Below are positions 1 through 64,000 of a stretch of DNA of 64,000 nucleotides, one piece after another. The notes beneath the pieces were generated by a model that was not told the origin of the DNA, did no database searches, and saw nothing but the letters and a program-made list of their open reading frames with translations. Source of the DNA: Octopus sinensis (Eukaryota); contig NC_043001.1 in the NCBI RefSeq assembly GCF_006345805.1, positions 15,004,001-15,068,000 of the forward strand. The letters run 5' to 3'. Position 1 is the stretch's first letter. Every line of letters starts with the position of its first letter. Made by a program: the position numbers and the translations under genes.

Positions 1-1887
1 AATAGGAAAACGTTTTTTTATTACCACTTCTTACAGAAAAGAAAATATTTGTATAAATTTCCAGAACATATTGTTCATTATGAAGATCTCCTTTTTGTTA
101 TTCCTCTCATCATCATCATCATCATCACCATTTTAAGAGGCATTTCTTTAGAATACAAGTATATTTCATTGTGAGTATTTTATAATAAATGTCTCACCAA
201 TTCCTTTTTGGTAATTAATGAGGCCCTGTTCATAGAATTTTCCATATTGATACTTGCTCTCACAGTAGTTGTTGCTTATTGAGGGGTGATATTAACACCA
301 TATTGCTATCATATAAAAGATATATTTGAGTTGTATCACCATCATCAACATCATTTTGATGTCCATGAGTTGGACAGGATCTGATGATTCAGATGACTCC
401 ACCAGGCACCAGTGTCAGATTAGGCAGGGTTTCGACATGCCCTTCCTGATGCCAACCACTTTACAGAGTGTGCAAGGTGCTTTTTCTGGGGCACCAACAC
501 TAGTGGTGATTGTCTTTTCTAATTTGTAAAAGTCAAAGACCCAAAGTCGTCCCAATAACTAAGGGAGAACAAAAGTGGGTGATGGGACGAGGGGGAGATG
601 AGTGAAAAATGGAAGGGGAATATGGTAGGGAACAGAAGAAGGGATTAGTGATGGGTTATTGAGAAAAGGAGGAGGTATATATGAAAGGTGATAGTGTGGC
701 TTGAGTAAAGGTAGAGTCTAAGGTTACCCAGTGTTACAATGGATGAGTATCATGTTCTGCAAATGTTCTTTAGAAATACAACAGAAATGGTGCCGTTTGT
801 TGGCAACTTTCTATGAAAACCTGTCCAGATTAGGGAAAATATTTCACGACTTTGAAACAGGTGAGGATAGGCAACAAGAAAAGAATCCAGCAAAGAAAAT
901 TCTGCTTCAGTGAATTTGACCTGATTCATGCAAGCTTGAGTGGAGGCACTTGGCTTAGTGGTTAGGGTGTTGGACTCCTGATCCTAAGATTGTGGTTTCA
1001 GTTCTTGGACCAGGCGACGTGTTGTGTTCTTGAGAAAAACTCTTCATTTCACATTGCTCCAGCCCACTCAGCTGGTACAGATGATTAATTTTGCGATGGA
1101 TTGGTGTCCCATCCAGGCACAAGCATAGCTGGCAGAAGCATTAGGCCTGCTCTGCCCAGGGCGGATCTTTTAAAGGGGGGGGCAGAACTTTTGGGTCTGC
1201 TGTAGGCATTGTATGTTTTTTGTGGGGTATGGGGGTGGCAAATGGAGGGGCCACCATGGGCAGTGCACACTCTAGCTACGTTAGTGCATCCAGGCGGGGA
1301 ATACATACACCACGAAACTGGTTCTTATGGGTCAGTATGACTCGAGAAGATAATTTTTCCTTTTTATTTTATGCAAGCTTGGAAAACTAGACATTAAATC
1401 AATGATGAACACTAATCAATCTTAATTTGTGCTTCAAATATTACGGATGCAATATCACTCATAACTAATTTTATAACAAACCAGAGCCAATGTAATATCA
1501 CACAAAGTTAATGAAAAGTCAGACACAGCCGATGCAAATCACACACAACTAATGTAATATCGACCCACCACCACCACCACGGCTTATCTGATATCAACCA
1601 CAGATAATACAATATCAACTCTGTCCACTACAAAATCATAAGCAGCCACAGACATACTAAATCAATTATTGAAAATAATAATAATAAAACTATGGCCATT
1701 CTATTATGGTTTCCAATATATGTGAATTATAAGAGATAGATGTGAATGTATTATAAGAGAATTTAGCCACACTGCTAGTATAGGTGTTACATAAGCCATT
1801 GTATTTATCTGTTGCTGACTGCTAATAGTGTTGACTATAAACATGGCAGCCATCTATGTGCTAGAGTTAATGTGAATGCACGTGAGT

Positions 1888-2145
1888 GAAGGTGCATGGC
1901 TTAGTGGTTAGAGCATTCGGCTCATGATCGTAAGGTCGTGAGTTCAATTCCCGGCGACGCGTTGTGTCCTTCAGCAAGACACTTTATTTCCTGTTGCTCC
2001 AGTTCACTCAGCTGGCAAAAACGCATAGTACCTGTATTTCAAAGGGCCGGCCTTGTCACACTCTGTGTCATGCTGAATCTCCCTGAGAACTACGTTAAGG
2101 GTACACGTGTCTGTGGAGTGCTCAGCCACTTGCAACGTTTTGTAT
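1888..2145 (+). mobile_element. tRNA-derived SINE, family C
   Basis: Head tggcttagtggttagagc...ctcatgatcgtaaggtcgtgagttcaattcc (tRNA-Met-like), then ttgtgtccttcagcaagacacttta...ctccagttcactcagctg. Other copies at ~942-1112, 41450-41692, 42075-42370 (-) and 48535-48960 (-). Confidence 0.8.
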
Positions 2146-2403
2146 TGAGACGTCAGATGTAAACAAGCAGTGAAGACAAATCAAAGACAAATGTGGGTAA
2201 TGAGTATATATATATTTCAGGGGTTTTTGTCCCTTCATCAGTACCCATCCAACCCATTCTCGCCTCCAAACACATTGCTTATATACCCACTGCATACAGC
2301 GGTGTAAAGTTATTGGATATACCAATTTACATATTAGGTGCATCAATGTAAACTAAGCATTTTGTCCCACATGCTAATGAGTCTGTCAGTTTACTTCCTG
2401 ATT

Positions 2404-2612
2404 ATAATAATAATCATTTCAAATTTTTACCACAAGGGCAGCTTGGGAGAAGTGGGGACGAGTCGATTACATCAACCCCAATGTTCAACTGGTACTTATT
2501 TTATTGGTCCCGAAAGAATGAAAGGCAAAGTTGACCTCGGAAGAATTTGAACTCAGATGAAATGCCGCTAAGCATTTTCCCTGTGCTAATGATTCTGCCA
2601 GCTCGCCACCTT
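2404..2612 (-). mobile_element. SINE family B, antisense
   Basis: ...gaaaggcaaagttgacctcggaagaatttgaactcag...ctgccagctcgccacctt. Confidence 0.8.
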
Positions 2613-3381
2613 GATAATAATAATAATAATAATAATAATATACAGTACAGTACTGCTTCTGTTTCACAGATTTTCACCTGTTGCTGGGGGTTTTGGAATG
2701 TAACACCTGCAATAGTTGAGGGATTACTGTAATTATAAATGATAATATTTTGTCTTGGTGTAAAAGATGGATTACAGCAAATATTCTGCTGAATATCATG
2801 GATTTGTTTGTGGACCTTTAATGCCAGTCAAGCATGTCCCTTAGTGACTGACAATATATGCATCTCTGATCACAAGCTGTAGTGGAAAGTATCAAACCAT
2901 GTGTTGAGAGGAATTCTTTGGAGTTTAAATAATTCACCATTGCAAATATGGGTGTTTTGTTCATCATCCTTAAACAATTCTTATTCAGGGCCTTTTGAGT
3001 GGGAACGGCTACTTGACCTGAAGGAAATTCTAGCTGGGCCCCACCAGCAAAATCATGTATTGTTTATCATATGTGCTCATAATGTTGCGTACATATGAGT
3101 GAGATGCATATGCCTAGTGTACCCTTATCAGATGGGTAATCATGATGGGTATATTGGGCTTTGTATATTTGTACCCGAGCTTCACTTTGTTGGTGTGTGC
3201 TGCTCTCTCACTTAATGATGATAATCACAATAGCAATGGTTTCTAATATAGACAACAAGGCCAGAAATACCCATCAATACACCCATCATGATTACCCATT
3301 TGATAAAAGAAGACAAGGCCAGAAATTGGAAGAGAGGGGTCAGTCAATGTCATTAACCCTAGAACTTGGCTGTTGCTTATC

Positions 3382-6300
3382 ATCTTTTTCGGTACTCCTC
3401 TTTGATCTATGTCGGCACCCTCTTTGATCTCTTTCGACAACCTCTTTGATCTCTTTCGACAACCTCTTTGATCTTTTCGGTACTCCTTTTTCATCTCTTT
3501 CGGCACCCTCTTTGATCTCTGTCGGAACCCTTTTTGATCTTTTTCGGTACTCCTCTTTGATCTCTGTCGGCACCCTCTTTGATCTCTGTCGGTACCCTCT
3601 TCGATCTTTTTCGGTACTCCTCTTTAGCCTATGTCGGCAACCTCTTTGATCTCTGTCGGCAACCTCTTTGATCTCTGTCGGCACCCTCTTTGATCTGTCG
3701 GCACCCTCTTTGACCTCTGTCGGCAACCTCTTTGACCTCTGTAGGCAACCTCTTTGACCTCTGTCGGCAACCTCTTTGACCTCTGTCGGCACCCTCTTTG
3801 ACCTCTGTCGGCACCCTCTTTGATCTCTGTCGGCACCCTCTTTGATCTCTGTCGGTACCCTCTGATCTTTTTCGGTACACCTCTTTAGCCTATGTCGGCA
3901 ACCACTTTGATCTCTGTCGGCAACCTCTTTGATCTCTGTCGGCACCTCTTTGATCTATGTCGGAACCCTCTTTGACCTCTGTCAGCAACCTCTTTGACCT
4001 CTGTCGGCAACCTCTTTGACCTCTGTCGGCACCCTCTTTGATCTCTGTCGGCACCCCTTTGATCTCTGTCAGCACCCTCTTTGATCTCTGTCGGCACCCT
4101 CTTTGATCTCTGTCGGCACCCTCTTTGATCTCTGTCGGCACCTCTTTGATCTCTGTCGGCACCTCTTTGATCTCTGTCGGCACCTCTTTGATCTGTGTCG
4201 GCACCCTCTTTGATCTGTGTCGGCACCCTCTTTCATCTCTTTCGGTAGTCCTCTTTGATCTCTGTCGGCACCCTCTTTGATCTCTGTCGGCACCCTCTTT
4301 GATCTTTTTCGGTACTCCTCTTTGATCTCTGTCGGCAACCTCTTTGATCTCTGTCGGCACCCTCTTTGATCTCTTTCGACAACCTCTTTGATCTCTTTCG
4401 ACAAACTCTTTGATCTCTGTCGGTACCCTATTTGATCTTTTCGGTACTCCTCTTTAGCCTATGTCGGCAACCTCTTTGACCTCTGTCGGCACCCTCTTTG
4501 ACCTCTGTCGGCACCCTCTTTGATCTCTGTCGGCACCCTCTTTGATCTCTGTCGGTACCCTCTTTGATCTTTTTCGGTACTCCTCTTTAGCCTATGTCGG
4601 CAACCACTTTGATCTCTGTCGGCAACCTCTTTGATCTATGTCGTCAACCTCTTTGATCTATGTCGGCAACCTCTTTGATCTCTGTCGGCACCCTCTTTGA
4701 TCTCTGTCGGCACCCTCTTTGATCTCTGTCGGCACCCTCTTTGATCTCTGTCGGCAACCACTTTGATCTCTGTCGGCACCCTCTTTGATCTCTTTCGACA
4801 ACCTCTTTGATCTCTTTCGGTACTCCTTTTTCATCTCTTTCGGCACCCCTCTTTGATCTCTGTCGGTACCCTCTTTGATCTATGTCGGCACCCTCTTTGA
4901 TCTCTTTCGACAACCTCTTTGATCTCTTTCGACAAACTCTTTGATCTCTGTCGGTACCCTATTTGATCTTTTCGGTACTCCTCTTTAGCCTATGTCGGCA
5001 ACCTCTTTGACATCTGTCGGCACCCTCTTTGACCTCTGTCGGCACCCTCTTTGATCTCTGTCGGCACCCTCTTTGATCTCTGTCGGTACCCTCTTTGATC
5101 TTTTTCGGTACTCCTCTTTAGCCTATGTCGGCAACCACTTTGATCTCTGTGGGCAACCTCTTTGATCTCTGTCGGCACCTCTTTGATCTCTTTCGGAACC
5201 CTCTTTGACCTCTGTCGGCACCTCTTTGATCTCTGTCGGCACCCTCATTGATCTATGTCGGCACCTCTTTGATCTCTGTCGGCACCCTCTTTGATCTCTG
5301 TCGGCACCCTCTTTCATCTCTTTCGGTAGTCCTCTTTGATCTCTGTCGGCACCCTCTTTGATCTCTGTCGGCACCCTCTTTGATCCCTTTCGGTACTCCT
5401 CTTTGATCTATGTCGGCACCCTCTTTGATCTCTTTCGACAACCTCTTTGATCTCTGTCGGTACCCTATTTGATCTTTTTCGGTACTCCTCTTTAGCCTAT
5501 GTCGGCAACCTCTTTGATCTCTGTCGGCAACCTCTTTGATCTCTGTCGGCAACCTCTTTGATCTCTGTCGGCAACCTCTTTGATCTATGTCGGCAAACTC
5601 TTTGATCTCTGTCGGCAACCTCTTGATCTCTGTCGGCACCTCTTTGATGTCTGTCGGCAACCTCTTTGATCTCTGTCGGCACCCTCTTTGATCTCTGTCG
5701 GCACCCTCTTTGATCTCTGTCGGCACCCTCTTTGATCTCTGTCGGCACCCTCTTTGATCTCTGTCGGCACCCTCTTTGATCTCTGTCGGCACCCTCTTTC
5801 ATCTCTTTCGGTAGTCCTCTTTGATCTCTGTCGGCACCTCTTTGATCTCTGTCGGCACCCTCTTTGATCTCTGTCGGCACCCTCTTTGATCCTTTCGGTA
5901 CTCCTCTTTGATCTATGTCGGCACCCTCTTTGATCTCTTTCGACAACCTCTTTGATCTCTGTCGGTACCCTATTTGATCTTTTTCGGTACTCCTCTTTAG
6001 CCTATGTCGGCAACCTCTTTGATCTCTGTCGGCAACCTCTTTGATCTCTGTCGGCAACCTCTTTGATCTCTGTCGGCAACCTCTTTGATCTATGTCGGCA
6101 AACTCTTTGATCTCTGTCGGCAACCTCTTTGATCTCTGTCGGCACCTCTTTGATGTCTGTCGGCAACCTCTTTGATCTCTGTCGGCACCCTCTTTGATCT
6201 CTGTCGGCACCCTCTTTGATCTCTGTCGGCACCCTCTTTGATCTCTGTCGGCACCCTCTTTGATCTCTGTCGGCACCCTCTTTGATCTCTGTCGGCACCC

Positions 6301-9300
6301 TCTTTCATCTCTTTCGGTAGTCCTCTTTGATCTCTGTCGGCACCCTCTTTGATCTCTGTCGGCACCCTCTTTGATCTCTGTCGGCACCCTCTTTGATCCC
6401 TTTCGGTACTCCTCTTTGATCTCTGTCGACACCCTCTTTGACCTCTGTCGGCAACATCTTTGACCTCTGTCGGCAACCTCTTTGATCTCTGTCGGCACGC
6501 TCTTTGATCTCTGTCGGCACCCTCTTTGATCTCTGTCAGTACCCTCTTTGATCTTTTTCGGTACTCCTCTTTAGCGTATATCGGCAACCTCTTTGATCTC
6601 TGTCGGCAACCTCTTTGACCTCTGTCGGCACCCTCTTTGATTTCTGTCGGCACCCTCTTTGATCTCTGTCGGCACCCTCTTTGATCTCTGTCGGCACCCT
6701 CTTTGATCTCTGTCGGCACCCTCTTTGATCTCTGTCGGCACCCTCTTTGATCTCTGTCGGTACCCTCTTTGATCTCTGTCGGTACCCTCTTTGATCTTTT
6801 TCGGTACTCCTCTTTGGCCTATGTCGGCAACCACTTTGATCTCTGTCGGCAACCACTTTGATCTCTGTCGGCACGACTTTGATCTCTGTCGGAACCCTCT
6901 TTGACCTCTGTCGGCACCTCTTTGATCTCTGTCGGCACCCTCATTGATCTCTGTCGGCACCCTCTTTGATCTCTGTCGGCACCCTCTTTGATCTCTGTCG
7001 GCACCCTCTTTCATCTCTTTCGGTAGTCCTCTTTGATCTCTGTCGGGACCCTCTTTGATCTCTGTCGGCACCCTCTTTGATCCCTTTCGGTACACCTCTT
7101 TGATCTCTGTCGGCAACCTCTTTGATCTCTGTCGGCACCCTCTTTGATCCCTTTCGGTACTCCTCTTTGATCTCTGTCGGCAACCTCTTTGATCTCTGTC
7201 GGCAAACTCTTTGATCTCTGTCGGCACCTCTTTGATCTCTGTCGGCAACATATTTGACCTCTGTCGGCAACCTCTTTGACCTCTGTCGGCACCCTCTTTG
7301 ATCTCTGTCGGTACCCTCTTTGATCATTTTCGGTACTCCTCTTTGATCTCTGTCGGTAACCTCTTTGATCTTTTTCGGTACTCCTCTTTGATCTCTGTCG
7401 GCAGCCTCTTTGATCTCTGTCGGCACCCTCTTTGATCTCTGCCGACACCCTCTTTGATCTTTTTCAGTACCGATAAACATCTCTTTCGGTACTCCTCTTT
7501 GATCACTGTCGGCACCCTCTTTGATCTCTGTCGGCACCCTCTTTGATCTCTGTCGGCACCCTCTTCGATCTCTGTCGGCACCCTCTTTGATCTCTGTCGG
7601 TACCCTCTTTGATCATTTTCGGTACTCCTCTTTGATTTCTGTCGGTACCCTCTTTGATCTTTTTCGGTACTCCTCTTTGATCTCTGTCGGCAACCTCTTT
7701 GATCTCTGTCGGCACCCTCTTTGATCTCTGTCGGCACCCTCTTTGATCTCTGTCGGCACCCTCTTTGATCTCTGTCGGCACCCTCTTTGATCTCTGTCGG
7801 CACCCTCTTTGATCTCTGTCGGTACCCTCTTTGATCATTTTCGGTACTCCTCTTTGATTTCTGTCGGTACCCTCTTTGATCTTTTTCGGTACTCCTCTTT
7901 GATCTCTGTCGGCAACCTCTTTGATCTCTGTCGGCACCCTCTTTGATCTCTGTCGGCACCCTCTTTGATCTCTGTCGGCACCCTCTTTGATCTCTGTCGG
8001 CACCCTCTTTGATCTCTTTCGACAACCTCTTTGATCTCTTTCGGTACTCCTTTTTCATCTCTTTCGGCACCCCTCTATGATCTCTGTCGGTACCCTCTTT
8101 CATCTATGTCGGCACCCTCTTTGATCTCTTTCGACAACCTCTTTGATCTCTGTCGGTACCCTATTTGATCTTTTTCGGTACTCCTCTTTAGCCTATGTCG
8201 GCAACCTCTTTGATCTCTGTGGGCAACCTCTTTGATCTCTGTCGGCAACCTCTTTGATCTCTGTCGGCAACCTCTTTGATCTCTGTCGGCACCTCTTTGA
8301 TCTCTGTCGGCAACCTCTTTGATCTCTGTCGGCACCCTCTTTGGTCTTTGTCGGCACCGTCTTTGATCTCTGTCGGCACCGTCTTTGATCTCTGTCGGCA
8401 CCCTCTTTCATCTCTTTCGGTAGTCATCTTTGATCTGTGTCGGCACCCTCTTTGATCTCTGTCGGCACCCTCTTTGATCTCTTTCGACAACCTCTTTGAT
8501 TTCTTTCGGTACTCCTTTTTCATCTTTCGGCACCCCTCTTTGATCTCTGTCGGTACCCTCTTTGATCTATGTCGGCTCCCCCTTTGATCTCTTTCGACAA
8601 CCTCTTTGATCTTTCGACAAACTCTTTGATCTCTGTCGGTACCCTATTTGATCTTTTCGGTACTCCTCTTTAGCCTATGTCGGCAACCTCTTTGACCTCT
8701 GTCGGCACCCTCTTTGATCTCCGTCGGCACCCTCTTTGATCTCTGTCGGCACCCTCTTTGATCTCTGTCGGTACCCTCTTTGATCTTTTTCGGTACTCCT
8801 CTTTAGCCTATGTCGGCAACCACTTTGATCTCTGTCGGCAACCTCTTTGATCTCTGTCGGCACCTCTTTGATCTCTGTCGGAACCCTCTTTGACCTCTGT
8901 CGGCACCTCTTTGATCTCTGTCGGCACCCTCATTGATCTCTGTCGGCACCTCTTTGATCACTGTCGGCACCATCTCTGATCTCTGTCGGCACCCTCTGAT
9001 CTCTGTCGGCACCCTTTTTGATCTCTATCGGCACCCTCTTTGATCCCTTTCGGTACTCCTCTTTGATCTCTGTCGACACCCTCTTTGATCTCTTTCGGCA
9101 ACATCTTTGACCTCTGTCGGCAACCTCTTTGACCTCTGTCGGCAACCTCTTTGATCTCTGTCGGCACCCTCTTTGATCTCTGTCGGTACCCTCTTTGATC
9201 ATTTTCGGTACTCCTCTTTGATCTCTGTCGGCACCCTCTTTGATCTTTTTCAGTACCGATAAATATCTCTTTCGGTACTCCTCTTTGATCACTGTCGGCA

Positions 9301-12300
9301 CCCTCTTTGATCTCTGTCGACACCCCCTTTGATCTCTGTCGGCACCCTCTTTGATCTCTGTCGGCACCCTCTTTGATCTCTGTCGGTACCCTCTTTGATC
9401 ATTTTCGGTACTCCTCTTTGATCTCTGTCGGCACCCTCTTTCATCTCTTTCGGTAGTCCTCTTTGATCTCTGTCGGGACCCTCTTTGATCTCTGTCGGGA
9501 CCCTCTTTGATCTCTGTCGGCACCCTCTTTGATCCCTTTCGGTACTCCTCTTTGATCTCTGTCGGCAACCTCTTTCATCTCTGTCGGCAACCTCTTTGAT
9601 CTCTGTCGGCACCTCTTTGATCTCTGTCGGCAACCTCTTTGATCTCTGTCGGCACCCTCTTTGATCTCTGTCGGCACCCTCTTTGATCTCTGTCGGCACC
9701 GTCTTTGATCTCTGTCGGCACCGTCTTTGATCTCTGTCGGCACCCTCTTTGATCTCTGTCGGCAACCTCTTTCATCTCTTTCGGTAGTCCTCTTTGATCT
9801 CTGTCGGCAACCTCTTTGATCTCTGTCGGCAACCTCTTTGATCTCTGTCGGCAACCTCTTTGATCTCTGTCGGCAACCTCTTTGATCTCTGTCGGCACCC
9901 TCTTTGATCTTTTTCAGTACCGATAAATATCTCTTTCGGTACTCCTCTTTGATCACTGTCGGCACCCTCTTTGATCTCTGTCGGCACCCTCTTTGATCTC
10001 TGTCGGCACCCTCTTTGACCTCTGTCGGCACCCTCTTTGACCTCTGTCGGCACCCTCTTTGATCTCTGTCGGCACCCTCTTTGATCTCTGTCGGTACCCT
10101 CTGATATTTTTCGGTACACCTCTTTAGCCTATGTCGGCAACCACTTTGATCTCTGTCGGCAACCTCTTTGATCTCTGTCGGCACCTCTTTGATCTATGTC
10201 GGAACCCTCTTTGACCTCTGTCAGCAACCTCTTTGACCTCTGTCGGCAACCTCTTTGACCTCTGTCGGCACCCTCTTTGATCTCTGTCGGCACCCTCTTT
10301 GATCTCTGTCGGCACCCTCTTTGATCTCTGTCGGCACTCTCTTTGATCTATGTCGGCACCCTCTGATATTTTTCGGTACTCCTCTTTGATCTCTGTCGGT
10401 ACCTTCTTTGATCTCTGTCGGCACCTTCTTTGATCTTTTTCGATACTCTTCTTTGGTCTCTGTCGGCAACCTCTTTGATCTCTGTCGGCCCCTCTTTGAT
10501 CTCTTTCGGCAGCCTCTTTGATCTCTGTCGGTACCCTCTTTGCTCTTTTTCGGTACTCCTCTTTGATCTCTCTCGGCAAAGAGGGTGCCGAAAGAGATGA
10601 ATGAGGAGTACCGAAAAAGATCAAAGGAGCCGACAGAGATCAAAGAGGGTGCCAAAAGAGATCAAAGATCTGTTGGCACCCTCTTTGATCTCTTTCGGTA
10701 CTCCTTTTTCATCTCTTTCGGCACCCCTCTTTGATCTCCTCGGCACCCCTCTTTGATCTCTGTCGGCACCTCTTTGATCTCTGTCGGCACCCTCTTTGAT
10801 CTCTTTCGACAACCTCTTTGATCTTTTTCGGTACTCCTTTTTCATCTCTTTCGGCACCCCTCTTTGATCTCTGTCGGTACCCTCTTTGATCTCTGTCGGC
10901 ACCCTCTTTGATCTATGTCGGCACCCTCTGATCTTTTTCGGTACTCCTCTTTGATCTCTGTCGGCACCTTCTTTGATCTTTTTCGATACTCTTCTTTGGT
11001 CTCTGTCGGCAACCTCTTTGATCTCTGTCGGCCCCTCTTTGATCTCTTTCGGCACCCTCTTTGATCTCTGTCGGTACCCTCTTTGATCTCTGTCGGCAAA
11101 GAGGGTGCCGAAAGAGATGAATGAGGAGTACCGAAAAAGATCAAAGAAGGAGCCGACAGAGATCAAAGAGGGTGCCAAAAGAGATCAAAGATCTGTTGGC
11201 ACCCTCTTTGATCTCTTTCGGTACTCCTTTTTCATCTCTTTCGGCACCCCTCTTTGATCTCTATCGGCACCCCTCTTTGATCTCTGTCGGCACCTCTTTG
11301 ATCTCTGTCGGCAACCTCTTTGATCTCTGTCGGCACCCTCTTTGATCTCTGTCGGCACCCTCTTTGATCTCTGTCGGCACCTTCTTTGATCTTTCTCGGC
11401 ACCCTCTTTGATCCCTGTTGCACCATCTTTGATCCATGTCGGCACCCTCAGATGAAAAAGGAGTACCGAAAGAGATCAAAGAGGTTGTCGAAAGAGATCA
11501 AAGAGGGTGCCAACAGAGATCAAAGAGGTTGCCGACAGAGATCAAAGTGGAGTACCGAAAAAGAGGTGCCGACAGAGATCAAAGCGGGTGCCGACAGAGA
11601 TCAAAGAGGGTGTCGAAAGAGATCTAAGAAGGTGCCAACAGAGATCAAAGAGGTTGCCGACAGAGACCAAAGAGGAGTACCGAAAAAGATCAAAGAGGGT
11701 GCCGACAGAGATCAAAGAGGAGTACCGAAAGGGATCAAAGAGGGTACCGACAGAGATCAAAGAGGACTACCGAAAGAGATCAAAGAGGGTGCCGACAGAG
11801 ATCAAAGACGGTGCCGACAGAGATCAAAGAGGAGTACCGAAAGGGATCAAAGAGGGTACTCCTCTTTGATCTTTTTCAGTACTCCTCTTTGGTCTCTGTC
11901 GGCAACCTCTTTGATCTCTGTCGGCAACCTCTTTGATCTCTGTCGGCACCCTCTTTGATCTCTTTCGACAACCTATGTCGGCACCCTCTTTGATCTTTTT
12001 CGGTACTCCTCTTTGGTCTCTGTCGGCAACCTCTTTGATCTCTGTAGGCCCTTCTTTGATCTCTGTCGGCACCCTCTTTGATCTCTGTCGGCCCCTCATT
12101 TATCTCTTTCGGCACCCTCTTTGATTTCTTTCGGCACTCTCTTTGATCTTTTTCGGTACTCCTTTTTGATCTCTGTCGGCACCTTCTTTGATCTTTTTCG
12201 GTACTCCTCTTTGATCTCTTTCGACACCCTCTTTTATCTCTGTCGGTACCCTCTTTGATCTTTTTCGGTAGTGCTCTTTGATCTCTGTCGGCACCCTCTT

Positions 12301-13006
12301 TGATCTCTCAGCACTCTCAATGATCTTTTTCGGTACTCCTCTTTGGTCTCCGTCGGCAACCTCTTTGATCTCCGTCGGCAACCTCTTTGATCTCCGTCGG
12401 CAACCTCTTTGATCTCCGTCGGCAACCTCTTTGATCTCTGTCGGCAACCTCTTTGATCTCTGTCGACACCCTCTTTGATCTCTGTCGGCCCCTCTTTGAT
12501 CTCTGTCGGCCCCTCTTTGATCTCTTTCGGCACCCTCTTTGATCTCTGTTGGCACCTTCTTTGATCTTTTTCGGTACTCCTCTCTGATCTCTTTCGACAC
12601 CCTCTTTGATCTATGTCGGTACCCTCTTTGATCTTTTTCGGTAGTCCTCTTTGATCTCTGTCGGCACCCTCTTTGATCTCTGTAGGCCCTTCTTTGATCT
12701 CTTTCGGCACCCTCTTTGATCTCTGATCGAAAGAGATCAAAGAGGGTGCCGACAGAGATCAAAGATGGTTCCGACAGAGATCAAAGATGGTTCCGACAGA
12801 GATCAAAGAGGGTACCGACAGAGATCATAGAGGGTGTCGAAAGAGATCAAAGAGGGTGCCGACAGAGATCAAAGATGGTGCCGACAGAGACCAAAGAGGA
12901 GTACCGAAAAAGATCTCTTTCGGTACTCCTCTTTCATCTCTGTCGGCACCATCTTTGATCTTTTTTGGTACTTATCTTTGGTCTATGTCGGCAACTTCTT
13001 TGATCT
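3382..13006. repeat. 9.6-kb satellite/minisatellite array, 22-bp unit CTCTTTGATCTCTGTCGGCACC (roughly 435 units, with 21- and 23-bp variants)
   Basis: Directly visible tandem units. The 22-nt period gives the 22-aa ORF repeat PTEIKEGADRDQRGCRQRSKRV that cycles through all three frames. Confidence 0.98.
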
Positions 13007-13912
13007 TATCAATACCAGAAGGATGAAGGGTGGAGTTGGCCATAGAAGGATTTGAAATTAAACTGTAAAGAACCAGAAAAAATACTGTTAATCCACCATC
13101 ATTTGTGCATCAGATAAAATGCTTTCCTGGTGGTTCTTTAGGCTCTGAGTTCAAATTCTACTAAGGTCTGCTGTGTTTTTCATCCTTTTGGGGTTGATAA
13201 AATAAGTTACTAGTCAAGTACTAGCATCAATGTAAATGACTTGTCCCCCTCCCCTCAAAACTGATGGCCTTGTACCAAAATTAGAAGGAATTATTATTAA
13301 GGCAGCAGGCTTGCAGAATTGCGAAAACATCAGAAAAATGGCCTTGCTGTATTTCTTCTTTCTCTTTACAGTAGGAGTTCAAACCCTGCTCAGGTCAACT
13401 TTACCAGTCATCCATTCTTAGGGTCAATAAAATAAAGTGCCAGTCAAGTACTTGGGTCAATGGTATCAACTAACTTGCTCCCTTTAAAAATTTTAGGTTT
13501 TGTGTCTATATTAGAAATAGTTACTATTATTTATTAAGTGAGTTGGCAAAAATGTTATCATTTTGGATAAAATGCTGCCTGATTGGTAATATAACTGAAG
13601 TGAAACATAACCAGTGTGTGTCTTTCATTGACAGTATGACCCTCCCAAGATAGAACATCAATTTAAACCCTGCCAAAATAGACACAGTAGTGTGAAGTAG
13701 TTTTCTACCTGGCCGACTCTGTCAAACCGTCCAACTCATGCCAGCATGGAAGATGGATGCTAAATGATGATGATGATGATGATTTCACATAAAAATTCTT
13801 GCAATACAAATACAAAAACGATGGTTCACATTCATTTCTTTGTCTCAACTTGATTCTTGTTATTCTTGTTCTTGTGTAAAATTTGTGACAGTCTTAGAAA
13901 TGAGTTTGTCCT

Positions 13913-14047
13913 TTACACGTTGGTGCTCCGAGACTGTTGATTAGCAGGAAAATGGATAATAAATTCCTTATTGTTTTGTTTCACAATGAAGTCATGTTGG
14001 CAAATTTCTGACTCTGATAAAATTGGTGAGGAAAATCTGGAGTCAAC
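13913..14047 (-). CDS. IgSF membrane protein, terminal coding exon 9 (VDSRF...QQSRSTNV*)
   Basis: Acceptor gtttactttgtttcag|GTT, phase 0; 44 codons then TAA at 13915-13913; ends in S/T-x-V. Confidence 0.78.
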   Translation of the reverse strand, partial: VDSRFSSPILSESEICQHDFIVKQNNKEFIIHFPANQQSRSTNV

Positions 14048-14099
14048 CTGAAACAAAGTAAACTTAGTTTTTATACATTCGTATATACAAAATACACAT

Positions 14100-14335
14100 A
14101 TTTATTTCTTTATTGGCCACCACAGGGGGCTAAACATAGAGGAGACAAACAAGAACAGACAAAGGGATAAGTTGATTATATCGACCCCAGTGCATAACTG
14201 GTATTTATTTAATCGACCCCAAAAGGATGAAAGGCAAAGTCGACCTCGGTAGAATTTGAACTCAGAACTTAATGGCAGACGAAATACTGCTAAGCATTTC
14301 GCCTGGTGTGCTAACGATTCTGCTAGCTCGCTGTC
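14100..14335 (-). mobile_element. SINE family B, antisense
   Basis: Reverse complement of the family B pattern. Confidence 0.85.
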
Positions 14336-15056
14336 CTACAAAATACATATATTAACATATTATTCTATAAGCATCATAAATAATATTTATGTGTCAGTGG
14401 ATGTTTAATGTGACAGAAAATGTGTGTGTGTGTGTGTGTATATATATATACATACATACATACATACACACATACAAAATGTTAGCGCAAAGCAGTGTTT
14501 AGGCATAAGCAAAATTCAGGTTGGTCAAAGTATGTTTGTGACATACTTCAACTGCTAAAAGGCAAATACTTGGTTTGACTGGGCTGGCATACTGGAAGGT
14601 CGCACCAGACTCCAGTCTGATTTGGTATCGTTTTCTACAGCTCGATGCCCTTCCTAAAGCCAACCACTTTGAGAGTGTAATTGGTGCTGTTGCATGCCAC
14701 TGGCACAGGTGCCATTTGTGTGACACCAGTGTCTGCCACAATTGAGATTTTGCTTGGCTTGATGGGTCTTCTCAAGCATGACAAAAGGCCAAAGGTCTTG
14801 GTCATTGCCTCTGTGAGGCCCAACGCTCAAAAGGAACTCAGCCACTTTGCCTCTGTGAGGCTCAACGCTTGAAAGGTGCTCTTTACACACACATGCTCAT
14901 AAGAGATGCAAGCATAGCTGTGTAGTAGAAAGTTTGGTTCCTAATTAAAGGATTTCGGGTTCAATCCTGCTTCTTGGCACCTTGGGCAAGTGCCAACTAT
15001 AATCCTGAGTTAACCAATGGCTTGTGAGTGAATTTGGTAGACAGAACTGTATGACA

Positions 15057-15292
15057 AGGCGGCGAGCTGGCAGAAACGTTAGCACACCGGGCAAAATGCT
15101 TAGCGGTATTTCGTCTGTTATTACGTTCTGAGTTCAAATTCCACTGAGGTCAACTTTGCCTTTCATCCTTTCGGGGTCGGTAAATTAAGTACCAGTTATG
15201 CACTGGATCGATGTAATCAACTTCATCCCTTTGTCTGTCCTTGTTTGTCCCCTCTATGTTTAGCACCCTGTGGGCAATAAAGAAATAAAAAA
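15057..15292 (+). mobile_element. tRNA-derived SINE, family B
   Basis: aaggcggcgagctggcagaaacgttagc...gagttcaaattcc (B box)...ctttcatcctttcggggtc...gggcaataaagaaata. Confidence 0.88.
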
Positions 15293-15952
15293 CTGTATGA
15301 CAAGTGGTTTTCCTAATTTTCAACCATTTATAGCCATACTGTATTCTCAAAACAAGGAGACACATGTGTACATACACACACCCACACCAGCATAGAAGCC
15401 AGATGTTAAATGATGGTGATGTATATATTGGGCTTCTTACAGTTTCTATGTACCAAATCCATTACCTATGGACCCCTTTGCTTACTATTTTATTCTGGTG
15501 AACCCTATAGCCATTTGATGTTTAAAAACTAATTTGTCCCTTTATGTTTATCCCCTTGTTTGTCCCCTCTATGTTTAGCCCCTTGTGGGCAGTAAAGAAA
15601 TAACTAGTTTTATAGAAACTTCTTACAAAATTCCTATTTTTGTTTTTCACACATTAACTTATGTAGATTGAAATATTAAATATGTACAACACTGGAGAAA
15701 GAAACTAAGCCAAGTCTTGCAATAAATACATCTAAATCAAAATTATTTTCATGGACCCTTAATATACTAGTGTGGGTCCCTAATTTACTATTTTACTTGT
15801 AAGGACCTCCAAAAATCTTATACGGACCCATATGGTCCCTGGTTGAGAACTACTGCTCTACACAGTCACTAGACGTTGCCAGAAACAGCAACCAGATCTT
15901 TATCATCCCACACTCTCTCTTAATAAGGTAAAAACATATGCATTAGATAATA

Positions 15953-16518
15953 TTGGGTTGTCCGGAAAGTTCATGCCGATTTTTGAAGGAAAGAAAAAGG
16001 TCAATAAATACTTGCCATTACATTCTTAGTCAACCAAATATGAACCATTTTGTTGCACAATGCGTCTCCATCTTTCCTTTAACTTGAAAATACCCTCTTC
16101 CCAGAATCGAGGTGGTTTCATGGCAAAGAATTCATCAAGGTATCTTTTTACATCATCCAAGGAATTGAAATTTTTACCATTAAGACTATTCTGCAGAGAC
16201 CTGACTAAGTGGAAATCCGAAGGAGCAATATCTGGTGAATATGGAGGCTGGGGGTAACACATCCCAGCCGAGCTGCCCCAATTTTTGTCTGGTTCCAAAG
16301 CATCAAGTGCCGAAAATGAACTTTCTTATCTTCCATTTTAAAGGGTTACAAAATTAACACAGGTTATAGGAACATAAACCTTCTTCCACGAAACGATAGC
16401 TTAAACTGTGCTCTAAATAGAGGTGTAGTCAAATCTTATTTTATGGACTCAACCATGTTCTAAAATAAGTCGAAAGGTAAGCTACTATAAATCAGCACAA
16501 ACTTTCTGGACAACCCAA
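15953..16518 (-). mobile_element. Internally deleted mariner (DD34D-type) DNA transposon
   Basis: Imperfect ~28-bp TIRs (ttgggttgtccggaaagttcatgccgattt / aaatcagcacaaactttctggacaacccaa), TA on the left. Transposase N-terminus MEDKKVHFRHLMLW (ATG at 16336) is joined to the C-terminal PQPPYSPDIAPSDFHL...WEEGIFKLKERWRRIVQQNGSY. Confidence 0.92.
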
Positions 16519-16654
16519 AATATAGGCTCAGATAGACAATGTTGAGATCAGACTAGATGGCATGGGTATTACTTGAACGTTTTTGATCAAAGTACTGCTA
16601 GTTCATAACAACAACTATAACAACAAATACACAAAACATGTTGTAACACTTTAC

Positions 16655-16703
16655 CTGGTCTTCCTGGCTGTGTGGGCTTGGTTGGTCCTCTCTTATATCT
16701 GTG
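16655..16703 (-). CDS. IgSF membrane protein, 49-nt micro-exon 8 (VTDIREDQPSPHSQEDQ)
   Basis: Acceptor ...caccattgcag|C, donor CAG|gtaaag; phase 2 in, phase 0 out. Confidence 0.72.
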
Positions 16704-17204
16704 CTGCAATGGTGAATGTTGACTTGTCAAAAATTATTCACACATGACCAAAGAGAATAAATAAAAAAATCAGAAATGTTGTATAGAGATATGTGACATG
16801 TTAATTCTTTAAATACAAATCCTTGATTAGTAAATTAAATTGGTTGACTGGTTAAACACCATCACCAGGCTCATGGGGTCACAACCATTTAGACCTGGCC
16901 TCCAACAGGAGGATTATATCCCTTCTTCCTTCACACATGAACTTGAAGGTGCATGGCCTTGAGTTAAATGTATTGCACTCCTGGTCATAAGAGTATATCA
17001 AGGCATGCCCATATCTTCACATTCCATTTTTAGCTGATAATACTGAGGAAGTAGGTTGATTGTGTTATGTAACAGAACTGACTTATGTAATAACAATTGA
17101 CCTGGGGAAACACGTGCATAATATATAAAGCTTAAAAATACTGATTAATATATACGAAGGGGAAACAGATCAGAAGTGAAGTCATATTATATGACTTCAT
17201 ATTA

Positions 17205-17646
17205 TATGGCAAGCTGGCAGAAATGTTAGTGCACCGGGTGAAATGCTTAGTGGTATTTCGTCTGTCTTTATGCTCTGAGTTCAAATTCTGCCGAGGTTGA
17301 CTTTGCCTTTCATCCTTTCTGAGTCGATAAATTAAGTACCAGTTGCATACTGGGATCGATCTAATTGATTGCCCCTGCCTCTCCAGAAATTTCAGGCCTT
17401 GTGCCCAGAGTAGAAAAGAATAAATATAAGGTGGTGAGCTGGCAGAAATGTTAGCATGCTGGGCGAAATGCTTAGTGGTATTTCGTCTGTCTACGTTCTG
17501 AGTTCAAATTTTGCCAAGGTTAACTTTGCCTTACATCCTTTAAGGGCCAATAAATTGAGTACCAGTTGCATACTGGGGTCGATCTAATTGACTGCTCTCA
17601 CCCCTTCCCCAAAATTTCGGGCCTTGTGGCTAGAGTAGAAAAGAAT
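17205..17646 (+). mobile_element. Two tandem SINE family B copies
   Basis: Copies at ~17205-17418 and ~17428-17646, both ending agtagaaaagaata. Confidence 0.85.
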
Positions 17647-17841
17647 ATTAATAACACAACCTATTCTGTTAAGGTTTGAATTTATCACCTATATGTTGTT
17701 AATGCATCATTTCTATCAACAAAAGCGATTAACAAACCACCTCAGGGTCACCAATCTGAATGATGTCCCCCTCATAGTGTGATCCTTCTGTGGAAGACCA
17801 ATATGCAATTTATAGTTCTTAAGAGAAAATAGAAGACTTAC

Positions 17842-17863
17842 ACACTGTCCGTGTCTTTTACAT
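17842..17863 (-). CDS. IgSF membrane protein, 22-nt micro-exon 7 (DVKDTDS)
   Basis: Acceptor attattttgttttccag|, donor |gtaagt; phase 1 in, phase 2 out, which is the shift needed to keep the next exon open. Confidence 0.72.
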
Positions 17864-18303
17864 CTGGAAAACAAAATAATACAAATGTTATGAATCCTGA
17901 TAAAGAACTTGGGGGGAAAAAGGTTTATTTATGATTTTTAATGGTAATGCCCTTCCCATGGCTACAAGTGTATTCTGGAAGCAGCAGCAGAGAATTTGGG
18001 TTGGTGTATAAAACCATAATATCAATATTGCATCATATCAGGGTGGCAAGCTGGCAGAATCATGACCATGCCAGGCAAAATGCTTAGCACCATTTCAGAC
18101 ATCTTTACGTTCTGAGTTTGAATTCTGCTGAGGCCGGCTTTGCTTTTCATCCTTTTGGAGTTAGTAAAATAAGTACCAGTTGAGTACTGGGATCCATGTA
18201 ATTGATTCTACCCCTTCTTCTGAAGTTGCTGGTCTTGTGCCAAATTGTGGAACCAATATTACATCATATCTAAAGGTAATGAGCTGACAGGAAAAAGGCT
18301 TAA

Positions 18304-18524
18304 CCCTTTTGTTACCATATTTCTGTTGAGATGGTCTGTGTTTCTTTCAATTAATTTTAAATATAGCAAAGAATTTAGTAAAATAACTTAGTTATCATTA
18401 AGCTAGTGTTAGGAACATAAATTGTGGCTAAGGTTTGGTGAAAGATTTTAATTCAGAATTTTTGAAAAAGGACATTTGTACTACAGAACCAGAGGCAGTT
18501 TCAGCCAGGTTGGTATCGAAAGGG
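18304..18524. mobile_element. piggyBac-type MITE, copy 1
   Basis: TTAA|cccttttgttacca ... ttggtatcgaaaggg|CTAA (right TSD has one mismatch). Confidence 0.78.
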
Positions 18525-18544
18525 CTAAATTAATCATTTCTTAA

Positions 18545-18758
18545 CCCTTTTGTTACCATAGTTCTGTTGAGATTCTCTGGGTTTCTTTCAATTAATTCTA
18601 AATATAACAAAGAATTTAGTAAAATAAGTTAGTCACAATTTATGTTCCTAACATTAGCTTAATGATAACTAAGGTTTGGTGGGAGATTTTAATTCAGAAA
18701 ACAAGACATTTGTACTAGAAAGCCAGAAGCGGTTTCAGCTGGGTTGGTATTAAAAGGG
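18545..18758. mobile_element. piggyBac-type MITE, copy 2
   Basis: TTAA|cccttttgttacca ... ttggtattaaaaggg|TTAA; colinear with copy 1. Confidence 0.82.
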
Positions 18759-19027
18759 TTAATGACTTTTCGTCCATCTTTATGTTCTGAGTTCAAAACT
18801 CTGTTTGTCGTTCATCCTTTTGGGGTCAATAATACAAGAACCAGTTGATCACAGGGGTGAATGTAATCAACTCCCCCTTAACTAAAAATTGTTGACCTTC
18901 TACCAAAATGTGAAGCCATTATGACATTATCACTCAACTCTTTTGTGAAGCCCAACATTTTGAGATCAAACCTCATCACTTCTCTCAAAAACTTCTGTGG
19001 TTTATTTTTTATTAAAATGACATTTAT

Positions 19028-19199
19028 AGGCGTAGGAGTGGCTGTGTGGTAAGTAGCTTGCTTACCAACGAAATGGTTCTGGGTTGAAACCCACTACGTG
19101 GCACCTTGGGAAAGTGTCTTTTACAATTGCCTCGGGCCAACCAAAGCCTTGTGAGTGGATTTGGTAGACGGAAACTGAAAGAAGCCCATCATATATATA

Positions 19200-19230
<31 letters not shown>

Positions 19231-19448
19231 GTACGTGTGTGTATATGTTTGTGTGTCTGTGTTTGTCCCCCCAACATCGCTTGACAACCGATGCTGGTGT
19301 GTTTGCATCCCCGTAACTTAGTGGTTCAGCAAAGGAGTCCGATAGAATAAGTACTAGGCTTACTAAGAATAAGTCATGGGGTCGATTTGCTTGACTAAAG
19401 GTGGTGCATGGCTGTATTCAAATGACTGAAACAAGTAAAAGAGTAAAG
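19028..19448 (+). mobile_element. tRNA-derived SINE, family A (internal microsatellite), full length
   Basis: A box tggctgtgtgg, B-box-like ggttgaaaccc, body ...gggcaagtgtctt...gaaactgaaagaagccc-(TA/TG)n-gtttgtcccc...aaatgactgaaacaagtaaaagag. Confidence 0.85.
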
Positions 19449-19456
19449 AGAGTTAC

Positions 19457-19612
19457 CTTTCCATAGCCAAGGACAGATTCTCTGGAAATATTCCAAAACC
19501 ACTTGTTTATACTGAACACCATAATATATTCCAGTTGTCAGAAGAACTATAATGGCTATAAAACCAATAACAGACCCAACAAAAATTGCAGCATAAGAAA
19601 CGGTGTTGGCAT
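19457..19612 (-). CDS. IgSF membrane protein, exon 6: transmembrane helix and juxtamembrane region
   Basis: Acceptor ...ttgttctcttcag|AT, donor AAAG|gtaact; 156 nt, phase 1-1; hydrophobic YAAIFVGSVIGFIAIIVLLTTGIYYGV followed by QYKQ. Confidence 0.85.
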
Positions 19613-19689
19613 CTGAAGAGAACAATGCGAAAGAGAAAAGGATTTTAGCGAACAGAAAGTAGAGATTATACAGTATGGTCAGTCATAGT

Positions 19690-19899
19690 CAGGGGTGTAA
19701 CTAGGGTGGGGGCAAGCAGGGCACATACCCTGGGTGCCACTTTGAGCGGGGTGCAGTTTTGGCAAAGATCATTTTCTAATTAAGCCATTTCTATGCGAAT
19801 TTCCACTTTTTGGTTGATGTTGTTGTTGGTGGTTGTGGGGGTGGAGGGTTGCAATTTTGATGCTTGCTCTGGGTGCTGTTTACCCTATCTACACCCCTG
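19690..19899. mobile_element. hAT-type MITE with 8-bp TSD
   Basis: TIRs caggggtgtaactagggt / accctatctacacccctg; perfect TSD gtcatagt at 19682-19689 and 19900-19907. Confidence 0.85.
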
Positions 19900-20108
19900 G
19901 TCATAGTGGTCAGTTGTTTATAGTGGTCATTCAGTTGTCACTCATAACAGTCTGTCAGCTTTAGCTCAGCCTGCCAAGCCTATAGGTCAATTCAGTACTG
20001 ACCATACAATTCCTTATACCTTACCATTTTACCATCATACCATTACATATTATATCTTTGTAATATCTATTTATATTAAACTCATTATCTCCTTTAACAT
20101 GCACTTAC

Positions 20109-20144
20109 TTTCAGCTGGATATGTTGTATTCTTGATTCCAAGAC
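20109..20144 (-). CDS. IgSF membrane protein, 36-nt micro-exon 5 (GLGIKNTTYPAE)
   Basis: Acceptor atttctgtatttcag|, donor |gtaagtg; phase 1-1; contains the N-T-T sequon. Confidence 0.75.
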
Positions 20145-20615
20145 CTGAAATACAGAAATCAAAAGAATTAGTGCAATCACCATCATCATCACTTTATATT
20201 TCCACCATTTTAATTATTAAGGTCATTGCAATCCCTTCGTTTTAACCATTAATGTCAACACCATCACCTCCCCACCCCCACTGTAATTACAACCTGACTA
20301 TCTTAACTATTTCTGCAACAGCTACCATCACTACCATTATACCTTCATCACTGTCACCACAACCACCACCACTGTCCCAGTTATCACTGCCATCTTTCTA
20401 ATGTAGACCATTAATGTCAGCACTACCCACATCGGCCCATCTCCACCACCACCACTGTCACCACCAGCACCACTGCCACCCACATCGTTGCTACCATGAC
20501 TATCAACTTAAACCAGTATTCCCATCATCAATAATCCTGTCATCATCATCATCTCCTTATAGTAGTTATCATTGTTACTATTGTATACGAAGCTAGTTCA
20601 TTGATACCAGTATAC

Positions 20616-20690
20616 CCTCTGCAACATCACACCTCTGTGAATGCTTTGCTTGACCTGCATAAACAGCAGTCAAGTCTTCTTCAAATGATA
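20616..20690 (-). CDS. IgSF membrane protein, tentative stalk exon 4 (VSFEEDLTAVYAGQAKHSQRCDVAE)
   Basis: Pyrimidine-rich acceptor ...tccttttatctaatactgcaag|TA; 75 nt, phase 1-1, open. The donor G|gtatac is weak and the gene stays in frame without this exon. Confidence 0.4.
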
Positions 20691-21194
20691 CTTGCAGTAT
20701 TAGATAAAAGGAAGGACACAATGTGGCCCTAGATTTCCTGTGTTTCAATAAAATATATTTGCTTAAAGGTCCGTTCAATTTTGCATTAACAATATTGTCA
20801 GTAAATGAGAAGAGTTTCACAGCTCTGCTCAGGATTTGAACTTACAACTCCTCAGTTGTGACTGCAATAACTCATCCACTGGGAACAAATTTAGCAATTT
20901 TTGGCAAAATACATACGCTTTTGCCAAGTTGTAACAAAAAGTTAGTGAAATATTTAAAATATTTACAGTTGGATAGACAAATGTAACAGAATAATTTGAC
21001 AAAAAATGTGAATTTTTAATATTTAAAAAAATATTAAAAAAAAAAAAAATTTTTTTAATGTTATGGTGACTCTACAATGGGGCAGACTGATGCAATGGTC
21101 AAGATGTGCCATTTTAGTGACTGCCTTCATGTAATTTGAGAAGGCACCTGTTAGACCTGATTGTCCATTAAACAAAGTATACATTTTTTAAATA

Positions 21195-21545
21195 ATAATA
21201 ATAATAATGAAATTATTGTATACAGTGCTCAGGTGCACCACAACTTGTCAAAAGTGCATATAAAGCATATGCAGTAATGTACAAATGTCTGGAAAGTGAA
21301 CAGTGTATGAGTCAGATACATACTTGCGCGTGTATGGAGGGGAGAAAATCAGGTGTAGTGTTAGCGAATCTGAGGAAGCATGGAAGTTTTGAAGGATGCA
21401 GTGCTCCGACAACTAACATTGATGCCGGCAGTTTGTTCCATGCTTCAGCAACTCTCAGCGTGAAAAAATGTTTCCTAAAGTCATGGGAGCTGTGCTGTTT
21501 TCTGACTTTGTAAACATGTCCACAGGTGTTAGACAGGTGGAGTTT
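21195..21545 (-). mobile_element. CR1-clade LINE 3' fragment
   Basis: Minus strand SNTCGHVYKVRKQHSSHDFRKHFFTLRVAEAWNKLPAS...SFK matches the CR1 ORF2 end (TRGH...RxxFFSxRVxxxWNxLP); (TTA)n tail. Confidence 0.85.
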
Positions 21546-21592
21546 TTTTACCCTTCACTGCCAATTTTACATTGGTACTAATTATAAAATAT

Positions 21593-21745
21593 ATGAAGAG
21601 GTGCAAAAAAGTTCCTGGCTTTAAGGATATCACGAAAGACCTGGCTAGAGACCCAAACTTCCGAGTTCTTTTACAGGGTTTAGAAAAACTGAAGAAATGT
21701 TGCAATAAGTATGTGAAACTGAGAGAGGAATATGTTGAATAAAAT
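21593..21745 (+). mobile_element. Short mariner remnant
   Basis: TIR-like start tatgaagaggtgcaaaaaagttcctggct, followed by LQGLEKLKKCCNKYVKLREEYVE*, which resembles a mariner transposase C-terminus. Confidence 0.6.
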
Positions 21746-23284
21746 CACCAAAACATAAAACTTGTTCTGACCCCTTCCTTCATATTTAACCTCTCCTCCA
21801 ATAGCATAAAACTGCCTCCCTCTCTACTTTAACCCAACTCTGTCAAAGAGGTTCTTAGTCTTGTGGGATGCATGGTAACCTCTTTAATATTGATGCCATG
21901 TGAAAAGCACCCAGCACACCCTCTGAAGTGGTTGACTTTAGGAAGGGCATCTAGCCACAGAAACCGTTCCAAAACAGATATTGTAGTATGATGCAGTCCT
22001 TGGATCTGTTGAATGCTATAAAGTCACCCAACCCATGCCAGCATGGAACTTGGATGTTGATGACAATGATGACGATGTTTACTGCTAATTAGTGTTAAAT
22101 AAAATAAAAAGTAGATTACTAAACAGAGTTGTATGGAGTGCTTTGGGAAATGATTTGCAAGAAGATTGTGTTTTTAACCTAGTATTTCACGCTCAGTACC
22201 TATGTCCTAATGTCATCTAAACACTGGCAGGGTCAAATGAGATGCTGTGCTCAGGACATTGATTAGCTTTAATCTGGTCCCTGCATCTAAACACTCATAA
22301 ACTCTCATCTTGTCTCTGCATCAACTGAATGACGACAATATAATTCGTGCATCACTTAGAATATATCACTGTCATAGTGTTGTCTTAACACTGTCACAAT
22401 ACTGCCCTTAGTACTATCAAACAATTGCATAGTACTGTTATAGTATAGCAGTTTTAATAAGGGTTTTAAATTTTGGCACAAAGCTGGCAACTTCAGGGGA
22501 AGAGGTAAGCTGATTATATCGACCTCAGTGGAATTTGAACTCAGAATGTAAAGATGGACAAAATACCACTAAGCATTTTACCTGGCATACTAATTATTCC
22601 ACCAGCTCACCTCCTTGCAGTATTACCTTAGTATTGTTATAGTACTTTTATGGTAGTGTCACAGGATCGTAGTATGCCTTAAAACTGCTGTAGTGCTGTT
22701 GTTGCAGCTGTCATCCGTTAATTCACCTCAAATCTTTACTTTGATTCCAGTTAAAGTGTTTTTGCGCTCAAATTCTTTTTCCTTTCCTTTCACAAGAAAA
22801 GAGGTTGCTCATGTTCAGCCCAACCCTTTAGCATTCAGGGTTTCCTGTTAAACGAAATGGTTATTTATTCATATTGTTTCAAATTAATCACGAATTAATT
22901 TGAATGTTGCTTCAAGATTTTAGTGATGCGGTAGTTTACTTTAGAATGACATTGTAGGGCAGGTGTGAGGGGCCAGATTTGGCCAGTTTCAACACAAAGT
23001 AGGTAGAATATTTTGACTGGATATGGCCATTTTAAATGCTAAAGGGCCAAGGTCAGCCTTAATCAGAGAATTTCCAGCCAGGACCATCTCTTCATTTTTT
23101 TTAGTCACTGCATCTAGGACCATATTAGTCAAACTATTTTCATGCTTTAAAATGGCAAGGTATGACTTCGGAGCCATTTGGCTGTTATTTCTAGCAGAGC
23201 AAGTGACTATGTAGAGGCTTCTCTGCTGTCTGAGGAGGAAGATATTTTAAGTAAGAGACGTCAATTATCATAAACCAATCAAAA

Positions 23285-23757
23285 TCGATGACTGGCACCT
23301 GTGCTAGCGGGGTGCAAAGAGCACCATACGAGTGTTATCATTGACAGAGCAACTAACTGGCTTCCGTACCAGTGGCACATAAAAGGTACCATTCAAGTGT
23401 GATCATTACCAGCGTTGCCTTACTAGCACTTGTGCCTGTGCTAGTAGGGTGCCAGAGCACCATCCGAGCATGATCGTTGCCAGAGTGACTTTCTGGCACC
23501 TGTGCCAGTGGCATGTGTAAAAAGATTCGAGCGAGGTTGTTGCCAGTACCGCCTGACTGGCCCCCATGCTGGTGGCACGTAAAAAGTACCCACTACACTC
23601 TCAGAGTGGTTGGTGTTAGGAAGGGCATCCAGCTGTAGAAACTCTGCCAGATCAAGATTGGAGCCTGGTGCAGCCATCTGGCTTGCCAGTCCTCAGTCAA
23701 AATCGTCCAACCCATGCTAGCATGGAAAGTGGACATTAAACGATGATGATGATGATG
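23285..23757 (+). mobile_element. SINE-like family D with (GAT)n tail
   Basis: Internal gtgccagtggca repeats, core gtggttggcattaggaagggcatccagctgtagaaa, tail cccatgctagcatggaaag..gacattaaacgatgatgat. Other copies at ~14555-14885, 21870-22075, 25729-26010, 33425-33740, 37053-37315, 39470-39706, 40745-41075, 47255-47400, 49800-49988, 52965-53238 and 55350-55510. Confidence 0.8.
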
Positions 23758-23888
23758 AATTAAATGCTAGAACTGTGTGACTAATTATACAATTTTGTTT
23801 GTTCTTTAAAAGATGACAATATAAAGAGCCCCAGATCATTTTGTAACTGAAACTTCAGCTGACTTGAACAAGTTTTTCCACTACTTAC

Positions 23889-24233
23889 CTAACACTTCTA
23901 TTCTTTGAGCCAAGTTGATTTCTTTGTCTGCCATCGGACTAACAATCTCACAGCGGAACATCAAACCAAGGTCCCAGGCATTTGTCTTGTATACGATGAC
24001 ACTTGATCCCGACACCTGGCAGTTGTCCGTCTCCTCTGCAATGCTATCAATCTGTTTACCAAAATATTCTTGGAACACGTCGATGGTTTGGCGGTAGAAT
24101 GACCATCGGAATCGACCATTTGGTTTCCCCAGTTTACCAGAACATGTCAGAGAAATTTCTGTATTTTGCCAAACGCTCCATTCTGAGTGAAATGCATCAG
24201 AATAAATATTCAAAGATTCTATGAACGGTTTGG
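23889..24233 (-). CDS. IgSF membrane protein, exon 3: C2/CD80-like Ig domain
   Basis: Acceptor ...tgattatttcag|CC, donor TTAG|gtaagt; 345 nt, phase 1-1; motifs LTCSGKLGKPNGRFRW and SSVIVY...DLGLMFRC. Confidence 0.88.
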
Positions 24234-24771
24234 CTGAAATAATCACAGAAAAATAATTGATTAATCATTTATATCAAGATGTATATTGATTTCAAATTTT
24301 GGTACAAGGACAGCAATTTGAGGGGAGGGGATAAATTGATTACATTGACCCCAGTGTTCAAAAGACAACCTCTAGATAACATTGAGAAGTGTATTAATTT
24401 GATTTACCATCCATATTTATATATAAAATACAATTAGCCATCATTTTTGACAGTACGGGGCCAGCTAGTATATAATATATATTATGGCCTTCTTTCAGTT
24501 TCTGTCTACCAAATCCACTTACAAGGCTTTGGTCAGCCTGAGGCTATAGTTGAAATCACTTGCTCATGGTGCCATGCAGTGGGATTGAACCCACAACCTC
24601 TGGTTGGGAAGTAAGTTTCTTACCTTAATTCTAAAAATATAATGGGATTTTTTGTTTTTAAACATCAAATTGCTATGGGGTTCTACCTGAGGAAAATAAG
24701 GATCAAAAAGGTCTGCAGATAGTGCAATGCTAATTTTATTTTTCCAAATTCATCAATTTTATTGTTCTTAC

Positions 24772-25128
24772 CTTTCAAAATAGTATTTTCTGTCTGTGAC
24801 TGAAAAGTTCCATAAGACGTCTGCATAGAACAGGAATAAACTCTCTGGTCAGAACATAGAGCTGGTGCCATTAGTAACTCAACAACTGTATTGTCATCAC
24901 TCGGACGGGATATTTCCGCATGATGTTGAAGCTGTTGGTCAATCCATGTGGTTTGGTTCTTCTCAATGTTCACCAAAAGAGTCCGTTCACCATTTTTAGC
25001 ATTGGCAGCAAAGAATAAGATGCTGTAAATGTTGATGTTGTCTGGGAAAGAATTGACCAAACCTTGGCAGCGAACCTTCAATGTGTCTTCACCAATAACG
25101 GGTTTCTCGGGCAGAACAGAAAGTTCCA
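24772..25128 (-). CDS. IgSF membrane protein, exon 2: V-like Ig domain
   Basis: Acceptor ...tcttagttacag|TG, donor AAAG|gtaaga; 357 nt, phase 1-1; B-strand LKVRC and F-strand DQRVYSC; no stop codons. Canonical C-strand Trp is absent. Confidence 0.85.
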
Positions 25129-26683
25129 CTGTAACTAAGACAAAAAGAATTGCAACATTTATTTCTTGTGCAACAATATTGTTTTAAAAAGGATTGAGGG
25201 TTAGAAAATATTGGTGAAAGAAATGCTATGAGAAGTTCTGTAATTATTTCTCCAGACCAATTCTCTGTTAGTGTTATTTAATTCTAAGTTCATCCATGAC
25301 ATTAAATTTCCTTACAGGAATGGTTATGGTCAAAAAGGTTGCTTCCCAACTTGATAGTTTGGGGTTCAGTCCCACACTAGGGCAAGTGTTTTCTGCTATT
25401 GCTTTGAGACAACCAAAGCCCTTTGAGTGGTTTTGCTAGATGGAAACTGAAAGAAGCCCATTGTATATGTGTGCTGATATGTTCCACTTTCTGATGATGT
25501 AACTTCATTGTCTGCATGACTGGTTCGAACAGTGGACCTTGCTGACTGACCCTTCTTACTGAGTCTGTCCAATATTTATCAGAAATAGATCAGCCCACTT
25601 CTCTCCTGAGGGCGTCTGCCAAAACATGCACACATGTGGTGGAGTGAATGTATTTTTGTGTCTCCTTGTCTTAACATTGTGTGATGGTTGTAAGCAAGTG
25701 TCACCATCATACAAGCAGTGTCATTTCTAATCATCATCATTAATATCCACTTTTCATGCTGGCATGGGTTGGACGGTTCGACCGGGGTCTGGGAAGCCGG
25801 GAGGCTGAACCAGGCTCCAGTCTGATCTGGCAGTGTTTCTACAGCTGGATGCCCTTCCTAATGCCAACCACTACGAGAGTATAGTGGGTGCTTTTATGTG
25901 CCACCGGCACGAGGGTCAGTCAGGCAGAACTGGCAACGGCCACGCTAAAATGGTGCTTTTACATGCTACCTACACAGGAGCCAGTCCAGCGGCAGTGGCA
26001 ACGCCCTCGCTCGTATGTTGTTTTTCACTAACAACCAGCATCTACAAAAACATGTCTGGCCATTGGGAAATATTACCTCCCTTGAAAACAAGTGTTTGCA
26101 ACAGGAAGGGCATCCACCCATAGAACATTTGCCTCAATAAACTCTGTCTGTCCCATGCAAGCCTGGAAAAGTGAATGTTAAGATATGATACATTCATTTC
26201 TTAGTCTTCAGCTTTATCCTAGCAATAAATAACTTTGTTTCATATTCACTTAGTGTCACATGTTATGTCTTGTCACAAAACCTGTCACGTTTCCTTTTGT
26301 GTTTGTATGTGAGTATGGATGGATGGATTTAACGCATGCGTTCTGTTTTTTCTTTTCTCATTTGTCCTGGTATTGCATTTAGTTGTAAATGAGGATCCCT
26401 TCATTTCCAATGTCTTATGAAAACGGAAAGGGCCTCCAGTTACAGAAAATCTACCTCGGTTAATCCCATCTGATCCCTGCAAGCATGGAAAAGTAAACGC
26501 TAAAATAATCACACAAACACACACACACACACATATCAATTATCCTTTAACGTCCCCTTTTCCATGCTGGCATGGGTTGGATGATTCAACAAAAACAGTC
26601 AAGCCAGAGTGGGTAAAATCAGATGCTCATACGTTAGGTGAGGGTAGATATATTATCTTCATTTATAAGATGTTATATATTTC

Positions 26684-26920
26684 TTTACTACTCACAAAGG
26701 GCTAAACACAGAGAGGACAAACAAGGACAGACAAACGGATTAAGTCAATTATAGTCAATTACATCGACCCCAGTGCATAACTGGTACTTATTTAATCGAC
26801 CCTGAAAGGATGAAAGGCAAAGTCAACCTCGGTGGAATTTGAACTCAGAACGTAGTTGCAGATGAAATACCGCTAAGCATTTCGCCCGGCGTGCTAAAGT
26901 TCCTGCCAGCTCACCGCCTT
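26684..26920 (-). mobile_element. SINE family B, antisense
   Basis: Full-length reverse-complement match to the other family B copies. Confidence 0.85.
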
Positions 26921-26943
26921 TCATTTATAAGAGGTTCTAACCC

Positions 26944-27306
26944 CATAACAGCTGATTAATGTTACCAAACAATTTCACGGAGGTCACTGGCTACAAAACA
27001 AACAAAAAAAAAAAGCACCAATACAAGGGACCTAACTGTGGTAGACCTAAGGATCAATTGTGTTCTGTTTGTGCTGTTAATCTGTTTCTTTTGGCTGTGT
27101 TCGTTCATCCGTGAAATTCATTCTGATTCTTTTACAATTCTGAGAACCATAATAAACCAGATGTGATATTTTCAGGATCCCAGCAGCAAAGAGTCCAAGC
27201 CATACTTTTCCATTCAGCCATATCTAATGATTGCCAAGTTTATCTTCCCAATTCTGGAAGGTTATCAGCCAAAAAACCCATTTGGTAACATTAATTGGCT
27301 GTTAGG
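26944..27306. mobile_element. Probable MITE with 26-bp imperfect TIRs
   Basis: cataacagctgattaatgttaccaaa versus the reverse complement of tttggtaacattaattggctgttagg: 23/26 matches. Confidence 0.55.
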
Positions 27307-27315
27307 AGACTATAA

Positions 27316-27719
27316 TCTTTATATATAAAAGAGAGGTTGTGTGAGTGTCTGTCTCCTACGATTTAGATTCCTAACTACTCCCACAGTTTGCGGTGCAGTT
27401 TAACCAAATTCGGGTATCTTATAGTCGTGATTCATATCGAGCCCTTCTGGGTATTAGAGCGCGTCTACGATGAGTCTATGATTTAAAAAAAAATTTACCA
27501 TCATTTTTTTCCATTTTAATGCATTTTTTCGTTATTAAATAAGGGAAGTAACTCTCTAAAAATGTCTACGATGAGTCAACGATTTAAAAAAAAATTTACC
27601 ATCAGTTTTTTTTTCCATTTTTAATGCATTTTTTTGCTATTTTTTGGCTATAACTCTCTAAAAATGCTTATATAGTTATTTCCCTTACAAACCCGAGCAA
27701 CGCCGGGCGATACTGCTAG
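27316..27719 (+). mobile_element. Non-autonomous Helitron
   Basis: A|TC 5' end, CTAG|T 3' end, subterminal hairpin cccgagcaacgccggg (27692-27707), no TSD. Confidence 0.9.
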
Positions 27720-28002
27720 TATGATATAAAGAATAATAGTAATAATAATAATAATATAGATAAAGAGAGGGAGAGGGGGTGTGCGGGTATGACTGTGTGG
27801 TAGAGAAACTTGCTTGCCAACCATGTCGTCCTGGTTTCATTCCCACTGTGTGGTACCATGGGAAAATGTCTTCTACTGAAGCTATAGGTCACAACCAACC
27901 AGTGAATTTGGTAGACAGAAACAGAAATAAGCCTGTTGTGTGTGTGTGTGTGTTGAGGGTGTAGGTGTGTCCTATTTTCAGTCAATATATCTTTCCATTT
28001 TA

Positions 28003-28232
28003 GGGCAGTGAGCTGGGAGAACCGTTAGCATACCAGGCAAAATGCTTAGTGGTATTTCATTTGCCGTTACGTTCTGAGTTCAAATTCTGCTGATGTCGAC
28101 TTTGTCTTTCATCCTTTTGGGGTTGATTAAATAAGTACCAGTTACGCACTGTGTTCGATATAATCGACTTAATCCCTTTGTCCGTGTTTGTCCCCTCTAT
28201 GTTTAGCCCTTTGTGGGCAATAAAGAAGTAAA
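28003..28232 (+). mobile_element. SINE family B
   Basis: Full-length match to the other family B copies. Confidence 0.85.
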
Positions 28233-28404
28233 TATATCTTTCCATTTTTAAGATGGTATTGTGTGATTTGAGGGAAATTTTTATCTACTATTTCTAGCAG
28301 GTCAAGCAAACACGCCCATCCTCCTAGATTGACTCTTCATTTCTTTCTTTTATTGGTAATAAAATCCTCATTGAGGAATGAAGTTAGTGGATTTGTGTTT
28401 TTTT

Positions 28405-28470
28405 AATAATAATAATAATAATGAAATTATTGTATAGTGCTCAGGTGCACCACAACTGCTCAGGTGCACC
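28405..28470 (-). mobile_element. CR1 extreme 3' tail fragment
   Basis: aataataataatgaaattattgtatagtgctcaggtgcaccacaac, with a local duplication of ctcaggtgcaccaca. Confidence 0.6.
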
Positions 28471-28820
28471 ACAGTGGTTTGGAATACTGTCTCATGTGGA
28501 TCAGTCTACCCCGACAGGTGGGGGTGAGGAAGGTTTTAGAGATGATTTGATGTGGGGTGGAGGAAATCAACATTTGATCTGAAAATTATGAATGTCTGCA
28601 CTTGGTGTGAAGACGTGAGAAGTGATGGAATTCCAGAAGATATCCCCCTCATCGTCATTTAATATCTTGGATTAGATGGCTCAATACTTTTCATATTAGC
28701 AGTGGCATTCATCCAGAGTGGGTTGAGCCAGCTCTGACCAATGAGTTCACCATGTCCCCCATGAATGCAGACCACATCTGACATTCACCCCCTAATGTTC
28801 CAGCAGGCAATGTAATACTT

Positions 28821-28984
28821 CTGCCAGGTCTTGTTGTTTCATTCCACTAATATTGCTCAGCCATTCAACAGATATCTCTCTTCAATACTTTATGATCAAA
28901 GCAGCAACAGAACAGGATTAACTTGGCTTAAATAACAAATTAATCCACCCAAGATTTCTTCATTAATAAATTTTTTTTCAAAAT
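28821..28984 (+). repeat. Unclassified ~160-bp repeat, copy 1
   Basis: Reverse complement of 33259-33420. Confidence 0.75.
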
Positions 28985-30429
28985 AACAAAAATAAAAAAA
29001 TAAAAACCACTAATTAACTTACTGAAAGGGAAAGAAATAAATAACCAATATTAGTGAATCGCTAATACTATTTTAATTATAAGAACAGTCAGGAATGGCA
29101 TGATTGGAAAATATTGCTTTGTGAGATTTCTGTACATTCATCATCATCATCATTTTGTATCAGCTCTCCATGTTGGCATGGGTCTGATAGGTTTATAGAA
29201 TCCAGTGGATCAGGGGACTATTTCTGGCTCCAGTCTTCTACTTTTAGAATTATTATTCCAACCCCTGGATGTTTATCTTATCACCAAAAATCCAGTTTGT
29301 AGATTTGACAAATGCTTCACCGGAAGAGCAAGCACCTTGGATAGTGCTGATGCTGTAGCCATAGTCATTGTTCATTGCTGAGGTGTAGGGGTCATGTTTG
29401 GAGTTCATGTTCCGATGGTTCCAGAGGACCCAGCTTAGCCCAAGTGCTGGTCTCCATTGTCTGCTTTTTATAAAGTCTCTATGGTTTGATGCCCTTCCAA
29501 ATGCCAACCCCTTTACAGAATGTCCAAGGTGTTTCTTTCATGGTACCAACATTAGTGGGGACACCAGGTACCTTGCAAGACAAGACTTCTTGACTGAGTG
29601 GAGGTTCTGTATTAAGGGTGGTGGTTTTATGCCAAGTGTAGAGAAGTTAAAGCATGATAGAGGGGACAGGGACACATGTTGCTCTAGAGGAAGTACATGG
29701 GTACTCCAACAGGAAAAGGGAGAAAGGATGGTGAAGATGAGATGTCAGGGCTAACCCTAAAGCTACAAGAAAGAGGATAGAGAGATAATAGGGGTAGAAA
29801 ATTGAAAAGGGCTGGCTGGATGGATTGGTAGGGTTGTGAAAATGTGAAAAGAAAGTTAGTGAAAGGAGAACAGAAATGAAGATCATTCTGAAATTAAAAA
29901 TGAGAGAGAGAGAGAGGGGGGGGCTTATGTGTAGTGGTGGTGGTGGGGGATAACTGGGTAATAAGGTGCAAAGTTAAGTAGATGATGTGGAGGGGGAGAT
30001 AGAGGGTGGGGGTGGAGTAGGGCTGGTGGTACATTATTCAGTTTAACTAAAACACCACTTTTTACTCAACATACCATAAATGATGTAGAAACTAGTAGAA
30101 CCCATCTAAATTTTGGGTGGAGCTTTTTTAAAACTGAAGGTCCACCCCATCAATCTCTCAGTTATGTGTCAACTGATGATGAAAGTAATAGATTGGTGTG
30201 GGTGGGCGTATGAAATATTTTGCTTCAACAAGTCTTATCTCAATCATACTTCAAACCTGTCATGTGGTGTCAGTTAATACCTTTCACTTTCGTTATCTTT
30301 TAAAACACAAGACATCTGATACGGTGTCGGATTATTGAAGACATAGCTTTGCTTATATATATATTCGTTGAAATACAATATCTATATAAAATAAACTCCA
30401 ATCACTACATACATATCCACATACATTCA

Positions 30430-30858
30430 TATACATACATGCACATACACAGGAGTGGCTGTGTGGTAAGTAGCTTGCTAACCAACCACATGGTTCCGGC
30501 TTCAGTCCCACTGCGTGGCATCTTGGGCAAGTGTCTTCTGCTATAGCCTCGGGCCAACCAATGCCTTGTGAGTGGATTTGGTAGACGGAAACTGAAAGAA
30601 GCCTGTCGTATATATGTATATATATATATATGTATGTGTGTGTGTATATGTTTGTGTGTCTGTGTTTGTCCCTCTAGCATTGCTTGACAACCGATGCTGG
30701 TGTGTTTACGTCCCCGTCACTTAGCGGTTCGGCAAAAGAGACCAATAGAATAAGTACTGGGCTTACAGAGAATAAGTCCTGGGGTCGATTTGCTCGACTA
30801 GAGGCGGTGCTCCAGCATGGCCGCAGTCAAATGACTGAAACAAGTAAAAGAATAAAAG
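30430..30858 (+). mobile_element. SINE family A, full length
   Basis: Same head, body and tail as 19028-19448; retains many CpGs. Confidence 0.88.
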
Positions 30859-30886
30859 AATACATGCGCATACGCAGACATAATAT

Positions 30887-30921
<35 letters not shown>

Positions 30922-30922
<1 letters not shown>

Positions 30923-31100
30923 ATTTCAACAATATTAAGGAATGGCCCTGATAGGCCATTCGACTCACCAGAAAGAGCAGCCAAAAAATGTTTTAATTTT
31001 CCTTTGATTTCTGAATTACTACTATTTAGCAGTTTTGTTTGGCTGCTCTTTCTGGTGATCGAATGGCCTATCAGGGCCATTCCTTAATATTGTTGAAATT
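30922..31100. mobile_element. MITE with ~60-bp TIRs inside a (TA)n tract
   Basis: aatttcaacaatattaaggaatggccctgataggccattcga...ccagaaagagcagccaaa is mirrored at 31040-31100. Confidence 0.8.
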
Positions 31101-31192
31101 ATATATATATAGTCTGTGACTATTTTCTCTTTCTCACTAGACCGCTGGTGGCGAAATAAATTTCTATCGAATTTTTTGCTACCCTTATATTG

Positions 31193-31223
<31 letters not shown>

Positions 31224-31417
31224 TTCTTTACTACCCACAAGGGGCTAAACACAGAGGGGACAAACAAGGACAGACAAAGGGATTCAGTCGATTACATCGG
31301 CCCCAGTGGGTAACTGGTACTTAATTTATCGACCCCGAAAGGATGAAAGGTAAAATATATATATATACCGTCCAACCCATGCTAGCATGGAAAGCGGACG
31401 TTAAACGATGATGATGA

Positions 31418-31456
<39 letters not shown>

Positions 31457-32123
31457 ACACCACCACCGTCATCACTACCAACATATAGTCGCTTTCCCAT
31501 GTTGACCCATCTGACCCATGCTGGCATGGAAAAACATGCGTAGAATGATGGCAGTGTGTGTGTGTTCATACACAATACAGACAAAAATGCATGTATGTAT
31601 ACACATGTATATACATACATACAAATATGCTTAGAATATATATGTCTATCTGTGCTATGCCTGCATATGTGTATATATATGTATGTGTGTATGGATGCAT
31701 ATATATTAGACTTATGATTGTAAGATTGTGGTTTCAATTCCTAGAGCGGGTGATGCATTATTTTCTATAACAAAACACTTTATTTCACAAAGCTCTAATA
31801 AAAGTGGGTAATCTTGCTTTGAACTGGAACCCTGTCCAGGGAAGAATATATATTCTGGAGAAAACAGGAAACTGGCCCCATGTTCTTTGTAGAGTCATAA
31901 GGACTAACCGTGTGTGTATGTATGTATATATATATATATGCGCAGGCTTGGTTGTGTGGTAAGAAGCTTGCTTCCCAACAACATGGGTCTAGGTTCAGTC
32001 CCCCTATGTGGCACCTTAGGCAAGTGTTTTCTACGATAGCCTCAGATCAACCAAAGTCTTGTGGAATTGATAGACAGAAACTGAAAGAAGCCTATATATA
32101 CATATATAAATATTATATATATA

Positions 32124-32166
<43 letters not shown>

Positions 32167-32695
32167 CAGGGTTATTCAAAAAGAGTGAACCAATTTCATT
32201 ATGCAATATTTTATTAAGGAAAAGCAATAGGAATCTCCAGCTAAGTCACAAGTATTTACTCACAATCAACTTTCATTTCTATCTTACAAATGTTCAATGT
32301 GGCCACCACTTGCAGCACGGACAACATCAATGCAATATGAGAATTCCTCCCAGACACGAATCAGTATATCACAATCCACTGAGTACTTCTTCGGCTGTCT
32401 GGTTGAATGCTTTATCGGAGCTTCTCCATTTCCCTTCTATGTCAATATCTTCTGGAATCATCTCAAGCAAAGCAAATTTATTCTTTAATCCCATAATGAA
32501 CTTGCTTTTGCTCTGCTGATACTCATCTGGGAGGAATTCTCTTATCACATTGATGTTGCAGGTAGTGACCACTTGTAAGACAGGAAATAAAGTTGATTGT
32601 GAGTAAATACTTGTGACTTAGCTGGAGATTCCTATTGCTTTCCCTTATTAAAATACTGCATAATGAAATCGGTTCAGTCTTTTTGAATAACCCTA
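32167..32695. mobile_element. Fold-back Tc1/mariner derivative: two inverted copies of a transposon 3' end around an RTE-like filler
   Basis: Inverted arms of ~170-190 bp starting cagggttattcaaaaaga; flanked by (TA)n. The arms encode RVWEEFSYCIDVVRAASGGHIEHL* and WEEFSYHIDVAGSDHL*. Confidence 0.85.
32372..32522 (-). mobile_element. RTE-type LINE ORF2 linker fragment inside the fold-back element
   Basis: FIMGLKNKFALLEMIPEDIDIEGKWRSSDKAFNQTAEEVLSG fits the post-endonuclease pattern F-x-L-x-L-x-N-R-F-x-x-L...W...TAEEVLG of RTE elements. Confidence 0.6.
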
Positions 32696-33258
32696 TATAT
32701 ATATATATATATCATCATGCTGCCATCGTTCAGGCAGTTTGACAGGAGCTTGCAAGCCAGAGAGCTGCACCCAAATTTAGATGTGTTGTACCAGTTTCTG
32801 CATCATCCATTTCCAAGTAAGTTTTATCTCAATAATTCTGATGCAACACTAATTCTATCACTATCTCTATTTCTCTCTCTCTTCCTCTTTCTGTATTTGT
32901 ATCTCCCTTTTTTCTCTCATCCTTTCTCTAATTTTTCTCCTCCCTCCTTCACCGTTCTATACCTGTCCCTCTCTCATCCTCCTTGACTTTCGTTGCTCAC
33001 ATGTGACCAGTGGCCATCTTTCTTTTCCTAACTCAAATTTCTTTATTTCTTCTCGTTCAGCTACCGGGATAGCAGGCATTTTTGTCTGTCTCCTGTCAAA
33101 GCTTCTTTCTCCAGCATTCACCACTTCACCTCATTATGGCTTAACAGCCCATACCGTTTGTTTTCACTATCCTGTTTTTGTTACCAACTTTGACCTTCTG
33201 CAAATCCCAAATTTTATTTAATTTGCTTTGCAGGAGCAACTCTTTGACGAAGATACAT

Positions 33259-33420
33259 TTAAAAAAAAATGTTATTAATGAAGAAATCTTGGGTGGATTA
33301 ATTTGTCAATTTAAGCCAAGTTAATCCTGTTCTGTTGCTGCTTTGGTCATAAAGTATTGAAGAGAGATATCTGTTGAATGGCTGAGCAGTATTAGTGGAA
33401 TGAAATAGCAAGACATGGCA
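33259..33420 (-). repeat. Unclassified ~160-bp repeat, copy 2 (inverted)
   Basis: Reverse complement of 28821-28984; cut off by a SINE at ~33420. Confidence 0.75.
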
Positions 33421-33896
33421 GGGGATAGGTGGGGGTCCCTGTGCCAGTGGCACGTAAAAAGCACCATCCGAACGTGGCTGATGCCAGCACCGCCTTGGCT
33501 GGCTCCATGCCGGTAGCACATAAAAGACACCAACTGATCATGGCTGTTGCCAGCCTCCTCTGGCCCCTGTGCTGGTGGCACGTAAAGAGCACCCACTACA
33601 CTCATGGAGTGGTTGGCATTAGGAAGGGCATCCAGCTGTAGAAACACTGCCAGATCAGACTGGGCTTGGTGCAGACTCCTGGCTTCCCAGACCCGTCCAA
33701 ACCATGCTAGCATGGAAAATGGACGTTTAAATGTTGAAGTGAAAGTAATGATGTTCGTGTGTTCTTGAATGGCCTAAAAACATCTTCCATGCTGAAATTG
33801 TATAAATATGTGTGTGTGCGTGTATATCTATGTATGTATGTATGTATATGTGTATGTATATACATGTGTGTATGTGTGTGTATATATATATGTTAT

Positions 33897-34450
33897 GTCA
33901 GGTCACTTTCGAGTGCTACTGGTAACATGTAACCCAGTACAACCTGTTGCATGGTTGGGTCGTCCGCGACTAAACCGGCAACCCCACCAAACTAGCTTGG
34001 TGAGGAGGGTGATTATTGGACACCCTGCGGGATGAAAAACAAAACCCGTCAAAGAGCGGAGGAGCTCTTGAGAGTCAACGGCCATCCAATAAAGGTCTTA
34101 AGGCTGTATCATGCGTGGGGACATAGAAATAATCGGACTGAATACCCGATCGCGCGGTTAAACCATTGGGAGTGAAGGACCCCTAGCCTTTGCTAGGGCA
34201 TCCTTCTAGGAGAAGGTAACTCAGGTAACTGGGATAACTCCGACATAAAACCTGCGTCTCTGTAGTTACTGATGATGTTGACTTGTTCTTCTTTTCGGAT
34301 TATGGCTGCTGTTGCTTCGTGAGTGGGATTGACTCTGTGCACAGCCTTTCCTCACTTAAAAAAAAATCTTCTTGCACAGGCATTGCACGATAACAACATT
34401 GATTAAGCTTCGTGCAATGGCCATACTCGATCACGAGGGGGAAGCCACCA
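33897..34450 (+). mobile_element. GC-richer interspersed element resembling an RTE-type 5' UTR
   Basis: CpG-retaining block in an AT-rich background, with motif gggcatccttctaggagaaggtaactc resembling the ...ctaggagaaggaaaactc motif I recall from RTE 5' UTRs; no ORF. Confidence 0.4.
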
Positions 34451-34910
34451 TGTATGTATGTATGTGTATGTATATATATATATATATATATATTATGTAT
34501 ATATATATTATGTATATATATATTATATATGTATTTATGTGTGTGTGTGTAGTCTATATTGAGAGAGTGTGGTACATGTGAATGAAAATCCAAGTAAAAC
34601 TGTATCTCAATTGGTTTTGTTTAACAAACTCTTGTAATAATTCTATCGCAGCATTTCTAATCAATGCCAAGACAGTGGAAGCTCTATTCCCCCCCCCCGA
34701 CACCACTAATTAGGAGCAGGTGGCTTACGAAGAAGAAATTACTAAAAGCAACCTTAATCAAATACAAGAACAGACAATTAAAAGAGTTTATATATACACC
34801 ACACCTTTTATGAGGGTGTGGTTGGAGGCCATTGATAATCTAAATTGGTCAGGAGTGAAAGAAACGAGAAGATGATGGAAAGATAATAGCAGAGATAGGA
34901 AAGTGCTTAC

Positions 34911-34986
34911 CTTGTTTGTGACGCTGGGAGGTTATTAGGAGAGGAGCATAGAGGAGAACAATGAGATATTGTGTAAGGCCAGTCAT
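34911..34986 (-). CDS. IgSF membrane protein, coding exon 1 (signal peptide, MTGLTQYLIVLLYAPLLITSQRHKQ)
   Basis: ATG at 34986 with A at -3; hydrophobic core YLIVLLYAPLLITS; ends in a phase-1 donor G|GTAAGC that joins in frame to the phase-1 acceptor at 25128. The link across a ~9.8 kb intron is inferred. Confidence 0.65.
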
Positions 34987-35199
34987 TTTTATAAAGACTG
35001 TCTGAGCTGTTGGGATTGGTTTTGACCGAAAGGCAGTGTGACAGTTGGACACAGACTGGCTTGGTAAATGGAATAATAAATGGATTAGTGTTTGTTATGC
35101 AAAGTTGTACTTCGTGCTGTGTGAAGCTTGGGAGGTCATTAAAAACATACTTGTTTTAGTGTCTTTAAAGAACCGTTTTAATGAATTCAGCATGAAGCA

Positions 35200-35550
35200 A
35201 GGCTGTGTGTGTGTGTGTGTGTTTTGGAGACATTGTTTCACTGAGTGTAATGTTTTAAGATTATGTGTGTGTGTGTGTTTCTATATCTGGATGTGTGTAT
35301 GCATGTGTGTCTGTGTATGCATGTGTCTGTGTATGCATGTGTGTCTGTGTATGCATATGTGTGTGTGTTTCTGTGTTGAGTAAGCTGTTTTGCTGAACAC
35401 AAGATTTGGTGTGTGTGTGTGTGTATCTCTGATTGTGCTGAGGACATTGTTTTATTGAATACAAGATTTGAAGAAGTATGTGTGTGTGTATCTGTGTGTG
35501 CTGAGGACGTTTTACTGAATACAAGATTTTAAGGAGTGTGTGTGTGTGTG
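35200..35550. repeat. Compound (TG)n minisatellite with recurrent spacer ctgaggacattgttttactgaatacaagatt
   Basis: Four degenerate spacer copies separated by (TG)n runs, just 5' of coding exon 1. Confidence 0.7.
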
Positions 35551-36065
35551 AGCCCCTATGTGCTTATTGGGAATACGGTTTCACTGGGTACAAATTTAAT
35601 CTTTTTTGATAAGTTCTTTGTTAGGGAAGCTTAATATTTCTGAGACTTTAGTATTTCAAAATAAAGATAAGATCAAAAATGTCTAGGTTGTATTTTTGTA
35701 AAAAAAAAACCCAACAAAAAACCCCTCTATAGCTGTAATGTAGGGCAGACAAAACAAGATGTAAATTTAAAGAAAAGGTCTCTACAATGATAACACACCC
35801 TTCTTTAGCCGGCCATTTAGATAAGTGAGGAGGAAGAGTTTATTTATCCAGATGACACCACACTACATTCCGACCTCTTCTGTTTACTCTGACATCATCT
35901 GGACTCCTCAGCAGATGTGCGCAATCTCTATGAGTAGAGAGAGAGGGAAAAACTTGAAAATCATTTAACAATGGGGGCATGTTAAACTACTTTCGTTTGA
36001 TGACACTAAAACAGATACATGTCAAAAATACATGGTTTACTGTGAGTTAATACATGGTTTACTGT

Positions 36066-36388
36066 GAAGGCACATGGCTCAGTGGTTAGAGCATCGAGCT
36101 TATGATCATGAGGTTGTGAGTTCGAATCCCGGACCAGGCTGCGTGTTGTGTTCTTGAGCAGGACACTATATTTCACGTTGTTCCAGTTCACTCAGCTGTA
36201 GAAATGAGTTGCGACATCACTGGTGCCAAGCTATATTGGCATTTGCCTTTCCCTTGGATAACACTGGTGGTGTGGAGAGGCGAGGCCAGTACGCATGGGC
36301 AACTGCTGGCCTTCCATAAACAACCTTGGGAGGGTAACTTTCTAGCTGCAATCCCACGGTCAGTCGTGACTGAAGGAGGTCTCCACTC
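36066..36388 (+). mobile_element. SINE family C
   Basis: ggcacatggctcagtggttagagc...gagttcgaatcccgg followed by the family body. Confidence 0.82.
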
Positions 36389-36594
36389 CACATCTCCACT
36401 GTGAGTAAATGAGGGTTGCTTGTATGTTTCTGTCACTGAGCTGCGGCCATGCTGGGGCACTACCTTGAAAGGTTAAGTGAAGCAAATCAACCTCTGCCAA
36501 ACTACCAAGCCATGGGGTTGCAAGCAAACCAACACTGTGATGGTGGGTAGGTAGGGGATCATGAATACAAAGACAAACACATACATACATATAT

Positions 36595-36754
36595 ATAGGT
36601 ACAGGTGTGCTGTGTGGTAAGAAGCTTGCTTCCCAACCACATGGTTCTGAGTTCAGTCCCACTGCATGGCACCTTGGGCAAGTGTCTTCTAATATAGCCT
36701 TGGGCCGACCAAAACCTTGTGAGTGGATTTGGTAGACAGAAACTGAAAGAAGCC

Positions 36755-36800
<46 letters not shown>

Positions 36801-37022
36801 ATGTATGTATTTTTGTGTCTGTGTTTGTCCCCCCCACCATCACTTAACAGCCAATGTTGGTCTGTTTACATCCCTGTAACTTAGTGGTTTGGCAAAAGAG
36901 TTTGATGGAATAAGTACTAGGCTTACGAAGAATAAGTGGTGGTGTCGATTTGTTTGACTAAAGGTGGTGCTCCAGCATGGCCACAGTCAAATGACTGAAA
37001 CAAGTAAAAGAATAAAAGAATA
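36595..37022 (+). mobile_element. SINE family A, full length
   Basis: Same structure as the other family A copies. Confidence 0.85.
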
Positions 37023-37318
37023 AATATGTGTGTATATATATATATATATATATCATCATCATCATCATCGTTTAACGTCCGTTTTCCGCGCTAGCACGGG
37101 TTGGACGGTTTGACCGGGGTCTGGGAAGCCAGGGGCTGCTCCAGGCTCCAGTCTGATCTGGCAGAGTTTCTACGGCTGGATGCCCTTCCTAACATCAACC
37201 ACTCCGCGAGTGTAGTGGGTGCTTTTTACGTGCCACCTGCACAGGTGCCGGGGGGGGGGGGTCCAGCATCGGTCACGATCGGTTGGAGCTTTTAACGTGC
37301 CAGCGGCACGGAAGCCAT

Positions 37319-37368
<50 letters not shown>

Positions 37369-37962
37369 TAACAGGCTTCCTCACAGTCTTCATCTACTGA
37401 GTAATTCATTTGTAAGGCATTGGTCAGATTGAGTCTTCAGCAGAAGACACTTGCCGAAGATACCATACGGTGGGACTGAACTTGAAACCATGTGTTTGCA
37501 AAGCAAGCTCCCTAACCACACGGCCATGCCTGCACCTGTTTTGGAGACATTACTTAACTGGGTACAAAATATTAAAATATATATGAGTGGGTACATAGTT
37601 TTATCATCAACAGCATCAAAACATTTAACAAAGTTTTCCATGCTGGCATGGGTTGGATGGCTTGAGAGAAGCTGATAGGGCCAGGGGCCACATCAGGCTC
37701 CATAGCCTGTTTTGATTTGGTTTGTACAGCTGGGGATCCTTCTCATTGCCAGCCACTTTACAGAGTGTTCTGGGTGCATTTTATGTGATGCCAGCACCAG
37801 TGGTTTTTACATGGCACTAGCATCAACAATGTCAATAAGTAACTTGCAGGACCCCCCCCCCACTAAAATGATTCTGGTCTTTTATGCAATTTCCAATGCT
37901 AGTCGATGAAGAAGAAGAAAGAACCCTTTCTCAAAAGTTGCTGTAGTTTGAAGCAGTATACC

Positions 37963-38203
37963 TATTTCTTTATTGCCCACAAGAGGCTAAATACAGAGAG
38001 GACAAACAAGGACAGACAAATGGATTAAGTCGATTATATCGACCCCCCCCCCCCCCCAGTGCATAACTGGTACTTATTTAATCGATCCCGAAAGGATGAA
38101 AGGCAAAGTCGACCTCGGCGGAATTTGAACTTAGAACGTAACGGCTGACGAAATACGGTTATGCATTTTGCCTGGCGTGCTAATGTTTCTGCCAGCTCAC
38201 CAC
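37963..38203 (-). mobile_element. SINE family B, antisense, with an expanded poly-C run
   Basis: Full-length match; the cgacccc motif is expanded to a long C run at ~38043-38057. Confidence 0.85.
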
Positions 38204-38800
38204 CCTATACCATGAAATGGAGTTATTTTCAAAGTAGAAACTTGGTTTTGAATGCTTGTGATGGAGTGGACGTTGTTAAAAGAACCCAAAGAGCCAGGTA
38301 CTGCTGCAACCAAAAACAGACAACGAAACTGTCCAGGAAGAGATTTCTCTCTCGTCCACAACTTAATACTCTCAAACTAGACTTAAGCACCAACTGTTAA
38401 ACTCTCCCGTGGGTGTTTAGGAAACATTTACCTATATTTTTCTCGCATCTAAACATGTTTGCTTCAACTTCCTTATTTACACACACCAAGCAGACGTTAG
38501 ACGACAATGATGATGGTGACCATCACCAATAGATTGACTGTCGCTCTAAAGCAAGGAAATTTGAGGTTTATTTCTTTTTTTTCTTTTTCTTCTATAATCC
38601 TGCTTTACTTTAAAATAATAATAATAATAATAATAATTATGTATATAAATTTATATTTCTTTATTGCCCACAAGGGGCTAAACATAGAGGGGACAAACAA
38701 AAACAGACAAAGGGATTAAGTCGATTACACCGACCCCAGTGCGAAACTGGTACTTAATTTATCGACCCCGAAAGGATGAAAGGCAAAGTCGACCTCGGCA

Positions 38801-39078
38801 AAATTATTGTATACAGTGCTCAGGTGCACCACAACTTGTCAGAAAGTGCATATAAAGCATATGCAGCAATGTACAAATGTCTGGAAAGTGAACAATGCAT
38901 GAGTCAGGTACATGCTTGTGTGTGTATGGAGGGGAGAAAATCAGGTGTAGTGTTAGCGAATCTCAGGAAGCATGGAAGTTTTGAAGGATGCAGTGCTCCG
39001 ACAACTAACAACTGATGCCCGCAGTTTGTTCCATGCTTCAGCAACTCTTAGAGTGAAAAAAATGTTTCCGAAAGTCAC
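38801..39078 (-). mobile_element. CR1-clade LINE 3' fragment (same family as 21195-21545)
   Basis: Nearly colinear with the 21.2 kb copy (aaattattgtatacagtgctcaggtgcaccacaacttgtc...). Confidence 0.85.
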
Positions 39079-39892
39079 AACTTTATATCACATGTCCCAC
39101 ACAGCACATATGTTAGCCAGTAGGGGTGGTTAAATAGGGTATGAGACATTTTGGTGCTGCCTATCTGGCATCACTGACTCAACACTAACTTAATTGGCAT
39201 CATTCGTTTTGGTGTCTCTCTTGTCCTCTCTCTCTCTGTGAGCATCTAATTAGGTTTCTCTCTCCCTCTCTTTCTCCTTCTCTCTTACTCTTTCTCCCCT
39301 GCTCTCTTCCTCCCATTTCTCTCTCACTTTCCCTCTTTCGTTCTCTCTCTGTGTAGATCTTTTACTGTTTTACTTGTTTCAATCATTAGGCTGTGGCCAT
39401 GCTGGGGCACCACCTTGCAGAATTTTTAGTTGAACGAATCAACCCCAGTAGCTATTTTTTTCTCTTAAGTGGCATGTAAAAAGCACTATTCAAACGTGAT
39501 CGATGCCAGGGTCACCTGCCTGGCCCACGTGCTGGTGGCATGTAAAAGCATCCACTACACTCTCGGAGTGGTTGGCATTAGGAAGGGCATCCAGCTGTAG
39601 AAACCTTGCCAGTGTAGCTGCTGGTGTAGCTGCTGGCTCTCCAGACTGTTCAGTCAAACAGTCGAACCCATTCCAGCATGGGAAACGGACATTAAACAAT
39701 GATGATTATGAGATATATATATATTATATATATATATATATACCATAAATTCCAGGAGGTATGAAAGGTGTATATATTTATTTAACCAAGTCTTTCTGTG
39801 ATAACCACATGGTTCTGTGAATCCCTATATTTCACTACAAATTCATCCATGCCAGCATGAAAGGCGGATATTAAGTGATGAGGATGATGATG

Positions 39893-39921
<29 letters not shown>

Positions 39922-39923
<2 letters not shown>

Positions 39924-40298
39924 GGTGCAGGAGTGGCTGTGTGGTAAGTAGCTTGCTTACCAACCACATGGTCTCAGGTTAAGTCCCACTGTGTGACACC
40001 TTGAACAAGTGTCTTCTACTATAGCCTCGGGCTGACCAAAGTCTTGTGAGTGGATTTCGTAGATGGAAGCTAAAAGAAGCCCATCGTGTATGTGTGTGTG
40101 TGTGAGTGTTTGTTTCCCCAACATCGCTTGATAACCGATGCTGGTGCATTTACATCGCCCTAACTTAACAGTTCAGAAAAAGAAACCGATGGAATAAGTA
40201 TCAAGCTTACAAAAAATAAATCCTGGGGTCAATTTGCTTGACGAAAAGTTGTACTCCAGCATGGCCACAGTCAAATGACTGAAACAAGTAAAAGAATA
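39922..40298 (+). mobile_element. SINE family A
   Basis: ggtgcaggagtggctgtgtggtaag ... aaatgactgaaacaagtaaaag. Confidence 0.85.
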
Positions 40299-42395
40299 TA
40301 GAGTTTATGACATCGTTTTTAACATCCCTTTTTCCATTCTGGACAGATTAACAGGAACCAACAAGCTAGAGGGCTGTGCTGAGCTCCAAAGTCTACTTTG
40401 ACATGGTTGCCATGTATGGATTCTTCTTCTTAACACCAGTCACTTCACAAAGTGTAACAGGGTGCTTATTTATGTGTCACTGGCACTAGTGAATTCACCG
40501 TATAACTCACAAGTCAAGAACCCTCAGTTGAATGAGGATTAGCATTGAGGGGCAGGGGTGACCTTATGCTATGTGGTGAGAGGTTTAGAGTATGATGGAG
40601 GGACAATGCAGCAGGACAGTCAGAAAAGGTGCTGAACTGTCCATAATCACAAGTACAGGCAAAATGTTCATTTTTCAAGGTACCAGCACTGGTGAGGTCA
40701 TCAAGTACTTGCTAGACAACTGAAGGGGTGTTATATTGGAGGTACATCATCAGCATTTAATGCCCGTTGTCCATACTGGCACAGGTTGTACAGTTTGACT
40801 GGGCTGGCATGCTGGAAGGCTGCACCAGGCTCCAGTTTGATTTGTCATGGTTTTCAAAGGCTGGATGCCCTTCCTAATGCCAACTGCTCCGAGAGTGTAA
40901 TGGGTGCTTTTAAATGCCACTAGAACAAGTACCATTTGCATGACACCAGTATCTTCCACGACTACGATTTTGCTCGGATTGATGGGTCCTCTTCTCAAGC
41001 ACAACATAATGCCAAAGGTCTTGGTCATTGCCTCCCAACGCTCAAAAGGAACTCGGCCACTTTGCCTCCATGAGACCCAACACTCATTCAGGAGACAACG
41101 GTGTTGTGTGATTTAAGGGACATTTGGGCGCTATTTCAGCAAGTTGATAAACCACATAGAAGCCCTCTTGTTAGCTAAACATAAGAATACGTATGTGTAT
41201 TTGTACTTTAATAGGACTGTAAGGATGTATTTAAAGTACAAAAAGAAGAGTGCACCATGAAGTAGACCCCAGTTGATTGGTTACCGATACCCTATTTCAG
41301 AGCTTCAAGTAAAATTAGTTCTTATGTCTACCCCGCACCCCCGTTCTCTCTTTCCCCTAAATCGGTATTTATTGTTTTAAATTAATAGAGCAAAAGTTTG
41401 TCCACAGGATGCTTAATTACAGTTTATATTTGATCTCTTGGTAAATAGTGGAGGCACGTGGCTTAGTGGTTAGGGTGTCAGCATCATAATCCTAAGATTG
41501 TGGTTTCAATTCCTGGACCGGGCGACGTGTTGTGTTCTTGCGCAAAACACTTCATTTCACGTTGCTCCAGTCCACTCAGCTGGAAAAAATGAGTAACGCT
41601 TCGATGGACTGGCGTCCCATCCAGCTGGGGAACACATATGCCATAGAAACCGGGAAACCGGACCCATGAGCCTGGCTAGGCTTTAAAAGGGCACATTTAT
41701 TTATTTTATTTTTTCTTGGTAAATAGATCAATATATAGCTTGGAAGGAACTTCCAACTTGATGTATCTCCTTTACAGCAAAACACCTCATCACCTGGCAC
41801 AAATCCCCCTCTCCCTCAACTATATTTACTCCATTCACACTCATTTGAGGAGTGGGGGGTCTTGTCTTGTAAGTTACTCAGGGACCTCACTGGTGCTGGT
41901 AGTATGAAAAGAGCATCTGGTAAAGTTGTAGGCATTAGGAAGGGTACCCAGCCATAGAAACCATGTCGAAGCAGACATTGGAGTTTGGCACAATTATGTG
42001 GCTCATGTGTTCATATCAAACCATCTTGACCAATGCCAGCACATGGGTGGGTGGAGTGGTGGGGGTAACTGCCTCTCTGTTGGTTACCAGTTCCAGTTGA
42101 TCCAATCGACCGATCAACCTGCTCATGAGATTAATGTTCAAGTGGCTGAGCACTCCACAGATGCACGTACCCTAAGATAAGTTCTCGGGGAGATTCAGTG
42201 TGACGCTGAATGTGACAAGGATGGCTCTTTGAGATACATTTATGCTGGCTGAGTTGACCGGAGCAACATGGTATAAAGAGTCTTGCTCAAGGACACATGT
42301 TGCTGGATATCGAACTCACAACCTTACAATCACAAGCTGAAACCCTAACCACTTAGCCACACATCTTCACTGTCAACTTGGGAAACTGATATTGA

Positions 42396-42434
<39 letters not shown>

Positions 42435-43000
42435 AGGAGAAAAGGTTGTTTAGGGTTTGCTGAAATGATAGGAATTCAAGAAATGATAATTTTTTCTTTT
42501 TTAACCGGTAGCATTCATAAGTTTTATGATTGATAAGAAAGTAAATTCCTGCGCTTTATTTATTATTATTTTGTTTTGCTTCCGACCCCCAAAAATTACA
42601 AATGTTTAGACACTCTCTGGTATTTCACCTATTCCCCTATTTTACTAACCAGCTTCAGTTCCAACAAAGATACAGCTGCTACAGACATATACACAAAGAG
42701 GGAAAGGTCTTAGCACGGCTAAACACAACTAAATGCTCTGCTAAGAATCCCTATATATATGATATTTACTAATTAAAGAAATTAATCTGTATTTTCATTA
42801 ATATGTGATGCCAATTAAAATGTCTACTTAACAAAACTTTGGTTTCTTATATCTGCTGCAGGTGTTTTAGAATGGTATTTGAGCCAATTTTCTTCACTTC
42901 CTCTTTAAATAGCAGGAGATTTCTTTGCAGAAAAACAATTCCAGTGATTTTTGTGTAAAACAAGAATTACAAGTTTTCTTTGCTCACTTCTTGTTCACGT

Positions 43001-43044
<44 letters not shown>

Positions 43045-43554
43045 ACACACATAGAGTCAGTTAGGAAAATAAATTTTAAATGTTTCCGTAAATGATTTAT
43101 TTAAATAAGGAAAATAGATTAAATATTTTTTCTCCTCATTTTTTAATTATTGTTTGTTAAGCCAAAAGCTTTAAAAAATCCAATATTTATTACACACAAG
43201 AAAGAAAAGAGAAAAAGAGGCATGAAATGATAATTTAACCCCAGGTCTGCTCTGAATGAGAAAACCTATAAATCAAAGTTGCACCGGTCATGACCATTCC
43301 ATCTTCTTTGTGTGTCTATCTAGGAGTACATTATCCACTGTGTGTTTTCTTTTTTAAGATGACAGAGTGCAATTTCAAGGAATTTGGCTGCTATTACTAG
43401 CTTGTTGAGCAACTGCACAAAGGTTACCTCCAGCGTTTGATAACCTCAAGACAATATGTTATGTATTCAATATTGTATTTAGAATGATAGTAACTACAAA
43501 GCTATTGGTTGGTCTTCATCATCTTATTATATAATGCAAAGCTGTACCAATAGA

Positions 43555-43720
43555 GGTGCCACCTCCTACAAACAGAACAGGGTTGCACGGGGCACAAAGA
43601 AAACAGAGCCGACTCCTTGCCTTCAGTCCCAGTAGGCCACCAGTGCCGGCCAACCTGCAGCAGAGCCTTCTAAGCAGGCATCTGACTGATTGACCACAGC
43701 TGGACACACTGTGCCCCCTG
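43555..43720 (+). mobile_element. Degenerate RTE LINE 3' end
   Basis: Translates to ...HQCRPTCSRAF*AGI*LIDHSWTH, resembling the C-terminal C2H2 motif (CPxCxRxFxxxIGLxSHxRTH) of RTE ORF2; contains stops. Confidence 0.5.
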
Positions 43721-43777
43721 CAACCGGCTTCTTTTCTCATATCATTGTCAACAGAAAAATCATCATTATTATTATTA

Positions 43778-43985
43778 AGGGGGGCGAGTTGGCAGAATTG
43801 TTAACAAGCCAGGCAACATGATTAGCAGTACTGCATCTGTCGCTACATTCTGAGTTCAAATTCCACCGAGGCTGACTTTGCCTTTTATCTTTTCAGGGTC
43901 AATTAAATAAGTACCAGTTACGCACTGGGGTCGATGTAATTGACTTAATCCCTTACCCCAAATTTCAGGCCTTGTGCTTCCAGTA
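43778..43985 (+). mobile_element. SINE family B
   Basis: Match to the family pattern. Further copies at ~18038-18258, 38653-38800, 44350-44565 and 59575-59785. Confidence 0.8.
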
Positions 43986-44005
43986 TTATTATTATTATTA
44001 TTATA

Positions 44006-44290
44006 TAGGCGTAGGAGTGACACTGTGGTAAGCAGCTTGCTTATGAACCACATGGTTCTGGGTTCAGTCCCACTGCGTGGCACCTTGGGCAAGTGTCTTC
44101 TACTATAGTCTCGGGTCGACCAAAGCCTTGTGAGTGGATTTGGTAGATGGAAACTGAAAGAAGCCTGTCGTATATATACTAGGCTTCCAAAGAATAAGTC
44201 CTGGGGTCAATTTGCTCGACTAAAGGCAGTGCTCCAGCATGGCTACAGTCAAATGACTGAAACAAGTAAAAGAGTAAAGAGAGAGTAAAA
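44006..44290 (+). mobile_element. SINE family A, internally deleted
   Basis: Head and tail present; the segment after the microsatellite is missing. Confidence 0.8.
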
Positions 44291-44322
<32 letters not shown>

Positions 44323-44589
44323 GTAGTAGTAGTTTTATTATTATTACTAAGGTGGCGAACTGGCAGAATCGTTAGTGCGTTGGACGAAATAATTAGTGGT
44401 ATTTTGCCCGTTGCTACATTCTGAGTTCAAATTTCACTGAGGTTGACTTTGCCTTTCATCCTTTCGGGGTCAATAAATTAAGTACCAGTTGAATACTGAG
44501 GTCAATGTGATCAACTTGCCCGCCTCCCCCCCAAATTTCAGGATTTGTGCCTATAGTAGAAAAGATTATTATTATTATCATAATATAAT

Positions 44590-44907
44590 GGCATCTTGGG
44601 CAAGTGTCTTCTGCAATAGCCCCGGGCCGACCAATGCCTTGTGAGTGGATTTGGTAGACGGAAACTGAAAGAAGCCTGTCGTATATATGTATATATATAT
44701 ATATATGTATGTGTTTGTCCCCCTAGCATTGCTTGACAACCGATGCTGGTGTGTTTACGTCCCCGTCACTTAGCGGTTCGGCAAAAAAAGAGACCGATAG
44801 AATAAGTACTGGGCTTACAAAGAATAAGTCCTGGGGTCGATTTGCTTGACTAAAGGCGGTGCTCCAGCATGGCCGCAGTCAAATGACTGAAACCAGTAAA
44901 AGAGTAA
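44590..44907 (+). mobile_element. SINE family A, 5'-truncated
   Basis: Starts at ggcatcttgggcaag; nearly identical to the body of 30430-30858. Confidence 0.85.
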
Positions 44908-46028
44908 TGCTACAGGTATTAAAAAAAAAATAAGAAAAAAATTATCAATAGATAATAAATTAGTTCTGCCATATTCTATCAGCTGTGAGCTTGTGCAGAT
45001 CTAAGAATCTACTACTATGAATGTAAGGAAAATGATGTGCAGGTTCAATACCCAGCTTCTCCTTTTCAGCTTGATATGAGCTTCACTTCTTGTGTTCTCT
45101 ATCAAAAGCGAAGTCTTCAAGACTCAAATGGTACCTGGCCCCATTTGTAGCACCTTTTAAGCTTATTTTCCTTTGTATGAAAACCCTTTACTCTGCGAAT
45201 GTGCGGAGTGGATTTCTTCTTGAAATATCTAATATGTTATTATCATATTCACTCCTGCGATGTGTGAATGGAATGTGGCACTTAACAAAAGTTAGAGAGT
45301 CTGAGAAAGAGATTTGCTGCATCTAAATAAACAATACGATGATGCAGCTGTGCTTACTTAATAGCAAGTCTGCTCCAGTGCGGAGAGAAGAGAATGTGTC
45401 TCAATGCAGCACTTGCTCTCATTCACCTCTCTCCGTTCAGTCATCTGTTGCTTAAATATATATATGTGTGTGTATGTATATATATATATATTTATCTTTT
45501 ATTAAACTTTTAATACTTTTGATATTTATATAAAAAAAAAAATAAATTAATTAATAAATAAAATAATATATAAATATAAAAATATACATACATATATATA
45601 TATATTTAAAATTTATAAATTTAAATTATTTAAATAATTTTTTTATTTTTAACTTTTATATTTTAAAATTAATTTTATGTTTGGCTTATGTTTTTCACTG
45701 TTTGATTTGCCTAATAGTGGTTTTATCTCTAATTTAATTTAATATAATATATATATATATGTGTGTGTGTGTGTATGTATATATATCTTTTCACATTCAC
45801 TACTGAACCATTTTACTTTCTGTAATCTGCACTTTGCAGTTTCACCTCTGGCTGTGATTTCCAATGTGAAAATGCTTTGATCTTTACTTTGAGTTCGTTT
45901 GTGTCATAAAACCATTATCATTTATTTACAACCTGTCTAGCTTTTTCTTATGATTTACAAAGATCAAGCCGAATCTATTTTTAATGAAATTTCCCTTTAT
46001 GTCCAGAATGCCATAAAGCAGACATTGG

Positions 46029-46075
<47 letters not shown>

Positions 46076-47629
46076 AATACATACAGGTATAACTTTGTGA
46101 GGTTATTCCTTTAATCTTCTTCTAAGGTAATCCATCAGGCTTAGAGGCAGAAAATAATTATGTTGCAGACACTTTCAAAAATATCAATAGATTCTATAAA
46201 ATGAAGGGGCGAAAACTCTGAATGGCAGACAAACTGCCCCGTCTGCAGCATGTCTGCTATAAACACACACTCCCTTAACAATTATTCTAAAATACTCCAA
46301 ACAAATGCCCCCTGCCTGCTTTGTCTAAATAACATTGTCACACTGTCTAGCTAATAAGTAACTCAACCTGACATTTCACTTGTTGTTTCTCTGACTACTA
46401 TAATACAAGTCCCTTAAATGAACTGACTGACCCTATTGGTTAACTGTCCTAGAACAGTACATTGGCAGGGAAACGATATGTCGCCAACACAGAGCCCAGC
46501 AGTGCCTTGCAACAGACAAACGTTGTTTACTTTGTCTTTCCCCCTGATTAGTCTGAAATACTCAATAGTGTTACATCCTAAATTTTGTACTTGATTACTC
46601 TTTCGAGAAGGCGTGGTGGGTAAGGAGGAGCTGGAGGTGGGTGCCCATGGCAGTGGCAGCGGTGGTGATGGTGGTGGTGGTAGTGGCATGAATGGTCATA
46701 TTTCAACCACATTCTCTCTCTCTCTCTCTCTCTCCCTCCAGCCTGCATCAATGCTAACAATCCTGTGTATTTCAACCGAGATTATCACACCATAATATTT
46801 ACACTGAAACCAACACTGTCATCCGGTGCTTTCATTCAGAACCATTGTAAGAACACGGTTCAAACATTTCTCTTATCTGTCACTTATTCTCTTGTTATTC
46901 CACCTCCACAACTATAATTAGATTAATGAAGCCATGGGAGGAAAGTGGAGTGAAGTATCTTGCTCAAACACCTGTAGCAACATATTAAAGGGTCAGGTGT
47001 GATATCATCTACTCAAGTTAGATAATGGTTTTTCTTCCTTTTTTTCTTTCGTTTCAGTCATTTGGCTGTGGCCATGCTGGAGCACCACCTCAAAGGGTGT
47101 TGGTTGAAGAAATTGACCGCTGGGCTTATTCTTTGTAAGCCTAGTATTTATTCTATTAGTCTCTTTTGCTGAACTGCTAAGTTATGGTGACATAAACACA
47201 CCAGCATTGGTGGGGGATTGGTGGAGGACAAACAAATACACACACACGTATATATCATCATCATTTAACGTCCGTATTCCATGCTAGCATGAGTAGGATG
47301 GCACCAAACATCTGACTGTTTTGGCGGGATTCTTACAGCTGGAGACTGGCATTGACCACATTTGGATGGTGCTTTTTATGTGCCACCGGCACAGGAGCCA
47401 TCGGCGGGGGGGGGGGCACAGGAGCCTGTCAGGTAGACATATAAACATACAACCACACACACATATAATGAATATGTTGGTGCAGCCAAAAGTGAAGAAG
47501 TTCACTCTTCAACTATGGGGTCCTAGGTTTGACCCTATTCTGTGGCATCTTAGGCAAGTATCATTTCCTATAGCCTTGGATCAACCCATACCTTGTAACT
47601 GAAATTGGGTAGACAGGTACTGTATAGAT

Positions 47630-47848
47630 CAGTGCTTTTCAAACTTTTTGCTGGAGCGGAACCCCAAGAAAACATTCCACTGGCTCGAGGAACCCCTGTG
47701 CAATAATTTAATAGTCTTATGCACACATATCTGCACAGGAGAATTAAAAATTACTGTCGATTTTAGCATTTTTGTAACTTCTTGCGGAACCCCTGGACTG
47801 TACTGGTGGAACCCTAAGGTTCCGTGGAACCCTGGTTGAAAACCACTG
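47630..47848. mobile_element. hAT-type MITE with 8-bp TSD
   Basis: TIRs cagtgcttttcaa / ttgaaaaccactg; perfect TSD gtatagat at 47622-47629 and 47849-47856. Confidence 0.88.
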
Positions 47849-48053
47849 GTATAGATGCTTGCTGGCTAAGATTCTATGTGTAATGCAACAAGTACAACCA
47901 TGTCTTACTAATTCTGCCTGAGGATTATGTGAGGAGCAATCACATCTGTGGAATATTCAATCACTTACATCTTAAGTCAGTACTAAGTAATTTGGCTAAT
48001 TGAGCAACTAAATCCTCGTTATTGAACAATGAAGACCCATTGTCACTATATTC

Positions 48054-48235
48054 CAGTGCTCTGCAACCGTTTCTCACTTGCTGTATACGTATATTCTCTT
48101 CAAAATTCAGCGGCACACCTGTAAAATATAATTAAAAGTATAGGGGAAAAAATTATATTCAGGTGACACTGTGGCACACCTAGCATCGTTTTAAGGCACA
48201 CCATTGTGCTGTGGCATACTGGTTGCAGAGCACTG
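48054..48235. mobile_element. hAT-like MITE
   Basis: Perfect 15-bp TIR cagtgctctgcaacc / ggttgcagagcactg; no TSD recognised. Confidence 0.7.
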
Positions 48236-49129
48236 TCCTCGCTTAACGTCCATGGGTTGGATGGTTTGACAGGACCTGACGTGGCCCAAGAACTGCCTTA
48301 TATTCTAGTACCTGCATTGGCAGGGTTTCTGCTGGTGGATGCCCTTCCTAATGCCAACCACTTTACAGTGTACTAGGTGATTCTTTTTTTTTTTTTGTAC
48401 CACTAGCACTAGTGCAGTTGCCATGACTAACAAACGCCAATGGAGTTCTAACAAAGGTAGGGGTAACACATTTCTTGAGAGGATTTAGTCATTTCAGTTG
48501 ACTCCAGTGTTTTAATGGTACACATTTTATTGACCTTGTTGTTGTTTGTTCCTTCTCAAGCTATGCCTGGCTCATAAGGGTCGGTTTCCCAGTTTCATTG
48601 GCGTATAGGTTCCCCACCTGATCCGTCACAGGTGAGCTGCTAGATGTAGGAGGAAGTGAGAGAAAGTTGTGGCAAAAGAGTCAGCAGAAGTTTGCCATTA
48701 CCTTCTGCCAGAGCTGTGGGGAGCTTAGGTGTTTTGCTCAGACACCGGTCCTTCGCAGGTGAGCTGCTGGATGCAGGAGGAGAGAGTGAGAGAAAGCTGT
48801 GGCGAGAGAGTCAACAGAAGTTCACCATTACTTTCTGCTGGAGTCACATGGAGCTTAGGTGTTTCACTCATAAAAGCATACATTGCCTGGTCTGAGATTC
48901 GAACCCACGATCCCTTGACCACGAGTCCACTGCTCTAACCATTTGGCCACATGCCTCCACTTATTGATGTTGAAAAGACGAAAAGCAAAGTTATTCCAAT
49001 GAAATAATAAAGAACTTATATACAATGCTCAAATACAATTCGACTCAGCAGAAAGAGTAGCCAAATGTACACATGCAGATTACGTAGAATAATGCACAGG
49101 AAGTAATCAGTGAATGACTTATTAAAAAG

Positions 49130-49430
49130 ACTAAAAGGGGTTGGAGGATATCAGGTATTCTTTTGGTGTATTTCAGGAAGCATGGAAGTTTTTGGAGGAT
49201 GTAGTGTCTCAACAACTAACAAATGATGTGGGTGGTTTGTTCCATGCTTCAATAATTCTGAGCACGAAAGAATGTTTCTGGAAGTCATGGGTGCTGTGTT
49301 TTTTTCATTTTCCTGTTTTCGATTTTGTCCATGAGTGTTAGACATATGGAATTCAAAAAGGGGTCCAAGGTTGTCGTTGGAAAGATGGTGGAAAGTCTTG
49401 TGGGTGCCTACCAAGTCAGTCAATACTATT
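49130..49430 (-). mobile_element. Diverged CR1-clade LINE 3' fragment
   Basis: DLVGTHKTFHHL...LFEFHMSNTHG then ...cagaattattgaagcatggaacaaacc (RIIEAWNK); related to the two copies above. Confidence 0.7.
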
Positions 49431-50508
49431 GGCCAGAGGGTTTGACTTGTACTTTGCTTTTCTTTCCTCCAGGGTCAATTAAATAAAATTAACTTTATCT
49501 TTTATTTTTTACTTGTTTCAGTCATTAGACTTTAGCCATGCTGGGGCACCAACTTGAAAGATTTGTTTCTGTTGAACAAATGGACCCTAGAGTTTTTTTT
49601 TTCCTTTAAAGCCTGCTCTTTAGCCTATCAGTCTCTTTTGCTGAACCACAAGGCTAAAGGGATGTAAACACACTAACACCGGTTGTCATGCAGTGGTGGG
49701 GCACAAACACAGAACCAAAGACTTATATATACACACAGACATATATATATATATATACAATGAGCTTCTCTCAGTTTCTCTACCAAATCCATTTGCAAGG
49801 CACCATGTAGAAAGCACCCAGTCTGTTCTGTGAAGTGGTTGGCATTAGGAAGGGCACCCAGCAGTAAAAACCATGCCAAACAAACAACTGGAACCTGGTG
49901 CAGCCTTCTGGTTTGCCAGCTCCTCTCAAACTGTCCAACCCATGCCAGCATGGAAAGCAGACGATAAATGTTGATGATGATGATGACAGATATCATTCCA
50001 GTAATCTTGTTATCAATGGTAACCAACACAACACAACACAAAATCAGATTCTTCAGAAGAGATTAGGGATAATCCAGTTCCTATTTTCTCACTACTGAAG
50101 TCAGAAAAGAAAGCGGTTACAACCAACAACTGGAGTTTTAATTACCATTTAATTAATAACCGAAAACCAATTTGAAGTGTCAGAGAAATTTAAAACAAAA
50201 CTTCATTTAATGAATTAGAACAAACATTGCACAAAGTAAATAAATATAAAAAATAAAACATGCATAAGGATAAAGTTAATCCTGTGTAATAACATCATAG
50301 AAAAGCCAACATCTGGAATTTTGAATAGTTTCATACTATAATAAACGTCCCTTGAAGGATTATAATTGTAGGTCCTTGGCTTGATTAAATCTATCTATCT
50401 ATCTATCTCTTCTGCGTGGCACCTTGGGCAAGTGTCTTCTACTATAGCCTCAGGCCAACCAAAGCCTTGTGAGTGCATTTGGTAGACGGAAACTGAAAGA
50501 AGCCGTCG

Positions 50509-50540
<32 letters not shown>

Positions 50541-50667
50541 ATGGGCTTCTTTCAGTTTCTGTCTACTCAATCCACTCACAAGGCTTTGGTTGGCCTGAGG
50601 CTATAGTAGAAGACACTTGCCTAAGGTGCCACGCATTATATATATTATATATATATTATATATATGT

Positions 50668-50700
<33 letters not shown>

Positions 50701-50721
50701 ATATATATTATATATATATAT

Positions 50722-51138
50722 ATAAGTTCAGCAAAATTTAGATTCAGATAAATATGGTACTTAAGTTAAAGGCACCAGAATTTTGCATGGTATTATCCAT
50801 ATAAATCAAATGGGGTGATTATAATCAAAATAAGCAACAAGGATATCCAAAATAGTGTAGTACAATTGTTTCATGCTACTTCATTTTATTAAACACTGTA
50901 AGGATTACATCAGTTTTAAAATGTCGAGCAATCTTCAGCCACATATAGAATTTTTTAAATGGACAATGCACATTCTTATACTTATGAAATAAGTATAAGA
51001 ATGTGCATTCTGTATGTGGCTGAAGATTGCTCGACATTTTAAAACTGATGTAATGCTTACAGTGTTTAAAAAAATGAAGTAGCATGAAACAATTGTACTA
51101 CTCTACCTTGGATATCCTTGTTGCCTATTTTGATTATA
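50722..51138 (+). mobile_element. Palindromic (fold-back) interspersed element, copy 1
   Basis: ~100-bp unique leader, then a 319-bp near-perfect palindrome (50820-51138) centred on ...cttatacttat GAA ataagtataag...; flanked by (TA)n. Confidence 0.8.
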
Positions 51139-51697
51139 TATATATGTTTGTATGTCTGTGTTTGTTCCCCTCACCATTGCTTGACAACTGATGTTGGTGT
51201 GTTTACATTCCTGTAACTTAGTGGTTTGGCAAAAACGACCGATAAAATAAGTCCTGGGGTCTATTTGTTTGACTAAAGGCAGTGCTCCAGCATGGCCGCA
51301 GCCAAATGACTGAAACAAATAAAAGTATATTTTGTAGTCTTTGATTATTGTTGGTCAGGAAATTACCATTGATTTCATGTCGATTATTGCCGTAAGCAAC
51401 ATAAGTGATTCATCTGACCTATAAGCTCTTTAATTAATGGAGGTAAGAATACGGTTCAAAGGGAGATAACTCTCTCTTTCCCCAGGTGGGGTTTCCACTT
51501 CAAAGAATTTTGTTTCAGGTTTTTTTCCTTTTTCACAACCTTGCTGACCAAGACTGCATTCTTACCTCCATTAGGAAAGAAGTTTATGTGTCTCTGGCCA
51601 GCAAGTCCGATGATTTGCTTATAAGAGCAATAACAGACATGAAACCAATGGTTACTTTCTGACTGACCATAACCAAGGACTGAATGAAATATATTTA

Positions 51698-51864
51698 TAG
51701 GTGCAAACGTGGTTGTGTGGTAAGAAGCTTGCTTTCTGACCACATGGTTCCAGGTTCAGTCCCACTGCATGGCACATTTCGCAAGTATTTTCTACTATAG
51801 CCTTGGGCTCACCAAAGCCTTCTAAGTGGATTTGGTAGACAGAAACTGGAAGAAGACTTTAGTG

Positions 51865-51902
<38 letters not shown>

Positions 51903-52505
51903 AAATTTATATATACAGGGTTGGCCAAAAGTCACCTGACAGTAAATCAAAACCATTTAATCCCAAGATTAACTTATGTTTAACAACTGAATGAATTTAA
52001 TAAAAGCATCTAAATATAAAACATCATGAATATTGTGAGGTATACTTGCCACCTCAATATGGCTAACCACTAAGGGTGGGTGTTATTGAGATGGCAAGTA
52101 TACCTCACATTGTCGTGCAGTTACTGTTTATACCTCGTTCAGAGATTTATTATCATGAATATTGTTCAAACTGAAGTCCTTCTTGAGCGACACATTTTCC
52201 CATTCAAGTCAACACAGAATTACAGAAAGTATTTATGGAATTTTGATTTACAGTCCGGTGACTTATGGCCAATGCTGTATATGTATATATATGATTATAG
52301 CTATGTCTGTGTTTGTCCCCCACCACTGCTTAAAAACTGGTGTTGGTGTGTTTATGTCCCTGTAACTTAGCAGTTCAGCAAAAAGACTGATAGAATAAAA
52401 ACTAGACTTTAAAAATAAAATACTGAAGTTGATTTGTTTGACTTAAAGCCCTTCAGGATAGTGCTCCAGCAAGGCCACAGTTAAATGACTGAAACAAGTA
52501 AAAGG
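51698..52505 (+). mobile_element. SINE family A interrupted by the Tc1-type MITE
   Basis: Head 51698-51860 and tail 52305-52505 flank the MITE within the internal (TA)n. Confidence 0.75.
51916..52277. mobile_element. Tc1/mariner-type MITE with an internal hairpin
   Basis: TA|cagggttggccaaaagtcacctgac ... gtccggtgacttatggccaatgctg|TA; imperfect 25-bp TIRs, TA TSD; inserted in the (TA)n tract of a SINE. Confidence 0.82.
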
Positions 52506-52528
52506 CAAGATATATATATATATATATC

Positions 52529-52798
52529 CAAATAAGCAACAAGGATATCCAAAGGTAGTGTTGTACAATCGTTTCATGCTACTTCATTCAATTAAACACT
52601 GTAAGTATTACATTAGTTTAATAAAATGAAGTAGCATGAAACAATTGTACTACACTACTTTGGATATCCTTGTAGCTTATTTTGATTATAATCACCCCAT
52701 TTGATTTATATGGATAATACCATACCGAACTCTGGTGCCTTTAACTTAAGTACCATATTCAACTGAATCTAAATTTTTACTGAACTTATAATACCATA
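52529..52798 (-). mobile_element. Palindromic element, copy 2 (inverted, shorter palindrome)
   Basis: 52615-52792 is the reverse complement of 50722-50900; 52529-52605 supplies the mirror arm. Confidence 0.8.
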
Positions 52799-54849
52799 TA
52801 TATATATATATATACATACATACACACACACACACACACACTTTTAATAAAGTTTGATTCAGTTCTGCATCTGATGTGAGGGTTGTGTCCTCCATGCTCA
52901 CAAAACGTTTGGCTTGGTGGAGCTGTATCCAACTCCTATAAAATGTGTTGAGTTTTACTTGTTGATGCCAGCACCGCTGAACTGGTTCATGTGCTGGTGG
53001 CACGTAAAAAGCACCATTCAAGCATGCTGGATGCTAGTGTCACCTGACTGGTTCCTGTGCAGGTGGCACATAAAAAGCACCCACTATACTCTTAGGGTGG
53101 TTGGCGTCGGGAATGGCATCCACCCATAGAAACTTTGCCAGATCAGATTGGAGCATGGTACAACCTCTTGGCTTGCCAGTCCTCAGTCAAACCGTCCAAC
53201 CCATGCCAGCTTAGAAAGAGGACGTTAAACGATGATAATATATATATATATATGACAATATAAAATGGGAACATATGTTCATATAAATATATTTTCTATT
53301 GTATTTTAATAAAATTAACTTTGTATGCATATAACTAGAGGATAGAACTATAGACTTCAGTAATTTTTATATTTTTCTGTGTATCTTGAAAGTAATTAAA
53401 AATACAGAAGATGAAATGAAAAACTTTTATTGACAACAGAAAAAAAAAAAAAGAAAAAGGCTTGACCTAGAGAGGTTTTTCTTCTCTGGACTGAAATATC
53501 TCAGCTTTCCTACTAATTTATGACAACATGAAACACTGTTAATAGTTGAGATCAGTACGAAGATCTGAGGCCAGTTCGGCAACTACTTTATTCCGGCTGC
53601 TACACAGCTGCCCCAACTGTTGCTCGGGTAACTGCAAGGAAATTATTAGATAATCCTTATGAAAATTTAATCTAAGAAACAGAATGGAAATTCACAATTG
53701 GAACAATGACATATCTTTAGATTTATTTTCTGCTCAAACAAATTGAATTAAGACACCCCATTCTAATTGTTTAGTTATTTTAATTAACAGTAAGCCATTT
53801 TAATTCATTTAATTAATTCTTTTGCATAATGGCAAGGTCATATTCTATTTGATACATATTTTCAGTACAAACAATATCATTGTTTCTTTTAATATAATTA
53901 CAAATCAAATACATTAACAGAATTCAACAACAATAGCCGCAGCAGCCTTTACAATGTCACTCGACCTCCTCGAAAAAGCAACCACATCTATTTCACATGA
54001 CACTCAAACCAGCTGAAAGAAGGGCACATTGAATGATGTAGTCTCGGTTATACTTGTGTCTGGAGCGCGATGTCTTTGATCCAGCAATAAAGAAAAAAAA
54101 ATGCTATCCAGAACAAAGACCATTTATTATTCCCTTTATAATAAAAATCAAACACGTTACAGTGTTTGTATAGCTCCGCTGGTCTGTTGTAAGACAATCG
54201 TGGTTTGTCACGGTATTGGAACGGCTAACGATCACCGTAAACCATACCTAGCTTGATTATAGAGTCATGATGAACGGTAAACGATAAAAATATCTAACCT
54301 TTAATTCATCTTGAAAACTATGTAAGAGAACACAAAGAAATTTATTAAAAAATTGCTTCGTTTCCAATAATTACGTTGGTATTAGAATAAAATAATAAAT
54401 AAAACTAATTCAAGGACATCTATCCATTTTAATTATGTAAGAGTAGTCTCCCCTAATATTCAGTTTTTAGACTTCGTTAAACCTTTTGCCTAACATGAAA
54501 ATTTCTCTAATTTTCTTCCATCTACGGAAAGAATTGTTGATTAGCCTAACAATAGTTTTGATATAGTAAACCTATGAGCAAAATCAATCCAGCCACGACC
54601 ATTTCATCTTATTTTCCAGTGTATAATGTATGTACGGTTGCATTATTAATCAATATCCTTCTTATTTTATGGTGGTATGAGTACTACTAGAGAGATAGTT
54701 CACTGCTATTTCTAGCAGATCCAATGATCGCTTAGCAGTTCTCTCATTCGCTGGTATACAAAAAATTGAAATAGACTTGTGAAAAGTTTTGCTATGTTTG
54801 AATATGCTGAAAACAATGTGGTCTTAAAATTTACATATATTAAAGAAAA

Positions 54850-55232
54850 TAGGCGCAGGAGTGGCTGTGTGGTAAGTAGCTTGCTTACGAACCACATGGT
54901 TCCAGGTTCATTCCCACTGCGTGGCACCTTGGGCAAGTGTCTTCTATTATAGCCTCAGGCCGACCAAAGCCTTGTGAGTGGATTTAGTAGACGGAAACTG
55001 AAAGAAGCCCGTCGTATATGTGTATATGTGTGTGTGTGTCTATGTTTGTCCCCAATATCGCTTGCCAACCGATGCTGGTGTATTTACGTCCCTGTAACTT
55101 AGCGGTTCGGAAAAAAGAGTCCGATAGAATAAGTACTAGGCTTACAAAGAATAAGTCCTGGGGTCGATTTGCTTGACTAAAGGTGGTGCTCAAGCATGGT
55201 CACAGTCAAATGACTGAAACAAGTAAAGAGAG
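54850..55232 (+). mobile_element. SINE family A, full length
   Basis: aggcgcaggagtggctgtgtgg ... aaacaagtaaagag. Confidence 0.88.
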
Positions 55233-57330
55233 TACAATCACTGAAGCTTCCACAACCAGCAGTCAGCTTCCCTTAATCACATTCTATTGTCTTACAACAG
55301 AAAGGACTAAACTGGACAATGTATGTTTAGGGCTGTGCAATACGACTGAACTTCGTTTAACGTCCATTTTTCATGCTGGCGTGGGTTGAACGGTTTGACA
55401 GGAGCTGTCCAGACTCCAACTGCCTGCGGTGGCATGGTTTCTATGGCTGGTCGCCCTTCCTAACGCCAACCACATTACAGAGTGTACTGGCTGCTTTATA
55501 TGTGCCACTGGCTCATTTGACTAACAAAAATTTAGCCATCCGCACATAACCACCATCTCACAGACTCATACACACAATTTTGTCTCTTCGCTGATTCTGC
55601 AATGTCCTTTGTTCCTCTGAATTAGCCAACCACAAATATTTGCTGTCTTACTTTCACTTGGTCCCAGTCCCTTCTTTACCAACATTGGTGTTTCATCTCT
55701 CGCATCCTGCATCGATCAATCAATGATTCGGATTGAACATTAACCACTCCAATTTCTGGAGCAAAGATCAATACAACCATTTCTCCTCCGTTGACAAATT
55801 GTGATCCCTATTATCCAACCCATGCCAACATGAAACATGGTCATACAATGATGATCATTTAAAAAACCGATTTGGGATTTCATTTGACTTTGATGGGCAT
55901 TTTAAGACCAGATACCCTTTTATCATGCACCACTCACTCACAAGGTGGTTGTGCTAAAATACTGGGTTATCACACCCACATGCTTGTTTTAATAGCTAAA
56001 ATATTTTGGAGCCTGACTAAATACATAAAATTAATTTTTTGATAACTTAGGCATTAAATAACTTTTTGTATGCAGTTCCATTGAAACTTAAACGACCAAA
56101 TGATTAATTCCAGATATTTGTACAGATATATCATCATCATCATTTTACATCCGTTTTCCCAAGCTTATATATATATATTTATATATGTTATTTATATATA
56201 ATTAGAGAACATGCAGGGTTTTAACTGTATAGTGTAAATGTAATGTAAGTATCTTCTAAGCCCCGAGGGGGTCTTTTAAGGACCAGTGCTTATCGACAAT
56301 ATCATGGCATGAACCAAATGAGAGAGGAAAAAGAGATCTTTCTGAACAGACTGCCAGTCTATACCAGATGATCTGGCACGTATTTGTGTCCAGATTATAT
56401 AATAAAATATTTACAATAGATTTCATCTCACACTTATCAGCTGGTAATCTAATCCCTTCTCCATCTAGCCATTTCACCTCTGCAAAATCCTGATGATAGT
56501 GAAGCTAGAACAAAACTCTCTCTTTCTATGTATGTGTGTGTGTATGCTCACACACACACACACACACACACAACTGAAATGCTCAACGGGAAGTGGTTAA
56601 TATAATTTGTCGCACAATTATTGTCAAAAGATAATTTAGAATGAAGTTTGCCAGATCAGACCGGACACGTGATCAAAACACATTGAAAGATGCTGTTTTT
56701 GCTAACCAAATAGTTTAGCACTTCTTGTCAGTTTTGCAGACATTCTGTAGGAAAGCCAGTGGAATTATATTTTTCATCAAATATATTAAATTATGTACCA
56801 TCCACTAAAAACTGGGAAAATTAGTAAGAAAATATAGCATTACATCACTAGTGTGTTTATTCAGTAAAATTTGAGAGTTCTGTCAGGCACACAAACACAC
56901 ACACACACTATGAGCAACATCTTTTAAAATGTGTACTTGCTGACATGAAGAAATATTGTTTATCTACTGAAACCTGTTCTAGATAAGTGATACCTGACCT
57001 TTCTTTGTAATCCAGGTCAAGGCAGTGGCAGTTTCTTTCCAAGCAAACAATTCATCATATCTTAGATAATGTCATTGCAGGCTTGAAGCTCCAAGCTAGA
57101 CTTTGCATATTTTCTAAGACTCAAGTTTGCTAATTGACAGATCAGTGAAAATTCGGGTACAATAAGATTGCATTCAATATCAGACTAAAATCTCTATTGG
57201 GGGATTGGAGGATATTGTACATGATAATGCAGATGTTATGGAAGCATGTCATTCTGTTTGTTTGATATGTTAGGAATTATCATACAGCTTGATGAAAGTG
57301 TAATCAAGTTCTCTGATAAAAGTGATGTAA

Positions 57331-57847
57331 TCTATATATATAAAACTGTAGTTGTGTGAGTGTCTGTCTCCTACGATTTAGATTCCTAACTACTCCCACA
57401 TTTTGCGGTGCAGTTTAACCAAATTCGGGTATCTTATAGTCGTGATTCATATCGAGCCCGTCTGAGTATTAGTGCGCGTCTACGATGAGTCTACGATTTA
57501 AAAAATAATTTAACATCATTTTTTATTCCATTTTAATGCATAATTTTTCGTGTGTCGATGGCGGCGGAGTTGGCGTCCACGCTCAAACACCTGTACCTGT
57601 GTTTGCTTCTCCCCCTTCTTCTCTCCCTCGTGAAGCTGTGGGGAAGGGAGTTTAAGGAAATCAACGTCGTAATGCGTTGTCAAGGAGACCAGCGTTCTTT
57701 TAGAACAACGACTTCATGGCTTGAAGACACCAAAACAGAAATGGCTAAGAAAGCCCGAATTGGCATCTATAAAGGAAGTAACTCTCTAAAAATGCTTATA
57801 TAGTTATTTCCCTTACAAACCCGAGGAACGCAGGGCGATACTGCTAG
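57331..57847 (+). mobile_element. Non-autonomous Helitron, longer variant with an extra internal segment
   Basis: A|TC start, hairpin cccgaggaacgcaggg, CTAG end; same family as 27316-27719. Confidence 0.9.
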
Positions 57848-58234
57848 TCTTTATATATAAAAGAGAAGTTGTGTGTCTGTCTCCTACGATTTAGATTCCT
57901 AACTACTCCCACATTTTGCGGTGCAGTTTAACCAAAACCGGGTATCTTATAGTCGTGATTCATATCGAGCCCTTCTGGGTATTACCGCACATCTACAATG
58001 AGTCTACGATTTAAAAAAAAATTTACCATCATTTTTTTCCATTTTAATGCATTTTTTCGCTATTATATAAGGGAAGTAATTCTCTAAAAATGTCTACGAT
58101 GAGTCAACGATTTAAAAAAAAATTTACCATAATTTTTTTTCCATTTTTTTGCTATTTTTTGGCTATAACTCTCTAAAAATGCTTATATAGTTATTTCCCT
58201 TACAAACCCGAGCAACGCCGGGCGATACTGCTAG
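57848..58234 (+). mobile_element. Non-autonomous Helitron, head-to-tail with the previous copy
   Basis: Starts with TC immediately after the CTAG of the upstream copy; ends cccgagcaacgccgggcgatactgCTAG|T. Confidence 0.9.
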
Positions 58235-60340
58235 TTAGAAATATGAAAATAACGATAGTATTGTAATGGAAGGAAAAGGCTAAGAAATGGTTTGTTTCTT
58301 TGTATGAAAGTTAGATAATATTGGGTGTGTGTAATAAGAATGCTAACTTTTGAGAGCCTGTGAGGTGATAAAGAAGCTAGCGATCAAAGACTTTGGCAGT
58401 ATTAGTAGATATGCTGAGTAGTGGAATGTTTAAATGTAGTCGAGATCAAAGGAAACTTTGGAAAGACACAGAGAAGGGGTCATGAATGTATTGAGATGAC
58501 CCACAACTTGGATTCCTACATATTCTGTATTTTTTTAAAACAGATTCTTTTATTCCCTTGTTGGATTCATCCAGAGGATGGGGCCATGCTGGAGCACTAC
58601 CTTTGAGTAAGGTATTCTGCATGGAATGTGACTGACATGTGAACTCACAGACATAGACATGCAGACAAGTGTTCTAATTTTATGCTCACATACCATGCTG
58701 TTAAAACAAGCTTTTAAAAAAAAAAAATCTTCTGAGGTGGTAGCCATGACCAAAGTTGATATTTTATAAAAAGTATTGGTAAGGATTTCGGAGGGCTAAA
58801 GTTCTGGTGATAGAGGATTGAACAAGAGTTTAGGGATGAGTTAGGTGGTTGAGATATAAAAGAGGTAAGAAGTGGAGAGACGGGGTCATCAAATGGTTTG
58901 TAGCTACATAAAGGAGGATGTACTTTTATATAATAAAGCTGGAATGATACAGAGAAGTTTAATAGAAAAGATAATGATTACATAAGACAGTGCAGTGCCT
59001 GTCCACAAGTCGACAGAAGAAGGACTTCTATTTTAAGTTATCTAATTTTAGAGACAGATTAAATAATTCATAACGAGCAATTGATCATAATGGTATTTTC
59101 TTGTCTTAAACAGGAGACATTCATGCATAAGTTAAAGGTATGATTGTTTCAAACATATAATACATCTATACACATGAATGGGAGGGAAAAAAGCTTGGGG
59201 AGAAGTTTCTTAGAATGTAAAATGCTTAACATTTAACCTTGTCACTACATATAATTGGCACAGGGAAATCACCAACAATAGATTACCATTTCTGATTAGA
59301 GGTATCGCAGTGAAGTAACATATATCAATGACTAGGCTAAGAAGAAAAATGCCTTTTAAGTCAGATAATTACAATAAGAAATGGAGCAAATGTTAGGGAA
59401 GTGTGGAAAAAGAATTTCAGTTTCAAGGAATAAATTTATCTGATGCTGTGTTCCTGTTATTAAAACAGTCAGCAATATATGTATATATAAACAACAATTA
59501 TGTATATATATACAATTATGTATATATAAAGTATGTATATATAAACAACAATTATTACTAAAAGTAAAGAAGGTGATGACCTGCCAGAATCATCAGTGTA
59601 CGGGACAAAATGCTAGGCAGCATTTCTTTCAGTGTTTTACATTCTGAGTTCAAATTCTGCTGGGGTCAGTTTTGCCTTTTATCCTCTTAGGGTCGATGAA
59701 ATAATTACTGGTTGAGCACTGGGGTCAGTGTAATTGACCAGCCCCATCCCACAAGATTCCAGTCCTTGTATCTCTAGTAGAAAGGATTACTAGCAGTAAA
59801 GTACTTATTTAAAAAAAAATATATTATCTCTTCAAAATATAAAGAAGATTGTTATAGAAAATTTCAGTGTTTTTTGGCCCCTACAGTTAATACTGATCAA
59901 ATGTAGCCACAACCATGTATGTGTATATATATATATATGTGTGTGTGTATGTGTGTATATATAATGTATTCATATATATTATATATATATACAATGTATG
60001 TGTGTGTGTGTGTGTATATATATATAAGGTGTGTGTGTGTGTATATATATATAATGTATGTGTGTGAGTGTATATATATATATAGTTTATCTAGGATTAT
60101 ATCATCCAATGTGTCCTTCTTTATTGAAGAGATCATGGTGTGGTTTGACAAGTAACAGCATAAAAGCTCTCTTGGCTCACCCACCCCCCCTTCACTGGCC
60201 CATGAAATTTTGTTTTTGCCTGATGGTTACAAACAATTCTTGTAATGCAATGATATTACCAATTCGAATATGCTAAAAGCACATTCGGACTTGTAAACAA
60301 GCCATTCACTGTGTTTTGTCATGGAGAACATTTCTTGCTA

Positions 60341-60495
60341 TAGACAAATGGTGTAAGTACACCCAGATCAACTCACAGCGCCACCTATCCAGACTGTGAG
60401 ATGCAAGCATTTCGGAGTAGTTATCTCCTCTTCAGTCATAGAAACTGGACGGTGGTGCTGCAAGCTGATTTGAATGTACTTACACCATGTGTCTA
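60341..60495. mobile_element. Small MITE with ~50-bp imperfect TIRs
   Basis: tagacaaatggtgtaagtacacccagatca... mirrored by ...gatttgaatgtacttacaccatgtgtcta. Confidence 0.65.
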
Positions 60496-60781
60496 CAGTG
60501 AGAAACCAACATGCAAACACATATTCAAACTGGTAATAGCTTTGCTTTCATACTTATCACTGCTTAGTGCTCTCATCCTGTGGTTCTTGTAATGTTTTAG
60601 GATGTAAATGAAATGTTTTGCTAGTGTGTGGATAAACATGCTTACAAGGTTTTCAATGCTTACTGACAAATTTCTACCAAGCATCAGTGATTTTCTGCAC
60701 CCATGATTATCTCTAATGAAAAGAGTTAATTATTCAAAGTGTAATCTATGGGGATATTATGCTACAGTGAACAGTACTCTT

Positions 60782-60991
60782 TTACATGTTTCAGTCATTT
60801 GACTATGGCCATGCTGGAGCACCGCCTTTTAGTCGAGCAAATCAACCCCAGGACTTATTATTTGTAAGCCTATTGCTTATTGTATCGGTCTCTCTTGCCG
60901 AACCGCTAAGTGACGGGGACGTAAACACACCAACGTCGGTTGTCAAGCGATGTCAGGGGATCAAAGACAGACACACACATACATATATGTA

Positions 60992-61023
<32 letters not shown>

Positions 61024-61215
61024 CATATATACATACATACATACATACATACGATGGGGTTCTTTCAGTTTCCATCTACCAAATCCACTCACAAGGCTTT
61101 GGTCAGCCCGAGGCTATAGTAGAAGACACTTGGCCAAGGTGCCATGCAGTGGGACTGAACCCAGAACCATGTGGTTCGTAAGCAAGCTACTTACCACACA
61201 GCCACTCCTACGCCT
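60782..61215 (-). mobile_element. SINE family A, full length, antisense
   Basis: Reverse complement of the family A pattern. Confidence 0.88.
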
Positions 61216-61794
61216 ATATGTGTAGTTCATAAACTCTAAATATTCTAGAGCTCTGAGGAGATAGTTAGAACTTCTTATACCTTCAACATGTAAAGATAAT
61301 TTTATTGTATGACTACTAAATAAGTTAGACGGGGAAAAGTAATTAGTCTGTACGTTAATTCGAAATGATTACTCAGCTCCAGTAACAAGAACAGTTATGA
61401 GAAGTGAATTATGAAGGAGTTGATATTTGTTGAAAAGATTTATCTAAATTGTGGATTAGTTTGTAGTTCCGACGGTGTCAGCATTTTCTCAGATCTTAGT
61501 AATGTAGCAAAGTAGGCAATAGAAAGGTGAACGGGAGGACTGCTTGCAAGCGAGATAAGATTAGGGCACATTGACAGATGGTATTTGCTGAATGAAAGAT
61601 GTGCTTTAAAAGCCTGCAAAAAGGAATCGAGAGAGAGAGAGAGAGAGAGAGAGCAAAACTGGCAGCACTCAGAGAGAGATTGAAGAAATCCACTGATTGT
61701 TGAAATTGAAGTTCATTTCACACCTACACACACAGCTTCGTTGTTTACAGAATGAAAACAATATTGTTTGAACTAGCGACTCTATACTGATTCT

Positions 61795-61899
61795 GCATAT
61801 ATATATATAAATATATGTGTGTATATATGTATGTATATGTGTATGTATATATAATGTATGTGTTTGTATATATATATATATATGATGATGATATATATA

Positions 61900-61934
<35 letters not shown>

Positions 61935-62190
61935 ATATATAATGTGTGTGTGTATATATGTGTGCGTGTATATATATATAATGTATGAGTGCGTGTATAT
62001 ATATAATGTATGAGTGCGTGTATATATATATAATGTATGTGTGCGTGTGTATATATATGTATAATGTATGTGTGCGTGTGTATATATATGTACAATGTAT
62101 GAGTGCGTGTATATATATATATATATATAATGTATGAGTGCGTGTGTATATATACATAATGTATGTGCGTGTGTGTATATAAATATATAT
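61795..62190. repeat. Compound (TA)/(TG) microsatellite with a ~26-30 bp higher-order unit (atatatataatgtatgagtgcgtgt)
   Basis: About seven visible units at 61975-62180. Confidence 0.85.
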
Positions 62191-62830
62191 ACTGATTATT
62201 TTTAGACTTAATTATGAGATTTAATTACTCCTTACTTGTACACATGGTTATCGGGTCCTGTTCACATAACTATTATTGATGAGGTTAACATGTTAGATTA
62301 CAACAGTTATTATATACACACATCTTAGCTTTATAAACTTTTTATTCTTTTTATTCTATACCCTCTTCTTTTACAGTTGGTAGCGTTACAAACTCTCGGT
62401 TTACAGCTATCTTCTCCAATGCTGATAATATTTGATACCACTAATTTTCTATCTTCTTGCCCTGACAAAACTCATTTCAGCTATCAAACTCACACTGCAC
62501 ATCTCATACAATCTTCTCACTTTGCTTTGTTCCAGCTGTAGCAGGTGCTCTACTTTCACTGCCTGTGTCTCATTACCCTGTAGGATAACATTCTTGGCAC
62601 CTTCATCATTCACTATAACTATATCCACTTAATTAAAACTTCCTTTTACTAACTTCCAACTCTAACTTGGGCTTTCCTCGCAACAATAAAGAGCTTTAAT
62701 GATTATAACCAGTTCAAATTAATATTTTAATCATAAAACTATTTTCTATACATTCCAAAAAAACACAGCTTTATTTATTTAAGCTAGAAACTTTCTGAGT
62801 GCGTAAGCCTGTGCTAGAGTGTGTGTGTAT

Positions 62831-62861
<31 letters not shown>

Positions 62862-63146
62862 CACACATACACACCTTATCAATGTGTAAGTGCCTATTTT
62901 TCTTTGGTAGCATGGGTCATATATGAATATATAATTCTACTACACACACAAAAATGCCATTTCACAGATGAACCAATGATAAAGCCTTTACTGTAAAGTA
63001 ATCAAACAATCCCTAAATCAAACCTCAAAAGGACACATTAGATAATGTAATCCTAGTTACCCGTAACAAGATAGGATGGTTGCAGCCAGCACGGCTTTGG
63101 TCAGTCAGGTTTATTATAAACACCTCCATATATACTAAGCCTATAG

Positions 63147-63812
63147 TATTCTTTTATTTGTTTCAGTCATTTGACTGTGGCCACGCTGGAGTCATCATCA
63201 TCATTGTTCGACCGTGGTTGAGACAATGGAATTTACCATGCTACGCCAGACTTCACGGTCCATCATGGCATTACGGAGGTCCTGTTGCTGGATGCCTGTA
63301 TCCCTGGAGATTACATCAGGGTAGGAGAGTGTGCGCCCTCTGGTATCGCGAGCAGATGGCTTCCAGAGGAGAAGAGTAGAAATTACCTCGTTTTCAGCCC
63401 TACAACAATGTCCAGCAAACTGGACTCTCCTACCTTTCACAAGAGATGACACAGGTGGTAGTTTCCCACGCTGGAGTACTGCCTTTAGTCGAACAAATCA
63501 ACCCCAGGACTTATTCTTTGTAAGCCTAGTACTTAGTCTATCGGTCTGTTTTGCCAAACTGCTAAGTTATGGGGAGAGAAACACACCAACATCAGTTGTC
63601 AAGTGATGTTGGGGGACAAACACACACACATAAAAACATATATATATATATATATGTACACAACAGGCTTCTTTCAGTTTCCGTCTACCAAATCTACTCA
63701 CAAGGGATTGGTCTTCCTGAGGCTATAGCAGAAGACACTTGCCCAAGGTGCCACATAGTGAGACTGAACCTGGAACCATGTGGTTGGGAAGCAAGCTTCC
63801 TACCACACAGCT
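63147..63812 (-). mobile_element. SINE family A interrupted by the RTE insertion
   Basis: Halves 63147-63192 and 63466-63812 join seamlessly across the TSD. Confidence 0.85.
63193..63465 (-). mobile_element. 5'-truncated RTE-clade (RTE-X-like) LINE with TSD, inserted in a SINE
   Basis: Open ORF2 C-terminus GRRVQFAGHCCRA...LLLWKP...RDTG...AMMDREVWRSMV; (TGA)n tail; perfect 12-bp TSD ccacgctggagt (63181-63192 and 63466-63477). Confidence 0.92.
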
Positions 63813-64000
63813 ACTATAGATTATTTCTCATATAACTTGAACCATCATTGGCATAAAGAAATAACTGACCATTGGCCTCTAAAAACTCAGCCAGGATTTC
63901 TTTTCTTTCTTTAAAATAACAAATTGAAGACCAATTGAACATTGCCAATAATCCCCATAAACTAGTTCCTTCATTTGGTAACATATTAGTTCAGCATTGT

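What the first reader, a model, noticed from the sequence alone, without database searches (positions are those of the whole stretch)
13913..34986. Nine-exon V+C2 immunoglobulin-superfamily receptor with a PDZ-binding tail, mostly invisible to the ORF track
Seen: nine exons with GT-AG borders whose phases chain without a break (1-1-1-1-1-1-2-0) into a ~416-aa ORF (391 aa without exon 4). The layout is signal peptide, V-like Ig, C2-like Ig, stalk, TM and a ~90-aa tail ending STNV*. Known: V+C2 type I proteins with C-terminal S/T-x-V motifs include the JAM/CTX, nectin-like and B7-like adhesion or recognition receptors. Inference: this is probably a lineage-specific mollusc or cephalopod IgSF surface receptor; I cannot name an orthologue.
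Basis: partly seen in the sequence, partly recalled or inferred. Interest (0 to 1): 0.75.

Follow-up and report, generated by a model that had tools for sequence, protein, structure and literature searches.

The report
Octopus two-Ig membrane protein gene

Summary
The minus-strand gene is real, and its ends are exactly as given: ATG at 34986, stop at 13913. All have GT-AG borders, the phases run 1-1-1-1-1-2-0, and the frame is open for 393 aa ending S-T-N-V. With exon 3 left out, the chain is letter-for-letter RefSeq XP_036359010.1 (Octopus sinensis, "uncharacterized protein LOC118763481"). The Octopus vulgaris model CAI9722951.1 includes exon 3, with 1 change in 115 aa.

Exon 3 passes Pfam's ig threshold. 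Exon 2 is V-like but below threshold. The ESM Atlas model of the O. vulgaris protein resembles two-domain Ig ectodomains such as nectins, tapasin-related protein and MUC18. There is one transmembrane helix, two conserved N-glycosylation sequons and an 88-aa acidic tail with a class I PDZ-type end.

The gene has no paralogue in its own genome. An exhaustive search found only the two octopus proteins and one unlabelled 150-aa relative. This is an ordinary new member of a known kind.

The parts
34911..34986 (-). Exon 1: start codon at 34986 and a 25-aa signal-peptide-like N-terminus; the donor is AAG|GTAAGC, phase 1
   Evidence: Identical to residues 1-25 of P0001. It is the first ATG of its open frame, with A at -3.
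24772..25134 (-). Exon 2: V-like Ig domain, 363 nt, phase 1 to 1. A tandem acceptor offers a second in-phase AG 6 nt downstream, which would start the exon at 25128.
   Evidence: Pfam V-set E=0.0095 (16.6 bits, below the cut-off of 26). 100% identical to P0001 residues 27-146. Weak alignment to VHH framework strands. Unique in its own genome.
23889..24233 (-). Exon 3: second Ig domain, 345 nt, phase 1 to 1, a frame-preserving cassette. It is skipped in the O. sinensis RefSeq model and included in the O. vulgaris model.
   Evidence: Pfam ig PF00047 E=6.6e-5, 23.6 bits, above the cut-off of 21.8. 1 difference in 115 aa from P0002. Strong splice sites. Unique in its own genome.
20109..20144 (-). 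Exon 4: 36-nt stalk exon carrying an N-T-T sequon, phase 1 to 1
   Evidence: Best-scoring candidate of the blind splice scan. Matches P0001 and P0002.
19457..19612 (-). Exon 5: transmembrane helix plus juxtamembrane segment, 156 nt, phase 1 to 1
   Evidence: It is the only hydrophobic run above 1.6 in the Kyte-Doolittle 19-residue window, maximum 2.7.
17842..17863 (-). Exon 6: 22-nt cytoplasmic micro-exon, phase 1 to 2
   Evidence: Present in both P0001 and P0002.
16655..16703 (-). Exon 7: 49-nt cytoplasmic exon, phase 2 to 0. Present in the O. sinensis model only.
13913..14047 (-). Exon 8: last coding exon, 44 aa ending S-T-N-V followed by TAA
   Evidence: Unique in its own genome. AATAAA lies 378 nt downstream, at 13535-13530.
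1585..1656 (-). Possible alternative last coding exon. It is used by the O. vulgaris model straight after exon 6, encodes 23 aa plus a stop, and has no PDZ-type end.
   Evidence: The C-terminal peptide of P0002 maps here behind an AG acceptor. The 23 aa and the stop are intact and identical in this window. No evidence on whether it is used in O. sinensis.

Best explanation
This is the Octopus sinensis gene LOC118763481. It has eight coding exons spread over 21 kb on the minus strand. It encodes a single-pass type I membrane glycoprotein of the immunoglobulin superfamily. The parts, in order, are a cleavable signal peptide, a membrane-distal V-like Ig domain, a second Ig domain on a frame-preserving cassette exon, a 12-aa N-glycosylated stalk, one TM helix, and an 88-aa acidic, Ser/Gln-rich cytoplasmic tail ending S-T-N-V. 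The gene structure, the Ig nature of the domains and the topology signals are shown. The rest is inferred: the protein sits on the cell surface, the V-like domain is the binding face for homophilic or heterophilic recognition, skipping exon 3 gives a shorter V-only form, and the C-terminal T-x-V tethers the long-tail form to a PDZ scaffold, as in small junctional or synaptic Ig adhesion molecules.
For: The exon chain is open with GT-AG borders, and minus exon 3 it equals XP_036359010.1 exactly. The O. vulgaris orthologue includes exon 3 and differs at 11 of the 333 aa upstream of the point where the two 3' ends diverge: 3 in the signal peptide, 5 in exon 2, 1 in exon 3, 0 in the stalk, 1 in the TM exon and 1 in exon 6. 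Pfam ig scores above its cut-off on exon 3, and V-set matches almost full length but below cut-off on exon 2. Canonical Cys...Y-x-C pairs occur in both domains, and Cys-x12-Trp plus D-x-G-x-x-x-C in domain 2 (read). Exon 2 aligns with the antibody V-domain C'-C''-D-E-F strands. The ESM Atlas model of P0002 has pLDDT 0.69, and its neighbours over residues 26-262 are tapasin-related protein, nectin-1/4 and MUC18 at TM 0.64-0.73. There is one TM segment, two N-x-S/T sequons kept in both species, a tail net charge of -5 and a T-N-V carboxyl end.
Against: The RefSeq model lacks the second Ig domain, and the O. vulgaris model lacks the STNV tail, so no public model has the complete 393-aa form. AlphaFold2 gave only low-confidence models (pLDDT 33). 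The PDZ-type end is a 3-residue pattern with a chance probability of a few percent, and its conservation could not be checked. Function is inferred from architecture alone.
Confidence: 0.7

Rival explanations
1. The main product is the V-only form (signal peptide, one V-like domain, stalk, TM, tail), as in the RefSeq model. Exon 3 would be a rarely used cassette. The protein would then resemble single-V type I proteins such as myelin P0-like proteins or sodium-channel beta subunits, rather than V+C2 adhesion molecules.
For: XP_036359010.1 skips exon 3. The only distant relative, P0006, appears to run from its V domain straight into a short N-T-K stalk-like stretch with no second Ig domain. The guessed-RNA runs hold at most 0.20 of the sampled words of exon 2 + intron + exon 3, which is less than one exon's share (not interpretable without laying reads).
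Against: Exon 3 is intact with strong splice sites and is the best-conserved exon between the two species, at 1 of 115 aa. The O. vulgaris annotation includes it. P0006 sits on a 1257-nt contig and may be truncated.
Confidence: 0.3
2. It is a fast-evolving immune-type or self/non-self recognition receptor with inhibitory signalling, rather than a structural adhesion molecule.
For: The V domain is very divergent: no relative above 31% identity outside the O. vulgaris/sinensis pair among 1.84 billion representatives. Substitutions between the two species concentrate in the signal peptide and the V domain. A V-Q-Y-K-Q-V stretch fits the ITIM pattern.
Against: The ITIM-like stretch directly abuts the TM helix and is the only one. 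The gene is single-copy, with no paralogue, unlike typical expanded immune receptor families. There are no expression data.
Confidence: 0.15
3. It is a young orphan or decaying locus with no real protein function, and the models are products of annotation pipelines.
For: Both database entries are predictions. Their 3' ends disagree. No relatives were found in other annotated molluscs.
Against: Eight exons stay open with canonical splice sites in two species. Ig hallmark residues and both glycosylation sequons are kept. A 31%-identical relative that is a reciprocal best hit exists in another data set.
Confidence: 0.07

Closest known systems
Octopus vulgaris CAI9722951.1 (UniProt A0AA36AWP0, 'Ig-like domain-containing protein')
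   Same: It is the orthologue. It is 97% identical over exon 2 and has the same exons 1-6, including the second Ig exon.
   Different: After exon 6 it ends in a different 23-aa exon, which maps to window 1656-1585. It lacks exons 7-8 and the S-T-N-V end.
Nectin / nectin-like (CADM) adhesion molecules
   Same: Type I topology with a membrane-distal V domain followed by further Ig domains. Nectin-1 and nectin-4 clusters are among the structural neighbours of the Atlas model, at TM by query 0.69-0.72. They also carry a short tail with a PDZ-type carboxyl end (own knowledge).
   Different: Nectins and CADMs have three Ig domains, and from memory their tails end in class II motifs (E/A-x-Y-V, E-Y-F-I). 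Here there are two Ig domains and a class I T-x-V end. There is no sequence-level match: C2-set_2 gives only E=0.03 over 30 residues, and phmmer finds no nectin.
JAM / CAR (CTX-type) two-Ig junctional proteins
   Same: An ectodomain of V plus one further Ig domain, a single TM, and a tail with a PDZ ligand. From memory, CAR ends in a class I S-I-V.
   Different: No detectable sequence similarity. From memory, CTX-family genes split the V domain over two exons and have an extra disulphide in the second domain. Here the V domain is one exon, and domain 2 has one extra Cys rather than a pair.
Tapasin-related / B7-like V + C ectodomains
   Same: The best structural neighbours of the Atlas model are tapasin-related protein clusters, TM by query 0.72-0.73, which share the V-then-C arrangement.
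   Different: These are vertebrate families with C1-set second domains. There is no sequence match, and Pfam C1-set does not hit.

Membership tests
Immunoglobulin superfamily (Pfam clan Ig) | At least one domain matching an Ig-family profile above its curated threshold | tested here: met
   Exon 3 scores 23.6 bits on PF00047 ig against a cut-off of 21.8, E=6.6e-5. In P0002 the score is 23.1 bits.
Immunoglobulin superfamily (Pfam clan Ig) | B-strand and F-strand cysteines, a C-strand Trp and a D-x-G-x-Y-x-C-like motif | tested here: met
   Domain 2 has Cys, Trp 13 residues later, and D-L-G-L-M-F-R-C, with a Cys-Cys spacing of 64. Domain 1 has Cys48 and Cys127 with Y-S-C but no Trp at the canonical place (read).
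V-set Ig domain (PF07686) | Profile match above threshold, with C' and C'' strands | tested here: inconclusive
   The match scores 16.6-20.4 bits against a cut-off of 26 but spans profile positions 13-105 of 109. Weak alignments (best E=0.022) to the VHH C'-C''-D-E-F region.
CD80-like C2-set (PF08205), as in nectins and B7 | Profile match over the whole second domain | tested here: not met
   E=0.03-0.13, covering only profile positions 12-41 of 89. The Cys-Cys spacing of 64 is long for a C2 domain. The set of domain 2 stays unresolved.
Nectin / nectin-like | Three Ig domains (V-C2-C2) and sequence kinship | tested here: not met
   Only two Ig exons are present. There are no nectin hits by phmmer or profile search. 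The resemblance is structural only.
JAM / CAR (CTX family) | Sequence kinship; V domain split over two exons and an extra disulphide in domain 2 (the last two are from memory) | tested here: not met
   No sequence hits. The V domain is a single exon. Domain 2 has a single extra Cys.
Class I PDZ ligand | Free carboxyl end of the form [S/T]-x-hydrophobic | tested here: met
   The protein ends T-N-V followed by a stop. This is a pattern match only.
Class I PDZ ligand | Binding to a PDZ domain; conservation of the end in orthologues | not testable with these tools
   The O. vulgaris model uses another 3' exon.
Type I membrane protein | N-terminal signal peptide plus one TM helix, with the ectodomain N-terminal to it | tested here: met
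   There is a 12-residue hydrophobic core in exon 1 (read). There is a single hydrophobic run, residues about 160-187 of P0001, maximum 2.7. No dedicated signal-peptide predictor was available.

The most novel reading that the evidence does not exclude
This would be an Octopus-restricted, single-copy, rapidly diverging IgSF recognition molecule. Its output would be switched in two ways: a cassette Ig exon giving V-only or V+Ig forms, and two alternative 3' ends giving a PDZ-anchored S-T-N-V tail or a short hydrophobic tail encoded beyond a 9.5-kb satellite. That would make a small combinatorial set of surface forms used in cephalopod-specific cell recognition, neural or immune.
Probability: 0.15. 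Interest if true: 0.4.

Novelty: new member of a known kind. Interest (0 to 1): 0.2.

Why it matters
The direct value is a modest annotation gain. Neither public model carries the full 393-aa form: the O. sinensis model lacks the second Ig domain and the O. vulgaris model lacks the S-T-N-V tail. Two candidate isoform switches, the exon 3 cassette and the alternative last exon, are pinned to coordinates. Biologically it adds one divergent, apparently octopus-restricted two-Ig surface protein to a lineage whose cell-recognition repertoire is of interest for nervous-system evolution. Nothing here departs from how small IgSF adhesion or recognition proteins are already known to be built.

Tried and rejected
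- **RNA reads:** No junction evidence could be obtained.
- **Orthologous locus:** The O. vulgaris locus could not be fetched, so there is no dN/dS and no check that the STNV exon is conserved.
- **Word search with exon 3:** it found no candidate, probably because of its length window.
- **AlphaFold2:** two runs, P0002 alone and with the 3-row alignment A1, gave pLDDT 33 and pTM 0.19. They are uninformative, so no fold search was run on them.
- **PDB sequence searches:** they gave only marginal hits. Antibody V domains appear for exon 2 (best E=0.022). A chance match to the helical SCAF8 CID domain appears for exon 3, E=0.018; I rejected it as chance.
- **Other phmmer hits:** P0003-P0005 are bacterial or metagenomic multi-repeat proteins and were rejected as irrelevant.
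- **Literature and earlier notes:** the paper search for LOC118763481 found nothing, a general search on cephalopod IgSF found nothing gene-specific, and earlier scan notes held nothing.
rejected as unsupported.
- **Joined product:** the joined 393-aa product has no reference, so it was not sent to any search or fold tool. It was assembled only inside a local script, to count phases and to test string equality with P0001. Full-length searches used the database proteins P0001 and P0002.
Full report
**Observation**

The finding lies on the minus strand. Reading the sequence gave a start codon at 34986 with a hydrophobic N-terminus. It also gave two long open stretches bounded by AG and GT in phase 1, at 25134-24772 and 24233-23889. 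There is a transmembrane exon at 19612-19457 and a last exon ending S-T-N-V followed by TAA at 13913. A blind splice-site scan picked out the 36-nt stalk exon (20144-20109) and the TM exon as its best phase-1/1 candidates.

**Independent confirmation**

An exhaustive phmmer search with the exon 2 translation, given by reference, covered 1.84 billion cluster representatives and returned two near-identical proteins.
- P0001 is 278 aa and 100% identical. It is RefSeq XP_036359010.1, "uncharacterized protein LOC118763481 [Octopus sinensis]".
- P0002 is 356 aa and 97% identical. It is CAI9722951.1 from Octopus vulgaris, which UniProt names "Ig-like domain-containing protein".

The window is therefore Octopus sinensis: contig 5 of a 2.72-Gb assembly, around 15.0 Mb.

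Mapping the peptides of these proteins back onto the window fixed the remaining small exons at 17863-17842 and 16703-16655. The eight exons are 76, 363, 345, 36, 156, 22, 49 and 135 nt long. All seven introns are GT-AG, the phases are 1-1-1-1-1-2-0, and the frame is open for 393 codons. Leaving out exon 3 reproduces P0001 letter for letter.

The only excess is an optional 25-aa "exon 4". Neither model has it. Between exon 3 and the stalk exon, seven open AG..GT phase-1/1 stretches of 72-78 nt occur in 3.4 kb. One falls inside a copy of an interspersed repeat at 23499-23723 and a second lies about 60 nt from it. Such a candidate is therefore expected by chance. The AGs at 25135 and 25129 are both in phase, and both database models use the upstream one.

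**A note on method**

The joined 393-aa product has no reference and was not sent to any search or fold tool. It was assembled only in a local script, for phase counting and a string comparison. Whole-protein analyses used the database proteins P0001 and P0002.

**What the protein is**

- **Second domain (exon 3).** It passes Pfam's ig threshold (23.6 bits against 21.8, E=6.6e-5). It carries the classical Cys, Trp 13 residues later, and a D-x-G-x-x-x-C motif. Its match to the CD80-like C2-set profile is partial and weak (E=0.03), and its Cys-Cys spacing of 64 is long for a C2 domain. I therefore call it an Ig domain of unresolved set, not a proven C2.
- **First domain (exon 2).** It matches V-set over nearly the whole profile but below threshold (16.6 bits alone, 20.4 in P0002, cut-off 26). 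It has the B and F cysteines with Y-x-C. It aligns weakly (best E=0.022) with the C'-C''-D-E-F part of camelid VH domains. This fits a divergent V domain.
- **Fold.** The ESM Atlas holds P0002 with its own model (pLDDT 0.69, pTM 0.55). Over residues 26-262, its structural neighbours are tapasin-related proteins, nectin-1, nectin-4 and MUC18, at TM by query 0.64-0.73. The ten feature-based hits shown are mostly Ig families. My two AlphaFold2 runs failed for lack of alignment depth (pLDDT 33). They say nothing either way.
- **Topology signals.** There is one strongly hydrophobic segment. Two N-x-S/T sequons are kept in both species. The tail is 88 aa with net charge -5 and is rich in Ser, Gln and Asp/Glu. 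It has three CK2-type sites and one ITIM-pattern stretch that abuts the membrane. The carboxyl end is T-N-V, which fits the class I PDZ-ligand pattern.

**Distribution**

- Neither Ig exon nor the tail exon has a second copy in the 2.7-Gb genome at E up to 0.01-1.
- Word-based searches with P0002, and with a profile of the three relatives, found nothing beyond the same proteins.
- The only other relative is P0006. It is an unnamed 150-aa protein from a 1257-nt Logan contig, 31% identical over the V domain, and it shares the extra Cys eight residues before the F-strand Cys. Its only match in the O. sinensis genome is exon 2 itself, so the two are reciprocal best hits.
- Between O. sinensis and O. 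vulgaris there are 11 differences in 333 comparable residues. They fall mainly in the signal peptide (3 of 25) and the V exon (5 of 121). The second Ig exon has 1 of 115.

The gene is thus single-copy, divergent and, as far as annotated proteomes show, confined to the O. vulgaris/sinensis lineage plus one unidentified organism.

**Isoforms**

Exon 3 is 345 nt and phase 1/1, so skipping it keeps the frame. The RefSeq model skips it and the O. vulgaris model keeps it. P0006 also seems to pass from its V domain straight into a short stalk-like stretch (weak).

The O. vulgaris model goes from the 22-nt exon 6 to a different last exon. In this window that exon lies at 1656-1585, beyond a 9.5-kb 22-bp satellite. 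It has an AG acceptor, and the same 23 residues and stop are intact. Each candidate end has an AATAAA within 400 nt downstream (weak). Which forms are actually made could not be tested.

**Mechanism and confidence**

- The gene structure, the Ig character of both domains and the type I topology signals are shown.
- By analogy with small IgSF adhesion or recognition proteins, I infer surface location, ligand or homophilic binding through the V-like domain, and PDZ-scaffold tethering through T-x-V.
- I put about 0.9 on [quoted passage not shown].
- I put about 0.35 on the specific PDZ-anchored adhesion reading.
- The main rivals are a predominantly V-only product (0.3 as the main isoform), an immune-type receptor (0.15), and a functionless orphan locus (0.07).

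**Comparison with known families**

In architecture it works like the two- or three-Ig junctional and synaptic adhesion proteins (JAM/CAR, nectin/CADM). It fails their membership tests. It has no sequence kinship and two rather than three Ig domains. Its V domain sits on one exon, and its PDZ pattern is class I where, from memory, nectins and CADMs have class II. It is best filed simply as a divergent IgSF member.

**Novelty and verdict**

The gene is already in RefSeq and ENA as an uncharacterised prediction, and the family is among the most common in animals. The gains are a fuller isoform picture and the fact that it is single-copy and lineage-restricted. The verdict is a new member of a known kind, with low interest (0.2).

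Noticed in passing
window 3382-12915: A 9.5-kb satellite with a 22-bp unit, about 420 copies at 82-85% match. It contains short blocks in the opposite orientation at 11450-11859 and 12728-12915. It starts about 1 kb downstream of the gene's stop codon and lies between the STNV exon and the alternative last exon. It explains the high G+C and strong skew at 4-10 kb.
   Followed up: partly
window 1585-1656 (-): An intact 23-aa exon with an AG acceptor and a stop. It is identical to the C-terminus of the O. vulgaris model and lies 12 kb beyond the STNV exon. It may be an alternative last exon or an annotation artefact.
   Followed up: partly
window 33321-33713 and 21 further matching pieces, about 15 loci (e.g. 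14602-14714, 23499-23723, 25756-26028, 37107-37317, 52963-53210): An interspersed repeat of about 390 bp, on both strands, at 70-84% identity. It produces many of the spurious ORFs in the introns, recognisable by a recurring 'LQLDALPNANH'-type peptide. Pfam finds nothing in its ORF.
   Followed up: partly
window 16026-16298 (-), intron 7: A 90-aa ORF that from memory looks like the C-terminal part of a mariner-type transposase. Pfam gave no hit at E up to 0.1, so this remains a recollection only.
   Followed up: partly
window 25129-25136 (-): A tandem acceptor at exon 2, with two AGs 6 nt apart, both in phase. Using the downstream one would remove two residues (V-T) after the signal peptide.
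   Followed up: no
P0006 (Logan contig, 1257 nt): An unlabelled 150-aa protein that is the only distant relative of the V domain and a reciprocal best hit to exon 2. Its source organism is unknown.
   Followed up: partly
   Followed up: no
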